Notes under the pieces: generated by a model | The model's input: the letters and a program-made list of their open reading frames with translations, nothing else | Told to the model about the DNA's origin: nothing | The model's database searches: none | Sequence record: LR756504.1 | Reading direction: 5' to 3' (one strand) | Length of the DNA: 64,000 bases | Translations under genes and position numbers: made by a program | Shown here: one piece after another, positions 1-64,000 of the stretch | How positions within the stretch are numbered: position 1 is the stretch's first letter | Layout of the letters: each line of letters starts with the position of its first letter

Positions 1-141
1 TTTACTATAGAATCCATAGTACTAAGTAGAATCTCAATTCATATTGCAATAAAAGATACAAATGGATATGGTTGGTCAATTAATGATGAAAATATAAAAT
101 TGTTTACACACATAAACAGAGTTAATAGAATAAAAATTTAA
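1..141 (+). CDS. Partial hypothetical protein (5' end outside window), paralog of 149..433
   Basis: Frame 1 reads FTIESIVLSRISIHIAIKDTNGYGWSINDENIKLFTHINRVNRIKI*; shares HI-I---NGYGWSI with the next ORF. Confidence 0.75.
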   Translation, partial: FTIESIVLSRISIHIAIKDTNGYGWSINDENIKLFTHINRVNRIKI

Positions 142-148
142 ACCTATA

Positions 149-433
149 ATGGAATACAACGATTTTAAAAAATTAAATGTAGGTGATAATATCACAATTA
201 AAGAAAATCCAATTTCTTGGACATCCCACAATTATGGTAGATGTGGAACTGATAGAGTAAAGTATCCGTATACATTTACCATCGTTAAATTTGCATATTT
301 GAAAGGATTTTTTAATCATATTTCTATTATATGTCAAAACGGTTATGGTTGGTCAATTGAAGTGTCTAATTATGAAAAATTTGAAATTAATAAAAAAAGC
401 AGAAGAAGTAGAATCGAAAATTTGAATATATGA
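149..433 (+). CDS. Hypothetical protein with C-terminal RRSRIENL tag
   Basis: 94-aa ORF, ATGA overlap with next gene, paralog of upstream partial ORF. Confidence 0.8.
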   Translation: MEYNDFKKLNVGDNITIKENPISWTSHNYGRCGTDRVKYPYTFTIVKFAYLKGFFNHISIICQNGYGWSIEVSNYEKFEINKKSRRSRIENLNI

Positions 434-672
434 AAATTGAAATTGGTGATGTAATGATTTGTTTACCAGGATTTACTAATAACATTAGTAACTCTAACTA
501 TGGTGGTGCTGGGTATACAGAAAATAAAATATTTACCGTAGGGAGCATTACAGGTAACGGTAGAGTTATATGGGCTAATGATGAAAGTGGTAAAGGTGTT
601 TACAGTTATACATTAAAACATTATACTAATAGAAAATCAAGAATTGAAAAATTACACAATGAAAATTTATAA
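430..672 (+). CDS. Hypothetical protein with C-terminal RKSRIEKL tag
   Basis: 80-aa ORF, translationally coupled by ATGA. Confidence 0.8.
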   Translation: MKIEIGDVMICLPGFTNNISNSNYGGAGYTENKIFTVGSITGNGRVIWANDESGKGVYSYTLKHYTNRKSRIEKLHNENL

Positions 673-692
673 TAATAAATAAAATACCATTT

Positions 693-1121
693 TTATATTA
701 TATGATATTCTAAATAATTATGTTTCTCTATATACTCTTGTGGTGATTTATATTTTTCGGGGAAACCTTTCGACCTATCCCAACTTGGTTTTAGCATATC
801 TATTGCATACATAGCCCTAGCAATTGTTGGCTCATATGTAGAACCTAAACCAAAACCAGTTCCCCATTTAGATGATGGTTTATGTACAGATGCGAATCTG
901 AACTCACCATAACGATCATAATCAACTTTACCAATTTTATTATCCTTAGTAAATAAAAACCATGTCGATGGTTCTTCTGGTACTATAATATCAAATCCAT
1001 TTGATTTTAGCAGTTTTGCATATTGATTTAATGCTTCGGATGTAGAGTAAATTTCATCTTCCTCTTCTTCTTCCTCATCCCAATCTTCCGAGAAATCTTC
1101 AAACAATTTTAAGTATTTCAT
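693..1121 (-). CDS. Putative virion-internal protein (CTS-like N-terminus, acidic tract)
   Basis: Starts MKYLKLFEDFSEDWDEEEEEEDE; TTATATATA 4 nt upstream of ATG. Confidence 0.6.
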   Translation of the reverse strand: MKYLKLFEDFSEDWDEEEEEEDEIYSTSEALNQYAKLLKSNGFDIIVPEEPSTWFLFTKDNKIGKVDYDRYGEFRFASVHKPSSKWGTGFGLGSTYEPTIARAMYAIDMLKPSWDRSKGFPEKYKSPQEYIEKHNYLEYHII

Positions 1122-1124
1122 GAA

Positions 1125-1140
1125 CTATATATAATATATA
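1125..1140. promoter_or_regulatory. Back-to-back late-type promoter motifs (WWATATATA) for divergent genes 693..1121 and 1145..1699
   Basis: ctatatataatatata; each motif lies 4 nt from its ATG. Confidence 0.6.
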
Positions 1141-1144
1141 CTTT

Positions 1145-1699
1145 ATGAATTTCTACTCAAATTTCGATGATTTTCTATTAGAGAAAAATGGATTTACACA
1201 CAATGTATTATTATATAAATTAAATATTCCTGGATGGGAAAATATTATAAACAGTATTGATAAAGAAGATATTTGGAAAATAGAGAATACAGAATTACCT
1301 GGTATACCAGGTGGTTATCAATTGTATCCACATGTTACTTTATTGTATAATTTAAGAAATACAAATATAAACAAAATTGGTTCATTAATAAGCACCTTAG
1401 AACCTATTAAATTTGAAATTAATGGTATAAATATATTTAGAACATCTAAGGGATACGATGTATTAAAAATGTCTGTTAAACCAACCGAAGAACTTCTTTA
1501 TATACATCAAATATTTAAGGATATTTTTCATACAAATTCTAATGATGATTATACACCACATATTACAATAGCATACTTAAAAGAAGGTACTGCTCTAAAA
1601 TATGTTGATTATGAATATAAAAATATTATTTATTCCGATACTATCATATACAGTCTAAAAAGTGGTTATCAACTCGAATTTAAAATTGATGCTAAATAA
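1145..1699 (+). CDS. 2H phosphoesterase (2'-5' RNA ligase / Acb1-like fold) with CTS-like N-terminus
   Basis: Two HxT motifs: YPHVTLLY and TPHITIAYLKEG; N-terminus MNFYSNFDDFLLEK. Confidence 0.85.
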   Translation: MNFYSNFDDFLLEKNGFTHNVLLYKLNIPGWENIINSIDKEDIWKIENTELPGIPGGYQLYPHVTLLYNLRNTNINKIGSLISTLEPIKFEINGINIFRTSKGYDVLKMSVKPTEELLYIHQIFKDIFHTNSNDDYTPHITIAYLKEGTALKYVDYEYKNIIYSDTIIYSLKSGYQLEFKIDAK

Positions 1700-1704
1700 G
1701 TAGC

Positions 1705-2160
1705 TTAATTATAAAGATTATCAATTCTCGATTTTCTATCAAGTTTTACACATCTTTCATCAAATTCTATACGCTCTAATCCTTCCAATAAATAAACAAT
1801 ACTAAAATTTTTAACTTTAATTTTAACTATTTTACCTTTTATATTATGATTGTATAATATGGCTATTACTCTATCATCAATTTTAAATTTGACGTTTCTC
1901 AGTAATCGTTTCTTGTGCTTTATGTTTATTATTGATGTAATTAAAATATCTATTGAAATTAATGGACCACTCAACATAAGTAATATATTATATTTACTAA
2001 ATAAATCATTTGTATCAAAATATTTAGATACTAAATACGTATTACTACAGTCATATAACATGTTAGTTAAAATAACACCTATCACAAACCAAAGCACACC
2101 TATTATAATAAAAATTATTGCTGTCGTTACTATTGTTTCCATTAAATTAAAAATTATCAA
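1705..2160 (-). CDS. Membrane protein with C-terminal RKSRIDNL tag
   Basis: Hydrophobic N-terminal segments, then a small basic domain. Confidence 0.75.
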   Translation of the reverse strand: MIIFNLMETIVTTAIIFIIIGVLWFVIGVILTNMLYDCSNTYLVSKYFDTNDLFSKYNILLMLSGPLISIDILITSIINIKHKKRLLRNVKFKIDDRVIAILYNHNIKGKIVKIKVKNFSIVYLLEGLERIEFDERCVKLDRKSRIDNLYN

Positions 2161-2464
2161 CTAATGTTATTTCTATTTTTAGTGCATCTTCTACTATACT
2201 TTTAATCCAATGATAACCAAATAGCGATTCTTTTGTTCCACATTTTTCTATAGCTTCTTTATGTGTTATAATATTAGAATTAACTGATTTATTTAGAATC
2301 ATATTTCTAAACATATAAAAATCAACAATATCTAACATATATTGTTTACTTTTTAAATAATCTTTAATTTCTTCATCTTGTTTAATGAAATTTAACATTT
2401 CATAATTTACTCTACCCCCTGATAAGAAGTATTTCCATTTAGAACTTTTTGTTAATGATTGCAT
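2147..2464 (-). CDS. Hypothetical protein
   Basis: 105-aa ORF overlapping the downstream gene start. Confidence 0.7.
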   Translation of the reverse strand: MQSLTKSSKWKYFLSGGRVNYEMLNFIKQDEEIKDYLKSKQYMLDIVDFYMFRNMILNKSVNSNIITHKEAIEKCGTKESLFGYHWIKSIVEDALKIEITLVDNF

Positions 2465-2514
2465 AATATAAACTATGTGGGAATATTATAAAATTTAATA
2501 TGAATGATATGATA

Positions 2515-2922
2515 TTAATCATTATTAGCTTTTTTAGCGTTTTTTACTTTATTAACAAAGAAATTTTTCATTCTTGACGATATGTGACCATCAAATCCAA
2601 TATCATCAACTTTTTTTGAATATTCTTGTAAAATTAATTTGTAAATATAAATTTTATTTTTAATATCGCTTTCAAAAATATCTTTAAATATAACATTAAA
2701 TGTTGCTAATAATTTTGATACCCTTTTATCAACAATAGCTTCTTTATTTAAAATATATAAGACTTTAAATTCTTTTTCGCTACCAAACGTACCAACCATC
2801 AATTTTTCCATTTTATCTTGTGGAATTTGAGGAGCAGGTTCAATATCAGGTTTTGTCGTATTGCTTACAGGCTTAACATTAGTTCTAATATTACCTTCTG
2901 TTAAATTTGATTTCTTACTCAT
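2515..2922 (-). CDS. Hypothetical protein (start revised to MSKKSNL)
   Basis: ATG at 2922 follows a class-2 promoter at 2945-2973; the longer ORF-track start overlaps the opposite-strand gene. Confidence 0.7.
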   Translation of the reverse strand: MSKKSNLTEGNIRTNVKPVSNTTKPDIEPAPQIPQDKMEKLMVGTFGSEKEFKVLYILNKEAIVDKRVSKLLATFNVIFKDIFESDIKNKIYIYKLILQEYSKKVDDIGFDGHISSRMKNFFVNKVKNAKKANND

Positions 2923-2944
2923 ATTAAGTGTTTTTATTATGTGT

Positions 2945-2973
2945 ATTATAGTTAAAATAAATCTAAATGTTTC
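2945..2973 (-). promoter_or_regulatory. Class-2 promoter AAAC(A/T)TTT-N14-TATAAT
   Basis: Minus strand GAAACATTT-14 nt-TATAAT. Confidence 0.55.
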
Positions 2974-3031
2974 AGATTTCATACTTTTTTTCAAAAAACA
3001 ATTTAATATATAACAAAAACCCATAAATAAC

Positions 3032-3340
3032 ATGATAAAAATTACAAGTACTGCTAATAAAACAATTACAGTTAGCGATAATGGAACAAATGGTACGAGT
3101 GGTACACCCATATCTTCTTTTATATGTTTAGGGATTGATTGTGAAGTTAAGGTTTTTGATGATAATGTTGATCAATTCAATTATAAATATAGAGTTTTAA
3201 GAACTGTCAATATTACAAACAAATTCACAAAACTTTTAATAGCTACTGTAAATGTAGAAACATTAGATACATCATCATCAAGCTATAGTTCAAATATGGA
3301 TACGTATGCCAATAATTTAATAAGTATTTTATACGCTTAA
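3032..3340 (+). CDS. Hypothetical late protein
   Basis: 102-aa ORF preceded by TAATATATA. Confidence 0.6.
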   Translation: MIKITSTANKTITVSDNGTNGTSGTPISSFICLGIDCEVKVFDDNVDQFNYKYRVLRTVNITNKFTKLLIATVNVETLDTSSSSYSSNMDTYANNLISILYA

Positions 3341-3357
3341 AATAAATTTTGTCAAAA

Positions 3358-3516
3358 ATGAAGAAATTTACTGACTACCAATTAGTTATAGAAAAAAAGG
3401 AAATAGAAAGAAAGAAATATTTAGAAGTAATTCACTTACCCGAATTATCAATAACAAAAGAATCACTTAATGAATACCTTAAACTATACAATCTAAAATT
3501 AGAAGAATTAAAATGA
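3358..3516 (+). CDS. Small protein with CTS-like N-terminus (not in ORF track)
   Basis: MKKFTDYQLVIEKKEIERKKYLEVIHLPELSITKESLNEYLKLYNLKLEELK*, ATGA overlap with 3513. Confidence 0.65.
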   Translation: MKKFTDYQLVIEKKEIERKKYLEVIHLPELSITKESLNEYLKLYNLKLEELK

Positions 3517-3731
3517 AATATTTAAAAACATTTGAGAATTACTATCACGATGTTCTGAATTATTATATCAAGAAGTCTGAAGTAGAAAAAGAGAAAGATG
3601 GTGGAGATGATAATGATGAAAATCTACCCGATGACTTACTCGATGATGATGAAATAGAAGTTAATGATGTAACTAAACCTTTAAAATATGATGTTAATAA
3701 TTCTATAAACATCTTTAACAATTTAATGTAA
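3513..3731 (+). CDS. Small acidic protein with CTS-like N-terminus
   Basis: MKYLKTFENY...; Asp-rich middle. Confidence 0.7.
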   Translation: MKYLKTFENYYHDVLNYYIKKSEVEKEKDGGDDNDENLPDDLLDDDEIEVNDVTKPLKYDVNNSINIFNNLM

Positions 3732-3732
3732 T

Positions 3733-3762
3733 AAAAAAGGGATTCAAACGAATCCCTTTTTT
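3733..3762. terminator. Bidirectional intrinsic terminator
   Basis: aaaaaagggattc-aaac-gaatccctttttt between convergent genes. Confidence 0.9.
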
Positions 3763-3764
3763 AT

Positions 3765-5891
3765 TTATTTAACTATTGTCATAGATATACTATCAGGAAC
3801 AAAATCATACTTAGAAAACGTCATATTAGGGACTGCTCTTCCAGATGTTAGAGTTCTTAATGATGTAATATAACCAAACAACATTGATAGTGGAACTGAT
3901 GCAGTAATAAGCTGAGTATTTCCTTTATTGTCAATATTCGTAATAGAACCTCTTCTCTTATTCAAATCACCAGATACAGACCCAATAAAATCATCAGGTG
4001 TAGTTACAACTACTTCCATGATAGGTTCTAATAATTTTGGTTTAGCTTGTTTAGAAGCTACTTTAAATCCTTCTTTTGCTGCTAATTCAAATGACAATGC
4101 ATCAGAATCCACATCATGATAAGAACCATGTATAAGTCTAATTTTCATAGATTCTACAGGATAGCCACCTAAAGGACCATTTTTCATAGCTTCTTCAAAT
4201 CCTTTTTGAATAGGTGTGATAAATTCTTTTGGAATTACTCCACCAACTATTTCATTAACGAATTCCAAACCTAATTTTCCATCTTCACGTGGACCAATTT
4301 CAAACACAATATCAGCAAATTTACCTCTACCACCAGTTTGTTTACTGAATACTTCTCTATGTTGAAACTTATTAGTTAAGGTTTCTTTGTACGCAACTAA
4401 AGGCGCACCTTGTTTTACCTCAACACCATGATCACGTTTCAATGTTTCAAGTCTAACTTCTAAGTGAAGCTCACCCATACCCCTTATTATAGTTTGACCA
4501 GTTTCTTTATCAGTATTTACTCTAAGAGATGGATCCTCTTCAACTAATTTAGAAAGAGCAATTCCCAATTTATCAGAATCCGCTTGACTTTTTGCTTCAA
4601 TCGCATAACCTATCACAGGCTCAGGAAAAGACATAGACTCTAAAACAACTTTGTTATCAATAACAAGTGTATCACCAGTTCTAATATTCTTTATACCGAT
4701 AAACGCAACTATATCACCTGCTTCTGCACTTTCAATTTGAATTTGCTTATTCGAGTGCATTTGTACAATTCTTGATACTCTTTCTTTAGTACCTGTTCTC
4801 ATATTAATAATATAAGAACCTGCATTAATATGACCAGAATAACATCTAACATAACACAACTTACCATATTGGTCAGTTGTTATCTTAAAAGCAAGTCCAG
4901 TAAATGGTCTACCAATCGCTGGAGTAATCTCAACTTCTTCATCAGTATCAGTATTTATACCCTTTGTGATCCTATCTTTAGGTGAAGGAAGATATGCACA
5001 TACAGCATCTATTACAGACTGAACACCTTTATTTTTAAAGGCAGAACCGCAAAGAACTGGAAATATTTTCATTTCAACAGTAGCCTTTCTGATAACAGAT
5101 TTCACTTCTTCTTCACTAATTTCTTGATTATCCAAATATTTTAGCATAAGTTCATCATCATATTCAGATAGAGTTTCTAATAAAGATTTTCTGTATTCAT
5201 TTACAGTTTCTACTATATCTGTCGGAATTTCAATTTCTCTATAAGTTTTACCTTCATCTTCAGTATTCCATAGAATACCTTTCATTGCAATTAAATCAAC
5301 TACCCCGATAAAACCATCTTCTGAACCAATTGGTATTTGTAATGGTATTGCATTCGCACCGAGTTTTTCTCTTATAGTTTTAACAGCCTTAAAGAAGTTA
5401 GCACCCGCTCTATCCATTTTATTAACAAAACATACTCTTGGAACACCATAACGATCAGCTTGTCTCCAAACAGTCTCAGACTGTGGTTCTACACCCGATA
5501 CAGCGCAAAATAGAGCAACTGCACCATCCAATACTCTAAGTGAACGTTCTACCTCAACTGTAAAGTCAACATGTCCTGGTGTGTCTATAATGTTAATATT
5601 ATAGGATTCACTATTTGGTATAAGTTCACCTTGTGTTGTTGGATAGTTCCAAAATACTGTAGTTGCAGCAGAAGTAATCGTAATACCTCTTTCTTTTTCT
5701 AAATCCATATGGTCCATTGTAGCACCCGCACCATCTCTATCATGTACTTCACCAATTTTGTGTGTTTTACCCGTATAATATAAAATACGCTCTGTTGTTG
5801 TAGTTTTACCAGCATCGATATGGGCCATAATTCCAACATTTCTAAGTAGTCCGAGTTCCTTACCTTTCCTACCTGTATCCGAATCTTTCAT
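3765..5891 (-). CDS. fusA: Translation elongation factor G
   Basis: G1 [11 protein letters not shown]2 RGITI, G3 DTPGH, G4 NKMD, domain [11 protein letters not shown]; 708 aa; not in an rpsL-rpsG operon. Confidence 0.98.
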
Positions 5892-5928
5892 TTTCTTTTT
5901 TTTTATTTTTTGGTTAATTTTTACAAAT

Positions 5929-5960
5929 AAAAAACCCTGAATTTTTTATGTTCAGGGTTT
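5929..5960 (-). terminator. Attenuator terminator upstream of fusA
   Basis: Minus strand AAACCCTGAA-9 nt-TTCAGGGTTT followed by a U-rich tract, 38 nt before the fusA ATG. Confidence 0.85.
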
Positions 5961-5986
5961 ATATGATTGATTAAAAGTATTAGAAT

Positions 5987-6058
5987 TTAGTCAATATATA
6001 CCCTGTCGTATCTTGATACGATAATTGTTTTGATAATAAATTTTAATACTGTTTTCAT
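5987..6058 (-). CDS. fusA leader peptide (23 aa)
   Basis: MKTVLKFIIKTIIVSRYDRVYID*; its 3' part contains CAGGGT, complementary to the 5' arm of the terminator. Confidence 0.75.
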   Translation of the reverse strand: MKTVLKFIIKTIIVSRYDRVYID

Positions 6059-6152
6059 AATATTCTATATATCTTTGTGTATTATACCTCTATAACGCAA
6101 AAATATCAAAAATGTTATATCTTTAAAGAAAACATTTTAAATATATATCATT

Positions 6153-6479
6153 ATGATATTCAATTTCACCAAATTTAATGAATCAAATACTGAAAATAAT
6201 AAAATATATCCATGTTATTGTTTTGCTGTTTATGATGATGAAGCACCTAAAAACTTAGAAAATATTAAAAAATTATTAAAATCAATAGATGGTATTCGAA
6301 TAATATATAATCATTATAATGATGGTGAAATATACTTACACGTAATAATACAAGATAAAGATGATGAATATTTAAAAACATACGTAAAAGATACATTATA
6401 CAAATTAGATAAACTTGCAGTTAATTTTTATATGTATAGCGAAAATGATATAAAATTTTTAATTGGTCATGGAAAATAA
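6153..6479 (+). CDS. Hypothetical late protein, weak paralog of 6463..6750
   Basis: TAAATATATA 5 nt upstream; N-terminus MIFNFTKFNES. Confidence 0.75.
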   Translation: MIFNFTKFNESNTENNKIYPCYCFAVYDDEAPKNLENIKKLLKSIDGIRIIYNHYNDGEIYLHVIIQDKDDEYLKTYVKDTLYKLDKLAVNFYMYSENDIKFLIGHGK

Positions 6480-6750
6480 TTATACTTGTTATAGACTAAC
6501 TTTACCAGAATCTAAAGATATAGTATCTAAATTTAGAGGACTTAAAAATAAGCTTAATGAAATTGAAGGATTAGAAGTATATCACTATAAATTAACTGCT
6601 GTTTTACATACTATAATCATTATAATAAAAGATGAAAAAAATCTTTATTTAGTCGATTATATAACTAATTGTTTAAAGAAACTTGGAAGGAATTTTAATA
6701 TGCTTTCTCTCACTGAAACCGATTTATTAAAATTGAGAAAATTAAAATAA
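6463..6750 (+). CDS. Hypothetical protein, weak paralog of 6153..6479
   Basis: LKNKLNEIEGLEV vs IKKLLKSIDGIRI pattern. Confidence 0.7.
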   Translation: MVMENNYTCYRLTLPESKDIVSKFRGLKNKLNEIEGLEVYHYKLTAVLHTIIIIIKDEKNLYLVDYITNCLKKLGRNFNMLSLTETDLLKLRKLK

Positions 6751-6751
6751 A

Positions 6752-7273
6752 TTATTCAACCCCATATTTACCGTAGCAATATACTTTATATTTAGAAATA
6801 TTTGACTTAAGGCTATTTAAAATACTTTCAAAATTATCAAAAGTTATTCTATTATCAAAGAAACCAATTGTCTCTAAAAACTTATCATTTTCTTCCATAT
6901 CATCATCTGAATTTTCATCTGAATAAACATCTTCATTAATGTAGAATACTAAATTAACTTTAAGCTTTTTTAAAGCATGAAAAATATTAACTTCTAAAAC
7001 AGTATCAAATGCTCTACCGTCAAATTCTTTTGTAATTATGAAATATATCATAGTAGAATTATTACTATCTTTTACATAAACATGCTCATTGTTAAATTCT
7101 GGAATAGCTTTAAAAACCATAGATTTTATATACTTAGTATAATTTGCTACTTCTGGTTCAGGTTTTCCAAACATAAATCTGCTAAATTTCTTTGTTTTAG
7201 CCATATCCTTTATTTCCGAATCGGGCAACTTTGCCATATCAGAATAATCATAATATTCTTTTATATACTTCAT
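6752..7273 (-). CDS. Putative virion-internal protein (CTS-like N-terminus)
   Basis: MKYIKEYYDY; TAAATATATA 4 nt upstream. Confidence 0.6.
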   Translation of the reverse strand: MKYIKEYYDYSDMAKLPDSEIKDMAKTKKFSRFMFGKPEPEVANYTKYIKSMVFKAIPEFNNEHVYVKDSNNSTMIYFIITKEFDGRAFDTVLEVNIFHALKKLKVNLVFYINEDVYSDENSDDDMEENDKFLETIGFFDNRITFDNFESILNSLKSNISKYKVYCYGKYGVE

Positions 7274-7357
7274 ATTGTATATATTTAAAACATTTCTCTT
7301 TTTTAATACATCTCAACATGTTGATTATAAACAGTTTATTTAAAATTATTAGATTTT

Positions 7358-7386
7358 AAAACTTTTCAATTTCTAATCAATATAAT
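7358..7386 (+). promoter_or_regulatory. Class-2 promoter
   Basis: AAAACTTTT-14 nt-TATAAT, ATG 4 nt later. Confidence 0.6.
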
Positions 7387-7390
7387 GTCT

Positions 7391-7597
7391 ATGGAAAAGG
7401 TATTAATTATTTCTTCAATCATATTGACAGTTCTATCAATTGGTTGATTTGGTGTATACACAATCAAAACATCCGTCGGAAAATTATTGATGTGTCAAGA
7501 CAACAGAGAATTTTCCGATATAATGGGAAATGAGCTTATATCAGAAATACAAAAAGATTCTGTGAAAGTATTTAAAATAGATAAAAAACAAGAATAA
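7391..7597 (+). pseudogene. Small membrane-anchored protein interrupted by one in-frame TGA (7445-7447)
   Basis: MEKVLIISSIILTVLSIG*FGVYTIKTSVGKLLMCQDNREFSDIMGNELISEIQKDSVKVFKIDKKQE*. Confidence 0.6.
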
Positions 7598-7618
7598 AAA
7601 CTTTAAAATTAAATTAAT

Positions 7619-7834
7619 ATGTCAATAGTAAGAAGTAGGGAAGATGAATTAGATAGATTGGAGAAAGCACATAGCGCATTATCCGATATAGCTTTTAGTA
7701 GCGCATATAGCTCTCACCACGATACTTTAGTCAATGATATTATAAATTTTGACGAATTTACAGAAGTTTATGATAAAATTGCTAAATGGAGTATTGAATT
7801 TAGAAAGAGAGTAGATGATATTGAATATCAATAA
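7619..7834 (+). CDS. Hypothetical protein
   Basis: 71-aa ORF with A-rich leader. Confidence 0.7.
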   Translation: MSIVRSREDELDRLEKAHSALSDIAFSSAYSSHHDTLVNDIINFDEFTEVYDKIAKWSIEFRKRVDDIEYQ

Positions 7835-7865
7835 CATTTTTTTTCAATTTAACGTTATATAAATT

Positions 7866-8327
7866 ATGTTAATATTCACCATATTACTTTCAATAATAGC
7901 AAATATTGGTATTGGCGCAATATCATGTGGGTTAGCTTCTATAACTATGAATATGTTTAATGAAGATTATGAAAACTATTTAGCCAGATTAAATTTTTTA
8001 CAGACTATAATACTTTTCTCATTTGGCGTATTAGCCATTTTCACAATACCTTATGCTATAATAAAAAGTGATAAAAATATTATCAAGAGAACAAGATTTA
8101 AACTTGGTGAAAATGTAAAAATAAAAAAGAATGAGATAGAAAAACATTATTCTAAAGAAAGTGCAATTCATAGAGAAAATTGGGTTTATAAAGTAAATTC
8201 AATGTCTGTACGTAATGGTAGATTAGTATATACTATTGCACATGATGGTGGTATGATAATTCGCTTGTATTCATCGGATGTCGAAAAAGTTTTAAGTAGA
8301 AAAGAAAGAATAAAAAATTTATGTTAA
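7866..8327 (+). CDS. Membrane protein with C-terminal RKERIKNL tag
   Basis: Two hydrophobic helices plus a basic C-terminal domain; architecture like 1705..2160. Confidence 0.75.
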   Translation: MLIFTILLSIIANIGIGAISCGLASITMNMFNEDYENYLARLNFLQTIILFSFGVLAIFTIPYAIIKSDKNIIKRTRFKLGENVKIKKNEIEKHYSKESAIHRENWVYKVNSMSVRNGRLVYTIAHDGGMIIRLYSSDVEKVLSRKERIKNLC

Positions 8328-8752
8328 TTTTAATCATAGCAATTTTTTTAATATTTGGACTGGGTACATGGTATGCAGTTCATACAGATGAAACTTATGA
8401 TAAAATTAATGGAGTAATTAAATATAAATACACCAATGTTATTACGGATTTAAAACCAGGTGATGATTTTTCTTGTCGCATAGATGGTGATAGATGTGTA
8501 GGCAAAATACAGATTATATCAAATCGTGTTTATTTATGTCAAGATGTTAGCTATGGTGTAGCACCTGCGTGGCATTCACATCGTGATAAAATGGGATATG
8601 CTTATAGTTGGTTTGCTGGATATATTTATTTAACTAAAGGAATTAATACAAGAGTATTACAAGAATTTTTACAGTCCATTGAAAAGTACAGTATTACCGA
8701 CTTTAAGTTGAGGGATAATAGTAGGAAAGAAAGAATAAAAAGGTTGTATTAA
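8321..8752 (+). CDS. Membrane-anchored protein with C-terminal RKERIKRL tag
   Basis: N-terminal hydrophobic helix. Confidence 0.75.
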   Translation: MLILIIAIFLIFGLGTWYAVHTDETYDKINGVIKYKYTNVITDLKPGDDFSCRIDGDRCVGKIQIISNRVYLCQDVSYGVAPAWHSHRDKMGYAYSWFAGYIYLTKGINTRVLQEFLQSIEKYSITDFKLRDNSRKERIKRLY

Positions 8753-9009
8753 TTCTCTTTTTTATCATTAAGCTTTCTAAGTTCTTCTAATATTTCCAAA
8801 GAATTATTAAGTATTTTTCCAAATTTAGTTTCTTCAAAGCAATTCAATTCGGTGAGAGTATTTCTATCAGTTTTACTACCGTTCTCTCTCCACCAATTTT
8901 CAAATACTTCATTATTTCCCAATTCGCATGCACGTGGTTCATCGGGAGTATAAACTTTTATTTTACCTATTTTATAAAATTTACAATTTGGACAATTTTT
9001 ATTTTTCAT
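8749..9009 (-). CDS. Cys-containing hypothetical protein (CPNC...C...C)
   Basis: 86-aa ORF, ATGA-coupled to upstream gene. Confidence 0.7.
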   Translation of the reverse strand: MKNKNCPNCKFYKIGKIKVYTPDEPRACELGNNEVFENWWRENGSKTDRNTLTELNCFEETKFGKILNNSLEILEELRKLNDKKEN

Positions 9010-9368
9010 AAGAATAGGTTTTTAATATGTTCTGCTATAATTTCTTTTTCTTCTTCGGTGTAAGTACCTTTAACAATTTTTGAGAAATCTTTTAATGATT
9101 TGTAGTATTCATTCATTGTATTTGCAACTGCGCCTTGAGCTTTATGTTTCTCTGTAATTTCTGGAATTATTCTATCTACATTAATTGGGCAGATAAAATA
9201 TTTCTTATCATCGTAGAATCCTTGAATAGAAACTATTTTACCATCTTTAGCTGTATTAATTTTAGTGATAGTAAATTTCATTTTGGTTTGAAATTTTGTA
9301 TCGTATGTTTTACCTTCTTCTAAAGGTAGAGATACTTTAAAACTGAAGTTGTCTGTGAAGTTTTCCAA
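9006..9368 (-). CDS. Hypothetical protein
   Basis: 120-aa ORF in a minus-strand operon. Confidence 0.7.
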   Translation of the reverse strand: MENFTDNFSFKVSLPLEEGKTYDTKFQTKMKFTITKINTAKDGKIVSIQGFYDDKKYFICPINVDRIIPEITEKHKAQGAVANTMNEYYKSLKDFSKIVKGTYTEEEKEIIAEHIKNLFL

Positions 9369-9369
9369 G

Positions 9370-9750
9370 TTATTGTAATTTTATAATTAGTTCAACATCT
9401 TTATTTAGATAAGCTAATAGCATATTTTTAATTTTAGTATCATTTGTTATGGAATCATAAATGTTAACACCTGAACCACTTTCCATTGCTTCAATATCAT
9501 TTACTTCCCAACCATCTACGGAGAATTCTATTGATTTCAATTCTATTGATTCTTCTACACCACCATAAATTACAGATAATGTTTTTTTATTTTTGAAGTA
9601 TAGATAACGCTTATCTGGGTCAGAAATTTTATAAATAATTTTTAGAAAGTAATCCATAATTGGTGATACTACACCATCATCCGTTAAAATAGATAACATT
9701 TCATGTTCAAATCCAATTTTAACTAATACAATCTTACCATTTATATTCAT
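9370..9750 (-). CDS. Hypothetical early protein
   Basis: Host-type promoter 4 nt upstream of ATG. Confidence 0.75.
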   Translation of the reverse strand: MNINGKIVLVKIGFEHEMLSILTDDGVVSPIMDYFLKIIYKISDPDKRYLYFKNKKTLSVIYGGVEESIELKSIEFSVDGWEVNDIEAMESGSGVNIYDSITNDTKIKNMLLAYLNKDVELIIKLQ

Positions 9751-9754
9751 AATA

Positions 9755-9786
9755 CAAAAATAACATAATTTATCTAAATTTCCAAA
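9755..9786 (-). promoter_or_regulatory. Bacteroidota-type sigma70 promoter (-33/-7)
   Basis: TTTG-20 nt-TATTTTTG-tatt-ATG. Confidence 0.75.
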
Positions 9787-9810
9787 TAATGAAGCATTTT
9801 ATTTAAATTA

Positions 9811-9842
9811 TTTGTATTTGTCTACAAAAAATATTACCTTTG
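9811..9842 (+). promoter_or_regulatory. Bacteroidota-type sigma70 promoter (-33/-7)
   Basis: TTTG-20 nt-TACCTTTG-tatc-ATG. Confidence 0.75.
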
Positions 9843-9846
9843 TATC

Positions 9847-10419
9847 ATGTCAAATATTATAGAAGATAAAGATTATATATTGGTAAACATTGAAAACGCA
9901 AAATTCAATGTTGAAGGCATTTTAGAAAAAATGCTTGATAAATCTTATTTGAAATATAAAATTTTTAATAATAGATTTACTATCTTTTTTAAAGATGGTG
10001 GATTTTTTGGGCATGGTTTGAGTGAATTGATTAAGTATGCTGAAAATGATGGTACTTGGTATTCTAATACATGGAACTGTATTCTTGGTACAGAGCCATA
10101 TACAGGAAGATTGCGTTCTTTATATTATGATGAATTTGTATTTTTGCTTTCCGAAGATTTAATTCAATTTGATGATTTTGAGTTGTTGACTTCTGATGAT
10201 ATTTGGAAAAATTTTGATAATTATATTGAAGCTAAAGAAACTCCTTTCTTAAAATCTCTTATGGATTGTAAAAATAAAGCCGATTTAAGAAAGGAGTATA
10301 GAAAGCTTGTTATGGAATATCATCCTGATAAAACAGGTAGCGATAACGAGCAAATTAGACAAATTACAGCAACTTATTTGAGACTTGTAAAACAAGTTAA
10401 TAGTCTTAAAACATTTTAA
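9847..10419 (+). CDS. Protein with C-terminal J (DnaJ) domain
   Basis: DLRKEYRKLVMEYHPDKTG...IRQITATY; HPD motif. Confidence 0.85.
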   Translation: MSNIIEDKDYILVNIENAKFNVEGILEKMLDKSYLKYKIFNNRFTIFFKDGGFFGHGLSELIKYAENDGTWYSNTWNCILGTEPYTGRLRSLYYDEFVFLLSEDLIQFDDFELLTSDDIWKNFDNYIEAKETPFLKSLMDCKNKADLRKEYRKLVMEYHPDKTGSDNEQIRQITATYLRLVKQVNSLKTF

Positions 10420-10493
10420 TAAATATTACGAAATATATTGAAAAATTATGACATATACACCATTTATATAAAAAATATTTTATATATAGAAAT

Positions 10494-11081
10494 ATGAAGT
10501 TAAGTGAATATGCAAAGGAATTAGGAGTTAGTTATAGAACAGTTTTTAGATGGTTTCAAGAGAATAGACTACCAGATGATGTTATATCTAAACAAACACC
10601 ATCAGGAACAATAATAATTGAGAAGATTGTTGATAATTCTCATTTCGAACAAAAGAATATTTTTATTTATTGTAGGGTGTCATCTTACGAAAAAAAAGAT
10701 GATTTAAATAGACAAATAAAACGCTGTGAAGATTATTGTATATCTAGTGGTTATAAAATAACTAAAGTATTTAAAGAAATTGGTTCAGGTATGAATGATA
10801 ATAGAACACAATTAACAAAAATGTTAAATTCGAATCCAAATATAATAGTAATTGAAAATAAAGATAGAATTACAAGATTCGGATTTAATTATCTTAATTT
10901 ACTATTATCTAAAATGAATTGTAAAATAGACATTATAAATGTTGAAAATAATAATGAAAAGGATTTAAATAAAGATTTGATTTCAATTATATCATCTTTC
11001 TGTTGTAGATTGTATGGTATGAGGAAAGGTTATAATAAAGCAAAAAGTATTAAAGATAAAATTGAAAACAATAATATTTAA
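10494..11081 (+). CDS. tnpA: IS607 TnpA serine recombinase with N-terminal HTH
   Basis: MKLSEYAKELGVSYRTVFRWF HTH; IYCRVSS catalytic motif; ENKDRITRFGF; CCRLYGMR. Confidence 0.95.
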   Translation: MKLSEYAKELGVSYRTVFRWFQENRLPDDVISKQTPSGTIIIEKIVDNSHFEQKNIFIYCRVSSYEKKDDLNRQIKRCEDYCISSGYKITKVFKEIGSGMNDNRTQLTKMLNSNPNIIVIENKDRITRFGFNYLNLLLSKMNCKIDIINVENNNEKDLNKDLISIISSFCCRLYGMRKGYNKAKSIKDKIENNNI

Positions 11082-12489
11082 ACACAGATGTTCAGACGAT
11101 GATTTAAAAACATTAAAAATACTACAGCACCAGGGATCAATTGATTTCAGAAAATGTTATAATAATTTAGAATTATTAGATGATAAATTGTTCAAAGATA
11201 GTTTAAATATTAAATCATCAAAATTTAAAGAATATTTAAAGAAAGAAGTTATTTCTTTTTATGAAAGATATGTATCATCAAAAGAAAGAATTTTAGGAAA
11301 AATAAATGCACTAAGTAATAAAAAACTCAATGAACAAGAGTTTAAAAAATTAATTTTTCTTAAAAAGAGTTATAAATCTAAAATAGTTTTTGGTGGTAAA
11401 GTAAATATTTTAAGAAGAAATAAAAATTTAATAACCAACGAAGAATTTAAAAAATGTAGATTATACCCACTTACAATCTATGGTGAAACTAGTAGAAAGG
11501 GTAATAGATTCTTTAATTTTAAAGATATTTCAAATGGTAAAATATTGTTTAATTTAGAATCTACAAAAACAAAAATAGAATTATCTATTTCAAACAAAAA
11601 ACATTTGAAAGAATTAAAACTTCTACAACAATTGTCTGTTGATAAAAAAATTCCAATATCAGTTAAATTGACATATGATAAAATTTATTTATCGTATGAT
11701 GAATCGATTCTATACAATTCAAATTTTGATATAAGATTATTGACTAAATCTGCACCTATAGATAAGTTAGAAAGAAAAATATATTGGAAAAATGCATATA
11801 GAAACCATGACGAATTATTAAAAGAAGGTAAGTTGGAAAGATATTTATCAATTGATTTAAATCCTAATCAAATTGGTTTTGTGATAACCGATAAAAATTT
11901 AAACATTTTAGATAAAGGTTGTTTTGAAATAGAAAATAAGGTATCATCTAATAAAAGAAAATATGAATACTCAATTATCATAAAACAATTATTTTTAAAA
12001 ATTAATCATTTTAAATGTTCATATTTAGTTATGGAAGAACTTGAAAATATAGTTAAAGAAAATTATGGAAATGTAATTTCAAATCGAAAAATAAAAAATG
12101 AATGGAAATTAAACTATTTAAAGGATTTAATAAGGAGAAAATGTAATGAAACTAAAACAATTTTAATTAATGCAGCAGCTTATTATTCTTCATTTATAGG
12201 TAATTTAAGCTATAATCTATATGATCCTATAGCATCAGCTATGGAGTTGTGTAGACGTGGTATAAATAAATATATTAAAGGATTTAAAATAATTCCAGAA
12301 TTTAATTTAAACAATATTACAACTGACAAACTTTTACAGTTTAAGATAGATTATAATATAGATTTAAATTATATAAAAAATTATGTCGAATTATTTAAAT
12401 CTATCCGAAACAAGAGTTATCGGAGAAAGGATAAAACCTTTTCAAGCTTTTTACTTAGTAAAAACAGTCATGTTTGTCTATTTATTTAG
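11062..12489 (+). CDS. tnpB: TnpB-like RuvC RNA-guided nuclease lacking the CxxC zinc finger
   Basis: RuvC I SIDLNP, RuvC II VMEELE, RuvC III YDPIASAMEL; directly after tnpA. Confidence 0.8.
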   Translation: MKTIIFKHRCSDDDLKTLKILQHQGSIDFRKCYNNLELLDDKLFKDSLNIKSSKFKEYLKKEVISFYERYVSSKERILGKINALSNKKLNEQEFKKLIFLKKSYKSKIVFGGKVNILRRNKNLITNEEFKKCRLYPLTIYGETSRKGNRFFNFKDISNGKILFNLESTKTKIELSISNKKHLKELKLLQQLSVDKKIPISVKLTYDKIYLSYDESILYNSNFDIRLLTKSAPIDKLERKIYWKNAYRNHDELLKEGKLERYLSIDLNPNQIGFVITDKNLNILDKGCFEIENKVSSNKRKYEYSIIIKQLFLKINHFKCSYLVMEELENIVKENYGNVISNRKIKNEWKLNYLKDLIRRKCNETKTILINAAAYYSSFIGNLSYNLYDPIASAMELCRRGINKYIKGFKIIPEFNLNNITTDKLLQFKIDYNIDLNYIKNYVELFKSIRNKSYRRKDKTFSSFLLSKNSHVCLFI

Positions 12490-12500
12490 TAACTCTTTAA
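12350..12500 (+). ncRNA. Putative omegaRNA scaffold overlapping the tnpB 3' end
   Basis: Hairpins atagatttaaat/atttaaatctat (12358-12404), tccga/tcgga (12404-12424), tttttact/agtaaaaa (12448-12464); position typical of TnpB omegaRNA. Confidence 0.5.
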
Positions 12501-12745
12501 ATACTATAGCTTGTAGTTATTATAAATTGCTTTCTTGAATATACAGTAATTAATATAATTTTGTGAAAATTATATTTTTCTTTAAATGATTTTATTAGAA
12601 CTTTTCCGTTAAAATTATTTTTTATAAACTTTTCAAAGTCTGAAAAAGTAAAATAATAAGCATTATCCTCATACCATGGTGGTATAGCAGTTTTCATTTT
12701 TTGTTCCAATCTTGTGTGTAAAGCCTTTTTTATCTCTCTATCCAT
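12497..12745 (-). CDS. Hypothetical protein
   Basis: Class-2 promoter TAAACTTC-14 nt-TATAAT, 5 nt before ATG. Confidence 0.7.
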   Translation of the reverse strand: MDREIKKALHTRLEQKMKTAIPPWYEDNAYYFTFSDFEKFIKNNFNGKVLIKSFKEKYNFHKIILITVYSRKQFIITTSYSI

Positions 12746-12825
12746 ATCTAATTATACTCAAAATATTATAGAAGTTTAAAAACAGATATATAAATTGTGG
12801 AATGACTAAAAAATAATAATAAATT

Positions 12826-13272
12826 ATGCAAGAATATGAAATAAAAATACCTTTAAGTAATGATCAAAATGCTATTGGGTTAACTAGATTAGCTGATGTT
12901 ACCCATTTTATATGGTTACTTAAGTCAAACCAGGTTAAGTTATTAATCAAAAGACAATATCTTGATGTTGCTAAAAATCTTATAAAAGAAACTGATAAAG
13001 ACTTAGTAGCTGAAAATATCAATGTCGTAAATTCTTTAAGTCCATCTCTTGATATGTTAATAAGTAATGGTGTAGTAGTTAATGATTTATATGGTGAAGA
13101 TACATCTCTATTTCCTGGTGCAGTTGGTGAATATACATTATTTGTAAATATTAAAATAAAAGACATTGTACCTTCAGCTACAGGAGAAGTAGGCGATATG
13201 AAAGTTTCCGATTTAATTTCAATGGCTATACAACAACAAATAGCTGTTTCTGATAGTAGAGGAAATATGTAA
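12826..13272 (+). CDS. Hypothetical late protein
   Basis: 148-aa ORF; GATATATA upstream. Confidence 0.75.
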   Translation: MQEYEIKIPLSNDQNAIGLTRLADVTHFIWLLKSNQVKLLIKRQYLDVAKNLIKETDKDLVAENINVVNSLSPSLDMLISNGVVVNDLYGEDTSLFPGAVGEYTLFVNIKIKDIVPSATGEVGDMKVSDLISMAIQQQIAVSDSRGNM

Positions 13273-13277
13273 TAATA

Positions 13278-13688
13278 TTATTTAGCTATACTTTCATATA
13301 AAGAAGAATCAATATCCTCTTTCAAAGATTTTATTATTGAAAGAGGTATTTTAAATTCCATAGATTGAACAAATTTTATTAAGTATGCTTTAAATTTACT
13401 ATCAGTAAATTTACCACCACCTAAAATATATTGAGCATAAGCTTCTTTAATATGAAGATTTTCGAATTCCGATGTTCTGATATAATTTTCAATAACATGA
13501 AATTTATTAGATGGAATTATATCAAAGTGGATAACTAAAGAAGCTGTTAGTATCTCTTCTTGTTCTTTTTCGATTGAAGATAATTTAGAATTTTTATATG
13601 CTTTTTCTATTAAAGGAGTCATACCCAATTTGTTGGGCTTATCAAATAATTGGTCATATAGTATATCTAAAGGCTCTGTAAATTTCAT
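13278..13688 (-). CDS. Hypothetical protein
   Basis: ATGA-coupled to upstream gene. Confidence 0.75.
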   Translation of the reverse strand: MKFTEPLDILYDQLFDKPNKLGMTPLIEKAYKNSKLSSIEKEQEEILTASLVIHFDIIPSNKFHVIENYIRTSEFENLHIKEAYAQYILGGGKFTDSKFKAYLIKFVQSMEFKIPLSIIKSLKEDIDSSLYESIAK

Positions 13689-14317
13689 GAGTTGTGTTGC
13701 TTTATTTCATCTTCAGTAGATTGTAGAAATTCAATAATTTGTTTTCCTTTTGTTATAGTTGATATAACAGTAATGTATACGCCTTTTTCTATAGGTGCTA
13801 CATCTATAAGTAATTCATTTGGATAAATATTTATAATATTATCATTTGAAAATATACAGAGTGTAAATGATTTATCATCACAATCTTGAATTTGACCAAT
13901 AGATTTAACAACTATAGGTTCAGGTTTATAAAAGCCAAATATTCTAATCTGTCTTTCACTCAATTTATCAAAAGATGTATTAGGAAACCCTTTACCCATC
14001 TTTTTATTGTGTATTTCTTCCCAACCTTCTATGTATATTTTACCATAACTACTAACTTTTTTAACTTTAGCTGGTTTTGTTATATCAACTGTTTTTGGAT
14101 TAAATTTATCAACATAATATTTATGATATTTTGATTTTAATAAAATCATATCACCTTTACCAATTAAAGTATTAATCACAACTTTTTTATGTACTCTTTC
14201 GACTCTACTACTATCAGATAGATGTTGAGAATCAAAATTACTTCTTTGTACTCTTTCCACTTTATTATTAGCATAAAAAGATTCACCTTTTAATGCATCA
14301 CTCCAAGCATCACTCAT
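13685..14317 (-). CDS. Hypothetical late protein
   Basis: TAAATATATA 3 nt upstream of ATG. Confidence 0.75.
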   Translation of the reverse strand: MSDAWSDALKGESFYANNKVERVQRSNFDSQHLSDSSRVERVHKKVVINTLIGKGDMILLKSKYHKYYVDKFNPKTVDITKPAKVKKVSSYGKIYIEGWEEIHNKKMGKGFPNTSFDKLSERQIRIFGFYKPEPIVVKSIGQIQDCDDKSFTLCIFSNDNIINIYPNELLIDVAPIEKGVYITVISTITKGKQIIEFLQSTEDEIKQHNS

Positions 14318-14319
14318 TT

Positions 14320-14655
14320 TTATATATTTATCAAATAACTAAATGTAATATAACCTACTTCCATTTTCAATTGTTTGGAAATTTCTTCGCAAATATTAAA
14401 ACTTGGTTGAAGAATAATTCCAAAATAGTGTGATTCTGAGTTCTTCTTCAAATAATATTCTTTTTTATCAGTAAATTCTTCTATTGAAATTCTTGTTTCA
14501 AGAATTCTAAAATGATTAGATGATATTCGTTGACCATCAGCTTGAATTACTAATGGTGTCAACATGCCTTTAACATCAATTTCTTTTCCTCGCATCATTG
14601 CTACAACAATCTCTTTAGCAAATTCTGTTGAAGTTTGTATAGAAACATTTTTCAT
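14320..14655 (-). CDS. Hypothetical early protein (start revised to MKNVSIQ)
   Basis: TTTG-20 nt-TATATTTG at 14684-14715; the ORF-track start is TTG. Confidence 0.7.
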   Translation of the reverse strand: MKNVSIQTSTEFAKEIVVAMMRGKEIDVKGMLTPLVIQADGQRISSNHFRILETRISIEEFTDKKEYYLKKNSESHYFGIILQPSFNICEEISKQLKMEVGYITFSYLINI

Positions 14656-14777
14656 TTTTTTATGATTAAATATCAATTTAACCCAAATATAATTAAAAAT
14701 ATGATAATATGCAAAATTTTATATAAAAATATTATTTAATCAAAAAAATAATACATTTTCAGAATTATATATAACTT

Positions 14778-15518
14778 ATGAAATATTTAAAGCTTTTTGA
14801 AGATTATTCTAACCCCATGTTAGAACAACGTAAAGATATGTTATCATTACGTAATAATTTAGATACTTATTTTAAAGAACATCATCCAGAATTAAAAATT
14901 ACGTTTGATATAAGAGGTGAATATCCAGAAGAATATTTAGGTGATTATATAGAAATTACTAGTGCAGATATTAAAATGACATTATCAACGACACATGAAG
15001 GTAAAATATTTGCTGATTATGGTGATGAAGATGATAGAGAAATATTTGATAAAACTGATGTTGATAATATAATATTTATGATAGAAGAACAATTTCGTGT
15101 TAATGAAAATGTTTCAGATTGGGACGATGAAGAGGAAGAGGAAGATGATTTAAGCATTATGTTTGAAACCATAGAATTAGATGATGATGCTATAGAATAT
15201 GGCTTTGAAAATGGTTATATATTTCACATTGGTAAAATCATAGATTATTTATCTAAACACGGTATAAATGGTGTACAAGTGAAAGATTTTAAAGGTAAAT
15301 CTATTGATACCGCTATGGGTGGGACTGACATTATTATTACAATTAAAATTCCAACTACAGATAAAGAAACTTTAATTAAAATAAAAAATGACTTGGAAAG
15401 ATTTGAATATTTTGAATCAGTAAAAATTACTAAAAATAGTATTAAAATATCGTATTCTGCGGATTCTATTTTGGTATATTTTCAACCTGAGATTTTTCTA
15501 AATGAACACGATTTATAA
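14778..15518 (+). CDS. Putative virion-internal protein, two modules
   Basis: MKYLKLFEDY; internal VNENVSDWDDEEEEEDDL; TTATATATA 4 nt upstream. Confidence 0.6.
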   Translation: MKYLKLFEDYSNPMLEQRKDMLSLRNNLDTYFKEHHPELKITFDIRGEYPEEYLGDYIEITSADIKMTLSTTHEGKIFADYGDEDDREIFDKTDVDNIIFMIEEQFRVNENVSDWDDEEEEEDDLSIMFETIELDDDAIEYGFENGYIFHIGKIIDYLSKHGINGVQVKDFKGKSIDTAMGGTDIIITIKIPTTDKETLIKIKNDLERFEYFESVKITKNSIKISYSADSILVYFQPEIFLNEHDL

Positions 15519-15746
15519 TCCATTTTTAAGTATTCTAAGCTTTCTATTTAGAATACTAATTCTATCTTTGTTTCCAATCATTCTCCCACGAATATTTTCT
15601 CTATATCCATAAGAAGCTCCTTTAGCTATATTTAAATGAAAACTATCTGATATAAATTTTTCAGTTAATAGTTTAATCTCTTTATTAATACACTTAATTT
15701 CAGATATATTAATAATATGGTAATATAAATTAAGAATTTTTTTCAT
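15513..15746 (-). CDS. Hypothetical protein
   Basis: 77-aa ORF overlapping upstream gene. Confidence 0.65.
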   Translation of the reverse strand: MKKILNLYYHIINISEIKCINKEIKLLTEKFISDSFHLNIAKGASYGYRENIRGRMIGNKDRISILNRKLRILKNGL

Positions 15747-16032
15747 TTATTTTACTTATCCAATTTAATCTAACTTGTTCAACAAATACTCTAAATTTAG
15801 TATAATTTTCATTATATGCAAAATCAGAACCTTTTTTAACACCTTGAAATTCAAAATATTCAAAGAAGAATGAATCACACAATTTATCCAATCTTAGAAA
15901 AATTCCATGATTTGCATATGAACCATTATCAGGATTTATAAACCAATTATTAAAATTTGTCACATTAAATATCTCTTCTATACTTTTTATAGAAGTTTTA
16001 TTTTGTGATTTTTTAAACAGATTTTTAAACAT
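15730..16032 (-). CDS. Hypothetical early protein
   Basis: Host-type promoter 4 nt upstream. Confidence 0.75.
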   Translation of the reverse strand: MFKNLFKKSQNKTSIKSIEEIFNVTNFNNWFINPDNGSYANHGIFLRLDKLCDSFFFEYFEFQGVKKGSDFAYNENYTKFRVFVEQVRLNWISKINEKNS

Positions 16033-16036
16033 ATTA

Positions 16037-16068
16037 CAAATTTAACAAAAATAATAGATAAATCCAAA
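16037..16068 (-). promoter_or_regulatory. Bacteroidota-type sigma70 promoter
   Basis: TTTG-20 nt-TAAATTTG-taat-ATG. Confidence 0.75.
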
Positions 16069-16085
16069 AATATTTCAATTAAAGT

Positions 16086-16114
16086 TAAACTTTGAAATCA
16101 TTTTTCTATACAAT
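16086..16114 (+). promoter_or_regulatory. Class-2 promoter
   Basis: TAAACTTTG-14 nt-TACAAT. Confidence 0.5.
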
Positions 16115-16137
16115 AACAAATAAACTAACCTCCTTTT

Positions 16138-16584
16138 ATGAGTAAGAAAACAGAAAAATATTATCAGTGGAAAAAATTATATTACGAAAAACGTAGAGAA
16201 AATACCAATAATGGTAGAAAGAAATGGTTAGAACAAGATATAACTTTATTATTTGAATTTAAAGGTACTGATAGTGAATTGAGCAAAGTTCTTAATAGAA
16301 GTGTTCAATCTATACAAGTTAAACGTTCTAAAATAATTAAAGCAGAAGATTCGAATAAAGATATTAAAAAGAGTGAATATATTAATACATCATGCACACC
16401 AAGAAATTTATTTGATATTGATATAACCATACCACCTGTTGTCGCATATAGAATGGCAACAGAGACAGAAGATAATACCGCAGATGTACTAACAACAGAT
16501 GATGGTGAAATCGATTGGGTCCAAACTGAAGTAATTAATGAAAATGTAGATATAACAGAAGCTATAGAAGATAATAACGAATAA
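16138..16584 (+). CDS. Putative HTH (Myb-like) DNA-binding protein
   Basis: KWLEQDITLL...ELSKVLNRSVQSIQVKRSKI; acidic C-terminus. Confidence 0.55.
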   Translation: MSKKTEKYYQWKKLYYEKRRENTNNGRKKWLEQDITLLFEFKGTDSELSKVLNRSVQSIQVKRSKIIKAEDSNKDIKKSEYINTSCTPRNLFDIDITIPPVVAYRMATETEDNTADVLTTDDGEIDWVQTEVINENVDITEAIEDNNE

Positions 16585-16605
16585 TGTATTTAAAAAAATA
16601 ATACA

Positions 16606-16917
16606 ATGAAATTATATTGTAAAAGAGATAATACATTTAGAATTATGGAAGTAGAAAAACATGACAACGCACTTCATTTGTATGATTATTTAATTAGTGC
16701 TGATATTGTTTTTCAAAGATTGACATCTAAATTTTCTAAAGTTAATTATATAAGAATACTTAAATCGAGAGAATTTAATAGAAATGCACACATTTATGAA
16801 TATGAATTTTTAGAATACCTTAAAAGTATTTTATCAAACGAACATCATCAGGAAATATTAATAGTTTTCAATAAACCAAATAGAAAAGAAAGAATTCATA
16901 ATTTAAATTTATTATAA
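16606..16917 (+). CDS. Hypothetical protein with C-terminal RKERIHNL tag
   Basis: 103-aa ORF. Confidence 0.75.
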   Translation: MKLYCKRDNTFRIMEVEKHDNALHLYDYLISADIVFQRLTSKFSKVNYIRILKSREFNRNAHIYEYEFLEYLKSILSNEHHQEILIVFNKPNRKERIHNLNLL

Positions 16918-16919
16918 TA

Positions 16920-17249
16920 ATGGAAATATCAATAAAGAATAATTATGGTTATACATTAATTTTCAAAGCCGAAAATGTAAATGTGGAGGAAGATATTGAA
17001 GAACGAATATATTCTAAAAAAGAAGATGGTAAAACTGATTTTTCTAAAGTATCTATACGAGATATTAATACGGGTGTTTTAGAGCAGGTTACTAGAGTTT
17101 TATATGATATGATTTATTATAGAAAACGTGAGTTCGATAGTAGTTCATTGATTGAAAATCTTTTTGAAAAATTACCACAAGATGTAGCAAATAATTTAGC
17201 TATAAAATTAAAGCGTTCATATGAAATTGATTATTCAGAGGAGGAATAA
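16920..17249 (+). CDS. Hypothetical protein
   Basis: 109-aa ORF followed by a terminator. Confidence 0.75.
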   Translation: MEISIKNNYGYTLIFKAENVNVEEDIEERIYSKKEDGKTDFSKVSIRDINTGVLEQVTRVLYDMIYYRKREFDSSSLIENLFEKLPQDVANNLAIKLKRSYEIDYSEEE

Positions 17250-17258
17250 TTTAAGACT

Positions 17259-17286
17259 AAGCCTGATTAATCAAATCAGGCTTTTT
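17259..17286 (+). terminator. Intrinsic terminator
   Basis: aagcctgatt-aatca-aatcaggctt-ttt. Confidence 0.85.
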
Positions 17287-17340
17287 ATGAATGTATAATT
17301 TGTATCATTATACAAATAGATATGCAAAAAAGAATGGTTT

Positions 17341-17886
17341 TTAAACCATTCTTTTTTTAAAATTCCACTTTTCGTAGTGTGCTATGAAAATTTTAGCAAT
17401 GTTCTTAGCATCATCTATTCCTCTGTGGTGAGTGCCTTCAAATCTCAAACCCTCCATTCTAAGTGCTTTTTGAACACCTACGCCTTTTCCAAGTTTAAAC
17501 ATACTACCATGTTGATGTTTTAAGCTGATATGCTCTTCACACCAATCATAAGACATGCCATGAAGTATACAATCTTTAGTTAGTTGTGATTTATCATAAA
17601 ATCCCCAACTACATAGAGTGTAGCCTTCACCAATGAATTTAATAAATTCGGCACACACTACACCAAAATTCTCAGCATTGTCTACATCAATTTGTTTAAT
17701 TTTTGTTAAGTCTTTACAAAATTCTGTTAATAAAGGGTTCTCTACAGGTTTAACAAATCTTTGAAATTCTTCAATGATGTTGAGATTTTTGTCTATTTTC
17801 ACAGCACCAATCTCAATAATTTCGTTCCGAATTTTTTCTTTACCATCGGTACACGTAGCCTCTAAATCTATTACAATATAATTCAT
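17341..17886 (-). CDS. DEDDh 3'-5' exonuclease (ERI-1/KapD-like)
   Basis: ExoI IVIDLEATC, ExoII WGFYD, ExoIII HHRGIDDAKN; start revised to MNYIVIDLE. Confidence 0.9.
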   Translation of the reverse strand: MNYIVIDLEATCTDGKEKIRNEIIEIGAVKIDKNLNIIEEFQRFVKPVENPLLTEFCKDLTKIKQIDVDNAENFGVVCAEFIKFIGEGYTLCSWGFYDKSQLTKDCILHGMSYDWCEEHISLKHQHGSMFKLGKGVGVQKALRMEGLRFEGTHHRGIDDAKNIAKIFIAHYEKWNFKKRMV

Positions 17887-17911
17887 TTTGTTTAATTTAA
17901 GCAAATAATAA

Positions 17912-18145
17912 TTAATACCACTCAGGGAATTCTTTTTTAATGTGTTTAAATGCAACATGATTAGAAGGTACTATTTTAACTTTACCTTTAAATCCCATAT
18001 CATTTAGGTTTTGCCTAATATAAACTGGATATGCACCTGCTCTCATTAGAGTCCATATTTTCAACTCAGTGATATTAAGTCTTTTGGTATCAGTTCTTCT
18101 ACTGAGTGTTCTACCATTTAATATAACTTTAGTTGTTGGTCTCAT
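17912..18145 (-). CDS. Hypothetical early protein
   Basis: TTTG-20 nt-TAAATTTG at 18162-18193. Confidence 0.7.
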   Translation of the reverse strand: MRPTTKVILNGRTLSRRTDTKRLNITELKIWTLMRAGAYPVYIRQNLNDMGFKGKVKIVPSNHVAFKHIKKEFPEWY

Positions 18146-18200
18146 TTTTTATTTTTAAACACAAATTTAACAATAATTGTAGACAAATACAAATATTTTT

Positions 18201-18229
18201 AAAACTTTTTATTTCATTTTTACTATAAT
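18201..18229 (+). promoter_or_regulatory. Class-2 promoter
   Basis: AAAACTTTT-14 nt-TATAAT, ATG 5 nt later. Confidence 0.6.
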
Positions 18230-18234
18230 AAAAT

Positions 18235-18390
18235 ATGAAAGTTGTTATATTATCTGTAATATTGGGATTGTGTTTAAATGGATGTATAATATCTAGTAAT
18301 TCGCAGCTGCCTAATTCGGCATATAAAGTTAAAATAAAAAGACATAAGTCAGAAGAATATAAGAGATATTATTATGGAAAAGGAGTATAA
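18235..18390 (+). CDS. Small lipoprotein (not in ORF track)
   Basis: MKVVILSVILGLCLNGC signal peptide with LNG-C lipobox; 51 aa. Confidence 0.7.
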   Translation: MKVVILSVILGLCLNGCIISSNSQLPNSAYKVKIKRHKSEEYKRYYYGKGV

Positions 18391-18742
18391 ATGGTTGTGG
18401 TATAATAGAACATATGTACTTTGTCATTATGATAATTTATATAGAGAAGTTTATGTAGAAGTAACACCATGTTACTCAAATCCAAATGCTGAGTATAGCA
18501 CATTATATTTCATGGGTAAAAAATATGAATTTGAATGTTATAATGATGCTATAGCTAAAGGTGAAGAGTTATTTATAATAAAGACAAAAAGAAATAGTAG
18601 AATAAAAAAAATAAATTCTATTAATAAAGAAGAAACTTCTTTGGATATAATTAAAAATAGCCTACCATTAAGTAAAAATATGATATTAATAATTTCTGGA
18701 CTTTTAATAGGGTATTTTGTAGGATATATCATATTAAATTAA
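18374..18742 (+). CDS. Hypothetical protein with RNSRIKKI motif and C-terminal TM helix
   Basis: 122-aa ORF. Confidence 0.7.
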   Translation: MEKEYKWLWYNRTYVLCHYDNLYREVYVEVTPCYSNPNAEYSTLYFMGKKYEFECYNDAIAKGEELFIIKTKRNSRIKKINSINKEETSLDIIKNSLPLSKNMILIISGLLIGYFVGYIILN

Positions 18743-18745
18743 TTT

Positions 18746-19003
18746 ATGAATAGAAAACTTATATCTAATAATATAATTAATTCGGAACTATTCGATGATA
18801 TGACTTGGGATGGAATTGATTGTGATGAATTCTGTAGTTGTAATTGTTGTGTTTACTGTATCAATGATAGAATATCATATGAAGCATTTATATATGATGA
18901 TTGGTTGGATTCAAATTTAAGAAAAAGAAAAATATCTTGGTTTATTGGCGAACCAAACACATTAGAAAATATTTCTAAAATGAAAAATGATGAAAGAGAA
19001 TGA
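18746..19003 (+). CDS. Cys-rich hypothetical protein
   Basis: CDEFCSCNCCVYC cluster; RKRKISWF near C-terminus. Confidence 0.7.
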   Translation: MNRKLISNNIINSELFDDMTWDGIDCDEFCSCNCCVYCINDRISYEAFIYDDWLDSNLRKRKISWFIGEPNTLENISKMKNDERE

Positions 19004-19241
19004 AATTATTTTTTACAAAAGCGGTGATAAAACGTATCTATCGGTTGAAGTTAAATACCAAATATATAGATTAAGGCAGAGTATTGAATATTGGGTGATT
19101 GGTTTGCCTAAAAATAATAAAAAATTAATTAAAACTGATAAAGGAAATCTTTTAGCATATAAAAGCTTAATTGATATAGAAAAAGATTTTGAAACTATAC
19201 ATCAAAGACGTAAAAGAATATCTGATGATTTAATACAATAA
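18987..19241 (+). CDS. Hypothetical protein with C-terminal RRKRISD motif
   Basis: 84-aa ORF ending at a terminator. Confidence 0.7.
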   Translation: MMKENEIIFYKSGDKTYLSVEVKYQIYRLRQSIEYWVIGLPKNNKKLIKTDKGNLLAYKSLIDIEKDFETIHQRRKRISDDLIQ

Positions 19242-19264
19242 AGGGACTCAATTGAGTCCCTTTA
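19239..19264. terminator. Bidirectional terminator (perfect palindrome)
   Basis: taaagggactcaa|ttgagtcccttta. Confidence 0.9.
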
Positions 19265-19265
19265 T

Positions 19266-19538
19266 TTATTTTAAAATATCAACTGATATACAATGTGTAC
19301 TGTCCGATAAATTAGTTTTTAACATAAATGTAAATTTATAAACATCATAATCCGTTTCAAACTTTACTACATTCACATCATACCTTTCAAATAGAATTTT
19401 ATTTAAGTTTGAAATTCTAGACGGAACAATGAAAGTACTTTTTAAAAATTCTTTTACAGATTTAATAAGTTCAATTTCTTGATATTTTTTATCATGCATT
19501 CTTTGAACGGTTTCGCAAGTAGTTTTTTTACTGTCCAT
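19266..19538 (-). CDS. Hypothetical protein
   Basis: 90-aa ORF in a minus-strand operon. Confidence 0.7.
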   Translation of the reverse strand: MDSKKTTCETVQRMHDKKYQEIELIKSVKEFLKSTFIVPSRISNLNKILFERYDVNVVKFETDYDVYKFTFMLKTNLSDSTHCISVDILK

Positions 19539-19540
19539 AA

Positions 19541-20083
19541 TTATTCGATTATTTTTGATACTTTAATAAATTTTCTTTTTTCATTATCGAAAGAATATCC
19601 TCTTAATAAATCTTTCATACCTCTGTATTCATCATCGTAACCAGAGTTGTATGAAATTCTATTATCCCACCAATAATATCTAAATCCTTCTATTTCTACA
19701 AACTCTCGCCATCCCAATTTATCAAACTCTACTAGACGAGAGTTAAAACTTCTTGATGATGTTGAAATTGATACTCTAATAGGTCTAATATCAATTCTAA
19801 CAACTTTAACCCAAGGTGCTGATAGATTAGGACCTGGTTTATCATCTAACCACAATTCACCTGTTATTTCATTTCTAATAATTCCTATTTGGTGAGAATC
19901 TGTATAATGAAAGCATGTTGCCCAAAAAAGTAATAAAAAACTAATTGAGCCAATTGTAATTTTTATTTTCTTTGTTAGTCGTATTCTAAACTTTAAATAG
20001 AATTCTTTAATATCCTTTATTGTATATTTTTTTACAATAAATAAATAATAAAGTAAACCGATTATAATAAGTATGTAAATCAT
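19541..20083 (-). CDS. Membrane protein with SPFH/band-7-like N-terminal domain, paralog of 20080..20607
   Basis: TM helix then HYTDSHQIGI...WVKVVRIDIRPIRV. Confidence 0.55.
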   Translation of the reverse strand: MIYILIIIGLLYYLFIVKKYTIKDIKEFYLKFRIRLTKKIKITIGSISFLLLFWATCFHYTDSHQIGIIRNEITGELWLDDKPGPNLSAPWVKVVRIDIRPIRVSISTSSRSFNSRLVEFDKLGWREFVEIEGFRYYWWDNRISYNSGYDDEYRGMKDLLRGYSFDNEKRKFIKVSKIIE

Positions 20084-20607
20084 TTTACTAAGATTTCTGT
20101 TTTAATGGTATCTGCTTTGAAAACTTTATCCGAATTGTTTTCCATAGTACCTTTTTCATCAGGTTTCAATTCTTTCGTAATAGATAAGAATGGATACTGA
20201 CTTAAATCTGAACCATCGTAAGCATATGATAATAAAATATCTTTTAAATTAGTTACAGTGTTGTAATCACCTCTACCATGCCAATCAATAAATGTTTTAA
20301 AGCCAGTTGGATTAAATCGAACTAATTTACAGTTAAGAATTCTTGAGTTAGCATTAATACAAACTTGTACAGGACGTAAATCAATCGTATGAACCGATAC
20401 AACAATAGGTGGTGTAATCACATAACCTGTTTTGATTTTGCCTTTTTCGGTAAGAATAGGTGTGATTTCACCTGAGCGTTTATCATATTTATATCCGAAT
20501 TCGTGGCTATCAATAAATGTTACCCAACCAATTCTAAAAATTATTAAGCCGACTATAGAAACTGCAACTAGTATCATTGAAATAATTGCCAAAGGTTTTA
20601 AATTCAT
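20080..20607 (-). CDS. Membrane protein with SPFH/band-7-like N-terminal domain
   Basis: TM helix then TFIDSHEFGY...VVSVHTIDLRPVQV; CTTG-20 nt-TATATTTG promoter at 20637-20668. Confidence 0.55.
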   Translation of the reverse strand: MNLKPLAIISMILVAVSIVGLIIFRIGWVTFIDSHEFGYKYDKRSGEITPILTEKGKIKTGYVITPPIVVSVHTIDLRPVQVCINANSRILNCKLVRFNPTGFKTFIDWHGRGDYNTVTNLKDILLSYAYDGSDLSQYPFLSITKELKPDEKGTMENNSDKVFKADTIKTEILVK

Positions 20608-20671
20608 ATTTTATGTGTGTTAATTTAAATTATAAACAAATATATAAAAAATATTTAGTAAAAACAAGAAT

Positions 20672-20974
20672 TTAGAGTAATTTATCTATTTTTTCTTTTC
20701 TAATTTGAGATTTAGTTTTAAATTGAGTTTCTTTATATGGTGTTCCACCCCAGAAAATTGTTACAAATAAAAATTGTATATCATGATGGTAACCATCGTA
20801 ATAAGCACTATATCTTTCAAATTTATGCAATTTGAACTCAAATACAATAGATAAATAATCTATGCAATACCATTTATTGTTAAAAATATATGATTGTGCT
20901 AACCAATGTGTATGCCCACCATATTTTTTATATCTTCTATTAAATACATCTATACCATGTTTAAAAAATTTCAT
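20672..20974 (-). CDS. Hypothetical protein with C-terminal RKEKIDKL tag
   Basis: ATGA-coupled. Confidence 0.75.
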   Translation of the reverse strand: MKFFKHGIDVFNRRYKKYGGHTHWLAQSYIFNNKWYCIDYLSIVFEFKLHKFERYSAYYDGYHHDIQFLFVTIFWGGTPYKETQFKTKSQIRKEKIDKLL

Positions 20975-21654
20975 ACTTTACATTCATTTAAGAAATAATC
21001 AATCAATGCTCTTTTTTCCCATTTTTTATAAGTATTAATATTTAGATGCTCCGCAACCAAAGAAAGAAATAAAATTTTCTTTCTTTCTGATACATCTAAA
21101 ATAGTTTCTTCTATAAATAAGTAATAAATACAACCAAAAAGATAATATTCCATATCACTTATTACATCTATACCAGCCGTATAGTAATTAACGTATGATG
21201 GCTTCTTCTTACTTTCACATACATAATTTAATATGTATTTAGCATAATTATAACTACTCGATTCTCTTACTTTTTTCCATTTAGCTAAATTTTCTTTATT
21301 ATCTTCAATAAATCCTGTTTTTGTATTCATTGTTGATTTACCCTTTAATCTATGCAAAATATCCCATCTATCATTATTAAAATATGTATTAGATAAATCA
21401 GTTTCTATAAAAATATCAAGTAATTTTTTAATTCTTTTTGTCGAATTTTTAATTATAATTTCTACACCACCATAGATATTTTGTTGAGAAGAACAAATAT
21501 CAATCATTCTAACAGAAATAATATAATTTTCAAACAAGCTCATTTTTAAAAACATCTCACTATCAAAATAAAGTAGTCCTATACCTTTAAATGAATTATT
21601 TGAGATTATATCATACAACTTTACAAACTCTTTGCTACGAGGAATACTTTTCAT
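20971..21654 (-). CDS. Hypothetical protein
   Basis: 227-aa ORF, ATGA-coupled on both sides. Confidence 0.8.
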   Translation of the reverse strand: MKSIPRSKEFVKLYDIISNNSFKGIGLLYFDSEMFLKMSLFENYIISVRMIDICSSQQNIYGGVEIIIKNSTKRIKKLLDIFIETDLSNTYFNNDRWDILHRLKGKSTMNTKTGFIEDNKENLAKWKKVRESSSYNYAKYILNYVCESKKKPSYVNYYTAGIDVISDMEYYLFGCIYYLFIEETILDVSERKKILFLSLVAEHLNINTYKKWEKRALIDYFLNECKV

Positions 21655-21938
21655 GACATACTAGCAATTTTTTCAAGCAACAATCTAAAATTAAGAAGAA
21701 AGTTTTTTACACTTTTATAAGAAGAGCAACAATCTATTTTATCAATTAAATGTGTTAAAAATATAATCTGTTCTTCTTCAGGCTTAGATTTAACTTCATT
21801 TAACAGCATTGATAATTGACTATTATTTAAATCTAATATTAACTTAGCATTATCTAAAATTTTAGGCATATATTCCACACGTATATCTCTCCTCTTATTT
21901 ATGACTATAGTTAAGTCATTATCAAAACAGTCATTCAT
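21651..21938 (-). CDS. Hypothetical protein
   Basis: 95-aa ORF. Confidence 0.7.
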   Translation of the reverse strand: MNDCFDNDLTIVINKRRDIRVEYMPKILDNAKLILDLNNSQLSMLLNEVKSKPEEEQIIFLTHLIDKIDCCSSYKSVKNFLLNFRLLLEKIASMS

Positions 21939-22058
21939 AGTTTATTATTTTTATATTCTATAAATGTAGATAAAACTTCACACATCTCCAAATAAAATAA
22001 ATCATTTTTTAAATATAATCGTTAATAGTAATGTTAGATTGTGTAGTTCGATGTATAT

Positions 22059-22472
22059 ATGAATAGAATTATGGATTTATTGATTAATATAATAAGAGGT
22101 TTTAACAGTTTTATTTCTCCACAAAAGAAATCAAATCGTTATAATACCCCATTAAATGCTAATAATATTGTATGGTCTGTTGTACCACAATTTATTTTTA
22201 ATATTAAAGAAAATAGGATAATTACAAGTTTTAATGATCCGCTATGGCTTGATAAAGATAATAATATCAAAAATGAAGTCATTACTTATAGAGTTGATGA
22301 TTCTAATAGAGAAGAATTAATAAAAAAAATAAATCGTTCAAAATTTACAATTGTATATAAATTTGAGGAAACTGAATGGAAAATGCTTTTATTAGAAGAT
22401 TTTACGAACCATCCTAAATACAATTCTGAAAAAAGAAGATTTTTAATTGCAAATTTTATTGAGTTGACATAA
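22059..22472 (+). CDS. Hypothetical protein
   Basis: 137-aa ORF. Confidence 0.7.
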   Translation: MNRIMDLLINIIRGFNSFISPQKKSNRYNTPLNANNIVWSVVPQFIFNIKENRIITSFNDPLWLDKDNNIKNEVITYRVDDSNREELIKKINRSKFTIVYKFEETEWKMLLLEDFTNHPKYNSEKRRFLIANFIELT

Positions 22473-22521
22473 CATTTTTCATTTTTATACGTTTAAAAGA
22501 TATAACTTAAATAATAATATT

Positions 22522-22737
22522 ATGAATGTGTTAGATGTATTAGGTATCAATAAGTATAAAGGATTACTTAACAAATTAAAAGAAGCTCGTATTTATAAAG
22601 AGGATGGTGTATTGAAAGCTCATGTAAAAATGAATGATGATACTGAGTTCACATCACCTTTAACAAATTATAAAGCAATTGTAGATGCAATTGCTAGAAG
22701 TAAAGATGTTGATACTGAAGTTAAAGCTAAAAAATAA
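22522..22737 (+). CDS. Hypothetical protein (possibly frameshifted at A6 22729-22734)
   Basis: 71-aa ORF; the +1 frame continues open. Confidence 0.65.
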   Translation: MNVLDVLGINKYKGLLNKLKEARIYKEDGVLKAHVKMNDDTEFTSPLTNYKAIVDAIARSKDVDTEVKAKK

Positions 22738-22861
22738 CATAAAGCACGTGTTAAACTTAAAAGAACTTGAATCTAAATTAGATACAGCATTATCTAAAGA
22801 GACTTCCGAAAGTTTAATATCTTGGTTAAGAATAAAACGACAAAACAAAACTAAAAAATAT

Positions 22862-23011
22862 ATGAAACTAACATTAACTAACATATTTATGGTACTCGCA
22901 CTTGTATTAGTGCTCGTACTTGTTTTTAAATTAGCATTATCATTCTTACCTTATCTATTAATTGGTGGTGTGATTTATTTTGTATATAAAGGTTTTAAAA
23001 ATAGGTTTTAA
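22862..23011 (+). CDS. Small membrane protein
   Basis: MKLTLTNIFMVLALVLVLVLVFKLALSFLPYLLIGGVIYFVYKGFKNRF. Confidence 0.65.
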   Translation: MKLTLTNIFMVLALVLVLVLVFKLALSFLPYLLIGGVIYFVYKGFKNRF

Positions 23012-23030
23012 AAATCATAAACAATCTTAT

Positions 23031-23128
23031 AAATGTTCGTATGCTAATGAGACACCTTACGCCTCCACTGCATACATTGACAGTTTCCTCACTCTATCCG
23101 AAAGCCCTCGAAGCAAACGGAATGTTTT
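23031..23128 (-). ncRNA. GC-enriched structured non-coding segment 3' of the tRNA
   Basis: Stems TCCG/CGGA, GTATGC/GCATAC, GAGGCG/TGTCTC; GAAA, GTAA and TTCG loop-like motifs. Confidence 0.35.
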
Positions 23129-23133
23129 AAAAG

Positions 23134-23207
23134 TGCTGTGGAGCAGATTTGAACCGCTCTATTCTACCATATCAGAGTAGTGTGTTAACCGAATACAACC
23201 ACACAGC
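23134..23207 (-). tRNA. Atypical tRNA-Ile(GAU), no encoded CCA
   Basis: Acceptor GCTGTG/CACAGC+A73, D-loop A14-G18G19, anticodon stem CTACT/GGTAG with loop CTGATAT, T-arm AGCGG-TTCAAAT-CTGCT; mismatches at 7:66 and 10:25, G at 8. Confidence 0.75.
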
Positions 23208-23232
23208 TTTAGGCGTCCAACCTAATTTCATT

Positions 23233-23258
23233 AAAAACCCTGTCAAGCAGGGTTTTTT
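23233..23258. terminator. Intrinsic terminator-like hairpin
   Basis: aaaaaccctg-tcaag-cagggtttttt. Confidence 0.8.
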
Positions 23259-23280
23259 CGTTTATAATATAAAATGTGAA

Positions 23281-23625
23281 TTAAATTTCGCCAATTATTT
23301 TATTTCTATATTCGGCTTTACTAATAACTGTGTTAGTTTTTTCTATGGCATTTTCCATTCTTTCAATACCAAATATTTGATATGCTCTTATATTAGTTAT
23401 TTTTTTAACTAATATTTTTTTTGTCTCTGTATAAAAATTATGATAGCTACTAAGACAAACAAAATTAGGACCAATATACATATAAAAATAATGTGGCGCA
23501 TCATCGAAAAAATCCTCTAATGATTTATGTGAATTTTCTTGAACATACTTCTTACCAAATATGCTATAAAATAGCCATTTTGGATGTCCATATAATTCAG
23601 TTTGTGGTTGCATTTTTCCCATCAA
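23281..23625 (-). CDS. Hypothetical protein
   Basis: 114-aa ORF, last gene of a minus-strand operon. Confidence 0.7.
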   Translation of the reverse strand: MMGKMQPQTELYGHPKWLFYSIFGKKYVQENSHKSLEDFFDDAPHYFYMYIGPNFVCLSSYHNFYTETKKILVKKITNIRAYQIFGIERMENAIEKTNTVISKAEYRNKIIGEI

Positions 23626-23932
23626 TTTTTTTCTTAATTAAATTTCTTATTTTTAACTCTTTTGATAAGTCTTTATTTTCTATTGCTCTCATTAAGAATC
23701 TAAACATAGAATAAAATGTATCAACACTTTCAATTTTAGCCATAGCATCCTCATATGCTTGTGCTGCAATTTTTCTACATTTATTTTCTTCTAAAACCAA
23801 ATGTTCTATATCTAAATCACCACCACCATTTAAGTACTTAGTAACATAAGATAGCAAAGAATTAGACTTTTCTGAATAATGCTCATTTATTTTAATTAAT
23901 TCTAATATTTCATTAATCTCTGACTGTTCCAT
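23597..23932 (-). CDS. Hypothetical helical protein
   Basis: 111-aa ORF. Confidence 0.7.
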   Translation of the reverse strand: MEQSEINEILELIKINEHYSEKSNSLLSYVTKYLNGGGDLDIEHLVLEENKCRKIAAQAYEDAMAKIESVDTFYSMFRFLMRAIENKDLSKELKIRNLIKKKIDGKNATTN

Positions 23933-24203
23933 AATCTAATATTCTATTTTTTAATTGCTCCGATCTTTCATAATCACCTCTTTCAATTGAATTGTATAAT
24001 TGATGAAATAGAAAATATGTTTCAATTAATATTATACTTTTAATTTCTATAATAAGCATAGATTGCTTTTTTTCTATATTCATTAAATGTTTTTCGTTAT
24101 TTTTATTTGATTCAATTTTCAAATCTGTAGCAATTTGTTTATATAAATTGAACACTTTTATTTTTTCTAAAACTTCGATAATTTCTTCGTTTGTTATTTT
24201 CAT
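23913..24203 (-). CDS. Hypothetical helical protein (UVR-like C-terminus)
   Basis: SIERGDYERSEQLKNRI; ATGA-coupled. Confidence 0.65.
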   Translation of the reverse strand: MKITNEEIIEVLEKIKVFNLYKQIATDLKIESNKNNEKHLMNIEKKQSMLIIEIKSIILIETYFLFHQLYNSIERGDYERSEQLKNRILDYGTVRD

Positions 24204-24622
24204 TGAATCTTATAGTTAAATTTACCATCAACATATTTAACTCTATACTCATCTTCACCAAATAAAACCGCAAATATTCCTTCATCACCTAATATTTCTT
24301 CACATTCTATTAATAAATCAGAACCATTTTCAATTTCTTCATTTTTAATTTTATCTAATAAATCTTTTGGAAAATTATTGGGTAATGAAATCACTTTTAA
24401 ATTGTATAATCCATTGACTATATAATCTTGTAAAGCGGGGATCAACATGTTAGCATTTAAAGAATTCCATTCCACTTGCTCATTTATTATATTTGGAAAT
24501 AATGTCAAATCTCCAATTTTTGATTGCTCTAATTCGGATACTAAAAATGGCATAGGTACTAAGACTAATTTGACTTTAAGCCAGAATTTATTATCAAAAC
24601 TATTGACTTTTTTAATTTTCAT
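24200..24622 (-). CDS. Hypothetical early protein
   Basis: CTTG-20 nt-TATATTTG promoter at 24645-24676. Confidence 0.75.
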   Translation of the reverse strand: MKIKKVNSFDNKFWLKVKLVLVPMPFLVSELEQSKIGDLTLFPNIINEQVEWNSLNANMLIPALQDYIVNGLYNLKVISLPNNFPKDLLDKIKNEEIENGSDLLIECEEILGDEGIFAVLFGEDEYRVKYVDGKFNYKIQ

Positions 24623-24698
24623 ATTAAACTTTTAATGAATCTATCAAATATACCAATAAATGTGCGAAATTACAAGAAAAATTAATAATATATAATCT

Positions 24699-25127
24699 AT
24701 GAAATATTTTAGAACATTTGAACTATTTGATTCTGATGAATTGAAAGCTCAACACGAGATAGAATTTATTAAAGGAGAAATTGATAAAAATGAAATAACT
24801 AAAGGTGGTATACAACTATCTGATGCTATAGCATTAAATAATGCCATTATAGCTGAAGTTCCAGTATTTGCTTATGGAAGTCCCAATGTTCAGAGTGATT
24901 TCATATCATATGAATTTAAACACGATGATATTAAATTTTTAATTGGTATTTCAACAGAAGCTAAGAACGTTGATAAATTTCCTACAGTTGTTAAAATTAT
25001 GGTTAATGATGTAGAAGATAAAGTGAAATCAAATGTATTCGATTTTACTGGTTTAATTGGACAATTATTAATTTTTCAAAGAGAATTTGAAGGAAATATT
25101 ACAAAAATTATTCCCCAAAATAATTAA
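24699..25127 (+). CDS. Putative virion-internal protein (CTS-like N-terminus)
   Basis: MKYFRTFELF; TAATATATA (24686-24694) 4 nt upstream. Confidence 0.6.
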   Translation: MKYFRTFELFDSDELKAQHEIEFIKGEIDKNEITKGGIQLSDAIALNNAIIAEVPVFAYGSPNVQSDFISYEFKHDDIKFLIGISTEAKNVDKFPTVVKIMVNDVEDKVKSNVFDFTGLIGQLLIFQREFEGNITKIIPQNN

Positions 25128-25145
25128 TAAAAAAGGGCTTTTTTA

Positions 25146-25394
25146 TTAATTTATTTTTTCAAATCTATCTTCAATTAAATTAATTGCTTGATTATCAGAT
25201 AAGTATAAAAGTTCTTCTATACTGATTCTTAAATCACTATTTTTTAAATCCATTTCTAATTGTTCTGATGCTATTTCATATGCATCTTCAAATGGATAAC
25301 CTTTTGGAAATAATGCTATATTTACTGTATCATGCTGTTTTTTTATTTGTTCTGCACGAATTTTAAGGTAAATTTGCTTATGTTTATCTTCCAT
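25146..25394 (-). CDS. Hypothetical early protein
   Basis: TTTG-20 nt-TAACTTTG-taat-ATG (25399-25430). Confidence 0.75.
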   Translation of the reverse strand: MEDKHKQIYLKIRAEQIKKQHDTVNIALFPKGYPFEDAYEIASEQLEMDLKNSDLRISIEELLYLSDNQAINLIEDRFEKIN

Positions 25395-25544
25395 ATTACA
25401 AAGTTAATGAAAATATTTATTTTTTCCAAATTGAAAGGAATATTTTTAGATATATAATTTTAACTATATGTTCTGAGCTTAAAAAGCTTTGGAGTTATTA
25501 CGGTAACTAAAGAATATGTAGCCTAAAAAATAAGTTTAAGGACT

Positions 25545-26510
25545 ATGAACAAAACACACAACCAAAGTGTGCAGACTAATCCAACTGCATACATCACAGT
25601 AAGAAAAGGTAGAGTTAAAATCTACGACAAAGAAAAACAACCATCAAAAATATACCTTCAAGGTGGTCAAGAATTTGAGGTAGAATTATTTAATCCCACA
25701 ACATCACATCAACTCGCAATTATTGAAATTAATGGTAAATTAATTTCTGATACTGGTATTGCATTAAAACCAGGTCAGCGTGTATATCTTGAAAGGTATT
25801 TAGATGTTGCTAAAAAATTTAAATTTGATACGTATGATGTTGAGTCAGGTAACGCTTCTGTCGAAAAAGCTATTGTACTTAATGGTAATATAAAAATTAA
25901 ATTTTATGCAGAAACGTTAAAAACAAATTTAAATGTGAGTAATGGTTCATTTGGGCGTTTTAATAAGAAAAGAGTTGATGAAAAATGGTCACCAGTAATT
26001 GACACGACAACTATAGCACCATTGAATCTAACAGGAACTATTACTATTCCAACAAATACAAATACAATTAGTTGGGATAGCATTAATTTTAATAGTGCTA
26101 CAACTAATATTAACTCTACATCTACTAACTATGATTGGACAAATAATTGTACATTCACAACAAACAGTACAATAAATGTAGATTCTAATTTATCAGATTT
26201 TAATTTAAATAGTACGATTGATTATTCGCCTGATAAAAAAAGTTTAGATATTGAATCTGAAAGTCCAACTAAAGAAGATGTAAAAATGAAAGAAACAGGA
26301 AGAGTTGAACAAGGTTCATCATCAAGCCAATCATTTGAATATATTGATATGGATTTCTCAACATTAGCTAATACTACAATAGAGTATCAAATACTACCTT
26401 TATCAGAAAAAATAGTAGAGGCTAAGGATTTAAAAAACTATTGTACAGAATGTGGTAGAGGATTAAAACCAGAGTTTAAATTTTGCCCATCATGTGGTAC
26501 AAAAAATTAA
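25545..26510 (+). CDS. Protein with Thr/Asn-rich linker and C-terminal zinc ribbon
   Basis: YCTECG...FCPSCG double CxxC. Confidence 0.8.
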   Translation: MNKTHNQSVQTNPTAYITVRKGRVKIYDKEKQPSKIYLQGGQEFEVELFNPTTSHQLAIIEINGKLISDTGIALKPGQRVYLERYLDVAKKFKFDTYDVESGNASVEKAIVLNGNIKIKFYAETLKTNLNVSNGSFGRFNKKRVDEKWSPVIDTTTIAPLNLTGTITIPTNTNTISWDSINFNSATTNINSTSTNYDWTNNCTFTTNSTINVDSNLSDFNLNSTIDYSPDKKSLDIESESPTKEDVKMKETGRVEQGSSSSQSFEYIDMDFSTLANTTIEYQILPLSEKIVEAKDLKNYCTECGRGLKPEFKFCPSCGTKN

Positions 26511-26513
26511 AGT

Positions 26514-26543
26514 AAAAGGCTTCTTAATAGAAGCCTTTTTTTT
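26514..26543. terminator. Bidirectional terminator
   Basis: aaaaggcttct-taat-agaagccttttttt. Confidence 0.9.
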
Positions 26544-26544
26544 A

Positions 26545-26889
26545 TTATCCAAATATAATTAATTTTCTTTCTTTAGACTTCAATTCTTTGTAGTTAAGCA
26601 TTAGATTTGCAACTTTAACAGTTTCATCAGCTAAACCATGTTCATCATTCTCATTGTATTTGATGGTTTTTAAATCATTCTTAAATTTAGAAAATAATGT
26701 ATGGTTTTTCTCAGTCATACCCATCCACAAAGATGCTTCATCCAAAGCAATTTTCATGTGTTCTTCGGTTCTTCCAAAATCTTTCTTTAAATACCACATA
26801 ACTACTGTTCTAGCACACTCGGCCAACACATTATTATTAACAAATAGTTTATCTAACCCATTCTTTGTAGGTTCGTAGAAAGTCTTCAT
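26545..26889 (-). CDS. Hypothetical protein (start revised to MKTFYEP)
   Basis: ATG at 26889 with A-rich context. Confidence 0.7.
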   Translation of the reverse strand: MKTFYEPTKNGLDKLFVNNNVLAECARTVVMWYLKKDFGRTEEHMKIALDEASLWMGMTEKNHTLFSKFKNDLKTIKYNENDEHGLADETVKVANLMLNYKELKSKERKLIIFG

Positions 26890-26965
26890 AAAGTTCTTAT
26901 TTAATATATCAATTATATATATTGAAAATTGAAATGTTTTAAAAATACACATTAATATTTTTTAT

Positions 26966-27385
26966 CTACATAATAGTGAATATTATTTCATATTTCTTTT
27001 TACTAATTCTTATAATTCCAAATTTTAAATTCCCCCATTCAGTTTTAAATCCTGTTTCAAAGAATGGTATTGTATTTAATTCAATTTTTTCAGACTTTAT
27101 TTGAACATTATTTATAAAGAGAGAACCACATTTTATCAATTCTCACATTTCTCTTTTTGATGACACTATTTCAACGCTTTCAAGAATTTCGAATAATTCT
27201 GGATAAATTGTAAATATACCATCATCGGTATAAATGTCTTCATCTATAATCCTTTTAGTGAATTCTAAAGAATTTAAATGTAAGTGTGATGCTATACACA
27301 AAAATTCATATTTTTCAATATCTCGTGGCTTATTGAAAAATATGAATAGTTCATTTATTGGTAATTTACAATCAAAATGATTCAT
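26966..27385 (-). pseudogene. Hypothetical protein interrupted by one in-frame TGA (27143-27145)
   Basis: MNHFDCK...SKREM*ELIKCGSLFINNVQIK...YEIIFTIM*; 58 further open codons fill the intergenic gap. Confidence 0.5.
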
Positions 27386-27477
27386 GTGGATAAATATAGA
27401 TAAATAAAATAAGAAAACCAAAAATTATAGAAAAGATTCATTTTTATATATAAACTACTTAAAAATTGTATAATTTA

Positions 27478-30400
27478 ATGATTGGTAGCAAATTTACTGG
27501 CCCTATATTACCCTTTAATTTAAATGATCCCACACATATTTCGGGATATGGTAAAGGTGGTATTTATACATCAATAGATACTCTAACTGATAGAGATGCT
27601 ATACCTATTGGTAAAAGAGAGCATGGTATGGTTGTAGCCGTTGGTAATGCAAGCACTGCTGGTGGTGTGTTTGATAATTATCAATTAATTATACCAAATT
27701 GGTATCTTTTAAATAGTGTAGATAGACTTACATCATTAGCTGACAATAATAATTGGAGAAAATTAGTAAATATTACAATAAATGGTTCTAGTGGTACTAA
27801 TTTCACTTTAACAACATCTAATATTAATGAAGGAACTAACTTTTATTATACCGATGTAAGAGTAAATGCAAATTCAAATGTTATTAATGGTGCTACAGCA
27901 TATAGCTGGGGTAATCATTCAACTGCTGGTTATCAACTAGCATTAGGTTATACACCAGTAAATAAAGCTGGTGATACTGGTATTGGTGCTTTGAGTATTA
28001 GCAATACAACTGCTTCTACTTCTAGTTCTTCTGGTGCGCTAATTGTTGCTGGTGGTGTGGGGATTGGGGGTGCTTTATATGGTACATCTTCAAATTTTAC
28101 TATTTATAATTTATTAGACACCACTTATAAAACAGCATTAGATCTATCAGCAGCTAATACATTAAGATTAGGAAATGGTTTCACAACACTAACATCACCA
28201 GTAACATTAATTCAACTTACAGGTGGAAATACTTTTATATCTAATAGAACAGTTGGATCCACCCTTAGTTTGGGTGTTTTAGGTGGTAATAACAATTCAC
28301 AAGGAGTTATAATAACTACTGATGGTAATTTAACAAGTGCTACAGCTATTAGAAACATATTAACTGTGAACCCTTCTTATGTGATAGGTACATCTGGTGT
28401 GGGAACTTTAAAGGCTGTAAGTGTATCACCAGTTTTAACTCTTAGCAGTACCGCAAACCAAGTAATGACTATGGTAGAAATTAATCCTGGTATTACAAAT
28501 AGTCTTACAAATGGTTCTACATTATATGGGTTAAGAAGTAGAATTAATACCGATACGAGTGGCGCAATCACCTATAATATTTATGTTGATGGTACAGCAC
28601 CAAATTATTTTGCTGGTAATACAGTTATCGGTGGTAGTTCAAGTGGTGCTACTTTAGATGCACCTATACATAGAGTTTTAGATTTTGATGGAGTTACTTA
28701 TAGAACAGCATTAGATTCATCAGCACTAAATACATTAAGATTAGGTAACGGATTTACTACTTTAACAACACCTACTTCTACTTTAAATTTTACTGGTGGT
28801 AATAATGTTATTGCAAATACTGGTGGTCAATTAACCATACAATCTTCTGGTAATTTTAACGTTCTATTACAAACATTCGCTAATGCAAATCCAAGCAATG
28901 GTATTTATCTTGTAAAAAATGGAAACATTACTGCCACTACAAATAGTCATCAAATAGCACAAATAAGTGGAACTTTCACACAATCTGGAACTGGTGTTGG
29001 TATACAAGCATCTTTATATATCAATCATACTATTAGTCAAACATCAACTGGTATTAATCAACCAGTATATGGTATATACATTAACCCAACTATATCATCA
29101 CCACTTTCAACTCAAGTAATTGGTTTAAGATCTAGTGTTAATAATAGTACTAGTGGTAATACAGGTTATAATTTATACATTGATGGTACTGCACCAAATT
29201 ACTTGGCTGGTAATACAGTTATTGGTGGTAGTTCAAGTGGTGCTACTTTAGATGCTCCAATACATAGAGTTTTAGATTTTGATGGTGTTACATATAAAAC
29301 TGCTCTATCTTCTACAACAACTAATAGATTAAACATTGGTATTGGGTATTCTACGACATACATAGCAGGTAATTTGTTGATGGCTGATACAGGTGGTACT
29401 GTACGTACTCTTTTTGATTCACCAAGTGTAAATGCTATTAATTTTGGATCTTCATTTGCCACAATTTTAGTTCCATCCAGTTTAATAGATATTTCTAAAA
29501 ATTTCGCGGCGGCTGGTTCAACAAACTCTTATGGTATAAGAACCAGTGCAACACTTACTGGTACGAGTGGTGCAACAGGAACATCAGCATCGTTTTCAGC
29601 CATAAATACTATCAATCAACCATCAGGTGCTTTAGGTGATATTTATAGTTTTAATGCTTCACCTTCTTTCACAAGGATAGAAGCAGCTTTAAAATATGTA
29701 GGTTATTATTCAAATGTCGCTTCGTTTAGTACAGGTGGTGGTACAACTTATTCTGGATATCATAATGGTGCAGCATCTACTTTCTTTAATCACAAAATAC
29801 AATTAGGTTCTGGTACAGGTATAGCAGATTCTAACGGTGTTTTTGTGGCTAGAATACCCACTACAGTAGGTAGTGCAACTAATTACTTTGGAATTAATAA
29901 TAGTTCTGCTACTAATGATATATCAATAGGCGCACATTCCGCATCTGGTGATACTAATGTAAGTATAAGCTATTTTACAAAAGGTACAGGTACACATAAA
30001 TTTACAGGGAATATAACAGTAGCAGGTACTACTGGGATTATTCAATCACCAACAATACAAATTTTAGATTTTGATGGTATTACATATAAAAATGCTTTAA
30101 CAAATTCTGGTACAACAAATCAATTATTTGTAGGTAGTGGGTTTGGTACTACTTCTATACCAGTTGGTTCAAATAGATTTAACTTTTCTAATGCCAGTTT
30201 TAGTTATACAAATGGCGTATCTATTCAAGCGTTTAGTTTAGTGGCTGCTCAAATTACTATTCCAAATGGTGCAATTGCTTCTACTTATGCATTTCAAAAT
30301 GCGTCAGGATTCAGTTATGCATTTCTATCTAGTGGAACAATAACAGTAGGCTCATCGACTGCTGATGCTGCATCATTTGTTGCAAACAATACTATAAATC

Positions 30401-31020
30401 AAACTTCTGGAAGTACTCAAATATCAATGTTTTCGGCAATACCTGCTGCTTTAACTAATGTTTCTGGTAGGTTTGTTGGTTATTACTCTAATATTTCAGG
30501 TGCAGCTCCAACTGGTGGTGGTACTGCATATGCTCAATATCATGCGGGTACAGCACCGAGCTTATTCTCTGGTACGATTACATCGAAAGGATTTGCTGAT
30601 GCTTCTAGTGCATCGGCTGGTAATGTTGGTGAAGTGATAGAAAGTACAATAAGTACATTTACTAATTATACCACAACTGCAACGTATCAAAATATCACAT
30701 CAATATCTTTAACTGCTGGTGATTGGGATATCTATGGTTTTGGTACATTTAATTCAAATACAGCGACAATAACAGCGGGTGCTAATGCTATATTTAATAT
30801 AGCAACAGCAACAGCAAGCGCAACAGGTGCTATAGAAGGTAAAACTATTTCTTATATACCACAAGCAGCATTACTAGGAACATCCATTGAAACTTGTGGT
30901 TCAATGCGTATACGTGTTAGTATCTCATCAACTACTTCATATTATTTGAATACACAATCAACATTCACATTACTTAATCCTCAATTCTCTGGTACTATAA
31001 GTGCTAGACGTATAAGATAA
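27478..31020 (+). CDS. Long tail fibre-like protein
   Basis: About 1180 aa, Gly/Thr/Ser/Asn-rich, internal repeats; TTTATATATA upstream. Confidence 0.75.
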   Translation: MIGSKFTGPILPFNLNDPTHISGYGKGGIYTSIDTLTDRDAIPIGKREHGMVVAVGNASTAGGVFDNYQLIIPNWYLLNSVDRLTSLADNNNWRKLVNITINGSSGTNFTLTTSNINEGTNFYYTDVRVNANSNVINGATAYSWGNHSTAGYQLALGYTPVNKAGDTGIGALSISNTTASTSSSSGALIVAGGVGIGGALYGTSSNFTIYNLLDTTYKTALDLSAANTLRLGNGFTTLTSPVTLIQLTGGNTFISNRTVGSTLSLGVLGGNNNSQGVIITTDGNLTSATAIRNILTVNPSYVIGTSGVGTLKAVSVSPVLTLSSTANQVMTMVEINPGITNSLTNGSTLYGLRSRINTDTSGAITYNIYVDGTAPNYFAGNTVIGGSSSGATLDAPIHRVLDFDGVTYRTALDSSALNTLRLGNGFTTLTTPTSTLNFTGGNNVIANTGGQLTIQSSGNFNVLLQTFANANPSNGIYLVKNGNITATTNSHQIAQISGTFTQSGTGVGIQASLYINHTISQTSTGINQPVYGIYINPTISSPLSTQVIGLRSSVNNSTSGNTGYNLYIDGTAPNYLAGNTVIGGSSSGATLDAPIHRVLDFDGVTYKTALSSTTTNRLNIGIGYSTTYIAGNLLMADTGGTVRTLFDSPSVNAINFGSSFATILVPSSLIDISKNFAAAGSTNSYGIRTSATLTGTSGATGTSASFSAINTINQPSGALGDIYSFNASPSFTRIEAALKYVGYYSNVASFSTGGGTTYSGYHNGAASTFFNHKIQLGSGTGIADSNGVFVARIPTTVGSATNYFGINNSSATNDISIGAHSASGDTNVSISYFTKGTGTHKFTGNITVAGTTGIIQSPTIQILDFDGITYKNALTNSGTTNQLFVGSGFGTTSIPVGSNRFNFSNASFSYTNGVSIQAFSLVAAQITIPNGAIASTYAFQNASGFSYAFLSSGTITVGSSTADAASFVANNTINQTSGSTQISMFSAIPAALTNVSGRFVGYYSNISGAAPTGGGTAYAQYHAGTAPSLFSGTITSKGFADASSASAGNVGEVIESTISTFTNYTTTATYQNITSISLTAGDWDIYGFGTFNSNTATITAGANAIFNIATATASATGAIEGKTISYIPQAALLGTSIETCGSMRIRVSISSTTSYYLNTQSTFTLLNPQFSGTISARRIR
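28588..29303 (+). repeat. 122-nt coding direct repeat (28588-28709 and 29182-29303)
   Basis: Both encode DGTAPNY(F/L)AGNTVIGGSSSGATLDAPIHRVLDFDGVTY(R/K)TA; mostly third-position differences. Confidence 0.9.
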
Positions 31021-31120
31021 TGTAATCTTCAAAGAAGATAGCAATTTTAAACTCATTTTTTTTATAAATATAATTCAACTTTTTTAATATTATTCATATA
31101 AATAAAAAAGTATATTTAAT

Positions 31121-31519
31121 ATGGTAATAGAATTGGAATTAAGCAAAATAATAGGAGCTTATGAAATTTTAGAAGGTGGTACAGAAATACCAAATTCAAT
31201 AAAAAATTTAAATCTTAAATTTAAAGGAAAAACTGCTTTAAAAATTTCTCTTTTGAAATTAAAATTAAAAGATTTCGCATCTATAGCAGAAGAAACAAGA
31301 AAAAATCTTATAAAAGATAAATATGGTGTTGTCGATGTCGATGGTAACTATTTTGTATCCAATGAAAATATACAAGATTTCGTATCCGAATTTAACGAAA
31401 TATTAAATACTAAGCATAGCATTTCATTTACACCTTTAATTTGGGAGGATTTAGATGATGTTGAAATCCCTCTAGAATTTTCAGATAAATTACTTCATTT
31501 CTTTGAATTTGATGTATAA
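31121..31519 (+). CDS. Tail-fibre-associated small protein (possible chaperone)
   Basis: Directly after the fibre gene; TATAAATA at 31097-31104. Confidence 0.5.
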   Translation: MVIELELSKIIGAYEILEGGTEIPNSIKNLNLKFKGKTALKISLLKLKLKDFASIAEETRKNLIKDKYGVVDVDGNYFVSNENIQDFVSEFNEILNTKHSISFTPLIWEDLDDVEIPLEFSDKLLHFFEFDV

Positions 31520-31525
31520 CTAACT

Positions 31526-31918
31526 ATGGAATATGCTAAAAGAGTTTTAAAAGAGTTAAAGCAAGAATTTTTTATTGTATTGACTTTTAGTGGTGGCATT
31601 AGTGCTTTAATACCACCACTAACTATCTTCATGACTAAATTTGAAATAGTTATTTCTTTTAGAGACATTTTTTTGTTATTCATATGCTGTGTTTTTATTT
31701 TTATTGGTAATTATAAAAAAGATAATCTTATAACTAATTCTGTTAGAAATTTGTTATCTATAATAGCATTTACACTTTTGATGTTACCAACAATGGGACT
31801 ATTAAATGAAATGGCTGGTATGGATATGAAAGTACCTATTATGAGCTATGCTTTATCCTATCTAATTGCAATTTTACTTTATACTATAAAAAATACCGTA
31901 TTTCATATTATAAAATAG
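31526..31918 (+). CDS. Multi-pass membrane protein (holin candidate)
   Basis: 3-4 hydrophobic helices, basic N-terminus, in the late structural block. Confidence 0.45.
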   Translation: MEYAKRVLKELKQEFFIVLTFSGGISALIPPLTIFMTKFEIVISFRDIFLLFICCVFIFIGNYKKDNLITNSVRNLLSIIAFTLLMLPTMGLLNEMAGMDMKVPIMSYALSYLIAILLYTIKNTVFHIIK

Positions 31919-31945
31919 AATATATAAGTAAAATATATTCATTTA

Positions 31946-33598
31946 ATGATAAAGTATTTCCCATTTACTTCTACTGGTACTTATTCAGGGAGCTATGAAG
32001 CTTCTACTTCTTTTGGGGTACTTCTCGGAACTGAATTATTTAGTAATAATGATTTAAGCAATCCTTCATTATTTTGGTATTCACAATTTAATACTCTTAT
32101 TACTGGTTTAAATGGTCAATATGACTTATTAGGTATACATAATGGTAAATTTATTAGTGGATTTATTACAGTTAATGGTGCTAAAACATATAGACTTTCA
32201 TTTGATATTTTAAATGTTAATACAGCATCTTTTATAATTGAAAAAGGAGATTTTTTTTCAACACAACAATTATTAACAACTGTTAGTACACCATCAATTG
32301 GAACATTTACATATGACTTTTCTTTTGGTGCTTCTGGTAATAATAGAATTGGAATTATAGCAAGTGGGACTGAAATGATTATTACCAATGTTTCTCTTAG
32401 AGATATTACAACTACAACTTTACCTAGTATTCCAACAGGTTCTATTTGTGGACCTGGTGATATTGCTAAAATAGGTTTAAATTGGTATACATCAGAAAGT
32501 GTTGACTTTTTAAGTGGTGATTTAACAATTGAAAGTTTATTATCATCCGATTGGTCATCACAATTAAAACAAGATTGGCTTAAAGCTTATTTAAAATATA
32601 TAGGGCTTGGTACTCTTTCAAATACTAATTTTAACTTGGTATTACAAAAAGCAGAAGATATTAATTTATTTAATCAATTAAGTAATCCAAGTGTTGCATA
32701 TGTAAATAAAGATTTAATAACTAATGAAATAAGCATTGCTTTAAATGTTTATGATTTAAGATTCGTAATAGAATTAGGTAATACATTTGCTAATAATGAT
32801 CCATTCAAAATTTTAATTTATTTAAATCACACAAAAGATAAAGCATTAGTATCAAATTTATGTAAAGTTAAATATAAAGGATATGAACAAATTGTTTGGT
32901 GTTTTGATGGAATAGAATATAAAGATTACGAACTTTCTAATACACCATCTTTGTTTGATGGTGGTGGTAATATTTTTGGGCAGGTTAAATTGGCAGGAGA
33001 TGGTATAATAACAAAATATATTGTTAAAAGAAATATTGATCCCAATGATCCAACGGTTGGTATTTGTTCTGGTGATGGTGGACCATTCTGTATGGGTGAT
33101 GAAATTCATCTAATTGATACATCCGTTTGGACAACAAACGAATTTGGTACTAATGGTAGCACATGGACTTGGATTGGAGATTATTCACAACTTAAATATC
33201 ATTGGTATATTGCCGATATAACAAATCCTTGTTATGATTATAGAAATTATGGTGTGGAAATGATGAAATTTCCTATTCGTGTGATTCAATTTTGTGAATT
33301 GAATGATTTCAACTATACTATAGAATATTTCTATTATCCTACAGATATAAATACCGATATTATAGTTAGAATAAATGAAAATGTATTTTGGTATCCTGGT
33401 GATAGTGTAACTATTTCTGATTTTGCTATAATAAATGGTTATTATGCAACTGATTGGATAATTATCAGCAAAGGCACTGACATTAATGCTACAAATAATG
33501 AAAACGATTCAACACATTTCAGATTAAGAAAAACTGGATTTGATAATACAATTTTTCAATTTCCGACAAGTAACTACAAAATATACCGCTCTTTCTAA
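31946..33598 (+). CDS. Putative virion structural protein
   Basis: 550 aa, beta-rich, in the structural block. Confidence 0.55.
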   Translation: MIKYFPFTSTGTYSGSYEASTSFGVLLGTELFSNNDLSNPSLFWYSQFNTLITGLNGQYDLLGIHNGKFISGFITVNGAKTYRLSFDILNVNTASFIIEKGDFFSTQQLLTTVSTPSIGTFTYDFSFGASGNNRIGIIASGTEMIITNVSLRDITTTTLPSIPTGSICGPGDIAKIGLNWYTSESVDFLSGDLTIESLLSSDWSSQLKQDWLKAYLKYIGLGTLSNTNFNLVLQKAEDINLFNQLSNPSVAYVNKDLITNEISIALNVYDLRFVIELGNTFANNDPFKILIYLNHTKDKALVSNLCKVKYKGYEQIVWCFDGIEYKDYELSNTPSLFDGGGNIFGQVKLAGDGIITKYIVKRNIDPNDPTVGICSGDGGPFCMGDEIHLIDTSVWTTNEFGTNGSTWTWIGDYSQLKYHWYIADITNPCYDYRNYGVEMMKFPIRVIQFCELNDFNYTIEYFYYPTDINTDIIVRINENVFWYPGDSVTISDFAIINGYYATDWIIISKGTDINATNNENDSTHFRLRKTGFDNTIFQFPTSNYKIYRSF

Positions 33599-33646
33599 AA
33601 ATCACTTACTGTTTTTTAATATATAAATAAAATAGGTATAGATTTA

Positions 33647-35617
33647 ATGAACCCTTTAGATTATTTAAAAATGATTGGTAGTAATCTTGGTATTACGGCT
33701 TTTCGTGATAAATATAATTTATTAGTTGATAGAACTATTTATGATGTTAGCGCAGAGCTAAATGGCACATCGGGTACAGTTTTGACATTTTATACTAATT
33801 TAGATACCATACAAGTAGTAGTACCAATTTCTCTTGCATCATTAACAGATATTCATTTAACAAACTCACAAGTAGGTCAGACAATAATTTACAATGGTAC
33901 AAATTGGGTCAATTCATATCCACTACTTGCAACATTAGGTGATGTTGAATTAACTAATCTACAAACAAAAGATGTATTATTATATAATGGTACTAACTGG
34001 GTTAATGGTATTTCAGAAAATAATGATTATACATCAAATATTTTCATTAATGATGGTGATACATATACAACCACAATTTCTACTTTAGATGAAATTTTAG
34101 GTTTATTAGCACCTTCAAAACCAGGTAATTTAAGTACTAAGTCTCTAACTGTATCACCAATATATACCACAAGTCCTATATCTATAATTCAAAGTAAAAC
34201 AGGTACAGCGAGAACTTATATTACAGATGATACAACACCTATAATAGAAATTACACCTTATACAAATACACCAGCATCAACAAATAATGGTGTATATAAT
34301 GCTGATGCAGGAGTTTTAAATTCAGTTTTAATTGTTGATCAAGGTGGTAGCAATACAACTTTCACAACACCTGGTATTACATTTACAACAGCGAGCGAAG
34401 CTGGTCAATCTAGTATAGACATAGACACAACTCATAGTTTAACTGTAACTGATGATTTTGATTATCATTTTGGTGTAGTAGGTAAACAAGGATTTTGGAA
34501 AGCTTTCTTATCAAGAGTTCAAATTTTAAATCCTTTAACATATTATCCAACTGAGCAACATAATGTTTCAATGACACATTCTATTACAGGAACTTCAAGT
34601 TTAACATTCTTTATTGATGATCCATCAACACCAAGTATTACAAATTTATTAATTAGCACTACTGCTACATCACCTCAACCAAGACATATTAGTGGTGTAC
34701 CATCATTAAGTACTGGTGATATTATCAATTCACAGTTTGTATTACACAATGCAATTAAAACATTTTATAATTCTAAAATTGTTAATGTCAATTCAACGTG
34801 GACAACATCTGTAGATGCTTTAGAAACAGGAATTAAAACATATAGTAGTAATTATAATGCTAACATAAATGTTGCAACTTTAATTAATAAATATACAGAA
34901 GATATTGTACTTACTAATAATGGATATAATTCTAAATATCAAACTATAACAACAGGAAACTTTGTACAAACAACAGGAGCTATTGCTACAACTCAATCTG
35001 GTAAAAAAATGAGAATCGATACAGTGAGTAATGAAACAATTAGAAAAACATCCGATACTAGTTTATATCCAACATCAGGATATGGTAATACATTTGATTC
35101 AACAAAGAATATTAAAACAGATATTGGATACACAGAAGAATTATTATTAATAAATGGGCTATTTAGATTTCCATCAAATACAGATAATTTTACAACAAAC
35201 TGGCCAGAAGTTGGTCCAGATTACTCATCAGGGATGAATTCTAGTTCAGGATACAGGTGGGTAACATTTGATTTAGGATCACATAGTAATGTACCAGCTA
35301 TAAGATTTGGATTTAATACACCAACTGGATTTACATTTGATGCACTTACAACTAAAATTTTAGATAATATGAAAGTGTATGTTAAATGTGGTACAGCAAC
35401 AGCTTGGTTAGATGGTAATTTGGCATATAACTCAGGTTCATTTAATGTTAATACAAATGGTTCTGGTGCATTAGATATAGGAGGTTCATTAAATGGTACA
35501 ACTAATAGAAGAGTAACATTTGGTGGTACAGTATCAGGAAATATATACGTGAGAATTGGTATTGCAAATGGTATTACTGGTATAAGCTTTGCTTCAATAA
35601 CCGAATTACCATTATAA
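33647..35617 (+). CDS. Putative tail/baseplate structural protein
   Basis: Two L-D(I/V)-LT...YNGTNWVN repeats, Thr-rich; TAATATATAAATA upstream. Confidence 0.65.
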   Translation: MNPLDYLKMIGSNLGITAFRDKYNLLVDRTIYDVSAELNGTSGTVLTFYTNLDTIQVVVPISLASLTDIHLTNSQVGQTIIYNGTNWVNSYPLLATLGDVELTNLQTKDVLLYNGTNWVNGISENNDYTSNIFINDGDTYTTTISTLDEILGLLAPSKPGNLSTKSLTVSPIYTTSPISIIQSKTGTARTYITDDTTPIIEITPYTNTPASTNNGVYNADAGVLNSVLIVDQGGSNTTFTTPGITFTTASEAGQSSIDIDTTHSLTVTDDFDYHFGVVGKQGFWKAFLSRVQILNPLTYYPTEQHNVSMTHSITGTSSLTFFIDDPSTPSITNLLISTTATSPQPRHISGVPSLSTGDIINSQFVLHNAIKTFYNSKIVNVNSTWTTSVDALETGIKTYSSNYNANINVATLINKYTEDIVLTNNGYNSKYQTITTGNFVQTTGAIATTQSGKKMRIDTVSNETIRKTSDTSLYPTSGYGNTFDSTKNIKTDIGYTEELLLINGLFRFPSNTDNFTTNWPEVGPDYSSGMNSSSGYRWVTFDLGSHSNVPAIRFGFNTPTGFTFDALTTKILDNMKVYVKCGTATAWLDGNLAYNSGSFNVNTNGSGALDIGGSLNGTTNRRVTFGGTVSGNIYVRIGIANGITGISFASITELPL

Positions 35618-35639
35618 AAATAAAAAAGTAAAATAGTAA

Positions 35640-37970
35640 ATGGCATTAACATCACAACAAATTGCAGACATTCTATTTAAAAAGGTTGCTACAGGTAAAA
35701 CTGATAGTGGTTCATTACCATTTGCTTTTTTTGAAGAAAGTATAAATGCTAATAAAAGTATTATAAGTAAAGATTATTGGGTTGATTCAGCTTTAATACC
35801 AGATATTAATCCATTAGCATCAGGTACTCATGGTCAATCACAAGGAGTATTAAGAGTAATAAAAACATTATTATTAGATTGGGTTCCTGGTACGTTCGCA
35901 TTTACACATGCTGAATTAAAAGATATTATCCCATTTAATTATGGTACTAATGGTTCATATAATTATCAATTATTTTTAAATAACGGAACTACTGTTATAC
36001 CAATGGGTACTAATGATTGGTATTTAGATTCAGAAGGTGGTGTTTTAACATTCTTTAATGGTGGTTCTCCCGCATTTCCTACAGGTGTAAATAGTACATC
36101 TTTAAGACCTAGAATAACATGTTGGAGTTATATTGGTGCTAAAAATAATCCAGTATTAACATTAAATGAAAGTTCTGCGGGAGCAGTAGCAGATGATTAT
36201 ATTCTATCTTCCGATTTAAGATTTTATTCTCCTAATATAGTTTATGTAATTAAAGTTGCAAACACAAATACAGGTATATCAACAATTAATATAAATTCTT
36301 TAGGTACTAAAACTATAAAGAAAAATGATGATGGTAATTTAATAGACTTAGAAGCAGATGATATTAAAGCTGGTGTTAATTACATTTTTATTTATGATAT
36401 AAACAACGATGTTTTTCAAATTGCATCTGGTGCTAGTGGTACAGGAAATGCATCACTAAAAATTGTTGATATTAATACATCCGATTGGGTATTAAATTCG
36501 GGTGTTTATGAATTTGATATTATTAATTATACCGTATTAGGATTTAAAGAAATTGGTTCTGTTCAATTATGGACACAAATTTCAGGTAATGATTTTGAAT
36601 TAGTATCTGCCGATTTCGAAGTAAATAGATCCACTAAAGAATTAAGAGTTAAATCATTAACTAATCCATTATCACAATTGAGAATAATGGGTGGTGGGAA
36701 GGTTAGTTCTATAGCAAGTTCAAGTGGTTATCTTTATTTATATGAATTAGCAGATGTTGAAATAACTACATTAAATATTGGCGATACCATAATATTTGAT
36801 GGTACTAACTGGGTTAATGGTGTAATAGATTTAACATCTTACGCACTTAAACCATCATCATATACAACTAATAATCTAACTATAATGGATACTGCTGGTG
36901 AACAATTAGTAGATTCGGGTATTAATATATCACTGTTTGGTAATAAATATAATAAAGTAGCATTCGTAGATTCAGTAAACGGTAATGATAGCAATGGTCA
37001 AAAAGGCTCTATTTTAAAACCATATAAAAGCCTTAATACAGCATTCAATGCATCATCATCAGGTGATTTAATATTTTTAATGCCTGGAACACATAATGGT
37101 GGCAGCGCATTTGGATTACCTTTAGGAAATAATATAGATTATTATTTCTTGAATGCTGAAGTAACTTATACAGGTTATGCAGCTTTAATGGGTACTATTA
37201 GTGCAGTTGATAACATAACATGTAAAATATTTGGTAAAGGTTCATTTAGGAGAAGTAATAATAGTACACCAGATAGTAATCCTTGGGCTATGATTACACC
37301 TTATACAGCAGGATTAAATTTAAATATTGATGGTATTGATTTCTATGCAGGTAATTTTCCTTTTATTGGTACTGTTGGAGAATTAAATAATGCATCCACT
37401 AATGGTAATGGTTCGTATATTTACACTAAAAAAATAAATATTAAAAATAGTAGAATTGAATCGTATGATAATAATGTTTCCACTACTGTTAATGCTGGTA
37501 ATATGTCAGGCAATATACAATTAACATTAGATAATTGTTATTTTAAAGGTTTAATAATGTCAACTACTGATAATTCTAAAAATTATCCTTATATAATAAA
37601 AGCTACAAATACTATCTTTGAAGCAGGAACAAATTCTAATAGTTTGAATTACAATATAGCATTTTTAGATTATTACGACTCTTCTGCCGAATATAAAGCA
37701 ATATTTGAAAGATGTACTTTTAAATCAGCATATGGTAGTTTATGGATAGGTAATGGATTTGGTGGTAGTGGTGGAACTAATAAACATCTTTACATATATG
37801 ATAATAAATTCACAAATGATTCACGTGGTTGGGTTGTTAATGAAACAGCTGGTGTGGATTATAAATTAATAAATAATTGGAGTGAAAATTCCAACACAGG
37901 TACATACACAGTAACTAATTTGATTTCAGGAAGTGGTTTTATTATAGACAACGGATTAGAATTATTTTAA
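35640..37970 (+). CDS. Tailspike/fibre with probable C-terminal beta-helix
   Basis: FDGTNWVNG repeat; AFVDSVNGNDSNG...PYKSLNTAF beta-helix entry motif. Confidence 0.65.
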   Translation: MALTSQQIADILFKKVATGKTDSGSLPFAFFEESINANKSIISKDYWVDSALIPDINPLASGTHGQSQGVLRVIKTLLLDWVPGTFAFTHAELKDIIPFNYGTNGSYNYQLFLNNGTTVIPMGTNDWYLDSEGGVLTFFNGGSPAFPTGVNSTSLRPRITCWSYIGAKNNPVLTLNESSAGAVADDYILSSDLRFYSPNIVYVIKVANTNTGISTININSLGTKTIKKNDDGNLIDLEADDIKAGVNYIFIYDINNDVFQIASGASGTGNASLKIVDINTSDWVLNSGVYEFDIINYTVLGFKEIGSVQLWTQISGNDFELVSADFEVNRSTKELRVKSLTNPLSQLRIMGGGKVSSIASSSGYLYLYELADVEITTLNIGDTIIFDGTNWVNGVIDLTSYALKPSSYTTNNLTIMDTAGEQLVDSGINISLFGNKYNKVAFVDSVNGNDSNGQKGSILKPYKSLNTAFNASSSGDLIFLMPGTHNGGSAFGLPLGNNIDYYFLNAEVTYTGYAALMGTISAVDNITCKIFGKGSFRRSNNSTPDSNPWAMITPYTAGLNLNIDGIDFYAGNFPFIGTVGELNNASTNGNGSYIYTKKINIKNSRIESYDNNVSTTVNAGNMSGNIQLTLDNCYFKGLIMSTTDNSKNYPYIIKATNTIFEAGTNSNSLNYNIAFLDYYDSSAEYKAIFERCTFKSAYGSLWIGNGFGGSGGTNKHLYIYDNKFTNDSRGWVVNETAGVDYKLINNWSENSNTGTYTVTNLISGSGFIIDNGLELF

Positions 37971-37986
37971 AAAATAAAAATAATAT

Positions 37987-38247
37987 ATGAAAACAATTTC
38001 AGTGGAAATAACAAATATATTAAATGATGTGTATAATAAAATTATCGTATTTAATATTGCTGCTATAGTTAAACAAAATAATATTATACTAAATATTTAT
38101 ACTATCAAACACAATATATTTGATGGTGATAATTATATTAATTCAATTTCATCATTAGCACAAAATGAAGAGTTGTATTTAGCATCACTGTGTGTTTTAA
38201 CAGAAGAAGAACAAAATAAAATAGCTTTTTTACAAAGCCTATTATAA
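37987..38247 (+). CDS. Small structural-block protein
   Basis: 86-aa ORF between fibre genes. Confidence 0.65.
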   Translation: MKTISVEITNILNDVYNKIIVFNIAAIVKQNNIILNIYTIKHNIFDGDNYINSISSLAQNEELYLASLCVLTEEEQNKIAFLQSLL

Positions 38248-38264
38248 AAAATAAAATATAATAA

Positions 38265-41200
38265 ATGACATTTAAATCATCAACAGGTTCTCATAAAGTA
38301 AAAGAAGAAGCAGTAATAAAATCGGAAGATATTATTGTTAATAATATTTCAGTTTTTGGCTCTGATGGTAAAATGATAGATTCTAAAATACCATTAGATT
38401 TAGTTACACCACCAATTACGGATTATACAATTTCTACACAATACGAAGGAACTCCCTTAACAACATCAGATAAGCAAATTGTAACATTGGCATCTGGATA
38501 TGAATACTTACATGGTTCTTGTATAGCAGGTAAATATTTATTTGCTGGGTGCAGAAAAGCATCAGGTCAACCTGGTAGAGTTATTAGATTTAATTTAAAT
38601 GATATAACAATACAATCAACAGTTATTTTTCCCGATGCAACTTATAATGGTTGTGAACAGCTTACATATGTACCAAGTAAAAAGAAAATTTATATTGCAC
38701 ATCATAGCACAGGTAATGATTTAAATGTAACTGAACTTGATCCAGAAACTATGTCATATACAAGAGTTATATCTGACTTAGCTATTGGTTATAAAATGTA
38801 TTATCCAACTAACACATCTGATGGAACTTATTTGTATGTTATTTCTGGTGTACAAACAGTAGGGGTTACACTTAAAATTAGAAAGTATGACTTGTCAAAT
38901 TATGCATTTGTATCTGAACTTGATACAGGTATTGTTGCTGGTGGACATGCTGTTAAGTATGATGGACATGGTTCATTATTTGTTACTACTTCTTATAGAA
39001 CTGTAGCAGTACAACAATACGTTTTAAGAATTGATATATTAACTTTTACTTTGGTTGATCAAGGAGCTTTAATTGGTGAGTCATATACTGATGATTTAAC
39101 CATAGTTGGTGATTATGTATATTTAGGTATGGAATATATTTTTAATGCAGTTGATACATTAACTATAGCAAGAGCAAGTAAAACATCACTTAGTACTGTC
39201 GATTATCTTACTATTCCAACAATTAAAGGTAGTTGTTATGGTATGGTTTATGACGGTGAATATTTATGGTGTTTAGCAGCAACTACACCTGGTAATATAA
39301 TAAGAATTGATACCGAAACATTTATAGCAAATATTTATACTACACCTACAGGAGAAGATATACCTAATGAATATTTATTTGATAATAAAAATCATTATTT
39401 TACTTATTGGCAAAGTCCAGCTAAAGTTGCAAGATATAATAAATTACAATATCAACAATCAATTATGCTTAAACCAAGCGAAGGGATTGTCTCTGATTTT
39501 AGATTAGCACCAGAGAATATTACAAAAACTTCACTAGCTACTTTAATTACTACTAATGCTTTAATACCCAATAAGAAATATGCTATTACAGATAGTACTA
39601 ATGGCGGTAAAATCTTAGTTGTAGCAGACGCTATAAATAAATTAGAAAATAATGCTATTTGGTTAAGAAATACAAATCTTAAATCATTTGGTTGGATAAG
39701 ATTGACAGGTGGTGCATCTGGATCAGTAGATACAATTACTGTTGCAGGTGTAAATCAAATGACAGCATCAGTTAACTATACAACTAGTCTTATAAATACA
39801 GTAACATTAGTTGCAACAAATATAAATTCTAATGGTTCGGCAGGTTATACTGCGGTAGCAATGTTAGATACTATTGTTTTACTATCAAAAACAGCAGCAT
39901 CGGCAAATAATGCACAAACAATATCTGGTACAGCAACAACAATAACACTTGGTAATATACAAAATACTGTAAGAGGTTCTGATCCTGTTTTATATCCACT
40001 TGAAATTAAATATGATTTAACTGGTGATGTAATTATGTCATGTTATGATCCTATTCTTAATAATAAAATTGAATCTTCTAAGTCTTATATTGCTTATGCT
40101 AATAGTACATTAGGTGCTTCTCCTATTTTAGATTTTAGATGGGGTGATGGAGCATTTATTGACACAAGAGTTAAGAAAGGATATATTAAAGACGTTTATA
40201 TTGCTGGTGATGGTTTATTTGAAGCCAATTCATTGGATGATTTTTCTTTTATTAGAAACGTAGTTGGAACAAGTTCATCATATTTTGGTATTAATTCATG
40301 TTCAGGTTCAGAAGCAGTTATGCGAAATAACTTGATGTTAGGAACATTTACACAAATAATCAGAAATGAAATAAGAGGTCCAATTACAAATAATATTTTA
40401 TCTGGTTCACAATCAAAAATTTCAACAAATAGTTTATATGTTAAATCGGATGCAACATATATTATAAGTGGTATTACAGGTAATACATTAAGTGGTTCAT
40501 TAGCTTTAATTGCTTATAATATTTTAAATTCTGGTAATGTTAGTACAGCACATACAAAAATATCTAATAATATTTTAAGTGCTAGTAATGCAATTATTTG
40601 GGGTAATGTTTTATCAGGCGAAGGTAGTAGTATTGATAGTAATACTATTTCTGTATCAAGTGGTAGAATTAGAAATAATAGATTGTTTGGTGGACAAACA
40701 TCAATACTTAGTAATATTATATCTGGTGGTACAAGCCCAGGTATATATGATTGTGTACTTAATGGTAAAGGCTCATTTATCAGCTTAAATACTATAAACA
40801 GCCCATCAGGAACAGCACAAGGTATAATTGATTGTACATTAAATGGTCCAAGTACATCAATTACTAATTGTACAATATCAAATAGCGGGTTTATAGGTAG
40901 AATAATATTAGATGCATTAAATGCATCACTTAATGGTATAACAACTGTAACCACTCTTCTTAGGGTTGAAAATATTCATTGGTTAGCAGATAATAGTATA
41001 AAAATGAGATTATTGAAAAATGGCTTAAATGGTACAATAAATAATGGTCAAGTTGGTTCTAATATAGAAATGGGTTATATACCTCTTGCTGGTGTTTATC
41101 CAGTTAGAGCTATGATAGAATTTAATAATTTAACATATGGTGTAGGCGCACGATTACAAATTGGTACAGAAACGGATGATAATCAAAATGTAATGATTGA

Positions 41201-41360
41201 CACAGCTACATCAGCTTTAAATAATATAATAACACCAGGTATTATCACATATAGTAAATCAACTATAGCAAATAGAAAAATTATAGTTGTACCTACTATC
41301 GCTGATATAACAGCAGGTAATGTTGAAATTGTTGTAGAATATCAAAAAAGTAGCTTTTAA
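38265..41360 (+). CDS. Receptor-binding/tail protein (propeller-like N-terminal region, beta-helix-like C-terminal region)
   Basis: 1031 aa; periodic YDGxxL(W/F)V-type blades; repeated N-LSG---I--N rungs. Confidence 0.65.
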   Translation: MTFKSSTGSHKVKEEAVIKSEDIIVNNISVFGSDGKMIDSKIPLDLVTPPITDYTISTQYEGTPLTTSDKQIVTLASGYEYLHGSCIAGKYLFAGCRKASGQPGRVIRFNLNDITIQSTVIFPDATYNGCEQLTYVPSKKKIYIAHHSTGNDLNVTELDPETMSYTRVISDLAIGYKMYYPTNTSDGTYLYVISGVQTVGVTLKIRKYDLSNYAFVSELDTGIVAGGHAVKYDGHGSLFVTTSYRTVAVQQYVLRIDILTFTLVDQGALIGESYTDDLTIVGDYVYLGMEYIFNAVDTLTIARASKTSLSTVDYLTIPTIKGSCYGMVYDGEYLWCLAATTPGNIIRIDTETFIANIYTTPTGEDIPNEYLFDNKNHYFTYWQSPAKVARYNKLQYQQSIMLKPSEGIVSDFRLAPENITKTSLATLITTNALIPNKKYAITDSTNGGKILVVADAINKLENNAIWLRNTNLKSFGWIRLTGGASGSVDTITVAGVNQMTASVNYTTSLINTVTLVATNINSNGSAGYTAVAMLDTIVLLSKTAASANNAQTISGTATTITLGNIQNTVRGSDPVLYPLEIKYDLTGDVIMSCYDPILNNKIESSKSYIAYANSTLGASPILDFRWGDGAFIDTRVKKGYIKDVYIAGDGLFEANSLDDFSFIRNVVGTSSSYFGINSCSGSEAVMRNNLMLGTFTQIIRNEIRGPITNNILSGSQSKISTNSLYVKSDATYIISGITGNTLSGSLALIAYNILNSGNVSTAHTKISNNILSASNAIIWGNVLSGEGSSIDSNTISVSSGRIRNNRLFGGQTSILSNIISGGTSPGIYDCVLNGKGSFISLNTINSPSGTAQGIIDCTLNGPSTSITNCTISNSGFIGRIILDALNASLNGITTVTTLLRVENIHWLADNSIKMRLLKNGLNGTINNGQVGSNIEMGYIPLAGVYPVRAMIEFNNLTYGVGARLQIGTETDDNQNVMIDTATSALNNIITPGIITYSKSTIANRKIIVVPTIADITAGNVEIVVEYQKSSF

Positions 41361-41362
41361 TA

Positions 41363-41410
41363 ATGTCATTTAAATCAACATTAGGTTCACGAATTCTATT
41401 AGAATATTAA
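41363..41410 (+). pseudogene. Remnant 5' end of a paralog of 38265..41360
   Basis: MSFKSTLGSRILLEY* vs MTFKSSTGSHKVKEE. Confidence 0.5.
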
Positions 41411-41421
41411 AATGATAAAAT

Positions 41422-41451
41422 AAAAAAGAGAAGATTAATCTTCTCTTTTTT
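41422..41451. terminator. Bidirectional terminator (perfect 30-bp palindrome)
   Basis: aaaaaagagaagatt|aatcttctctttttt. Confidence 0.9.
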
Positions 41452-41455
41452 ATTA

Positions 41456-41764
41456 TTAACTTATTTGTCCTAAAAGAGTAGTTTCTTTTTTAACTTCTCT
41501 CAGAAATTCATTCCATAGAGTATGTAAATCTTTATCATCCGAATAGTCAATAACAATTGTTATAATACACATTCTTTCGGTAATATTATTGAGATTCTTA
41601 ACTCTATCAATAAGCTTTTTAATTTCTTCTGGGTTTTCCCTTGCGATAGCTTTCATATTTTCAGTTACATCTTTCGGTATAGTAACTTTATTTTTGATAA
41701 CATCACCGTATTGTACGTAATGTTTATTGATATGTTTTTTTAGAATAGTGTATATTTTACTCAT
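41456..41764 (-). CDS. Hypothetical early protein
   Basis: TTTG-20 nt-TATTTTTG at 41784-41815. Confidence 0.75.
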   Translation of the reverse strand: MSKIYTILKKHINKHYVQYGDVIKNKVTIPKDVTENMKAIARENPEEIKKLIDRVKNLNNITERMCIITIVIDYSDDKDLHTLWNEFLREVKKETTLLGQIS

Positions 41765-41816
41765 GATTTTAACTTAATTTATACAAAAATAATTAAAATA
41801 TTTTAAATAAACAAAT

Positions 41817-41942
41817 TTATTGGGTATTTGTTTGTAGATTTTCAATAATCTTTTTCAAATTTATACCATCTTCTTCCAAAAACAATATTCTTGCCTCTAA
41901 AATTTTAATTTTTCTAAGAATATTTAAAAGCTGTTGATTCAT
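41817..41942 (-). CDS. Small coiled-coil-like protein (not in ORF track)
   Basis: MNQQLLNILRKIKILEARILFLEEDGINLKKIIENLQTNTQ*. Confidence 0.5.
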   Translation of the reverse strand: MNQQLLNILRKIKILEARILFLEEDGINLKKIIENLQTNTQ

Positions 41943-41995
41943 TTCTAACTGAGAACTTTTCTTTCTTTTCATTCCATATATATTCGATTTATTAT

Positions 41996-42709
41996 CTAAT
42001 CTTTAGCTCTCATAAAATATGGTAGTGACATATTAGTTTGAATTTTTCTACTATCTTTCTTTACAAATTCTATTAAATGTCTTTTAACTGTGATGATAGC
42101 AAAATAATCACAATTACTCAACTCATACAATAAATTTTTAGAATATCCATAACTATAACCAATACCGCTCTTTTTAGAAAAGAAATATTCTTTTTTAGAT
42201 ATTACAAAATCTATCATATGATTATATGATTCCCTCTCATGTTTACCAAGTTTAGGTGTAATGTTAAATATCTCTTTAGGTGGCTCTAAATTATCTTTAA
42301 TTGGACGATTATATTTTTTTACAATTTCTACAATTTCTCCATTAGGTGTTATAATACCTGAATATTCATTATTTAAAATTGTATCAATAATAGTACCCCT
42401 AATATCATATGAATATTCAGATGTTTTAGTCTTCTTACTAATGAGACTATATCCGTTATTTATTGCCTCGGTGATAATATTATTAAATTGTTCTTTCTCA
42501 GAACTATTAGAAACGATACTTTTTATAGCAGACATTGCACTATCCAGTAGAGTCATATCACTTTTTGAAGCAGGTTTAACTACACCATCTTTTCTTAATG
42601 GTATAATATCAGTTTTTAAAAGTTTTCTTTCAACTTTTAAAATCCTACCCATCTTACCACTTTGATTCAACCTACTTAAAAACTTTCCATATTTTTGGGT
42701 ATCTGACAT
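41996..42709 (-). CDS. Repeat-domain family protein (2 repeats)
   Basis: Shared N-terminus YGKFLSRLNQSGKMGRILK; Y(S/F)(G/A)II...EI/EF...R-I repeats. Confidence 0.8.
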   Translation of the reverse strand: MSDTQKYGKFLSRLNQSGKMGRILKVERKLLKTDIIPLRKDGVVKPASKSDMTLLDSAMSAIKSIVSNSSEKEQFNNIITEAINNGYSLISKKTKTSEYSYDIRGTIIDTILNNEYSGIITPNGEIVEIVKKYNRPIKDNLEPPKEIFNITPKLGKHERESYNHMIDFVISKKEYFFSKKSGIGYSYGYSKNLLYELSNCDYFAIITVKRHLIEFVKKDSRKIQTNMSLPYFMRAKD

Positions 42710-42710
42710 A

Positions 42711-44384
42711 TTAAATAAATTTTGGTAGTTCCATATCGGGCGTAATTTCTCTTACACCTGTTTTTATATACTCATAAATTTTTTCTCTATCATTATCAAT
42801 TATACCAATATAATCAGCTTTTCCAAAATCACTAATATTCATATGACATCCACCAATATATGTTGTAGATTTAGTTCTTGTAAGAAATTTATGAGACGCA
42901 TTTTTTAATACATCTTGAAATGCAAATACATATTCAAATTCCATTTTATAATTCCTCAATTTTGAATTAGGAAATATTGAACTTGTTATACTTCTTACTT
43001 CTAATAAAGAATATTCAACAAGAGTATTACCAACTCTGAATGCAAAATATTTTGAACCTTTAATTCTATAATTCCACATTACATTAGTATCACCAGTTAA
43101 TATATCATTTTTATATTTTATAATTGATAAATTTCTTTTAATAATTTCTTTAAAATCAATTTCAAGCTGAGTAATTTCTTTATTAATATTTAAATTAGGT
43201 AATGGAATACCATCCATTTCAATTTCCCTTTCTCCTATTTTTACAAATTCTGTAATTCTACCACAATCACTAATGTGAGCAAAATAATCAACACCATTTA
43301 ATATTGTTTGCGCTTTAGTACCGTTTTCGTAATAATTAGAAGTGAATGAACCATTCTTCCATCTATATATAAACCACCCCTGTTTTTCTACGGCATCATT
43401 AATAGATTTTAAAAAACTAATTGTCTCTTCAGTAAATCCCATATTAATAAGAATTGGATTTTGAACTATATCATCTATCAAATCTTTTGTACCAAGATTG
43501 TAATATTCAACTAATTTATTTTTAGAACGAAATCCAACATAATTACCATCAAGTAGACTACTTAATAAATTTACACTATCAATATACCCAAACACATCTA
43601 TAAACTCACCATCTTTATATTTAATTAAATTAAAATCACTAGTTCTTCTAACACATTCATTAAATTTTGTATAAAGCCTACTTTCAACTGTCTCTTTTTT
43701 TGTAGGTGGTATAATAGGAATTGGTGGTGGTATAATAACTGTGTGTATAGTTAAAGATTCATCTGATACTACATCATTATTATACAAAATTGGCGTTGGA
43801 GTTTTTTCCGAAATTTTTCTAATACCTATCTTTCTAAATTCTGCAATATTTCCACTTTTAGTAAATATTCCTAAATAATCGGAATTGAGTGCGTATGTTA
43901 TCATACCATCATCAGTTCCTTTATATTCATTTTTATACTTACTGTCATTTCTTATGACTATTTGATATTTATGTGCTGCTTTAATAGCATCATTGTAATT
44001 TTTCTTATCAGTATCATAATTTTCAACATTATCAACAAAACAAGATAGCATATCAATATCTTTACCATAAGTATATTCTCTTGAACCTAAATTTTGATAT
44101 TCATGTATATTTCCTATGTTAGATAAAATACCGATATATTCATTATTTAAAAATGTAGATAGCAATGTTGTATCACCTATACCAATATTATAGTTATCGT
44201 TCTTATCTAATCGTGTGATTATACATGTTCCAATTTTTTTAGCAGTACATATTGCATGATTTAATTTAAAAATCTCAATATCAGTACCAGGTTCAAAATC
44301 AGGCATAGTCTTAATAATCTTTCCCATTCTTCCTGAATGATTAAGATTCCCAAGAAACTGCCCATATGTTCTTACGATTGTCAT
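42711..44384 (-). CDS. Repeat-domain family protein (about 6 repeats)
   Basis: N-terminus YGQFLGNLNHSGRMGKIIK; six Y-G/A-I...E(F/Y)..(G).R.I units. Confidence 0.8.
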   Translation of the reverse strand: MTIVRTYGQFLGNLNHSGRMGKIIKTMPDFEPGTDIEIFKLNHAICTAKKIGTCIITRLDKNDNYNIGIGDTTLLSTFLNNEYIGILSNIGNIHEYQNLGSREYTYGKDIDMLSCFVDNVENYDTDKKNYNDAIKAAHKYQIVIRNDSKYKNEYKGTDDGMITYALNSDYLGIFTKSGNIAEFRKIGIRKISEKTPTPILYNNDVVSDESLTIHTVIIPPPIPIIPPTKKETVESRLYTKFNECVRRTSDFNLIKYKDGEFIDVFGYIDSVNLLSSLLDGNYVGFRSKNKLVEYYNLGTKDLIDDIVQNPILINMGFTEETISFLKSINDAVEKQGWFIYRWKNGSFTSNYYENGTKAQTILNGVDYFAHISDCGRITEFVKIGEREIEMDGIPLPNLNINKEITQLEIDFKEIIKRNLSIIKYKNDILTGDTNVMWNYRIKGSKYFAFRVGNTLVEYSLLEVRSITSSIFPNSKLRNYKMEFEYVFAFQDVLKNASHKFLTRTKSTTYIGGCHMNISDFGKADYIGIIDNDREKIYEYIKTGVREITPDMELPKFI

Positions 44385-44393
44385 AAAATATCT

Positions 44394-45638
44394 TTATTTG
44401 CGGTAAATTACAGGTTCTTCTTCAGCAGTTTTTCTATCTCTTTTATCAACTAAGATAAATTCATATAGTTTATTAGTAGTACTTCTTACGGCAAAATACT
44501 CAAATTCCTCTTTAATTAATTTTTCTATAAATTCTGTTTGTCCTTGAGTTAGTTTATCACCTCTAAATCCATCCTTATCTCTAACAAAAATAATGGATTC
44601 GTCAAGAACTTTATTGAAATCTTCAGTTTCAAATTTCACACCTTCCCAAACACCTTGATGTTTTAATTTTTCGGTAAGAACATCATTAACTTCCATATTA
44701 TGTGCAATAGGACGAATATCAACTCTCCAATATTCGTATATAGTATCTTTCGTCACGATAGCATTATATTCACTACTCATGAAACTATCAATCATTTTAG
44801 TCGGAAATATCTTATTGGTAAATATTGTATTACTTCTAAAATTACATTCATAAGCTTTACTATCGCTCTTTCTTTTAATATAACCAAAACCATTATCATC
44901 AATACTCATTAAAGCTTTTGAAAATGTATTTTTTGATTTAATATTTTTCGGTTCTGAAATAATTTTTGTTTCTATTTTTAGAAATTCACCAATACTTGTT
45001 CCGCTATTTGAATAATCATTACCACCATAAATTAAAGGTGCTTCCGAATCATCAGAAAGTTTTCTATATCCAAATCTTACATATTCCAGTAAATTAGGCT
45101 TCTTTGAGAAAAATCCAAAGTATTTATATTTAATAATTTTCTTTAGAACATCAAAACCAGTTTTTCCTTCACTATTATATCCATTTTTATCTTTAATAAT
45201 GATTTGATAAGTTGCTGCTGCTGTTAATGCTCTATTAAAATCTTTATACTCTTTTTTAACATCATGCTCAATGGGTTCTATAGAAGATACTTTTTCAAGA
45301 GGTTGACACTCAACATCCTTAACATATGCTCTTGATGATATTTTATTAAATTCAGAAATGAATATATCACCACTTTTAGTTGTAAGAACACCAACATAAT
45401 CATTATTTAAGAATGGTTCTAAATCATTGTATGTATCTGATAAATAACCTGTATCTTTATTCTTCCTCGTAATTACACAATGTCCATATTTTTTAGCATT
45501 AACTAAAGCAATGTTAAATTTAACCATTTCTGGATCAGCATCAGGAGAAAAATCAGGAATGGTTTTAATAACCTTCCCCGTTTTTCCAGCGTGGTTTAAC
45601 CCACCAAGAAATATACCCCAACTCTTTACGTTTGACAT
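44394..45638 (-). CDS. Repeat-domain family protein (about 4 repeats)
   Basis: N-terminus WGIFLGGLNHAGKTGKVIK; TATCTTTG promoter at 45656-45663. Confidence 0.8.
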   Translation of the reverse strand: MSNVKSWGIFLGGLNHAGKTGKVIKTIPDFSPDADPEMVKFNIALVNAKKYGHCVITRKNKDTGYLSDTYNDLEPFLNNDYVGVLTTKSGDIFISEFNKISSRAYVKDVECQPLEKVSSIEPIEHDVKKEYKDFNRALTAAATYQIIIKDKNGYNSEGKTGFDVLKKIIKYKYFGFFSKKPNLLEYVRFGYRKLSDDSEAPLIYGGNDYSNSGTSIGEFLKIETKIISEPKNIKSKNTFSKALMSIDDNGFGYIKRKSDSKAYECNFRSNTIFTNKIFPTKMIDSFMSSEYNAIVTKDTIYEYWRVDIRPIAHNMEVNDVLTEKLKHQGVWEGVKFETEDFNKVLDESIIFVRDKDGFRGDKLTQGQTEFIEKLIKEEFEYFAVRSTTNKLYEFILVDKRDRKTAEEEPVIYRK

Positions 45639-45672
45639 TCTTAAATATTTTTCTACAAAGATATGTATATTT

Positions 45673-45703
45673 TTTGAAATAACGAAATAATTCTGTAAAT
45701 TTG
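45673..45703 (+). promoter_or_regulatory. Bacteroidota-type sigma70 promoter
   Basis: TTTG-19 nt-TAAATTTG-tat-ATG. Confidence 0.75.
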
Positions 45704-45706
45704 TAT

Positions 45707-46867
45707 ATGAATATTTTAAAAGACATAAATAACATTGATGGAATTAAAGCTTTAACAGCTAAAGGTGGTGAAATTTTTCTTGTTGGTGGTATAGTTAGAG
45801 ATTCATTTTTGAATAAAGAGTCTAAAGATATAGATTTAATAGTAAGATTATTAGAAATAGATGTTATTGAAAAAATACTATTGCCTCATGGTTTTGTTAA
45901 AAAAGATGTTGGTAAATCTTTTAGTGTAATCAAATTTATTCCCAAAGGATGGACTAAAGAACCAATTGACATTGCTTTACCTAGAACAGAAAAAAAGATT
46001 GATATTGGACATAAAGGCTTTAAAATTGACGCAAATCCATTTCTTGAAATCGAAGAGGATTTAATTCGCCGTGACATAACGATAAACTCTATTGCTATAT
46101 CATTAAAAGATGGAAGAGTGATTGATCCGTTTAATGGTATTTCTGATATTAAAAATAAACTCATTAAAGCCACATCTAATCAATCTTTTATAGAGGATCC
46201 ATTAAGAATTCTCAGAGTAATTCAATTTGCTTCTCGCTTTGATTTTGATATTGAAGATGAAACATTTGATCTTATTTTAAAAAATGTTCAATCTTTAGAT
46301 GAAATAAGCGGAGAAAGAATTACTACCGAACTTGATAAAATTTTCACAAAAGGAGACATTCAAAAAGGATTTAAACTTTTAAAAGACTCTAAAGTTCTTA
46401 AACAAATAACAGGCTCAGAACCTATTGACTTTCAATTAGATTCAAAAATAACACGCTCAGAATTCTTCTTCTTATTATTTCAAGGTTCTCATTCTCCCGA
46501 ATCAATATTTGAAAAAAGATTGAATGGTGATGTTGATACCATAAAAGGAATCAAAGCTTTGAATATTTTCAGAAATAAATTTACAACAGATTTATCAGAA
46601 ATTGAAAAAAGATTTCTGATGGTAGAACTTATTACTAAATCTAACGATGTTTTAAATTTTTCAATTTTAAAAGGATTGGAGACTGAAATAACACAATTTA
46701 GAAATAAAGAATTTCCATCTAAAATTACAGATTTAGCTATTAATGGTGATATTTTAATGAACAAAGGATTAAAAGGTAAAGAAATTGGTGATAAATTAAA
46801 ACTTTTATTATTCGAAGTTCTACAAGGAAAAAAGAAAAACATTATAGAAGATTTATTAAATGATTGA
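45707..46867 (+). CDS. cca: Class II tRNA nucleotidyltransferase (CCA-adding/poly(A) polymerase family)
   Basis: FLVGGIVRD...KDIDL, EEDLIRRDITINSIA, EDPLRILRVIQFASRF; no HD domain seen. Confidence 0.9.
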   Translation: MNILKDINNIDGIKALTAKGGEIFLVGGIVRDSFLNKESKDIDLIVRLLEIDVIEKILLPHGFVKKDVGKSFSVIKFIPKGWTKEPIDIALPRTEKKIDIGHKGFKIDANPFLEIEEDLIRRDITINSIAISLKDGRVIDPFNGISDIKNKLIKATSNQSFIEDPLRILRVIQFASRFDFDIEDETFDLILKNVQSLDEISGERITTELDKIFTKGDIQKGFKLLKDSKVLKQITGSEPIDFQLDSKITRSEFFFLLFQGSHSPESIFEKRLNGDVDTIKGIKALNIFRNKFTTDLSEIEKRFLMVELITKSNDVLNFSILKGLETEITQFRNKEFPSKITDLAINGDILMNKGLKGKEIGDKLKLLLFEVLQGKKKNIIEDLLND

Positions 46868-47072
46868 AGAAATTGTTTACACTATAATATTCTTCCTATC
46901 TTATGTTATACCTATTTCTATCTCTGTTATATTAGAGAAATTGGCAAACAAAAAAGATATGGATGTTTTGTGGTTTATATTGCTAATTTATAACTTTTTC
47001 GGAATTATAATAATATGGATCATAAATTGGAATATACTTAAATATATGGTAATAAGAATATTCGTATTTTAA
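46860..47072 (+). CDS. Small 2-TM membrane protein
   Basis: Two hydrophobic segments. Confidence 0.65.
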   Translation: MIEEIVYTIIFFLSYVIPISISVILEKLANKKDMDVLWFILLIYNFFGIIIIWIINWNILKYMVIRIFVF

Positions 47073-47183
47073 TACTTAAAACAAATATTAAATAATGCAT
47101 ATAATGTAAAATATACCATGTTCAAATAAATTGTTATGGTTTATTGGTGGTGATACCCACAATAAAAAACTATAGCGCATTAA

Positions 47184-47480
47184 ATGGCAGATCAAAATGA
47201 AATTATAAATAATATAAGACGTAAACGAAGATTTAATGCGAGAATAAGTCGAATAATTGCAGATGTTTTAAGTGTTAATGAAATTGATTTTAACGCTGAC
47301 ACTGTTATAAAAGGATTTCATAAAGCTGACGAAATAGATATTTTAGAAATTATAATTGGAATAGAAACTGAATTTGATATTCAAATACCCGATAATTTAT
47401 TTTCAGAATTTAAAACTGTTGGTGATTTCTATGATTATGTTAGAAATGCCACTGGTGGAAAAAATAGAAGTTTAAATTAG
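47184..47480 (+). CDS. Acyl-carrier-protein-fold protein, Ser-to-Glu at the phosphopantetheine site
   Basis: ADEIDILEIIIGIETEFDIQIPD...KTVGDFYDYV aligns with AcpP [23 protein letters not shown]...TTVQAAIDYI. Confidence 0.85.
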   Translation: MADQNEIINNIRRKRRFNARISRIIADVLSVNEIDFNADTVIKGFHKADEIDILEIIIGIETEFDIQIPDNLFSEFKTVGDFYDYVRNATGGKNRSLN

Positions 47481-47753
47481 ATGGATATAATATCTTTAAG
47501 AAATAAAAGAAGCTCTGAAAAGATAGTGAAAACTTCTATTTCGGAAGTATTAAGAATAAATATAGATAAATTAGATACATTAAATAAAAATTCAATACTA
47601 TATGAAGAATTAAATATAGACGAACTCGACTTAATAGAAATAATAATGTTAATTGAAAGAAGAATGAATGTTATTTTTAAAGATGATGAAGTCGAAAAAA
47701 TTTTAACAGTAGGTGATATTTATAACTATGTTCAACAAAAAATCAAACGTTAA
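47481..47753 (+). CDS. Second ACP-fold protein, Ser-to-Glu at the phosphopantetheine site
   Basis: ELNIDELDLIEIIMLIERRMNVIFKDDEVEKILTVGDIYNYV. Confidence 0.85.
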   Translation: MDIISLRNKRSSEKIVKTSISEVLRINIDKLDTLNKNSILYEELNIDELDLIEIIMLIERRMNVIFKDDEVEKILTVGDIYNYVQQKIKR

Positions 47754-48304
47754 TGAATCAAAATTTCAAAAAAGATTTCAGAAAAAAACAACAAGAAAAT
47801 AAACACAGAATTAATTCATATATTACTACACATGAAATAAGATTAGTTGGTGATAATATTGAACAAGGAGTTTATTCTAATAGAGAAGCTTTAAGATTAG
47901 CTCAAGAATTACATTTAGATTTAGTTGAAATATCACCTAATGCAAACCCTCCCGTTTGTAGAATAGTAGATTATCAGAAATTTTTATATGAACAGAAAAA
48001 AAGAGAAAAAGAAAATGTTCAAAAACAAAAGCTGATTAATAAAGAGCTTAAAGAAATTCGTTTTACTGCTAATACAGATGAAAATGATGTTGAAGTAAAA
48101 AAGAAGAAAATAATTGAATTCTTGGAAAAAGGACACAAAGTTAAAACTCTTGTTGTTTTTAAAGGTAGAGAAATACAACATAAAGAAAGGGGTGAATATC
48201 TTCTTTTAAGTTTAGCTAACGATATTCAAGAAGTTGGAAAAATTGATAGTTTGCCTAAATTAGAAGGTAAAAATATGCATATGATGATAAGTCCAAAAAA
48301 GTAA
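47753..48304 (+). CDS. infC: Translation initiation factor IF3
   Basis: HRIN...EIRLVG, LDLVEISPNANPPVCRIVDYQKFLYEQKK, KEIRF, FKGRE, PKLEGK; no thrS/rpmI/rplT neighbours. Confidence 0.97.
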   Translation: MNQNFKKDFRKKQQENKHRINSYITTHEIRLVGDNIEQGVYSNREALRLAQELHLDLVEISPNANPPVCRIVDYQKFLYEQKKREKENVQKQKLINKELKEIRFTANTDENDVEVKKKKIIEFLEKGHKVKTLVVFKGREIQHKERGEYLLLSLANDIQEVGKIDSLPKLEGKNMHMMISPKK

Positions 48305-48324
48305 TTTAAAAATATTATATAAAT

Positions 48325-48355
48325 TTTGTAAAGTAAATTAATTTTGTTATATTTG
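48325..48355 (+). promoter_or_regulatory. Bacteroidota-type sigma70 promoter
   Basis: TTTG-19 nt-TATATTTG-tcct-ATG. Confidence 0.75.
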
Positions 48356-48359
48356 TCCT

Positions 48360-48701
48360 ATGAGTAAATATTTATCATATTCCGAAAATTTTAAACAATT
48401 AGTTAAAGGTGATTTTATAGTACTTGAATGTATGGATGAAATTCCAGATAAAGCATTTCCCATACAAAAAAGTACTATTCAAAAATGGACAGTATCACAA
48501 TCCGATGCTAAAGGGTTTACCATGTCCCGTAAAATTAAAGGACTTCCAAAGCAAACAATCACGATGTATAATATATTCATTAAAGATAATATATTCATTT
48601 CTTTCCAATCAATGTTTATGCCTTATAATTGTAATTTTAAGGTGTCTATTCAAAAAAAGAGCGATAAAGTTAATACATTAAAAACATTATTCAATAGATA
48701 A
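48360..48701 (+). CDS. Hypothetical early protein
   Basis: 113-aa ORF behind a host-type promoter. Confidence 0.75.
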   Translation: MSKYLSYSENFKQLVKGDFIVLECMDEIPDKAFPIQKSTIQKWTVSQSDAKGFTMSRKIKGLPKQTITMYNIFIKDNIFISFQSMFMPYNCNFKVSIQKKSDKVNTLKTLFNR

Positions 48702-48756
48702 ACTGAAATATATTTGGTATATTGCTAAATATAAGTTTAAAAAATAATTTGGAATA

Positions 48757-48765
48757 TAATATATA
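48757..48765 (+). promoter_or_regulatory. Late-type promoter motif
   Basis: TAATATATA-gaac-ATG. Confidence 0.6.
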
Positions 48766-48769
48766 GAAC

Positions 48770-50137
48770 ATGTCAAATATAATGTCTTTTGATGAACATA
48801 ATTCAATCAATGAAAATAGAGGTGTAGTACCTGGTATGGACTTTTTCGTTGAATTAGTTAAAAAAGAATTATTTCGTGTAAAGAAGGAAATAATCACTAT
48901 CAGGGATCAATATGCAAATAAAAGATTCAAAAAACCAGAAGATAGATTCAATGCTTGTATAAAAGCATTAGAAGAAAAAGTTATTAACGTACCCATAGTT
49001 ATTGACATTGAAAATCCACCCGCAGAATTCCCTTTACATAAATTAACTATAGTTTTTGATGAAGTAAGAGGTAGTGCCAAGGCTACATACAAAAAAGAAA
49101 GAACACACTTTGATGATGATGGTAGAATTATACAAGCTACTATAGGTTTAAAACTTGAAATTAAATTAGACAGTTTTAAAAATCCAATCGAAGTTAGAGA
49201 TTTAGCTTACTCAAGAGTTCCACACGAATTAACACATGTGTACCAACACTATAAGTGGAAGGATAAAGTTGACTATGAAAAAAATAGACAAGTTGCCAAA
49301 AAAGAATTTGGTAGAGTTGCTATTTGGAATAAACAAGCCGCCGATAAAAAAGGAGTAACTAAATCAGAGAAGAATGATAGTGAAGCAAGACAATTTTTAA
49401 CTAACTATATTTCTAAAGCTATTTACTATTTCAGTGAAAAAGAAATTGGTGCTAAAGTTACCCAGACTTACTATGAACTGCTAAAAGAAAAAGCAATTAA
49501 ACCTTCGAAAGATCCAAAAACAGGCTCTATTAATCAAAAAGATTTAATGGACAAACTTAAAAAGACTACTCACTGGGAGTCTTTACAAGCATATATCTTT
49601 AATTTGGATACTCTGTATGATTTAATTAAACACGGACATACTGTTGTTATGATTGAAGATGGTAAACGAGTTAAAATGAAATTCACCGATGATGACTTAA
49701 AAGGAATTCTTCAAGATGTTGATAGAGCTATTGATGCACAAGAAGAGAAAGAAGAAAAAGCTATCAATAAGAGAAAAGTTGATGTTCCTAATCGTCCCAT
49801 AATTCCTAAAGTTGATAAGAGAGAAGAAATTTTCAGTAAATATAATTTAAATACCGAAAATCCAAGAAGTATATTCTTAAAACTTCTTAAATATTTCGAT
49901 GAACAGATTGAATCATTTAGAAGAAGGATACTACGACTATCAGTTGAACTACCAATAGAGTATACAGATACTAAGAAAGTTGTTAAAAAGGGTATTAAAA
50001 AAACAGATAAGCCTAATGAAGAAGACGAAGAACAAAAAGCAAAAGAAGAAGAAATAATCGAAGCTGAAATTGAACAACAAGAACCCGTTGAACCAATAGA
50101 AACAGAGGATGAAAATAAAGAAGATAAAGAAGAATAA
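48770..50137 (+). CDS. Putative zincin metalloprotease with CTS-like N-terminus
   Basis: VPHELTHVYQH (HExxH); N-terminus MSNIMSFDEHNSINE; acidic tail. Confidence 0.6.
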   Translation: MSNIMSFDEHNSINENRGVVPGMDFFVELVKKELFRVKKEIITIRDQYANKRFKKPEDRFNACIKALEEKVINVPIVIDIENPPAEFPLHKLTIVFDEVRGSAKATYKKERTHFDDDGRIIQATIGLKLEIKLDSFKNPIEVRDLAYSRVPHELTHVYQHYKWKDKVDYEKNRQVAKKEFGRVAIWNKQAADKKGVTKSEKNDSEARQFLTNYISKAIYYFSEKEIGAKVTQTYYELLKEKAIKPSKDPKTGSINQKDLMDKLKKTTHWESLQAYIFNLDTLYDLIKHGHTVVMIEDGKRVKMKFTDDDLKGILQDVDRAIDAQEEKEEKAINKRKVDVPNRPIIPKVDKREEIFSKYNLNTENPRSIFLKLLKYFDEQIESFRRRILRLSVELPIEYTDTKKVVKKGIKKTDKPNEEDEEQKAKEEEIIEAEIEQQEPVEPIETEDENKEDKEE

Positions 50138-50165
50138 AAAAGGAGCTAATTAGCTCCTTTTCTTT
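50136..50165. terminator. Bidirectional terminator (edges approximate)
   Basis: aaggagctaa|ttagctcctt between convergent genes. Confidence 0.85.
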
Positions 50166-50166
50166 T

Positions 50167-52068
50167 TTAATCATAATCATGATAATCTTCTTCTGGTATT
50201 TTAGCAGAATTCTCTATACCTATCGTTTTTAACTCTACTTCATAACCCCATAGATATTCTAAATATTTTAAAGTTTTATTTTTCATATCTTCATGTAATG
50301 GTAAATTATTATGGGATTCATAAACCAATTTAAGTTTTCTATCACCTAATAAATCTACCGAGTCAACTTGTATATCAGGAAAATGTTGACTCCAATTATA
50401 TGTAGATGCTAATTTTTCTCTAATTTCTCTATAACCTCTATCATTATGAATCCTCTTAACCATATAATTTTTTTCCTCAGAATCATCAAGCAAATAAAAC
50501 ATTTTGAAATCTCTTATTACTTTGGGTGATAAGAATTGTAATATAAATGTTTCATCTTTATAATTTTTTATTATATCATGGAATACATCTAACCAATCTT
50601 TACCAACTATATCAGGAAACCATTCTCTGTCTTCATCAGTAGGCTCTTGACATATTCTTTTAATATCCATTAACATAGCAAACCCAAGTGCATAAGGATT
50701 GAAACCTGAATAGTATGGTGAATTAAATTCTGGTTGGAATACTACAGAAGTATGTGATGCTAAGAATTCTAACATAAATCCATCATCTACTAATCCTTCA
50801 TCAAACATTTTATTTAAAATATGATAGTGTACAAATGTTGCACAATTATGATTTATAAATGGACCAGATTGATATTTATGTGAATTAGTTACACTAAAAT
50901 CATATGTAGTACCATAATCTTCTTCAATAGAAATTATTTCATCTTCACATTTCTCACCATCTATAATAACATCAACAATATTACTAATTACCAAATTTAA
51001 CAATTCAACCCAATTAGAATTTATTAAAATTTTATGATTTTCACCACCATGTAAAGTATATCCATTCTTGGTTTTTATTTTAATTCTTTTTTTATTTTCA
51101 TGTTTAAACCAATCATATATAACTTCCCATTTTTCACCATCCCATACTTTACCACTATATTTATTGTCTACAATGTATTTAATATCTATTAGTCCATCTT
51201 CAGTTGATATTAAAGAACCTTCTACTAAACAGCCTTCATTTAAAACTTTTGTAGAAATTTGGGGCATAAAATATTGAGACAACTTTCTTGTTATTCTTAT
51301 CAATTCTCTTTTCCATGTTTCTAATCTCGGTGCGTATTTTTCTACAAAGTATAGAATATTTTCTTCTCTTTGCACAGGGAATTTATATTCTTTAATGGTA
51401 TCTTTCTTTTTAATAGGCGCAGTCATTTCCATTAAGTAATCATAAAGCTTATCATTTTCTTCACTTACTTTATTATTAAATTCTGCTTTACTAGTTTTTG
51501 ATTTATATGTTCTTTTATATTTATCTACACCCCAATATTGTAAAGCATGACAAGCATCTAAAACTACTTCAACTTCTTTTTCTCCATATTTTTGTTCACA
51601 TTCTTTTATGTAATTCTTAGCAAAACTTAAATAATCTACAATAGAAGAAGCATCTGTCCACTCTTTAAACATATAATTATTTTTAAATAAATGGTTATGT
51701 CCCATAGCAGCGTGAGCAATTACTAATGTAGTCATACACGCAGTATTATCTTCCATATTAAAAGATATACATGGGTTTGTATTTAGAACTATTTCGTAAG
51801 CAAGTCCCATAGTACCTTTCTTATACTTATTCATATTAATAAGATAATCTTTGCCGAATTTCCAGTGATTATACATAATAGGTAATCCATGTGATGCGTA
51901 AGCATCAATCATTTGGTCAGCAGAAATAATCTCGATTTGATTCGGATAAATATCTAACTTCAAATAATCTTTACCAATTCTTTCGATTTCGTTATAGACA
52001 TCATCTATGAATTCGAATGTCCATACATTGTCTGTAGGAATGATATTACTTTTTTTCTTCTTGTTCAT
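50167..52068 (-). CDS. spoVR: SpoVR/YcgB-family protein containing an intein
   Basis: YPNQIEIIS, GLAYEIVLN, LVIAHAAMGHNHLFKNN, TKVLNEG|CATFVH, NPYALGF, YKDETFILQFLSP. Confidence 0.93.
   Translation of the reverse strand: MNKKKKSNIIPTDNVWTFEFIDDVYNEIERIGKDYLKLDIYPNQIEIISADQMIDAYASHGLPIMYNHWKFGKDYLINMNKYKKGTMGLAYEIVLNTNPCISFNMEDNTACMTTLVIAHAAMGHNHLFKNNYMFKEWTDASSIVDYLSFAKNYIKECEQKYGEKEVEVVLDACHALQYWGVDKYKRTYKSKTSKAEFNNKVSEENDKLYDYLMEMTAPIKKKDTIKEYKFPVQREENILYFVEKYAPRLETWKRELIRITRKLSQYFMPQISTKVLNEGCLVEGSLISTEDGLIDIKYIVDNKYSGKVWDGEKWEVIYDWFKHENKKRIKIKTKNGYTLHGGENHKILINSNWVELLNLVISNIVDVIIDGEKCEDEIISIEEDYGTTYDFSVTNSHKYQSGPFINHNCATFVHYHILNKMFDEGLVDDGFMLEFLASHTSVVFQPEFNSPYYSGFNPYALGFAMLMDIKRICQEPTDEDREWFPDIVGKDWLDVFHDIIKNYKDETFILQFLSPKVIRDFKMFYLLDDSEEKNYMVKRIHNDRGYREIREKLASTYNWSQHFPDIQVDSVDLLGDRKLKLVYESHNNLPLHEDMKNKTLKYLEYLWGYEVELKTIGIENSAKIPEEDYHDYD
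50845..51231 (-). mobile_element. 129-aa mini-intein (no homing endonuclease)
   Basis: Block A CLVEGSLI, block B GENH, block F TYDFSV, block G INHN/C. Confidence 0.92.
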
Positions 52069-52345
52069 ATACAATTTCTTTTATTTTCTTTTTAGTTACT
52101 TTATGTGGATTGCTTTTATTTCTATCAGATATAATAAGATTAGATAAATATATGAAGTCTATTATTGAGACTCCCCAACATAAATAAATGAACCAAATAG
52201 GAATTCCATGTTCAACTTTCGCAAATGTCATTATTGATATGAAAGGTGCTAATGACATAAATATGTATATACATATAGTTATAATACCATATAACAATTG
52301 AAATGGTTTTACTATAAGCATATTGTATAATTTTTTAAACATCAT
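52046..52345 (-). CDS. Small 2-TM membrane protein
   Basis: Hydrophobic segments; ATGA-coupled to the methyltransferase. Confidence 0.7.
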   Translation of the reverse strand: MMFKKLYNMLIVKPFQLLYGIITICIYIFMSLAPFISIMTFAKVEHGIPIWFIYLCWGVSIIDFIYLSNLIISDRNKSNPHKVTKKKIKEIVYEQEEKK

Positions 52346-53136
52346 ACCTTTCCATATTTTTTTAATCTTTCTGTAATTATTTCACAATACTCTACAGATA
52401 ACTCAGATCCTATATAATTTCTATTATTAAGTAATGCTACTTTAGCTGTAGTACCACTACCACTAAAAGGATCATAAACAACATCACCATCGTTTGACCA
52501 TGATAATATATGATCTTTTGCAAGTTCTTCTGGGAAAATAGCAGGATGTCCAAATGCTATATCATCCTTTGTTGAATACCCTTTACCAGTATTATACTTC
52601 CAAATATTATTTCTTGGAGAAAAATCAGGAATTGGTTTCATATCTCTTTCAATCAATTCACCATTTTTATTTCTAACTTTTGCTTTTCCAAAACTTGTCC
52701 ACCCAGCCCATCTATTGGGTTTATCACAAATAAGTTTTGCTTTATTTGGTTTACCTTTGCTAAATACAAACATATATTCGAATATTTGAGAATATCTATT
52801 ACCATCTCTTCTAGCAGGAAATGATGTACCATTTTTTTCATATATCATAGTATCGTGTAAATTAAACCCACATTCCATAAAATATAATGCTTGTTTAAAT
52901 GATGTACCAGTTTCACTTCCTTTTACTACAGCATCACCAACTACCCATACTACGCAACCACCTGGTTTAGTAACTCTATATAATTCTTTTGCTATAGGTT
53001 CGAAATCAAATGAGTATCCTAAATATGATCTTAAATCATCGTAAGGAGGAGAAGTAACTGTTAAATCAATAAAGTTATCTTCCATCTTAGTCATAGTATC
53101 TAAACAATTCTCATTGTAAATCTTATTTAAATCCAT
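52342..53136 (-). CDS. DNA amino-methyltransferase (beta class, N4-mC/N6-mA)
   Basis: Motif IV VTSPPY, HPAIFP, motif I YDPFSGSGTT. Confidence 0.93.
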   Translation of the reverse strand: MDLNKIYNENCLDTMTKMEDNFIDLTVTSPPYDDLRSYLGYSFDFEPIAKELYRVTKPGGCVVWVVGDAVVKGSETGTSFKQALYFMECGFNLHDTMIYEKNGTSFPARRDGNRYSQIFEYMFVFSKGKPNKAKLICDKPNRWAGWTSFGKAKVRNKNGELIERDMKPIPDFSPRNNIWKYNTGKGYSTKDDIAFGHPAIFPEELAKDHILSWSNDGDVVYDPFSGSGTTAKVALLNNRNYIGSELSVEYCEIITERLKKYGKV

Positions 53137-53141
53137 TTTAA

Positions 53142-53966
53142 TTATTCACTTTTAGTTTTTATTAAATTTTCTCTAAAAGTTTTAATTTTAACATTAGATA
53201 AATAGCAATATTCTGGATTAATTTCAAAACCAATATATTTTCTATTCAACTCTATACAAGCAATTGCTGTAGTACCACTTCCCATGAATGGGTCCAATAT
53301 AACATCATCAACTTTAGATGTAGTTTCAATTAAAGGCTTTATTAAAGATAATGGAAATGATGCTTGATGCTCACCAAATGCATGTACACTTGTTCGTATT
53401 ACATCTCTATGATTTCCCAACTTTTTAGCAAGTGGTAAATCAAAATAATATTTTCTTGATTTAACAAAATGAAATATATGTTCGTAAACAGGATACCTTC
53501 TATCGGCTGAGTGTACTGGTATAGGATTTGATTTTTCCCAAATTAATTTGTTTCTTAAAATCCAACCTTGTTCTTGCATACCTATAGCAACACGTTCAGG
53601 TATCATTAAAAGCTGTTTATGTTGAAGCCATTTACCATCTTGTTTCGCTATCTTATGTTCTTTATAATGTTCATCAGTTTTTCTTTTATACTTTCCAGTA
53701 TTTCTTGAAAATCCTTTTGTTCCAAAATATACATCACCTATATTTAAATAAAAACTACCATCTTTAGCTAACACTCTTTTTAATTTTTCTGTATATGTTA
53801 GAAAATTTTCAACATATTCTTTTGGGTGAATTTCTCTACCAACAGTTTCATTACCATATACTCTACAATTAAAATATGGCGGTGATGTAATAATTAGATT
53901 AATACTATTATCTTCTAATTTATCCATTAGTTCAAAACAATCCCCACAAGTAATAGTATTTATCAT
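53142..53966 (-). CDS. Second DNA amino-methyltransferase (start revised to MINTITCGD)
   Basis: ITSPPY, HQASFP, LDPFMGSGTT. Confidence 0.93.
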   Translation of the reverse strand: MINTITCGDCFELMDKLEDNSINLIITSPPYFNCRVYGNETVGREIHPKEYVENFLTYTEKLKRVLAKDGSFYLNIGDVYFGTKGFSRNTGKYKRKTDEHYKEHKIAKQDGKWLQHKQLLMIPERVAIGMQEQGWILRNKLIWEKSNPIPVHSADRRYPVYEHIFHFVKSRKYYFDLPLAKKLGNHRDVIRTSVHAFGEHQASFPLSLIKPLIETTSKVDDVILDPFMGSGTTAIACIELNRKYIGFEINPEYCYLSNVKIKTFRENLIKTKSE

Positions 53967-53967
53967 A

Positions 53968-55284
53968 TTAGTTTGTAATTGGTACTTTTTTCTCAAATAA
54001 TTTTTTAAACACTGTCCATATTTCATTTATTTCTTTTATGGATTTCATTGCTAAATTTGGATTCTCTGTGGCGACTGGTCTATATGCTTTCCATAAATCT
54101 GATTTAATTTTAGTAAAACCATTATTAGGAATTTCTATATATGCCATATATTGTAATAAAGGCATCATAGTATTTAATAATTCCGCTGATGCTTTAGCAT
54201 CAGATTTATCCCACACATCACCATCAGATGCTTGACAAACATAAACGTTCCATTCAGATGAGAATCTTTCTTGCATTATTTTTATAGCTAATTCTAATGC
54301 TGGTTTAATTTTAGTACCGCCATTTTCTTTAGAATTAAAGAATGCTTCTTCATTTACTTCTTTAGCTTCTGTATGATGTTGAATGAATACTATTTCAACA
54401 TTAGGATATTGTTTTGATAAAAATAAATACAATAATGTAAAAAATCTTCTAGCAATATCTTTTTCTTTTTTACCCATTGAACCAGAAATATCCATAATAC
54501 AAAACATTACTGCTTGTGTGTTAGGTACAGGCTTAGGTTCAAAATTCTTATATGATAAATCTTTATCATCTAAATATGGAATTGATTTTAACTGCTTTTC
54601 AGTATTTTCAATCTCTAACATTAAATAATTTATTCTATCTGAATCAGTATTACTTTTTAATAATTCTGATTCCAATTCCTGTTTTAATTTTTTTAATTTC
54701 TCTTCAATAGAAACTTGCATCCCTATTCTTCTAGCTAAAGAATTCTTATAAGATTTAACCATATCCATAGAAGAGAATGGTCCATCAGTTTTAAAACCGT
54801 GTCTCTTATATTTTTTAGCATCTTCACTCATTAAATACTTTTTTGCTAAATCTGGAAGTTCTAAATCATCAAAAAAGTAATTTAAAAATTCATCCTTCGA
54901 AATAGAAATTATAAATTCATCTTCACCCACACTTGGGTCATTAGAACCCTTTCCTTTACCACTTCCTTTTCCTCCTGATGAGGGTGGTTTAGGTATTTGA
55001 TCACCTTCTACGAATTTTGATGTTTTAACTTCAGCTGGATTACCTGGAAGAATTCTATGCTTAGTTCCTTTAGAATTATCATAAACAAATGTAGGTTCTT
55101 CTATACCTTTAATTGGTACTTTAATAGAACCATTATTATTAATATCTTTAATTGATTGATTATTTAATACATTAGGAATGTTATTCTTAATTTGTTCTTC
55201 AACACGTTTTAAGAATTTATTTCTATTTGTTATTGATTTCCCCTTGCTATTAAGCCTTCTGTCGATTATAAAACTTCTAGACAT
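53968..55284 (-). CDS. yeaH: YeaH/YhbH (DUF444) vWA-domain protein
   Basis: IDRRLNSKGKS, ISKDEFLNYFFDDLELPDL, MFCIMDISGSM, QHHTEAKEV, QASDGD. Confidence 0.93.
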   Translation of the reverse strand: MSRSFIIDRRLNSKGKSITNRNKFLKRVEEQIKNNIPNVLNNQSIKDINNNGSIKVPIKGIEEPTFVYDNSKGTKHRILPGNPAEVKTSKFVEGDQIPKPPSSGGKGSGKGKGSNDPSVGEDEFIISISKDEFLNYFFDDLELPDLAKKYLMSEDAKKYKRHGFKTDGPFSSMDMVKSYKNSLARRIGMQVSIEEKLKKLKQELESELLKSNTDSDRINYLMLEIENTEKQLKSIPYLDDKDLSYKNFEPKPVPNTQAVMFCIMDISGSMGKKEKDIARRFFTLLYLFLSKQYPNVEIVFIQHHTEAKEVNEEAFFNSKENGGTKIKPALELAIKIMQERFSSEWNVYVCQASDGDVWDKSDAKASAELLNTMMPLLQYMAYIEIPNNGFTKIKSDLWKAYRPVATENPNLAMKSIKEINEIWTVFKKLFEKKVPITN

Positions 55285-55510
55285 GTTTATCTACTTTTAT
55301 CGTTTATTATTTTAACAAAAAATAGATTAAAGTTTTAAAATTTTTTGAAGAATTTAATAATGGATTTATAATACACTTTAAAAAATGCAAGTACTCTGAT
55401 TAAAGTATATAGTTTGAAGCGTTTAACTAAAATACCTAACGTAACCAATATAAGAAATATACCAAACATAATGATAGTTTCATAAAGATTTACTATATAT
55501 ATTTAAAAAA

Positions 55511-55536
55511 ATAAAGGAAGTTTTAACTTCCTTTAT
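55511..55536. terminator. Intrinsic terminator
   Basis: ataaaggaagtt-tt-aacttcctttat. Confidence 0.8.
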
Positions 55537-55538
55537 AA

Positions 55539-56144
55539 TTATTTTATTTTTTTAAATAAAAAATTCAATCTTTCTAATAATTCTCTCACTGGCTCAGTTT
55601 CTATAGTTACAGTAGGTTCAGATGTCGCAAGTATGGTATCTAATTGCTTTAATTTTTGGTTAATTTCCGACTTTACCTGATTAACTCTGTTTCTGTCAGA
55701 ATTTGTATTATTTTCAACTTTAGAATTTGATGGAATTCTCAATGTTATTTTTTCTTGTAATTTCAACATTTCACTAAAAGACATTACATGCTTTCTTTCG
55801 GACATTTCCATTTCTTCGTCAATATCATAATCATCTATATCAGATGGTTGTTCAATTATAGAAAGAATTTCTTCTTCGACATCTTTTCTCATATTCATGA
55901 TTCTATCATAATCAGGACTACTTTTTGATGGAGTAGTTTCAGAAGAAGCATATTTTTCCCATTCACCAATAAGTTCTTCTAATTTTAACTCTTGTGATGG
56001 TTCTATTTCAGTTAATAACGATGGTTTTGATACAACAAAATTATGAAGAGCATTATTTACTCTTCTCAGTAAATCGGCAGATTCTTTAACTAAACCTGTT
56101 TTTTTGACATTCTTTTTCATCTCTAATATAGAATTATATTTCAC
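55539..56144 (-). CDS. Hypothetical late protein (true start may be ATG 56120)
   Basis: TAATATATA abuts the GTG; internal KHVMSFSEMLKLQEK resembles the CTS-like motif. Confidence 0.7.
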   Translation of the reverse strand: MKYNSILEMKKNVKKTGLVKESADLLRRVNNALHNFVVSKPSLLTEIEPSQELKLEELIGEWEKYASSETTPSKSSPDYDRIMNMRKDVEEEILSIIEQPSDIDDYDIDEEMEMSERKHVMSFSEMLKLQEKITLRIPSNSKVENNTNSDRNRVNQVKSEINQKLKQLDTILATSEPTVTIETEPVRELLERLNFLFKKIK

Positions 56145-56165
56145 TATATATTAAAATAAAAAAAA

Positions 56166-56555
56166 TCACTTATTTCGCTTCTGTCTATTTGTGTCCATAT
56201 CTTCCTTTAACTGTCTATTTTTATCCACCGCCTTAGAAAAAAGTTCTGCTCCTACAAAATCTTTCCATAAAACATCAGAATTTGACATAAATGGATTAAT
56301 AATACTACCACCTGAAAATGATACTACATCAACCTCAACTTTATCATAACCCAATTCTGGTAATTTACCTGCTACAAATTCTATCCACCCAGGCATTCCA
56401 ACCCAATGACATTCACCATCAATGTATTCTTCACCATAATGTTTAATTAAATAGTTAACATCATTTTCAAAATCTTCTTTCGATTTTGTGTCATGTTGAA
56501 ATTGATAATATTGGTAATCATCCCAATATTCGTATTCTAATGTAAATATTCTCAT
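56166..56555 (-). CDS. Hypothetical protein
   Basis: 129-aa ORF; TATAAT 5 nt upstream. Confidence 0.75.
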   Translation of the reverse strand: MRIFTLEYEYWDDYQYYQFQHDTKSKEDFENDVNYLIKHYGEEYIDGECHWVGMPGWIEFVAGKLPELGYDKVEVDVVSFSGGSIINPFMSNSDVLWKDFVGAELFSKAVDKNRQLKEDMDTNRQKRNK

Positions 56556-56593
56556 AATTTATTATAGAAAAATTAAAAGTTTTAAAATAAAAT

Positions 56594-56626
56594 AAAAAAG
56601 GTGAACCTTTTAAAGTCCACCTTTTT
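56594..56626 (-). terminator. Terminator after prkA
   Basis: Minus strand AAAAAGGTGGAC...GTTCACCTTTTTT. Confidence 0.75.
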
Positions 56627-56651
56627 ACCTGTCAAACAAAAAATAAATAAA

Positions 56652-58589
56652 TTAACTCAAATCATGTTTATAAACTCTTACATACCATTCAACTATTAAT
56701 TGAATCTGTCTCTTAGTATATCCCAAGTTTTCCATTCTTGATATGAAGCTTTCGTGTTTCTTCTTATCATCAGTGCTATTTTTAGGTGAGAAAGAAATAA
56801 CAGGTAGCAAATCTTCTGTATTAGTGAAAATTCTCTTTTCTATAACAGTTCTTATTTTTTCAAAAGCATTCCATTTTGGAGATTTACCACTATTATTTGC
56901 TCTATATCTGTATGTAAAATTAACAGTTTCATGTCTGAAATCTTTAGGATTTACAATACCTGCTGGTTTCTCCATTTTCTCTAATTCCGAATTAAGAGTT
57001 TCTCTATTCATCATAGCATTAGTTTCAGGATCTCTAAAATCATTATCTTGAATCCAATTATCAGCATAAGCAACATATCTTTCAAATAGATTTTGACCAT
57101 AATCAGAATAAGATTCAACATAAGCTCTTTGAATTTCATTACCAATATATTGAACGTAATCAGAAACAATATGTGTTTTTAGATAATCTAAATATTTACC
57201 TTCTACTTCTTTTGCTAATTGTAATTTTTGCACTTCTTTTTCCAACACATAAAATAAATGAATTGGGTTAGCAGAAATTTCATGTTGATCATAATTAAAT
57301 ACTTTAGATAGAACTTTATAAGCAAAACGTGTTGATAAACCATTCATACCTTCATTCAAACCTGCATAATCTTTATATTCTTGTAATGATTTTGCTTTTG
57401 GATCTTTATCTTTTAAATTCTCACCATTATATACTCTAAGCTTAGAAAAAATATTCGAATTCTCAGGCTCAACCAAACGAGTCATGATAATAAACTTAGC
57501 AAGTAAATCAAGTGTCTTTGGTGCGCAAGACGCTTTTGATAATGATGAGTGTGCCAAAATCTTTTCGTAAATTTTTACTTCTTCATCAACACGTGAACAA
57601 TATGGTACTCTTACTACGTTAATACGATCTAAGAAAGCTTCATTCTTCTTATCTCTTACAAAGAGCTCCCATTCTGACTCATTCGAATGGGCCATGATAA
57701 TACCCTGGTATGGAATTGCGGGTAGCCCTTCAGTTCCTTTAAAATTTCCTTCTTGTGTTGCAGTTAATAATGGATGTAACGTTTTAATTGGAGCTTTAAA
57801 CATCTCAACAAACTCTAAGATTCCTTGGTTTGCTCTACACAAGCCGCCAGAATATGAATAGCAATCAGGATCATCTTGACTGAAATGTGCAAGTTTTCTA
57901 ATATCTACTTTACCAACAAGAGATGATATATCAGAATTGTTTTCATCACCTGGTTCTACTTTTGCTATTCCAACTTGATGTTGAATACTTGGATACATTT
58001 CAATTACTTTTATTTTAGATAAATCATAATCAATTTCATCTAATCTTTTAGTAAGCCACGGAGACATACAAGATGGAATATATCTTTTATTAATTCCGTA
58101 TTCATCCAATAACATTTTAGAATCTTCATCTGATGAGAAAATACCAAATGGTGATTCAAATACAGGTGATGTTTCTTCACCAACTTTAACCACATAAATA
58201 GGACATTTTTCCATCAAGCTTTTTATTTTCTCAGCTAAAGAAGATTTACCACCACCAACTGGACCCAAAAGATATAGAACTTGTTTCTTTTCTTCCAGGC
58301 CTTGTGAAGCATGTCTAAAGAAACCAACAATTTGTTCTATAGTATCTTCCATACCATAAAATTCTCTAAAAGCTGGATATCTTTTGATAATTTTATTGAA
58401 GAATAATCTAGATAATCTAGGATCATCTTTGGTATCTATAGTTTCTTCACTACCTATTGCTTCCAATAACCTCTCAGCAGGAAGCGAATACCATTTGTCT
58501 GATTTCTTACACAAGTCCAAATATTCTAGCAATGAAAATTCTTTTGGTACATGTAAGTGACGATTTTTGTAGTCTTTTAGTATTGACAT
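56652..58589 (-). CDS. prkA: PrkA/YeaG-family AAA+ ATPase
   Basis: Walker A GPVGGGKS, YSYSGGLCRANQGILEFVEMFKAP, C-terminal DLLPVISF...RMENLGYT. Confidence 0.96.
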   Translation of the reverse strand: MSILKDYKNRHLHVPKEFSLLEYLDLCKKSDKWYSLPAERLLEAIGSEETIDTKDDPRLSRLFFNKIIKRYPAFREFYGMEDTIEQIVGFFRHASQGLEEKKQVLYLLGPVGGGKSSLAEKIKSLMEKCPIYVVKVGEETSPVFESPFGIFSSDEDSKMLLDEYGINKRYIPSCMSPWLTKRLDEIDYDLSKIKVIEMYPSIQHQVGIAKVEPGDENNSDISSLVGKVDIRKLAHFSQDDPDCYSYSGGLCRANQGILEFVEMFKAPIKTLHPLLTATQEGNFKGTEGLPAIPYQGIIMAHSNESEWELFVRDKKNEAFLDRINVVRVPYCSRVDEEVKIYEKILAHSSLSKASCAPKTLDLLAKFIIMTRLVEPENSNIFSKLRVYNGENLKDKDPKAKSLQEYKDYAGLNEGMNGLSTRFAYKVLSKVFNYDQHEISANPIHLFYVLEKEVQKLQLAKEVEGKYLDYLKTHIVSDYVQYIGNEIQRAYVESYSDYGQNLFERYVAYADNWIQDNDFRDPETNAMMNRETLNSELEKMEKPAGIVNPKDFRHETVNFTYRYRANNSGKSPKWNAFEKIRTVIEKRIFTNTEDLLPVISFSPKNSTDDKKKHESFISRMENLGYTKRQIQLIVEWYVRVYKHDLS

Positions 58590-58696
58590 AATTAAATCTT
58601 TAAATATTTTTTGTTTGCACTTTTACTTTTATTAAAAAAAGTGAAAATGTTTGAAAAATATGTATTAAAAAATTAAGTTTTCCTAATATATACTAT

Positions 58697-59095
58697 ATGA
58701 AAAATATACAAAGTTTTAAAGAATTCTTAAACGAAAGTATTCAATTCGATGATATTGAATCTATTTTACGTAAAACTGCGAATGGAACTAAGATTATAAT
58801 AACAAAACATAATGAAGATAAAGACAGGGTTGTATATTATCGTGGATTTAGAAATGGTAAACATTGGGCTAATTATTCACCACAATTTAAACCATATCAA
58901 AATGATATTGTGATATTTCCTAGTAAACAAGTAAATATCATAGAAATAAATAAAAATTATGTGGAGACGAAAGGAGAGTTCAAAGATAGAATTGAAATTA
59001 TGAAAGAACTCGATATTGAAAAAAAGAATAAAGAAAAAGAACAAATATATAGAGATGCTTATCTACATTCTAAAAAGTATCCAAATGTTGACTAA
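58697..59095 (+). CDS. Putative virion-internal protein (CTS-like N-terminus)
   Basis: MKNIQSFKEFLNES; TAATATATA (58684-58692) 4 nt upstream. Confidence 0.65.
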   Translation: MKNIQSFKEFLNESIQFDDIESILRKTANGTKIIITKHNEDKDRVVYYRGFRNGKHWANYSPQFKPYQNDIVIFPSKQVNIIEINKNYVETKGEFKDRIEIMKELDIEKKNKEKEQIYRDAYLHSKKYPNVD

Positions 59096-59141
59096 AAATA
59101 TTACTACACGTTTAATATATACAAAAAACATTAACTAAATA

Positions 59142-59426
59142 ATGAAATATTTAAAGAAATATAACACTTTTTTAAATGAAAATAAAAGTGAGTCTAAAAT
59201 CGAAGATGTACTAAGTCTTCAGAAAAGTATACATACTAATAAATATCATACTTACTCTAAAGATGAATTGTGTAATATGGGCGAAAAAGAGTTGGATGAT
59301 ATAATATTAGATTTAAAGGCTGTTGTAGCATCAATAGGAGAAGAAGATAGTAATTTCATACAAAGTCCATACAATCCAAATTTACCATCAGAAATAGCAT
59401 CAGGTAAAATAGAAAATGGACTGTAG
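59142..59426 (+). CDS. Putative virion-internal protein (CTS-like N-terminus)
   Basis: MKYLKKYNTFLNEN; TAATATATA at 59113-59121. Confidence 0.65.
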   Translation: MKYLKKYNTFLNENKSESKIEDVLSLQKSIHTNKYHTYSKDELCNMGEKELDDIILDLKAVVASIGEEDSNFIQSPYNPNLPSEIASGKIENGL

Positions 59427-59448
59427 TCTATAAAAAATAACTCTTTTT

Positions 59449-61992
59449 GTGAAAAGAATAAAATCGTTTAGAGATTACAATTTGCTTTTAGAAAAATTGA
59501 AATTAAGTGAAGTTAGAAACTTAGTTAAAAATTGGAAAGAGGCTGGTGGTGATAAAAGATATGATGAAATATTTAAAGGTAAGCATAGAATACTTATCCC
59601 ATTCCAACCTATGGTATCACCTATTCAAATACAAGTACTTAAATTTTTAAAGGAACATGGATATGTGGATATTGATTATATTGAAGGTAATTGTAAAGAT
59701 TCTAAAAACCCAAATCAACAACCAAAAATTAGCAAGATTTTAGCAAGATTTAATCCAGAATTAAAATCTAAATATGATAATGATAGAGAAAAAGCTAAAC
59801 GCGCACAAGGAGATTTAACTATAGTTGTATCTAGACATGCTTATGATATTGCATCAATGACCACTGATAGAAAGTGGCATAATACATCATGTATGGAGTT
59901 TAGAACAGGTTCTAATAGAACTTACGTCACTAATGATGTTATGGAAGGCTCTTTAGTAACATATTTAATTAATAAGTCAGATAAAAATATTGAACATCCT
60001 TTAGCTAGACTTCTAATAAAACCATTCGTTAGTACTGATGATGGTAAAGTTATTTTATGGACAGAAGATAGAATATATGGTGATAATGTTAATGGATATA
60101 AAGAAAGTGTTGAAAAATGGCTAAGAAATATTCAACCAAATATTGTCGGTAATTTTAGACTTCATCATAAACTTTATTCTGATAGTAGTACTGATAGAAC
60201 TTTCTATCAATGGTTTAATGATTATGATGATGTGTATAAAAATACCTATAATGATATATTTTTTGTATATAAAGATGGTAAATGTGGCATGGTTAATAAA
60301 TATAATGATATTATAATACCATTAATATATGATAATATCATTGAAACCATATACGGTGGTACTATAATGATATGTATAAAAGACGGTAAGTATGGATTAA
60401 TTAATAATAGAGGTGAAATAATTTTAGAATGTGATTATGATAGTATTGATATTCCTAACGATAGTTATGATTATCTTATTCTTTTAAAGAAAAATAGAAA
60501 ATATGGATTTATTAAATTAAATGGTAATGGTAATGGTAATATATTACTTAAAACAGAACCAATGTATGAATTCTTAGAATACATAACAGGTACTAAGTAT
60601 TTAATATTCAGAGATAATGGTAAATATGGTATAATCAATATGAATAACACTATATTACTACCACCTACTTATGATAAAATTTCAAAAAATTATTCATTTA
60701 AAATTGGTGATAAAATTGGTTTATTAGATAGAGATACATTTAAGAGTGAAGTAATTATAGATTCTTCTATAGCCGATGAAATTAAATATAAATGGGGTGA
60801 TGATTTCGCAATTCAAAAAAATGAAAAAATTGGATTAATATCCGCTGATGGTAAAATTCTTATTCCTTGTGAGTATAATAAATTCGCAAATTATAGAGAT
60901 ATTAATAATGGTATTGTTATAGTTTTAAAAGATGATATGTATGGAATTTATTCTTGTAACGATATGAAAGAATTATTACCGTGTGAGTATATAAACATAA
61001 CTGATAGTAAAAATAATACATTCCTTATTCAAAATAGTTCCGAGAAATGGGGAGTATTCACTAACTATAAAATAATTGTACCATGTAAATATACATCATT
61101 GGATATGAGAAATTATCCTATGGCACAAGCATATCTAAGTACTACGGATAATGAACAGACTATAAATGTATTAACTGGTAAAATTGCTAATATTAAAATT
61201 CAAAATATAATAAACAATGATGCTGTTATATTTACTAATTCTAATAATACTGAAAATAAATATGGCGTTTGTAATAAAAACTTAGATATTATAATTCCTG
61301 ATAAATGGTATTACATTCAATATTTTCAATCATTCGCATCAATTTATGATAAACCATGTTTCAAAGTTTATAAAACTGATGATACATTCGGTATAATGAC
61401 TATCGATAATGAATTCATATTACCATGTGAATACAGTCAAATACTAAAAATAACAAATGGTGTTTTTTCACTTAAAAATTCTACTAGTAAGAAATGTAAA
61501 TTAATTAAATTACCAAGTTGTGAAACTATTTTAGATTATAAATTTGATTCTATCAGAGGTAATGGTAATGATAGCGAAAAGATATTTATAGTTGGTGAAA
61601 ATAATAAATATTCATTATTTAATACTGAAACAAAAGAAATAACAAATAAATATGATGATATATCATTATTTTTAAATGATAAAGCATCTTTTTATAAAGG
61701 AATAACGTATAGCAATATAGAATATGTGAAATTATTAATGTTTAAAAATAATAAATTTATAGAATCTATAAACACTTATCAACATATACAACCTTTATCA
61801 GTTAGAAACAATAGAATTGTATTTGTATTTTGTTTTACAACTGATAAAATTGCATTGAGAGATATTTACGATAATGAAGGTAATCTATTATTTAAAAATT
61901 GTTTTGATATTCAAGTTAATGATAATTTTATAACAATTAAACAAAACGAAGGAGATGAACCAATTCAATATAAAATTGATGATTTATTATAA
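59449..61992 (+). CDS. WG-repeat protein with CTS-like N-terminus and an unassigned N-terminal domain
   Basis: GTG start MKRIKSFRDYNLLLEK; more than 8 K(Y/W/C/I)G(L/I/V)...G.II.P..Y..I repeats. Confidence 0.8.
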   Translation: MKRIKSFRDYNLLLEKLKLSEVRNLVKNWKEAGGDKRYDEIFKGKHRILIPFQPMVSPIQIQVLKFLKEHGYVDIDYIEGNCKDSKNPNQQPKISKILARFNPELKSKYDNDREKAKRAQGDLTIVVSRHAYDIASMTTDRKWHNTSCMEFRTGSNRTYVTNDVMEGSLVTYLINKSDKNIEHPLARLLIKPFVSTDDGKVILWTEDRIYGDNVNGYKESVEKWLRNIQPNIVGNFRLHHKLYSDSSTDRTFYQWFNDYDDVYKNTYNDIFFVYKDGKCGMVNKYNDIIIPLIYDNIIETIYGGTIMICIKDGKYGLINNRGEIILECDYDSIDIPNDSYDYLILLKKNRKYGFIKLNGNGNGNILLKTEPMYEFLEYITGTKYLIFRDNGKYGIINMNNTILLPPTYDKISKNYSFKIGDKIGLLDRDTFKSEVIIDSSIADEIKYKWGDDFAIQKNEKIGLISADGKILIPCEYNKFANYRDINNGIVIVLKDDMYGIYSCNDMKELLPCEYINITDSKNNTFLIQNSSEKWGVFTNYKIIVPCKYTSLDMRNYPMAQAYLSTTDNEQTINVLTGKIANIKIQNIINNDAVIFTNSNNTENKYGVCNKNLDIIIPDKWYYIQYFQSFASIYDKPCFKVYKTDDTFGIMTIDNEFILPCEYSQILKITNGVFSLKNSTSKKCKLIKLPSCETILDYKFDSIRGNGNDSEKIFIVGENNKYSLFNTETKEITNKYDDISLFLNDKASFYKGITYSNIEYVKLLMFKNNKFIESINTYQHIQPLSVRNNRIVFVFCFTTDKIALRDIYDNEGNLLFKNCFDIQVNDNFITIKQNEGDEPIQYKIDDLL

Positions 61993-62520
61993 ATTAAATT
62001 TAATATTAGAACCATCCACTCTTGAGTAAACCATTTTAAAAACATCTATAGATAAAGAACTGATTATAGACTCATATTTTTTAGCTGTTCCCTTTTTTAA
62101 ATAAGCTATTGTAATGTGTGGATTATACGGAAATTGTAATGTATGTTCAAATGTATCTCTACAATCTTTGTTCAATCCTGTTAATGAATCAGAACTAACT
62201 TCAAATTTTAATACATCAAATTCTTCATTTTCAAAACAAGAAAGTTTATTAATATTTATTACAAAAGTTTTATAATTACTTATCAATTCTTTTAATATAT
62301 CTATATCTACTTTATCATCATGGAAACCATATAAAACACTTACATGTGGTTTAATAACTACACCATACCCATCTTCCTTATAAATATCCTCTGGCAAAAT
62401 ATTATCTTGTACATATTTTAATGTAGGTACTATGCTATCTACAATAGCCATTAGACAAGAATATTTATATACCTTCTCTATACCATCACCACATTTACAA
62501 TAACCTTTAAACTCTCCCAT
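61987..62520 (-). CDS. Second 2H phosphoesterase (start revised to MGEFKGY)
   Basis: KPHVSVLYG and NPHITIAYLKKG; paralog of 1145..1699. Confidence 0.85.
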   Translation of the reverse strand: MGEFKGYCKCGDGIEKVYKYSCLMAIVDSIVPTLKYVQDNILPEDIYKEDGYGVVIKPHVSVLYGFHDDKVDIDILKELISNYKTFVININKLSCFENEEFDVLKFEVSSDSLTGLNKDCRDTFEHTLQFPYNPHITIAYLKKGTAKKYESIISSLSIDVFKMVYSRVDGSNIKFNL

Positions 62521-62521
62521 A

Positions 62522-62944
62522 TTACAAAAGATAATTTTTAACCGCTTGCCAATTAGTAAATTTTTCTTTACCAAAATGTATATGTTCTCCTTCAAAACCA
62601 ACATGTATATTATCATCTATAAGATAATTACCTTTTACCATAGATTTATCATAACATAAGATTAAATTCTTACAGAAATCTAAATCAAAATGTTTCTCTA
62701 CCCATACTCTTTTTTCTGTATAACATAATGGATTTTTATAAGAAGGTCTTGTTAAAATATAAACTTTATACTTTGTTCTTAACATATTAATCACATCAAT
62801 GGCATCTGGTAATGGTTCTAAACCAAGGAAAAATCCCCATTGAGATTGTGGATAAACAATTTCTGGATGTTTTTTTAAACGTAATTTAAAACTACTTGTG
62901 AAATCACAAATTGTATCATCTAAATCTATTAATACTGTTTCCAT
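62522..62944 (-). CDS. HAD-family 5'(3')-deoxyribonucleotidase (NT5C-like)
   Basis: IDLDDTICDF, ILTRP...EKRVWVEKHF, YLIDD. Confidence 0.9.
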   Translation of the reverse strand: METVLIDLDDTICDFTSSFKLRLKKHPEIVYPQSQWGFFLGLEPLPDAIDVINMLRTKYKVYILTRPSYKNPLCYTEKRVWVEKHFDLDFCKNLILCYDKSMVKGNYLIDDNIHVGFEGEHIHFGKEKFTNWQAVKNYLL

Positions 62945-62967
62945 TATTATTTATATATTTTCTTTAG

Positions 62968-62996
62968 ATTATAGAAAAATAATTTCTCAAAGTTTT
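62968..62996 (-). promoter_or_regulatory. Class-2 promoter
   Basis: AAAACTTTG-14 nt-TATAAT. Confidence 0.6.
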
Positions 62997-63051
62997 AAAA
63001 ATATGAAACAATTTTAATTTTATTTATATAATGTATAAATATTATCAAAAA

Positions 63052-63726
63052 ATGAGAGAACATACCGAAATTATTTGTCTGATTGACCGCTCAGGATCAA
63101 TGACACAGATTAAATCTGATGCTATAGGAGGATTTAATAGCTTTTTAACAGAACAAAAAACATTACCAGGTAGCGCAAGCTTAACATTAGCTCTATTTAG
63201 CAATAGATATGATATTGTGTATAATAATGCACCATTAGATACAATTGAACCTCTTACAGACAAAATATATAAAACGACAGGTACAACAGCTTTATTCTAT
63301 GCTATAGGAAAAACTATAGATAATGTAGGAATTAGACTTGCTAATACTAACGAAGATGAAAGGCCTAATAAAATTCTTTTCATTATTCTTACCGATGGTG
63401 AAGAAAATGCAAGCCATCATCAAGTTAATGAAAAAAATGAGCCTTTTTATACACAAGAAAAAATCAATTATATGATTACTCACCAAAGAGAAAATTATAA
63501 TTGGGAATTTGTCTTTTTAGCAGCTAACCAAGATGCTATGAAGGCTGCTGAAAATATTTCTATTTCAAGAGGTAATACAATGAACTTCTCTTCTACTAGT
63601 GATAGTATTAATACTGCCTATTCGAATGTTAGTAAAATGTCTATGAGATATAGAGCAGCTAGAGTTCAAAGCGTATCAAACGGTAATTTATTCGATGATG
63701 ATGAACAAGATGCTACTACAAAATGA
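63052..63726 (+). CDS. vWA-domain protein
   Basis: MIDAS DRSGS, T, TDGEEN; TATAAATA at 63034-63041 favours the start at 63052 over 63031. Confidence 0.9.
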   Translation: MREHTEIICLIDRSGSMTQIKSDAIGGFNSFLTEQKTLPGSASLTLALFSNRYDIVYNNAPLDTIEPLTDKIYKTTGTTALFYAIGKTIDNVGIRLANTNEDERPNKILFIILTDGEENASHHQVNEKNEPFYTQEKINYMITHQRENYNWEFVFLAANQDAMKAAENISISRGNTMNFSSTSDSINTAYSNVSKMSMRYRAARVQSVSNGNLFDDDEQDATTK

Positions 63727-63729
63727 TAT

Positions 63730-63759
63730 AAAAAAAGGGAGTTAAAACTCCCTTTTTTT
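63730..63759. terminator. Bidirectional terminator
   Basis: aaaaaaagggagtt-aa-aactccctttttt. Confidence 0.9.
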
Positions 63760-63775
63760 ATGATTTTTAATAAAT

Positions 63776-64000
63776 TTAATTCAATCTCACTATAAAAAAT
63801 TTAGTATTCGGATATAGTGTTTTATTTTTAACTTGCATTACACCAAATCCTTTACTATCCTGATGTGAAGAGTATAATAAATAACCTGTTTTATCCTCAC
63901 CACATATTACACCACAATGACCATTAATAAACCCCATATCAGTTGACCAGTATTGTACAATATCTCCTATTTTTACATCGGAAGGTGAAACCCATCGAGC
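63776..64000 (-). CDS. Partial papain-fold (NlpC/P60/CHAP-like) protein, 5' end outside window
   Basis: ...KIGDIVQYW...NGHCGVI...SSH...; catalytic Cys not visible in the window. Confidence 0.45.
   Translation of the reverse strand, partial: ARWVSPSDVKIGDIVQYWSTDMGFINGHCGVICGEDKTGYLLYSSHQDSKGFGVMQVKNKTLYPNTKFFIVRLN

What the first reader, a model, noticed from the sequence alone, without database searches (positions are those of the whole stretch)
9751..58696. All three promoter classes often put the start codon 3-5 nt downstream: a leaderless-mRNA programme
Seen: TAnnTTTG-N3/4-ATG (9750, 9847, 16032, 25394, 45707, 48360), TATAAT-N4/5-ATG (7391, 12745, 18235, 56555), ATATATA-N3-5-ATG (1121, 1145, 6153, 7273, 10494, 14317, 14778, 24699, 48770, 58697); no SD motifs evident. 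Established: the Bacteroidota -7 element lies just upstream of +1, and IF3 levels influence leaderless initiation. Inference: many phage mRNAs start at or next to the AUG, and phage IF3/EF-G may tune ribosomes for them.
Basis: partly seen in the sequence, partly recalled or inferred. Interest (0 to 1): 0.7.

Follow-up and report, generated by a model that had tools for sequence, protein, structure and literature searches.

The report
Promoters abutting start codons: leaderless mRNAs
In this 636-kb phage of Bacteroidota, about a third of recognisable promoters sit so close to the ATG that the mRNA should begin at the start codon, a mode that is rare in the host phylum and has not been reported for these phages, although no transcript 5' ends have been mapped.

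Summary
The window is bases 62,001-126,000 of LR756504.1, a complete 636-kb 'Mahaphage' genome with a predicted Bacteroidota host. All 20 cited sites exist.

There are three promoter-like elements:
- A: TTTG-N19/20-TAnnTTTG, the host sigma-A type.
- B: tTAATATATA.
- C: AAACTT-N15-17-TATAAT.

Each sits 3-6 nt from ATGs that open real ORFs, far more often than shuffles give. Genome-wide the counts are 24, 62 and 17 genes against 2.2, 7.1 and 0.06 expected.

Every class is bimodal: the promoter is either N3-6 or N15-40 from the ATG, with an almost empty zone between. Published Bacteroidota geometry (-7 element at -12..-5, 4-5 nt to the TSS) puts the A of ATG at +1 for class A. In class B the ATG replaces a conserved AAA at +5..+7.

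About 32% of promoter-assigned first genes are predicted leaderless, against 3.7-5.5% measured in host-phylum bacteria and about 3% in my same-pipeline control. Three divergent 635-735-kb relatives show the same pattern. crAss001, B40-8 and a 484-kb huge phage do not.

The IF3/EF-G link is unsupported. The phage IF3 is canonical, and excess IF3 inhibits leaderless translation in E. coli. All of this is inferred from sequence only.

The parts
9755..9786 (-). Class A promoter (TTTG-N20-TATTTTTG), N4 to the ATG at 9750; gene 9370-9750 (126 aa)
9811..9842 (+). Class A promoter (TTTG-N20-TACCTTTG) with a TTGTAT-N4-(c)TACAA palindrome over the -33 box; N4 to the ATG at 9847; gene 9847-10419 (190 aa, DnaJ-domain)
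16037..16068 (-). Class A promoter, N4 to the ATG at 16032; gene 15730-16032 (100 aa)
25399..25430 (-). Class A promoter, N4 to the ATG at 25394; gene 25146-25394 (82 aa)
45673..45703 (+). Class A promoter, N3 to the ATG at 45707; CCA-adding enzyme gene 45707-46867. It heads a same-strand run with no terminator that ends with IF3.
48325..48355 (+). Class A promoter, N4 to the ATG at 48360; gene 48360-48701 (113 aa)
1126..1140 (.). Back-to-back class B elements (TATATATAATATATA) inside the 23-nt spacer between divergent genes 693-1121(-) and 1145-1699(+); each is N4 from its own ATG
6140..6147 (+). Class B element, N5 to the ATG at 6153; gene 6153-6479
7278..7285 (-). Class B element, N4 to the ATG at 7273; gene 6752-7273
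10481..10488 (+). Class B element, N5 to the ATG at 10494; resolvase-domain gene 10494-11081
14321..14328 (-). Class B element, N3 to the ATG at 14317; gene 13685-14317. The promoter is embedded in the 3' end of the upstream ORF.
14766..14773 (+). Class B element, N4 to the ATG at 14778; gene 14778-15518
24687..24694 (+). Class B element, N4 to the ATG at 24699; gene 24699-25127
41977..41984 (-).
48758..48765 (+). Class B element, N4 to the ATG at 48770; gene 48770-50137 (455 aa)
58685..58692 (+). Class B element, N4 to the ATG at 58697; gene 58697-59095
7359..7386 (+). Class C promoter (AAACTT-N16-TATAAT), N4 to the ATG at 7391, which opens only an 18-codon ORF
12751..12777 (-). Class C promoter (AAACTT-N15-TATAAT), N5 to the ATG at 12745; gene 12497-12745
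18202..18229 (+). Class C promoter (AAACTT-N16-TATAAT), N5 to the ATG at 18235; 51-aa ORF 18235-18390
56561..56582 (-). Class C-like promoter (AAACTT-N10-TATAAT, off-consensus spacing), N5 to the ATG at 56555; gene 56166-56555
27445..27452 (+). Leadered comparator: class B element N25 from the ATG at 27478 (1180-aa protein). Similar leadered class B elements lie at 31919-31926 (N19), 33618-33625 (N21), 56145-56152(-) (N24) and 59114-59121 (N20).
41784..41815 (-). Leadered comparator: class A promoter N19 from the ATG at 41764. Another lies at 14684-14715(-), N28 from 14655.
47753..48304 (+). Phage IF3 (183 aa, IF3_N + IF3_C). It has an ATG start that overlaps the upstream stop codon (TAATG) and is the last gene of the run that starts at the 45707 promoter.
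3765..5891 (-). Phage EF-G (708 aa, all five EF-G domains). Its mRNA is leadered, with an A-rich upstream region preceded by a small ORF and a hairpin with a U-tract.

Best explanation
The phage uses three promoter classes. In each class a large minority of promoters is placed so that transcription starts at, or within 1-2 nt of, the A of the start codon. The resulting 5'-AUG mRNAs have no leader and must be translated by the leaderless route: direct binding of the ribosome and initiator tRNA to a 5'-terminal AUG.

- Class A is the host Bacteroidota sigma-A promoter (TTTG-N19/20-TAnnTTTG) and probably drives early genes.
- Class B (tTAATATATA-N3-AAA) is a single -10-like element. It also precedes the large proteins without Pfam matches at 27.4-41.4 kb, which are probably virion proteins, so it is probably middle/late and read by a phage-modified or phage-encoded transcription apparatus.
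- Class C (AAACTT-N15-17-TATAAT) is a bipartite element whose reader is unknown.

The remaining promoters give short A-rich leaders of about 12-25 nt, the normal SD-independent Bacteroidota mode. Leaders of about 3-11 nt are avoided. I infer that this is because they offer neither a 5'-terminal AUG nor enough upstream RNA for 30S loading.

Shown here: the motifs, their spacing statistics, their promoter-like distribution, the absence of alternative starts, and recurrence in relatives. Inferred: the exact TSS (well grounded for class A, within about 2 nt for B and C), the mode of translation, and the temporal classes.
For: 1. Geometry. In F. johnsoniae the -7 element spans T-12 to G-5, with 4-5 nt to the TSS (PMC6847099; also -12 to -5 in PMC9723704). 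TAnnTTTG-N4-ATG therefore puts A at +1.
2. Enrichment. Class A has 24 genes at N3-5 (shuffle mean 2.2). Class B has 62 at N3-6 (shuffle mean 7.1). Class C has 17 at N3-7 (shuffle mean 0.06).
3. Two modes with a depleted zone in all three classes: p=1e-3, 2.5e-10 and 0.016.
4. Same element in both modes. Class B leadered promoters have A at 88-89% at +5..+7. In the leaderless ones ATG occupies exactly +5..+7, and +4 is a pyrimidine in 92%. Position -1 is a pyrimidine in 86% of leaderless genes against 60% of other genes.
5. Promoter-like distribution. Class B occurs at about 3.8 per strand-kb in divergent spacers against 0.38 in convergent ones. Class C occurs 36 times pointing to gene starts and once pointing to a gene end.
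6. No room for leaders. Divergent ATG-to-ATG spacers of 23, 32 and 44 nt are filled by two back-to-back promoters.
7. Start codons are sound. Only 6.8% of these genes have another in-frame ATG in codons 2-9. The CCA-adding enzyme's domain begins at residue 23, matching profile position 1.
8. SD-like motifs are depleted.
9. Contrast with the host phylum. 32% of promoter-assigned first genes are leaderless (80 of 250; 17 of 26 in the window). Measured rates are 3.7% in B. thetaiotaomicron and 5.5% in F. psychrophilum. The same pipeline gave 6 of 187 on 1.6 Mb of Cytophagales DNA.
10. Replication. The same ttTAATATATA-N4/5-ATG peak appears in LR756502.1, LR745206.1 and, more weakly, LR756501.1. 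Their EF-G is only 49-54% identical to this phage's.
Against: - No transcript 5' ends exist for this uncultured phage.
- For classes B and C the polymerase or sigma factor is unknown. With a canonical -10 to TSS distance the start could fall 1-2 nt away from the A.
- Genes were called with a simple longest-ORF, first-ATG rule.
- The count of leadered class A promoters includes chance TAnnTTTG matches, so the fractions are approximate.
- Leaderless status is not conserved between homologous genes of relatives (0 of 10 informative pairs), so there is no gene-specific constraint.
- 17 of the 62 class-B leaderless genes share an N-terminal peptide tag. Part of the N4 peak could therefore reflect spread of a promoter-plus-5'-end cassette, not independent selection.
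Confidence: 0.7

Rival explanations
1. For classes B and C only: the AT-rich elements next to the ATG are not promoters at those positions. They would be translation-initiation enhancers or RNA-processing sites, with transcripts starting further upstream, so the mRNAs are leadered or become leaderless only after cleavage.
For: Bacteroidota translation favours A/T-rich unstructured upstream regions (PMC6847099; PMC6028130). 20 genes internal to same-strand runs also carry an abutting element, so read-through transcripts must exist for some of them.
Against: The same extended element occurs at two discrete distances, and the ATG replaces the conserved AAA. A ribosome-binding element would be expected at one fixed distance. 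The motifs are strongly biased towards divergent spacers and point at gene starts. Spacers of 23-44 nt between divergent genes leave no upstream non-coding DNA for another promoter. Class C is bipartite with fixed N15-17 spacing, which is typical of polymerase recognition.
Confidence: 0.15
2. The annotated ATGs are not the real start codons. Translation would begin at a downstream codon, so the promoters give ordinary short leaders.
For: Starts were assigned by a first-ATG rule with no experimental support. 7391 and a few other abutting ATGs open only 18-25-codon ORFs.
Against: Only 4.9% of the genes have an in-frame ATG at codons 4-9, the position that would give a normal leader, against 7.4% of other genes. 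All 5 ATGs at TAnnTTTG-N4 and all 8 at ATATATA-N4 in the window open called genes. Genome-wide, ATG itself is enriched at N4: 48 of 478 ATATATA sites, against about 5-10 at neighbouring offsets. Domain boundaries fit the annotated N-termini.
Confidence: 0.05
3. One reading: the phage-encoded IF3 (and EF-G) adapt host ribosomes to favour leaderless phage mRNAs.
For: IF3 and EF-G are both encoded in the window. IF3 sits at the end of an operon headed by a leaderless class A promoter. IF3 concentration is known to modulate leaderless translation (PMC9031893).
Against: The known direction is the opposite: raised IF3 inhibits leaderless translation in E. coli. The phage IF3 aligns end to end with E. 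coli IF3, with both domains and the linker present (E=3e-44), and no special feature was seen. LR756508.1 also encodes EF-G but lacks the pattern. EF-G has no known role in start-site selection (my own knowledge).
Confidence: 0.1
4. Compositional chance in a 26% GC genome.
For: Bare TAnnTTTG-N4-ATG in the window is not above shuffles. Bare TATAAT has no spacing peak.
Against: The bipartite and extended forms exceed every shuffle. The distribution has two modes. The pattern recurs in relatives but not in crAss001 or B40-8.
Confidence: 0.02

Closest known systems
Leaderless-rich bacterial genomes (Deinococcus deserti, mycobacteria; GeneMarkS-2 'group C')
   Same: A -10-type promoter box lies a few nt upstream of the start codon of first genes in operons, there is no SD, and leadered genes coexist in the same genome (PMC6028130; PMC4007540 and 10.1101/857003 abstracts).
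   Different: This is a phage, in a host phylum where 90% of genomes are 'group B' (non-SD, A-rich leader) and measured leaderless rates are 3.7-5.5%. Three distinct promoter classes share the habit. The box-to-ATG distance is 3-6 nt, not the 6-8 nt reported for M. tuberculosis.
Bacteroidota sigma-A (sigma-ABfr) -33/-7 promoters
   Same: Class A matches TTTG/TAnnTTTG with 19-20 nt spacing and no G at the two n positions (TAHHTTTG).
   Different: In host bacteria the element usually lies about 20-50 nt from the start codon. Here 24 copies abut the ATG. A subset carries a TTGTAT-N4-ATACAA palindrome over the -33 box.
Phage lambda cI mRNA from PRM (the classic single leaderless phage transcript)
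   Same: A phage mRNA that begins with its AUG and is translated without a leader (PMC10491246 abstract; PMC9031893).
   Different: Lambda has one regulatory gene of this kind. Here about 100 genes (11% of the genome's genes) across promoter classes are predicted to be leaderless.
T4-type late promoters (single extended -10-like TATAAATA element, no -35); named from my own knowledge and not tested here
   Same: Class B is one AT-rich -10-like element with no detectable upstream box. It precedes the large proteins without Pfam matches at 27.4-41.4 kb, which are probably virion proteins.
   Different: The sequence differs (tTAATATATA-N3-AAA). No gp55- or gp33-like factor was looked for. T4 late mRNAs are leadered and carry SD sequences.

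Membership tests
Bacteroidota sigma-A (-33/-7) promoter (class A) | -7 element TAnnTTTG, no G at the nn positions (TAHHTTTG) | tested here: met
   All 6 window sites and all 24 genome sites match; nn is TT, CC, AA, AC, TA, TC and so on, never G (criterion from PMC6847099).
Bacteroidota sigma-A (-33/-7) promoter (class A) | -33 TTTG about 19-20 nt upstream of the -7 element | tested here: met
   6 of 6 window sites have it at N19-20. Genome-wide, 17 bipartite (TTTG-N18-21-TAnnTTTG) elements lie N3-5 from a gene start.
Bacteroidota sigma-A (-33/-7) promoter (class A) | Transcription starts 4-5 nt downstream of the -7 element | not testable with these tools
   No RNA data exist. Indirect support only: -1 is a pyrimidine and +1 is A.
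Bacteroidota sigma-A (-33/-7) promoter (class A) | Located in intergenic DNA and oriented towards gene starts | tested here: met
   About 2.4-3.0 per strand-kb towards starts, against 0.85-1.1 away from starts or in convergent spacers.
Leaderless mRNA | 5' end of the primary transcript within 0-5 nt of the start codon | not testable with these tools
   Inferred from promoter geometry. The phage is uncultured and no transcriptome is available.
Leaderless mRNA | No SD or other ribosome-binding leader upstream of the start codon | tested here: met
   The promoter occupies the upstream DNA. SD-like motifs occur in 0 of 89 window genes.
Leaderless mRNA | The promoter-adjacent codon is the real initiation codon | tested here: inconclusive
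   There are few alternative in-frame ATGs and domain boundaries fit, but there is no proteomic or ribosome-profiling evidence. ATG is the start in 100 of the 103 genes, but 96% of all genes also use ATG, so this does not discriminate.
Sigma-70-type -35/-10 promoter (class C) | -10 TATAAT and -35 TTGACA separated by 17 +/- 1 nt | tested here: not met
   TATAAT is present and the spacing is fixed (N15-17), but the upstream box is (TTTTA)AAACTT, not TTGACA. A generic sigma-70 scan finds no excess (27 found, 30.5 expected).
Bacterial IF3 (InfC) | N-terminal and C-terminal IF3 domains joined by a linker, alignable over the full length | tested here: met
   IF3_N E=2e-28, IF3_C E=3e-30. Residues 10-183 align to E. 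coli IF3 residues 5-178, E=3e-44.
Bacterial EF-G | GTPase domain plus domains II, III, IV and C | tested here: met
   All Pfam EF-G domains are present, E from 1e-14 to 8e-64. 63-67% identity to Cytophagales EF-G.

The most novel reading that the evidence does not exclude
The largest known phages (the 635-735-kb Mahaphages of Bacteroidota) run a deliberate two-mode expression programme. A large set of mRNAs is made leaderless from host-type and phage-type promoters, so it is translated by a route the host hardly uses and cannot easily regulate. The phage's own IF3, made from an early leaderless operon, shifts ribosome usage between the leaderless and short-leader sets as a temporal switch.
Probability: 0.12. 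Interest if true: 0.8.

Novelty: new variant of a known kind. Interest (0 to 1): 0.6.

Why it matters
Bacteroidota translate without Shine-Dalgarno pairing, and how their ribosomes pick start codons is still an open question. Huge phages of this phylum carry IF3, EF-G and other translation genes whose purpose is unknown.

If about 100 genes of a 636-kb phage really are leaderless, three things follow.
- Bacteroidota ribosomes can efficiently use 5'-terminal AUGs even though the hosts rarely do.
- Phage and host mRNAs differ in initiation route. That gives the phage-encoded initiation factors something to discriminate between and makes the question testable with simple reporters.
- Gene callers and RBS models for these phages should include a 'promoter at the start codon' class. 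The original description recorded only that SD motifs were missing and never mentions leaderless mRNAs.

The sharp avoidance of 3-11-nt leaders is also a natural readout of the minimal leader length for 30S loading in an SD-less system.

Tried and rejected
- IMG/VR scans with two window proteins returned only fragments of the same phage from the same metagenome. tblastn of two structural-block proteins against the phage collection found no relatives. Relatives were finally reached through EF-G.
- Ortholog-level conservation: among 48 homolog pairs with 150 kb of relatives, 0 of 10 informative pairs are leaderless in both genomes. The pattern is a genome style, not a conserved feature of particular genes.
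- I suspected that the recurrent ATG-AAA-TAY-TTA-AAA after class B promoters was an mRNA-level signal for leaderless translation. I rejected this because the bases vary synonymously and the conservation extends as a peptide (MKYLKLFEDF...).
- Bare TATAAT and the generic sigma-70 scan carry no signal.
- A possible ORF-definition artefact: stop codons inside AT-rich motifs could force the 'first ATG'. I rejected this because ATG itself, regardless of ORF calling, peaks at N4/N5, and the N5 peak is out of frame with any stop codon in the motif.
- Literature searches linking 'leaderless' to huge, jumbo or crAss-like phages, or to Cappable-seq of phages, found nothing relevant.

Full report
WHAT THE WINDOW IS. 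The 64-kb window (26% GC, no tRNAs) is identical to bases 62,001-126,000 of LR756504.1, an unannotated 636,363-bp 'uncultured phage'. Al-Shayeb et al. 2020 list the 636-kb genome among their four largest complete, circularised genomes. They place it in the 'Mahaphage' clade and predict a Bacteroidetes host (PMC7162821). The window encodes a full EF-G (3765-5891, minus strand), a canonical IF3 (47753-48304), a CCA-adding enzyme, a PrkA/DUF444/SpoVR operon, two DNA methylases and many small ORFs. The phage EF-G is 63-67% identical to EF-G of Cytophagales, which fits a Bacteroidota host.

CHECK OF THE OBSERVATION. All 20 cited sites carry the stated motif and spacing on the right strand.
- The six TAnnTTTG sites all have a TTTG 19-20 nt upstream, which makes them complete Bacteroidota sigma-A promoters.
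- The four TATAAT sites all have a (TTTTA)AAACTT box upstream, at N15-16 in three of them.

Window counts against dinucleotide-preserving shuffles:
- ATATATA-N4-ATG: 8 observed, 1.68 expected, 0/100 shuffles reach it.
- The bipartite class A form abutting ATG: 7 observed, 0.15 expected, 0/100.
- AAACTT-N15-17-TATAAT-N3-6-ATG: 3 observed, 0.04 expected, 0/100.
- Bare TAnnTTTG-N4-ATG: 5 observed, 2.63 expected, not significant alone.
- Bare TATAAT has no spacing peak.

All 5 ATGs at TAnnTTTG-N4 and all 8 at ATATATA-N4 in the window are starts of called genes. One cited site (7391) opens only an 18-codon ORF.

GENOME-WIDE TEST. I fetched the whole record and called 918 genes with a motif-blind rule: greedy longest ORFs, first ATG (92% coding, standard code).
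- Class A sits N3-5 from 24 gene starts (mononucleotide-shuffle mean 2.2, maximum 8).
- Class B (ATATATA) sits N3-6 from 62 (mean 7.1, maximum 16).
- Class C sits N3-7 from 17 (mean 0.06, maximum 1).

The main new result is that every class has two modes: a sharp mode at N3-6, an almost empty zone up to about N15, and a broad leadered mode at N15-40. Depletion of the zone gives p=1e-3, 2.5e-10 and 0.016. Among 486 first-genes-of-operon, 250 have a recognisable promoter. Of those, 80 (32%) abut the ATG, 4 fall in the zone and 166 are leadered. In the window the figures are 17 abutting and 9 leadered, out of 26.

ARE THESE PROMOTERS?
- All three motifs are enriched in divergent and tandem spacers, point towards gene starts and are scarce in convergent spacers. 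Class B occurs at about 3.8 per strand-kb in divergent spacers against 0.38 in convergent ones. Class C occurs 36 times towards gene starts and once towards a gene end.
- Class A leaderless promoters share an extended consensus, aataTTTGTAT-N4-ATACAAa...TAyCTTTGTATyATG.
- Class B has the extended form T-A-ATATATA. In its leadered copies there is a conserved AAA at +5..+7 after the motif (88-89% A). In the leaderless copies ATG occupies exactly +5..+7 and +4 is a pyrimidine in 92%. The same element is therefore used at two distances, and the start codon sits where the conserved, presumably initiating, A-tract sits.

WHERE IS +1?
- For class A this rests on published data. In F. johnsoniae the -7 element is T-12...G-5 and 4-5 nt separate it from the TSS (PMC6847099). 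F. psychrophilum gives the same -12 to -5 position (PMC9723704). N4 therefore makes the A of ATG +1. The N3 and N5 cases are within the reported play.
- Across all 103 genes, position -1 is a pyrimidine in 86%, against 60% of other genes. This fits the usual Y(-1)R(+1) start-site preference, which I cite from general knowledge.
- For classes B and C the polymerase or sigma factor is unknown, so +1 is uncertain by about 2 nt. Such mRNAs would still be functionally leaderless.

ARE THE ATGs REAL STARTS?
- Only 6.8% of the 103 genes have another in-frame ATG in codons 2-9, against 10.3% of other genes.
- ATG itself, independent of ORF calling, peaks at N4/N5 after ATATATA: 48 and 26 of 478 sites, against about 5-10 at neighbouring offsets.
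- Domain boundaries fit. PolyA_pol starts at residue 23 of the CCA-adding enzyme.
- Divergent gene pairs with ATG-to-ATG spacers of 23 nt (window 1121/1145), 32 nt and 44 nt are entirely filled by two back-to-back promoters, which leaves no room for leaders.
- SD-like motifs are depleted upstream of starts: 23 of 918 genes against 46 and 65 in control windows, and 0 of 89 in the window.

COMPARISON WITH HOSTS AND OTHER PHAGES.
- Measured short or absent leaders are rare in the phylum: 3.7% of 5' UTRs under 10 nt in B. thetaiotaomicron (PMC7366714), 5.5% leaderless in F. psychrophilum, and 13% with leaders of 10 nt or less in F. johnsoniae (87% exceed 10 nt).
- GeneMarkS-2 places 90% of Bacteroidetes in the non-leaderless 'group B' and uses a -10 box next to the start codon as the signature of leaderless transcription (PMC6028130).
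- My pipeline run on 1.6 Mb of Cytophagales DNA gave 6 of 187 TAnnTTTG-linked starts at N3-5 and almost none at N6-14. These loci are orthologous, so the counts are not independent.
- Fifty kb from each of four other huge phages that encode EF-G (49-54% identical to this one) were tested. The ATATATA-N4/5 peak is present in LR756502.1 (7+4), in LR745206.1 (9+2, plus 6 TAnnTTTG at N3-5) and more weakly in LR756501.1. It is absent from LR756508.1 (39% GC).
- crAss001 and B40-8, two cultured Bacteroides phages, have TAnnTTTG 19-47 nt from starts, with at most one case at N4.
- The habit therefore belongs to this huge-phage group, not to Bacteroidota phages in general. It is not conserved gene by gene (0 of 10 informative homolog pairs).

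MECHANISM PROPOSED.
- Class A is read by host RNAP-sigma-A and is concentrated in the first 130 kb of the record, so it is probably early.
- Class B occurs throughout the genome. It precedes the large proteins without Pfam matches at 27.4-41.4 kb, which are probably virion proteins, so it is probably middle/late and read by a phage-directed apparatus.
- Class C clusters at the two ends of the linearised circle and its reader is unknown.
- In each class the promoter either abuts the ATG, giving a 5'-AUG mRNA translated by the leaderless route, or gives an A-rich leader of about 12-25 nt, the phylum's normal SD-independent mode.
- I infer that the empty zone reflects leaders too long to present a terminal AUG and too short to load a 30S subunit.

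THE IF3/EF-G IDEA.
- The phage IF3 is canonical over its full length (E=3e-44 to E. coli IF3). It starts with ATG overlapping the upstream stop codon. It lies at the end of a same-strand run with no terminator that begins at the leaderless class A promoter of the CCA-adding gene.
- According to the review PMC9031893, excess IF3 inhibits leaderless translation and low levels can stimulate it. The default expectation is therefore opposite to 'tuning ribosomes for' leaderless mRNAs. A temporal switch is conceivable but is contradicted by the many leaderless class B genes.
- EF-G has a leadered mRNA and no known role in start selection.

NOVELTY.
- Leaderless mRNAs are well known: lambda cI, Deinococcus, actinobacteria and archaea.
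- What is new is their predicted abundance in a phage whose host phylum rarely uses them, across three promoter classes, with a clean two-mode leader distribution shared by the largest known phages.
- The source paper does not contain the word 'leaderless' and discusses only missing SD motifs and S1, S21, IF1 and IF3.
- Targeted literature searches found no prior report.
- The claim remains computational until transcript 5' ends are mapped.

Noticed in passing
window genes starting at 1121(-), 3513(+), 7273(-), 14778(+), 24699(+), 59142(+); 39 genes across LR756504.1: 39 of 918 proteins begin with a shared tag, MK[YH][LIFM][KR] extending to about MKYLKLFEDF, often followed by an acidic run. 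They are otherwise mostly unrelated: 17 of them fall into 15 BLASTP clusters. 28 of 39 have a class B promoter within 40 nt (background 19%), and 26 of 39 have [LIVF]xE within residues 5-14 (background 21%). The same MKYL start appears in relatives. It may be an N-terminal targeting or propeptide tag like the T4 capsid-targeting sequence with its LxE protease site. That comparison is from memory and was not tested.
   Followed up: partly
window 9812-9827 (+); about 22 sites genome-wide, mostly at 2-57 kb of the record: A palindrome, TTGTAT-N4-ATACAA, overlies the -33 box of a subset of class A promoters. The -7 element is always exactly 7 nt downstream, and the ATG is at N4 or N18-20. It may be an operator for a dimeric regulator or an extended -33 element.
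   Followed up: partly
window 5929-6058 (-), upstream of EF-G: A 23-codon ORF (6058-5987) is followed by a G+C-rich hairpin with a U-tract (about 5960-5929), about 35 nt before the EF-G start codon. The layout looks like a leader peptide with a terminator (an attenuator).
   Followed up: no
window 3765-5891 (-): The phage EF-G is closer to Cytophagales EF-G (63-67% identity) than to the EF-G of the other huge phages (49-54%). This suggests separate acquisitions or fast divergence.
   Followed up: no
window 50167-58589 (-): A PrkA kinase, a DUF444 (YeaH-like) protein and a SpoVR-like protein are encoded on one strand, with two adjacent N6/N4 DNA methyltransferases (52342-54026) between them. 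This is a bacterial stress/sporulation-type trio carried by a phage.
   Followed up: no
window 1145-1699 (+), plus a second unlocated member among the small ORFs: A 2H-phosphoesterase/LigT-like protein matches the anti-CBASS Acb1 family (E=6.5e-7). It is expressed from a class B promoter that abuts its ATG.
   Followed up: no
window 25346-25382 (+): A seventh complete class A promoter abuts an ATG (25380) that opens only 25 codons. It is antisense to, and overlaps, the start of gene 25146-25394(-). It could drive a small ORF or be a distal promoter for 25545(+).
   Followed up: no
window 47745-47760 (+): The phage IF3 starts with ATG overlapping the upstream stop codon (TAATG). E. coli infC instead uses an AUU start for autoregulation (from memory). 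If Bacteroidota infC behaves likewise, the phage copy would escape IF3 autoregulation.
   Followed up: no

Follow-up and report, generated by a model that had tools for sequence, protein, structure and literature searches.

Two acyl carrier protein-fold proteins without the phosphopantetheine serine, encoded next to initiation factor 3 in a huge phage, are probable protein-binding parts of a host-takeover module

What is the use of an acyl carrier protein (ACP) fold that lacks the serine to which phosphopantetheine (Ppant) is attached, and why does a huge phage encode two such proteins directly in front of a gene for translation initiation factor 3 (IF3)? It is the prosthetic group that defines a carrier protein. 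The locus belongs to LR756504.1, the 636-kb genome of a freshwater "Mahaphage" with a predicted Bacteroidetes host. The window, which is the whole stretch of 64,000 nucleotides of this record that was analysed, contains at positions 47184-48304 open reading frames (ORFs) for ACP1 (98 residues, 47184..47480), ACP2 (90 residues, 47481..47753), and a complete IF3 (gene infC, 183 residues, 47753..48304), all on the plus strand. The TAG stop codon of ACP1 abuts the ATG of ACP2 (TAG-ATG), and the TAA of ACP2 overlaps the ATG of infC (TAATG). The preliminary description of two ACP-fold proteins joined to infC by these junctions is confirmed by the ORFs, the junctions themselves, Pfam, PHROG, phmmer, and structure models.

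The gene block starts on the plus strand with a CCA-adding tRNA nucleotidyltransferase (45701..46867; Pfam PolyA_pol and PolyA_pol_RNAbd, PHROG 2244). It is followed by a small hydrophobic ORF of 70 residues (46860..47072, plus strand), likely a two-helix membrane protein, which has no Pfam match. Its orthologs were found by phmmer in the related lineages L005, L010, and L115/L116, and its position between the CCA-adding enzyme and ACP1 is conserved. The 111-nucleotide gap 5' of ACP1 contains a promoter-like TTAAAA-18-TATAAT (47076..47105, plus strand), a consensus match only, which is weak because such sites in the region are not above shuffled expectation; the stretch TATAATGTAAAATATACC at this site is common to L005. 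Downstream of infC, the plus strand encodes a conserved 113-residue protein (48360..48701), with orthologs in L005, L117, L007, and L010 (possibly partial in the last) and no significant family match in Pfam, PHROG, or PADLOC, and a 455-residue clade-specific HExxH protein (48770..50137), a candidate metallohydrolase. A bidirectional terminator-like hairpin (50138..50161, plus strand), the sole one in the block, closes the plus-strand unit. Rfam elements in the leader or block gave nothing above noise, and an upstream hairpin is absent from L005 and has no second copy elsewhere in the window.

ACP1 and ACP2 share a reading frame in the window, and recoding of TAG that would fuse them was rejected. 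TAG terminates 40 of 446 long frames, comparable to TGA (54), and the search for tRNAs yielded none with a plain CUA anticodon. ACP1 and ACP2 are in different frames in L007 and L010, where the ACP1 stop codon is TAA or TGA.

ACP1 and ACP2 are best explained as descendants of a FAS-II type acyl carrier protein that gave up the carrier function. Both exceed the 20.8-bit cut-off of Pfam PF00550 (PP-binding; 30.9 and 26.9 bits, respectively), match PHROG 5934 'acyl carrier protein' (E 7e-13 and 5e-11), and align in phmmer with ACPs from the PDB (E 8e-10 and 3e-10), ungapped through helix II. The AlphaFold2 models (pLDDT 87.4 and 86.7) are four-helix bundles with helices I-IV in the ACP order, and the ACP1 model was matched by Foldseek to FAS-II ACPs in the PDB (target-normalised TM 0.85-0.90, rmsd ~1.2 Å). 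The ACP fold, on which the preliminary description depended, is borne out by the two models and by the Foldseek matches of ACP1. ACP1 has a conserved tail, TGGKNRSLN. The two proteins resemble bacterial FAS-II AcpP (PF00550; TIGR00517) in the four-helix fold, with 27-35% identity, in the helix II motif D-x-[LI]-D-x-x-E, and in the TVGD...Y of helix IV. Unlike AcpP, they lack the Ppant serine, possess a basic N-terminal extension, have bulky residues at positions 59 and 68, and carry a low net negative charge, in a genome without a second ACP or a detectable PPTase. Scores against the AcpP equivalog model TIGR00517 (51.6 bits for ACP1 and 40.2 bits for ACP2) are below its cut-off of 70.45. There is no curated family for Ser-less ACPs: NCBIfam gives sub-threshold AcpP-type matches only, and PADLOC none.

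The ungapped alignments place Glu exactly at the Ppant serine in both paralogs, as had been noted before: ADSLD of canonical ACPs corresponds to ADEID in ACP1 (Glu51) and to IDELD in ACP2 (Glu48). None of the orthologs has Ser at this site. ACP1 has Glu in five lineages and Ala in one, and ACP2 has Glu in the window and Asp in three orthologs; because of this Ala and these Asp residues, Glu is not obligatory. Selection for a negative charge, by which the Ser-to-Glu change had been explained, is thus supported at most in part by the common Glu and Asp, and the Ala in one ACP1 lineage speaks against it. Judging from the missing Ser, ACP1 and ACP2 cannot be phosphopantetheinylated at the canonical site, and the constitutively apo state proposed earlier is upheld at the level of sequence. 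The alignment of ACP1 and ACP2 shows no other conserved Ser where helix II begins. Searches by phmmer with AcpS and Sfp among the 1,837 ORFs of LR756504.1 found no PPTase at E<=10, within the limited sensitivity of single-sequence queries, and the same ORFs include no further ACP besides ACP1 and ACP2. The search for phage-encoded ACP clients covered PPTases only. In all eight ACP1 and ACP2 orthologs, bulky residues stand in place of A59 and A68 of AcpP, which fits a lost acyl cavity. Of 322 ACP domains, those with Ser have small residues at positions 59 and 68 in 67% and 37% of cases, versus 27% and 10% for those with Glu/Asp; these frequencies are biased, as the homologue list was ranked with a profile itself carrying Glu/Asp at the Ppant site.

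The surface with which ACPs dock on their partners, formed by acids of helices II and III, is present in ACP1 and ACP2. As in AcpP, acids are conserved at positions 35, 38, 41, 47, and 56: the equivalents of D35, D38, E47, and D56 are retained in all eight orthologs tabulated, and that of E41 is Glu or, in one of the eight, Asp; in alignment A3 these positions are invariant or nearly so. The proteins as a whole are not strongly acidic (pI ~4), with pI 4.90 for ACP1 and 5.17 for ACP2 versus 4.05 for E. coli AcpP, and net charges of -4 and -2 versus -15. ACP2 contains Arg-Arg at AcpP positions 48-49; this pair and the low net charges were counted against docking on ACP partners. Both proteins have the basic N-terminal extension reported previously. 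It is 15-20 residues long and modelled as a lengthened helix I, and its K14 and R15 are invariant in both paralogs and all orthologs. The proposal of a negatively charged decoy is partly supported: the helix II/III contact acids are retained, but the proteins are far less acidic than AcpP and have basic N-terminal helices. ACP decoys are not known for a basic N-terminal helix, and this helix could point to RNA or ribosome binding.

ACP1 and ACP2 are under purifying selection (dN/dS 0.08-0.23 and 0.16-0.45, respectively; 0.04-0.09 for IF3). We read them as protein-binding modules because they have no Ppant serine, the genome provides no other ACP and no detectable PPTase, and the fold and the acidic helix II/III face are kept. 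Because the ACP fold has been retained and the cofactor site lost within a conserved block that includes the phage IF3, the two proteins probably serve a host-takeover module as its protein-binding parts. As the single most likely mechanism, we tentatively propose that they are non-carrier ACP-fold modules docking competitively on host ACP clients. The acidic helix II/III face would bind to basic patches of client proteins, as in other ACPs, and a second contact would come from the basic extension of helix I. In this way, ACP1 and ACP2 would occupy the ACP-binding site of at least one host ACP client without delivering an acyl chain, as obligate 'apo' mimics. One operon would supply them together with the phage IF3, the small membrane protein, the CCA-adding enzyme, and the orphan HExxH protein, and its products would act during the takeover of the Bacteroidetes host. 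Both the identity of the partner as a host ACP client and the inhibitory effect of binding are inferred. The findings that speak for competitive docking are the ACP fold with its retained contact acids, the missing Ser, the purifying selection on both genes, and the synteny kept across lineages.

The apo-ACP engineered or accumulated in E. coli, which resembles ACP1 and ACP2 in not being modifiable, may serve as a functional model for such a decoy. Obligate apo-ACP (S39A) suppresses the growth of E. coli, and apo-ACP inhibits the sn-glycerol-3-phosphate acyltransferase (PMC4736557, PMC3896788). SpoT does not bind to apo-ACP and needs holo-ACP, which argues against the stringent response as the target suggested in the preliminary description (PMC3896788). 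The apo-ACP of E. coli is a laboratory artefact of the host ACP, whereas in ACP1 and ACP2 this state occurs naturally, in a conserved and duplicated pair of phage genes with linkage to infC.

The neighborhood of ACP1 points in a second direction. ACP1 is located upstream of infC, immediately or via ACP2, in all six lineages (the window and five related ones), even at 55-60% ACP1 identity, where synonymous sites are saturated. Four of the six also have ACP2, which is missing from L115 and L117, and the CCA-adding enzyme adjoins the cassette in L005, L010, and L115/L116 and not in L117; the ACP1-infC pairing outlasts the absence of either. Junctions between the genes range from -17 to +26 nucleotides. 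The constant neighbors are translation genes and the orphan HExxH protein, not lipid genes, which was counted against docking on ACP clients. The phage IF3 contains both domains (PF05198, IF3_N, 98.7 bits; PF00707, IF3_C, 104.4 bits), matches PHROG 9787 (E 1e-47), and is very basic, with pI 9.5 and a net charge of +9. The persistent pairing, the tight junctions, the charge of IF3, and the invariant Lys-Arg of the N-terminal helix in both paralogs make it possible, though somewhat doubtful, that ACP1, together with ACP2 where present, partners the phage IF3 or the host 30S subunit. In that case, helix II would use its acidic face to bind the very basic IF3 or a ribosomal protein, with rRNA or tRNA contacted by the basic N-terminal helix, and initiation would be tuned towards phage mRNAs. 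In a further-reaching version, which we consider unlikely, ACP1 would be an obligate partner, free of cofactor, for the phage IF3 or host 30S subunit, and an ACP1-IF3-HExxH module would reprogramme or replace host initiation. Bacteroidetes initiate translation without Shine-Dalgarno pairing.

A role in translation is countered by the lack of precedent: we know of no ACP-IF3 or ACP-ribosome contact in bacteria, and literature searches for such contacts, including an AcpP-IF3 interaction, found none. Synteny in phages may also mean shared timing, not physical interaction. Linkage to infC, which the preliminary description had proposed to search for in phages, is kept in the six related lineages, but infC has no ACP nearby in LR756501, LR756500, LR756511, MT837394, Atu_ph07, Phosso, and Serratia BF, and a general ACP-infC linkage in phages was rejected. 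The analogy drawn earlier with mitochondrial ACP (mtACP), likewise an ACP-fold protein associated with the translation apparatus, is weakened. In the MALSU1-L0R8F8-mtACP mitoribosome assembly module, the LYR protein grips the acyl-Ppant arm. Unlike mtACP, ACP1 and ACP2 cannot make this arm, on which the analogy depends, and the block showed no gene resembling LYR or RsfS.

The HExxH protein accompanies ACP1 and infC as faithfully, being encoded downstream of infC in all six lineages, by two ORFs in L007. Its invariant SRVPHELTHxYQHYKWK (alignment A7) contains the pattern HExxHxxxH. It has no Pfam, PHROG, PADLOC, or PDB match, and among 5.8 billion proteins only members of this clade were found. 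The strict linkage and the restriction to the clade would suit an ACP1 that serves, structurally or as an inhibitor, as a subunit docked on the HExxH protein or the CCA-adding enzyme, as would the ACP-fold structural subunits of complex I and NFS1-ISD11, entries of which are among the PDB matches. We nevertheless regard this as distinctly unlikely, since the known structural roles normally use the acyl-Ppant arm and the HExxH protein does not have a recognisable fold family.

As for relatives, ACP1 and ACP2 resemble canonical phage ACPs (PHROG 5934/4154) in being ACP-family genes of phages. The best 80 phage ACP matches in IMG/VR all keep the Ser (80/80, DSLD); phage ACP homologs in general thus retain Ser, which weakens the earlier interpretation. 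The tblastn searches with ACP1 and ACP2 of 50,697 phage records returned the source genome only. The proteins are phage-specific, because a search for the motif D[ED][LI]D[IL][IL]EII in representative genomes from 185,579 species of bacteria and archaea confirmed only one relative. Flavobacterium jumbophages were reported in 2026 to have a conserved island with duplicated ACPs (PMC13573597). Lipoproteins and a phosphohydrolase, but not infC, were described from that island, and the Ser status of its ACPs was not stated (PMC13573597). A literature search for Ser-less phage ACPs found no description of a Ser-less class.

ACP-like domains with Ser replaced by Asp or Glu recur independently: they are found in phages, in secreted bacterial lipoproteins, and in one TIR-domain protein. 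The tree of 113 sequences, which is poorly resolved, groups ACP1 (98) and ACP2 (93) into clades and scatters the other Glu/Asp forms among Ser-bearing ACPs; it does not support a single origin of all Ser-less ACP-like proteins. Other Ser-less phage ACP-like proteins are encoded in a sugar-modification cluster and beside a 5'-3' exonuclease. Because these contexts are unrelated, the Ser-less state alone defines no single function, and their diversity was counted against docking on ACP clients. The TIR-domain protein, from a Caldilinea MAG, is a fusion of a TIR domain, zinc fingers, and an ACP-like domain without the Ser (DELD), and is encoded next to a caspase-like gene. Huge phages carry many anti-defence genes. 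Both points favor a counter-defence decoy that binds or misleads a host immune protein carrying or recognising an ACP-like module. We consider such a decoy improbable, as the Caldilinea protein is one example only, and a distant one, PADLOC has no match to ACP1 or ACP2, and nothing ties these two to Bacteroidetes defence systems. It is highly improbable that the two proteins are decaying carrier relics or bear the cofactor on another residue, for which only the homology to ACP speaks, given dN/dS well below 1, intact frames in six lineages, the loss of Ser common to both paralogs, and the lack of a substitute Ser at the start of helix II.

A conserved, duplicated, and selected ACP without a prosthetic group would mean that the ACP fold has been reused purely for docking, as a 'pseudo-carrier'. 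Should ACP1 and ACP2 bind a host ACP client, the phage would have a natural means of inhibiting lipid or envelope synthesis, one that builds on the toxicity of apo-ACP. Should they bind IF3 or the ribosome instead, they would add a new part to the kit with which huge phages take over translation and would unexpectedly parallel mitochondrial ACP, and an ACP1 that partners IF3 or the 30S subunit would be the first ACP-fold protein in bacterial or phage translation initiation.

The ACP1 and ACP2 proteins, encoded directly upstream of the phage infC gene for IF3, are acyl carrier proteins (ACPs) by sequence and fold. Both exceed the Pfam PP-binding cut-off of 20.8 bits (ACP1, 30.9 bits; ACP2, 26.9 bits), match PHROG 5934 'acyl carrier protein', and match the solved FAS-II ACPs from B. 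subtilis (1HY8) and Aquifex (2EHS) with E-values of ~1e-9 to 3e-10. The AlphaFold2 models contain helices I–IV in ACP order (pLDDT 87.4 and pTM 0.76 for ACP1; 86.7 and 0.77 for ACP2), and the ACP1 model superimposes on FAS-II ACPs in Foldseek with a target-normalised TM-score of 0.85–0.90 and an rmsd of ~1.2 Å. The ACP fold anticipated in the preliminary description is thus borne out for both proteins. The closest NCBIfam model is the AcpP equivalog TIGR00517, below the cut-off of which both proteins fall (51.6 and 40.2 bits versus 70.45); they are therefore diverged derivatives of FAS-II carriers and not PCP or ArCP types. The two proteins belong to PF00550 and to the ACP fold, but lack the carrier-defining serine. 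Together with the sub-threshold TIGR00517 scores, this makes the annotation 'acyl carrier protein' inappropriate, and the accurate label is 'ACP-like protein lacking the phosphopantetheine site'.

In ungapped HMMER alignments, a glutamate coincides exactly with the serine that carries 4'-phosphopantetheine (Ppant), ADSLD being replaced by ADEID in ACP1 and IDELD in ACP2, as had been read from the sequence. Both glutamate codons are GAA, so no recoding is involved. The residue at this position of ACP1 is glutamate in five lineages and alanine in one (P0013); that of ACP2 is glutamate in the window and aspartate in three orthologs (P0005, P0006, P0018). None of the ACP1 and ACP2 orthologs across the six lineages has a serine here, and the clade has therefore fixed the loss of this attachment site. 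An acidic residue is preferred, but the alanine of P0013 indicates that it is not obligatory; the proposed selection for negative charge is supported at most in part.

The window, with a G+C content of 26.8% and no N, matches LR756504.1 exactly over positions 62001-126000; this 636,363-bp 'uncultured phage' record carries no annotation. The genome is among the four largest curated by Al-Shayeb et al. 2020, belongs to the Mahaphage clade, and has Bacteroidetes as predicted hosts; the study noted that huge phages encode IF3 and CCA-adding enzymes, and its main text does not mention acyl carrier proteins (PMC7162821). ACP1 (47184-47480, 98 aa), ACP2 (47481-47753, 90 aa), and infC (47753-48304, 183 aa) lie on the plus strand. 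The ORF coordinates and junction sequences show that they are tightly packed: the ATG of ACP2 directly follows the TAG stop of ACP1, and the TAA stop of ACP2 overlaps the ATG of infC in TAATG. Further downstream is an orphan gene (48770-50137, plus strand, 455 aa) for a metallohydrolase-like protein with an HExxHxxxH motif. The block is closed by its sole terminator-like hairpin, at 50138-50161.

Another hairpin, GTGG...CCAC followed by AATAAAAAACTATA (47140-47175, plus strand), is immediately 5' of ACP1. It is kept with a compensating stem in the related loci L007 and L010, deleted in L005, and has no second copy elsewhere in the window and no Rfam match. Upstream of the block, three divergently transcribed minus-strand genes (41996-45638; 237, 557, and 414 aa) have counterparts in L005 and L117, and in L115/L116 their position is taken by two genes of similar size (395 and 397 aa); none of these genes matches Pfam.

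Word-indexed and exhaustive HMMER searches with contig look-ups identified five lineages beyond the window. The order CCA-adding enzyme gene, small ORF, ACP1, ACP2, infC is shared by the window, L005/L006 (P0002, P0005), and L010 (P0008, P0018). L007 (P0003, P0006) has ACP1, ACP2, and infC; L115/L116 (P0013) has the CCA gene, small ORF, ACP1, and infC; and L117 (P0014) has ACP1 and infC with no adjacent CCA gene. ACP2, absent from the last two, is thus present in four of the six lineages. ACP1 precedes infC immediately or via ACP2 in all six, with junctions that vary between a 17-nt overlap and a 26-nt gap, which confirms the original observation and extends it to six lineages. No ACP is located near infC in seven other infC-carrying phage records (LR756501, LR756500, LR756511, MT837394, Atu_ph07, Phosso, and Serratia BF), and the linkage is confined to the Mahaphage-type clade of the window. 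The HExxH protein, ~430 aa long with an invariant SRVPHELTHxYQHYKWK, is encoded 3' of infC in 6/6 lineages (split into two ORFs in L007). The searches recovered it from this clade only, and it has no match in Pfam, PHROG, PADLOC, or PDB. Four lineages also encode a 113-aa protein 3' of infC.

ACP1 and ACP2 are under purifying selection, with dN/dS of 0.08–0.23 and 0.16–0.45, respectively (IF3, 0.04–0.09). The equivalents of AcpP D35, D38, E47, and D56 are kept in 8/8 orthologs, and that of E41 is glutamate, or aspartate in one; these five are established as the acids by which ACP docks on AcpS and on the Fab and Lpx enzymes. The overall negative charge of E. coli AcpP (−15) is lost (ACP1, −4; ACP2, −2). 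The basic N-terminal extensions described earlier are present (segment charge +5 in ACP1 and +3 in ACP2), share an invariant K-R, and considerably lengthen helix I in the AlphaFold2 models, which suggests that duplication followed both serine loss and extension gain. In a weakly resolved tree, ACP1 (98*) and ACP2 (93) orthologs form separate clades inside one loose cluster. The equivalents of A59 and A68, presumably acyl-cavity positions, are occupied by bulky residues (F, Y, M, I, or V) in 8/8 orthologs. Among 322 aligned ACP domains, in which the share of E/D forms is overestimated because the ranking profile has E/D at the Ppant site, Ser-bearing domains have small residues at these positions in 67% and 37% of cases, versus only 27% and 10% for E/D domains. 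The acyl cavity, to which the two positions are assigned by reference to acyl-AcpP structures, may thus be filled, a point to which we give low weight. A scan covering every LR756504.1 ORF of 45 aa or more (1,837 in total) revealed neither another ACP-like gene nor a phmmer match to AcpS or Sfp.

Phage ACPs as a whole retain the serine: an IMG/VR scan with a pattern in which S, E, or D was permitted yielded 458 confirmed ACP relatives, the 80 most ACP-like of which all read DS[LI]D. Ser-less E/D forms recur beyond the clade in phage or viral and bacterial contexts, including multi-repeat lipoproteins. Other viral contigs carry single Ser-to-Glu ACP-like genes with no infC nearby: in a sugar-modification cluster with cupin, glycosyltransferase, kinase, and nucleotidyltransferase genes (L009 4989-5246), directly after a 5'-3' exonuclease gene (L014/L015 4995-5246), and among unknown genes (L017 4998-5291). 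Outside ACP1 and ACP2, the E/D forms are scattered among Ser-bearing ACPs in the weakly resolved tree, which suggests repeated, independent serine loss. The ACP1/ACP2 motif is nearly missing from cellular organisms, with one confirmed relative in representative genomes of 185,579 species. Ten bacterial proteins (P0071, P0077, P0079, P0097, P0119, P0122, P0007, P0012, P0016, P0020) begin with a lipoprotein-like or signal-peptide segment and contain between one and three ACP-like domains, in many of which Asp or Glu replaces the serine; they may constitute an exported class of ACP-fold proteins that lack the cofactor. A 392-aa protein of a Caldilinea sp. MAG (JAWOHO010000706.1; L114 2758-3936) contains a Ser-less ACP-like domain (LGMDELDLIEIIM) together with a TIR domain and two C2H2 zinc fingers; a caspase-like peptidase gene adjoins it, a setting that resembles a defence island.

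The phage SpoVR homologue (50167-52074, minus strand) is 635 aa long versus 504 aa in L005, and its Pfam match is split by a ~130-aa insert that starts with Cys, ends with HN-C, and weakly matches Intein_splicing, and so is probably a mini-intein. The nearby DUF444/YeaH gene (53968-55284, minus strand) and a PrkA gene in L115 suggest a phage-borne PrkA-YeaH-SpoVR set. Besides ~34 ordinary tRNAs, ARAGORN predicts several odd ones in LR756504.1, one with a four-base anticodon 'tcta' and three with two-base anticodons; their sites include ~281045-281120 (L023 9045-9120, minus strand), and a plain CUA suppressor was not found.

From the ACP fold without an attachment site, the intact docking face, purifying selection, the conserved operon with IF3 and the HExxH orphan, and the lack of detected phage ACP partner machinery, we infer that ACP1 and ACP2 are cofactor-free docking proteins. 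We tentatively place competitive occupation of ACP-client sites of host proteins first among the readings, because the conserved residues are precisely the docking acids and obligate apo-ACP is a proven inhibitor in E. coli. There it inhibits growth and glycerol-3-phosphate acyltransferase (PMC4736557; PMC3896788). The proposed decoy role is partly supported. SpoT does not bind apo-ACP (PMC3896788), which makes its stringent-response branch unlikely. The analogy to mitoribosomal mt-ACP is weakened, as it presupposes an acyl-Ppant arm. A partner inside the block would fit the constant neighbours, basic N-terminal helix, and reduced acidity at least as well as host-client occupation; we consider IF3 or the 30S subunit a somewhat less likely candidate, and the HExxH protein or CCA enzyme an improbable one. 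A counter-defence role, based on one distant TIR fusion, is very unlikely.

Duplicated ACPs in a 'host-interface island' of Flavobacterium jumbophages were reported in 2026 (PMC13573597), and a phage ACP-FabZ contact was predicted computationally (bioRxiv 10.64898/2026.03.01.708874); neither report, however, concerns Ser-less proteins or infC. Our literature search turned up no account of phage ACPs without the serine, nor of a link between AcpP and IF3. ACP1 and ACP2 represent a natural 'pseudo-carrier' form of ACP, encoded in the ACP1-IF3-HExxH block that is conserved in huge phages of the Mahaphage type.
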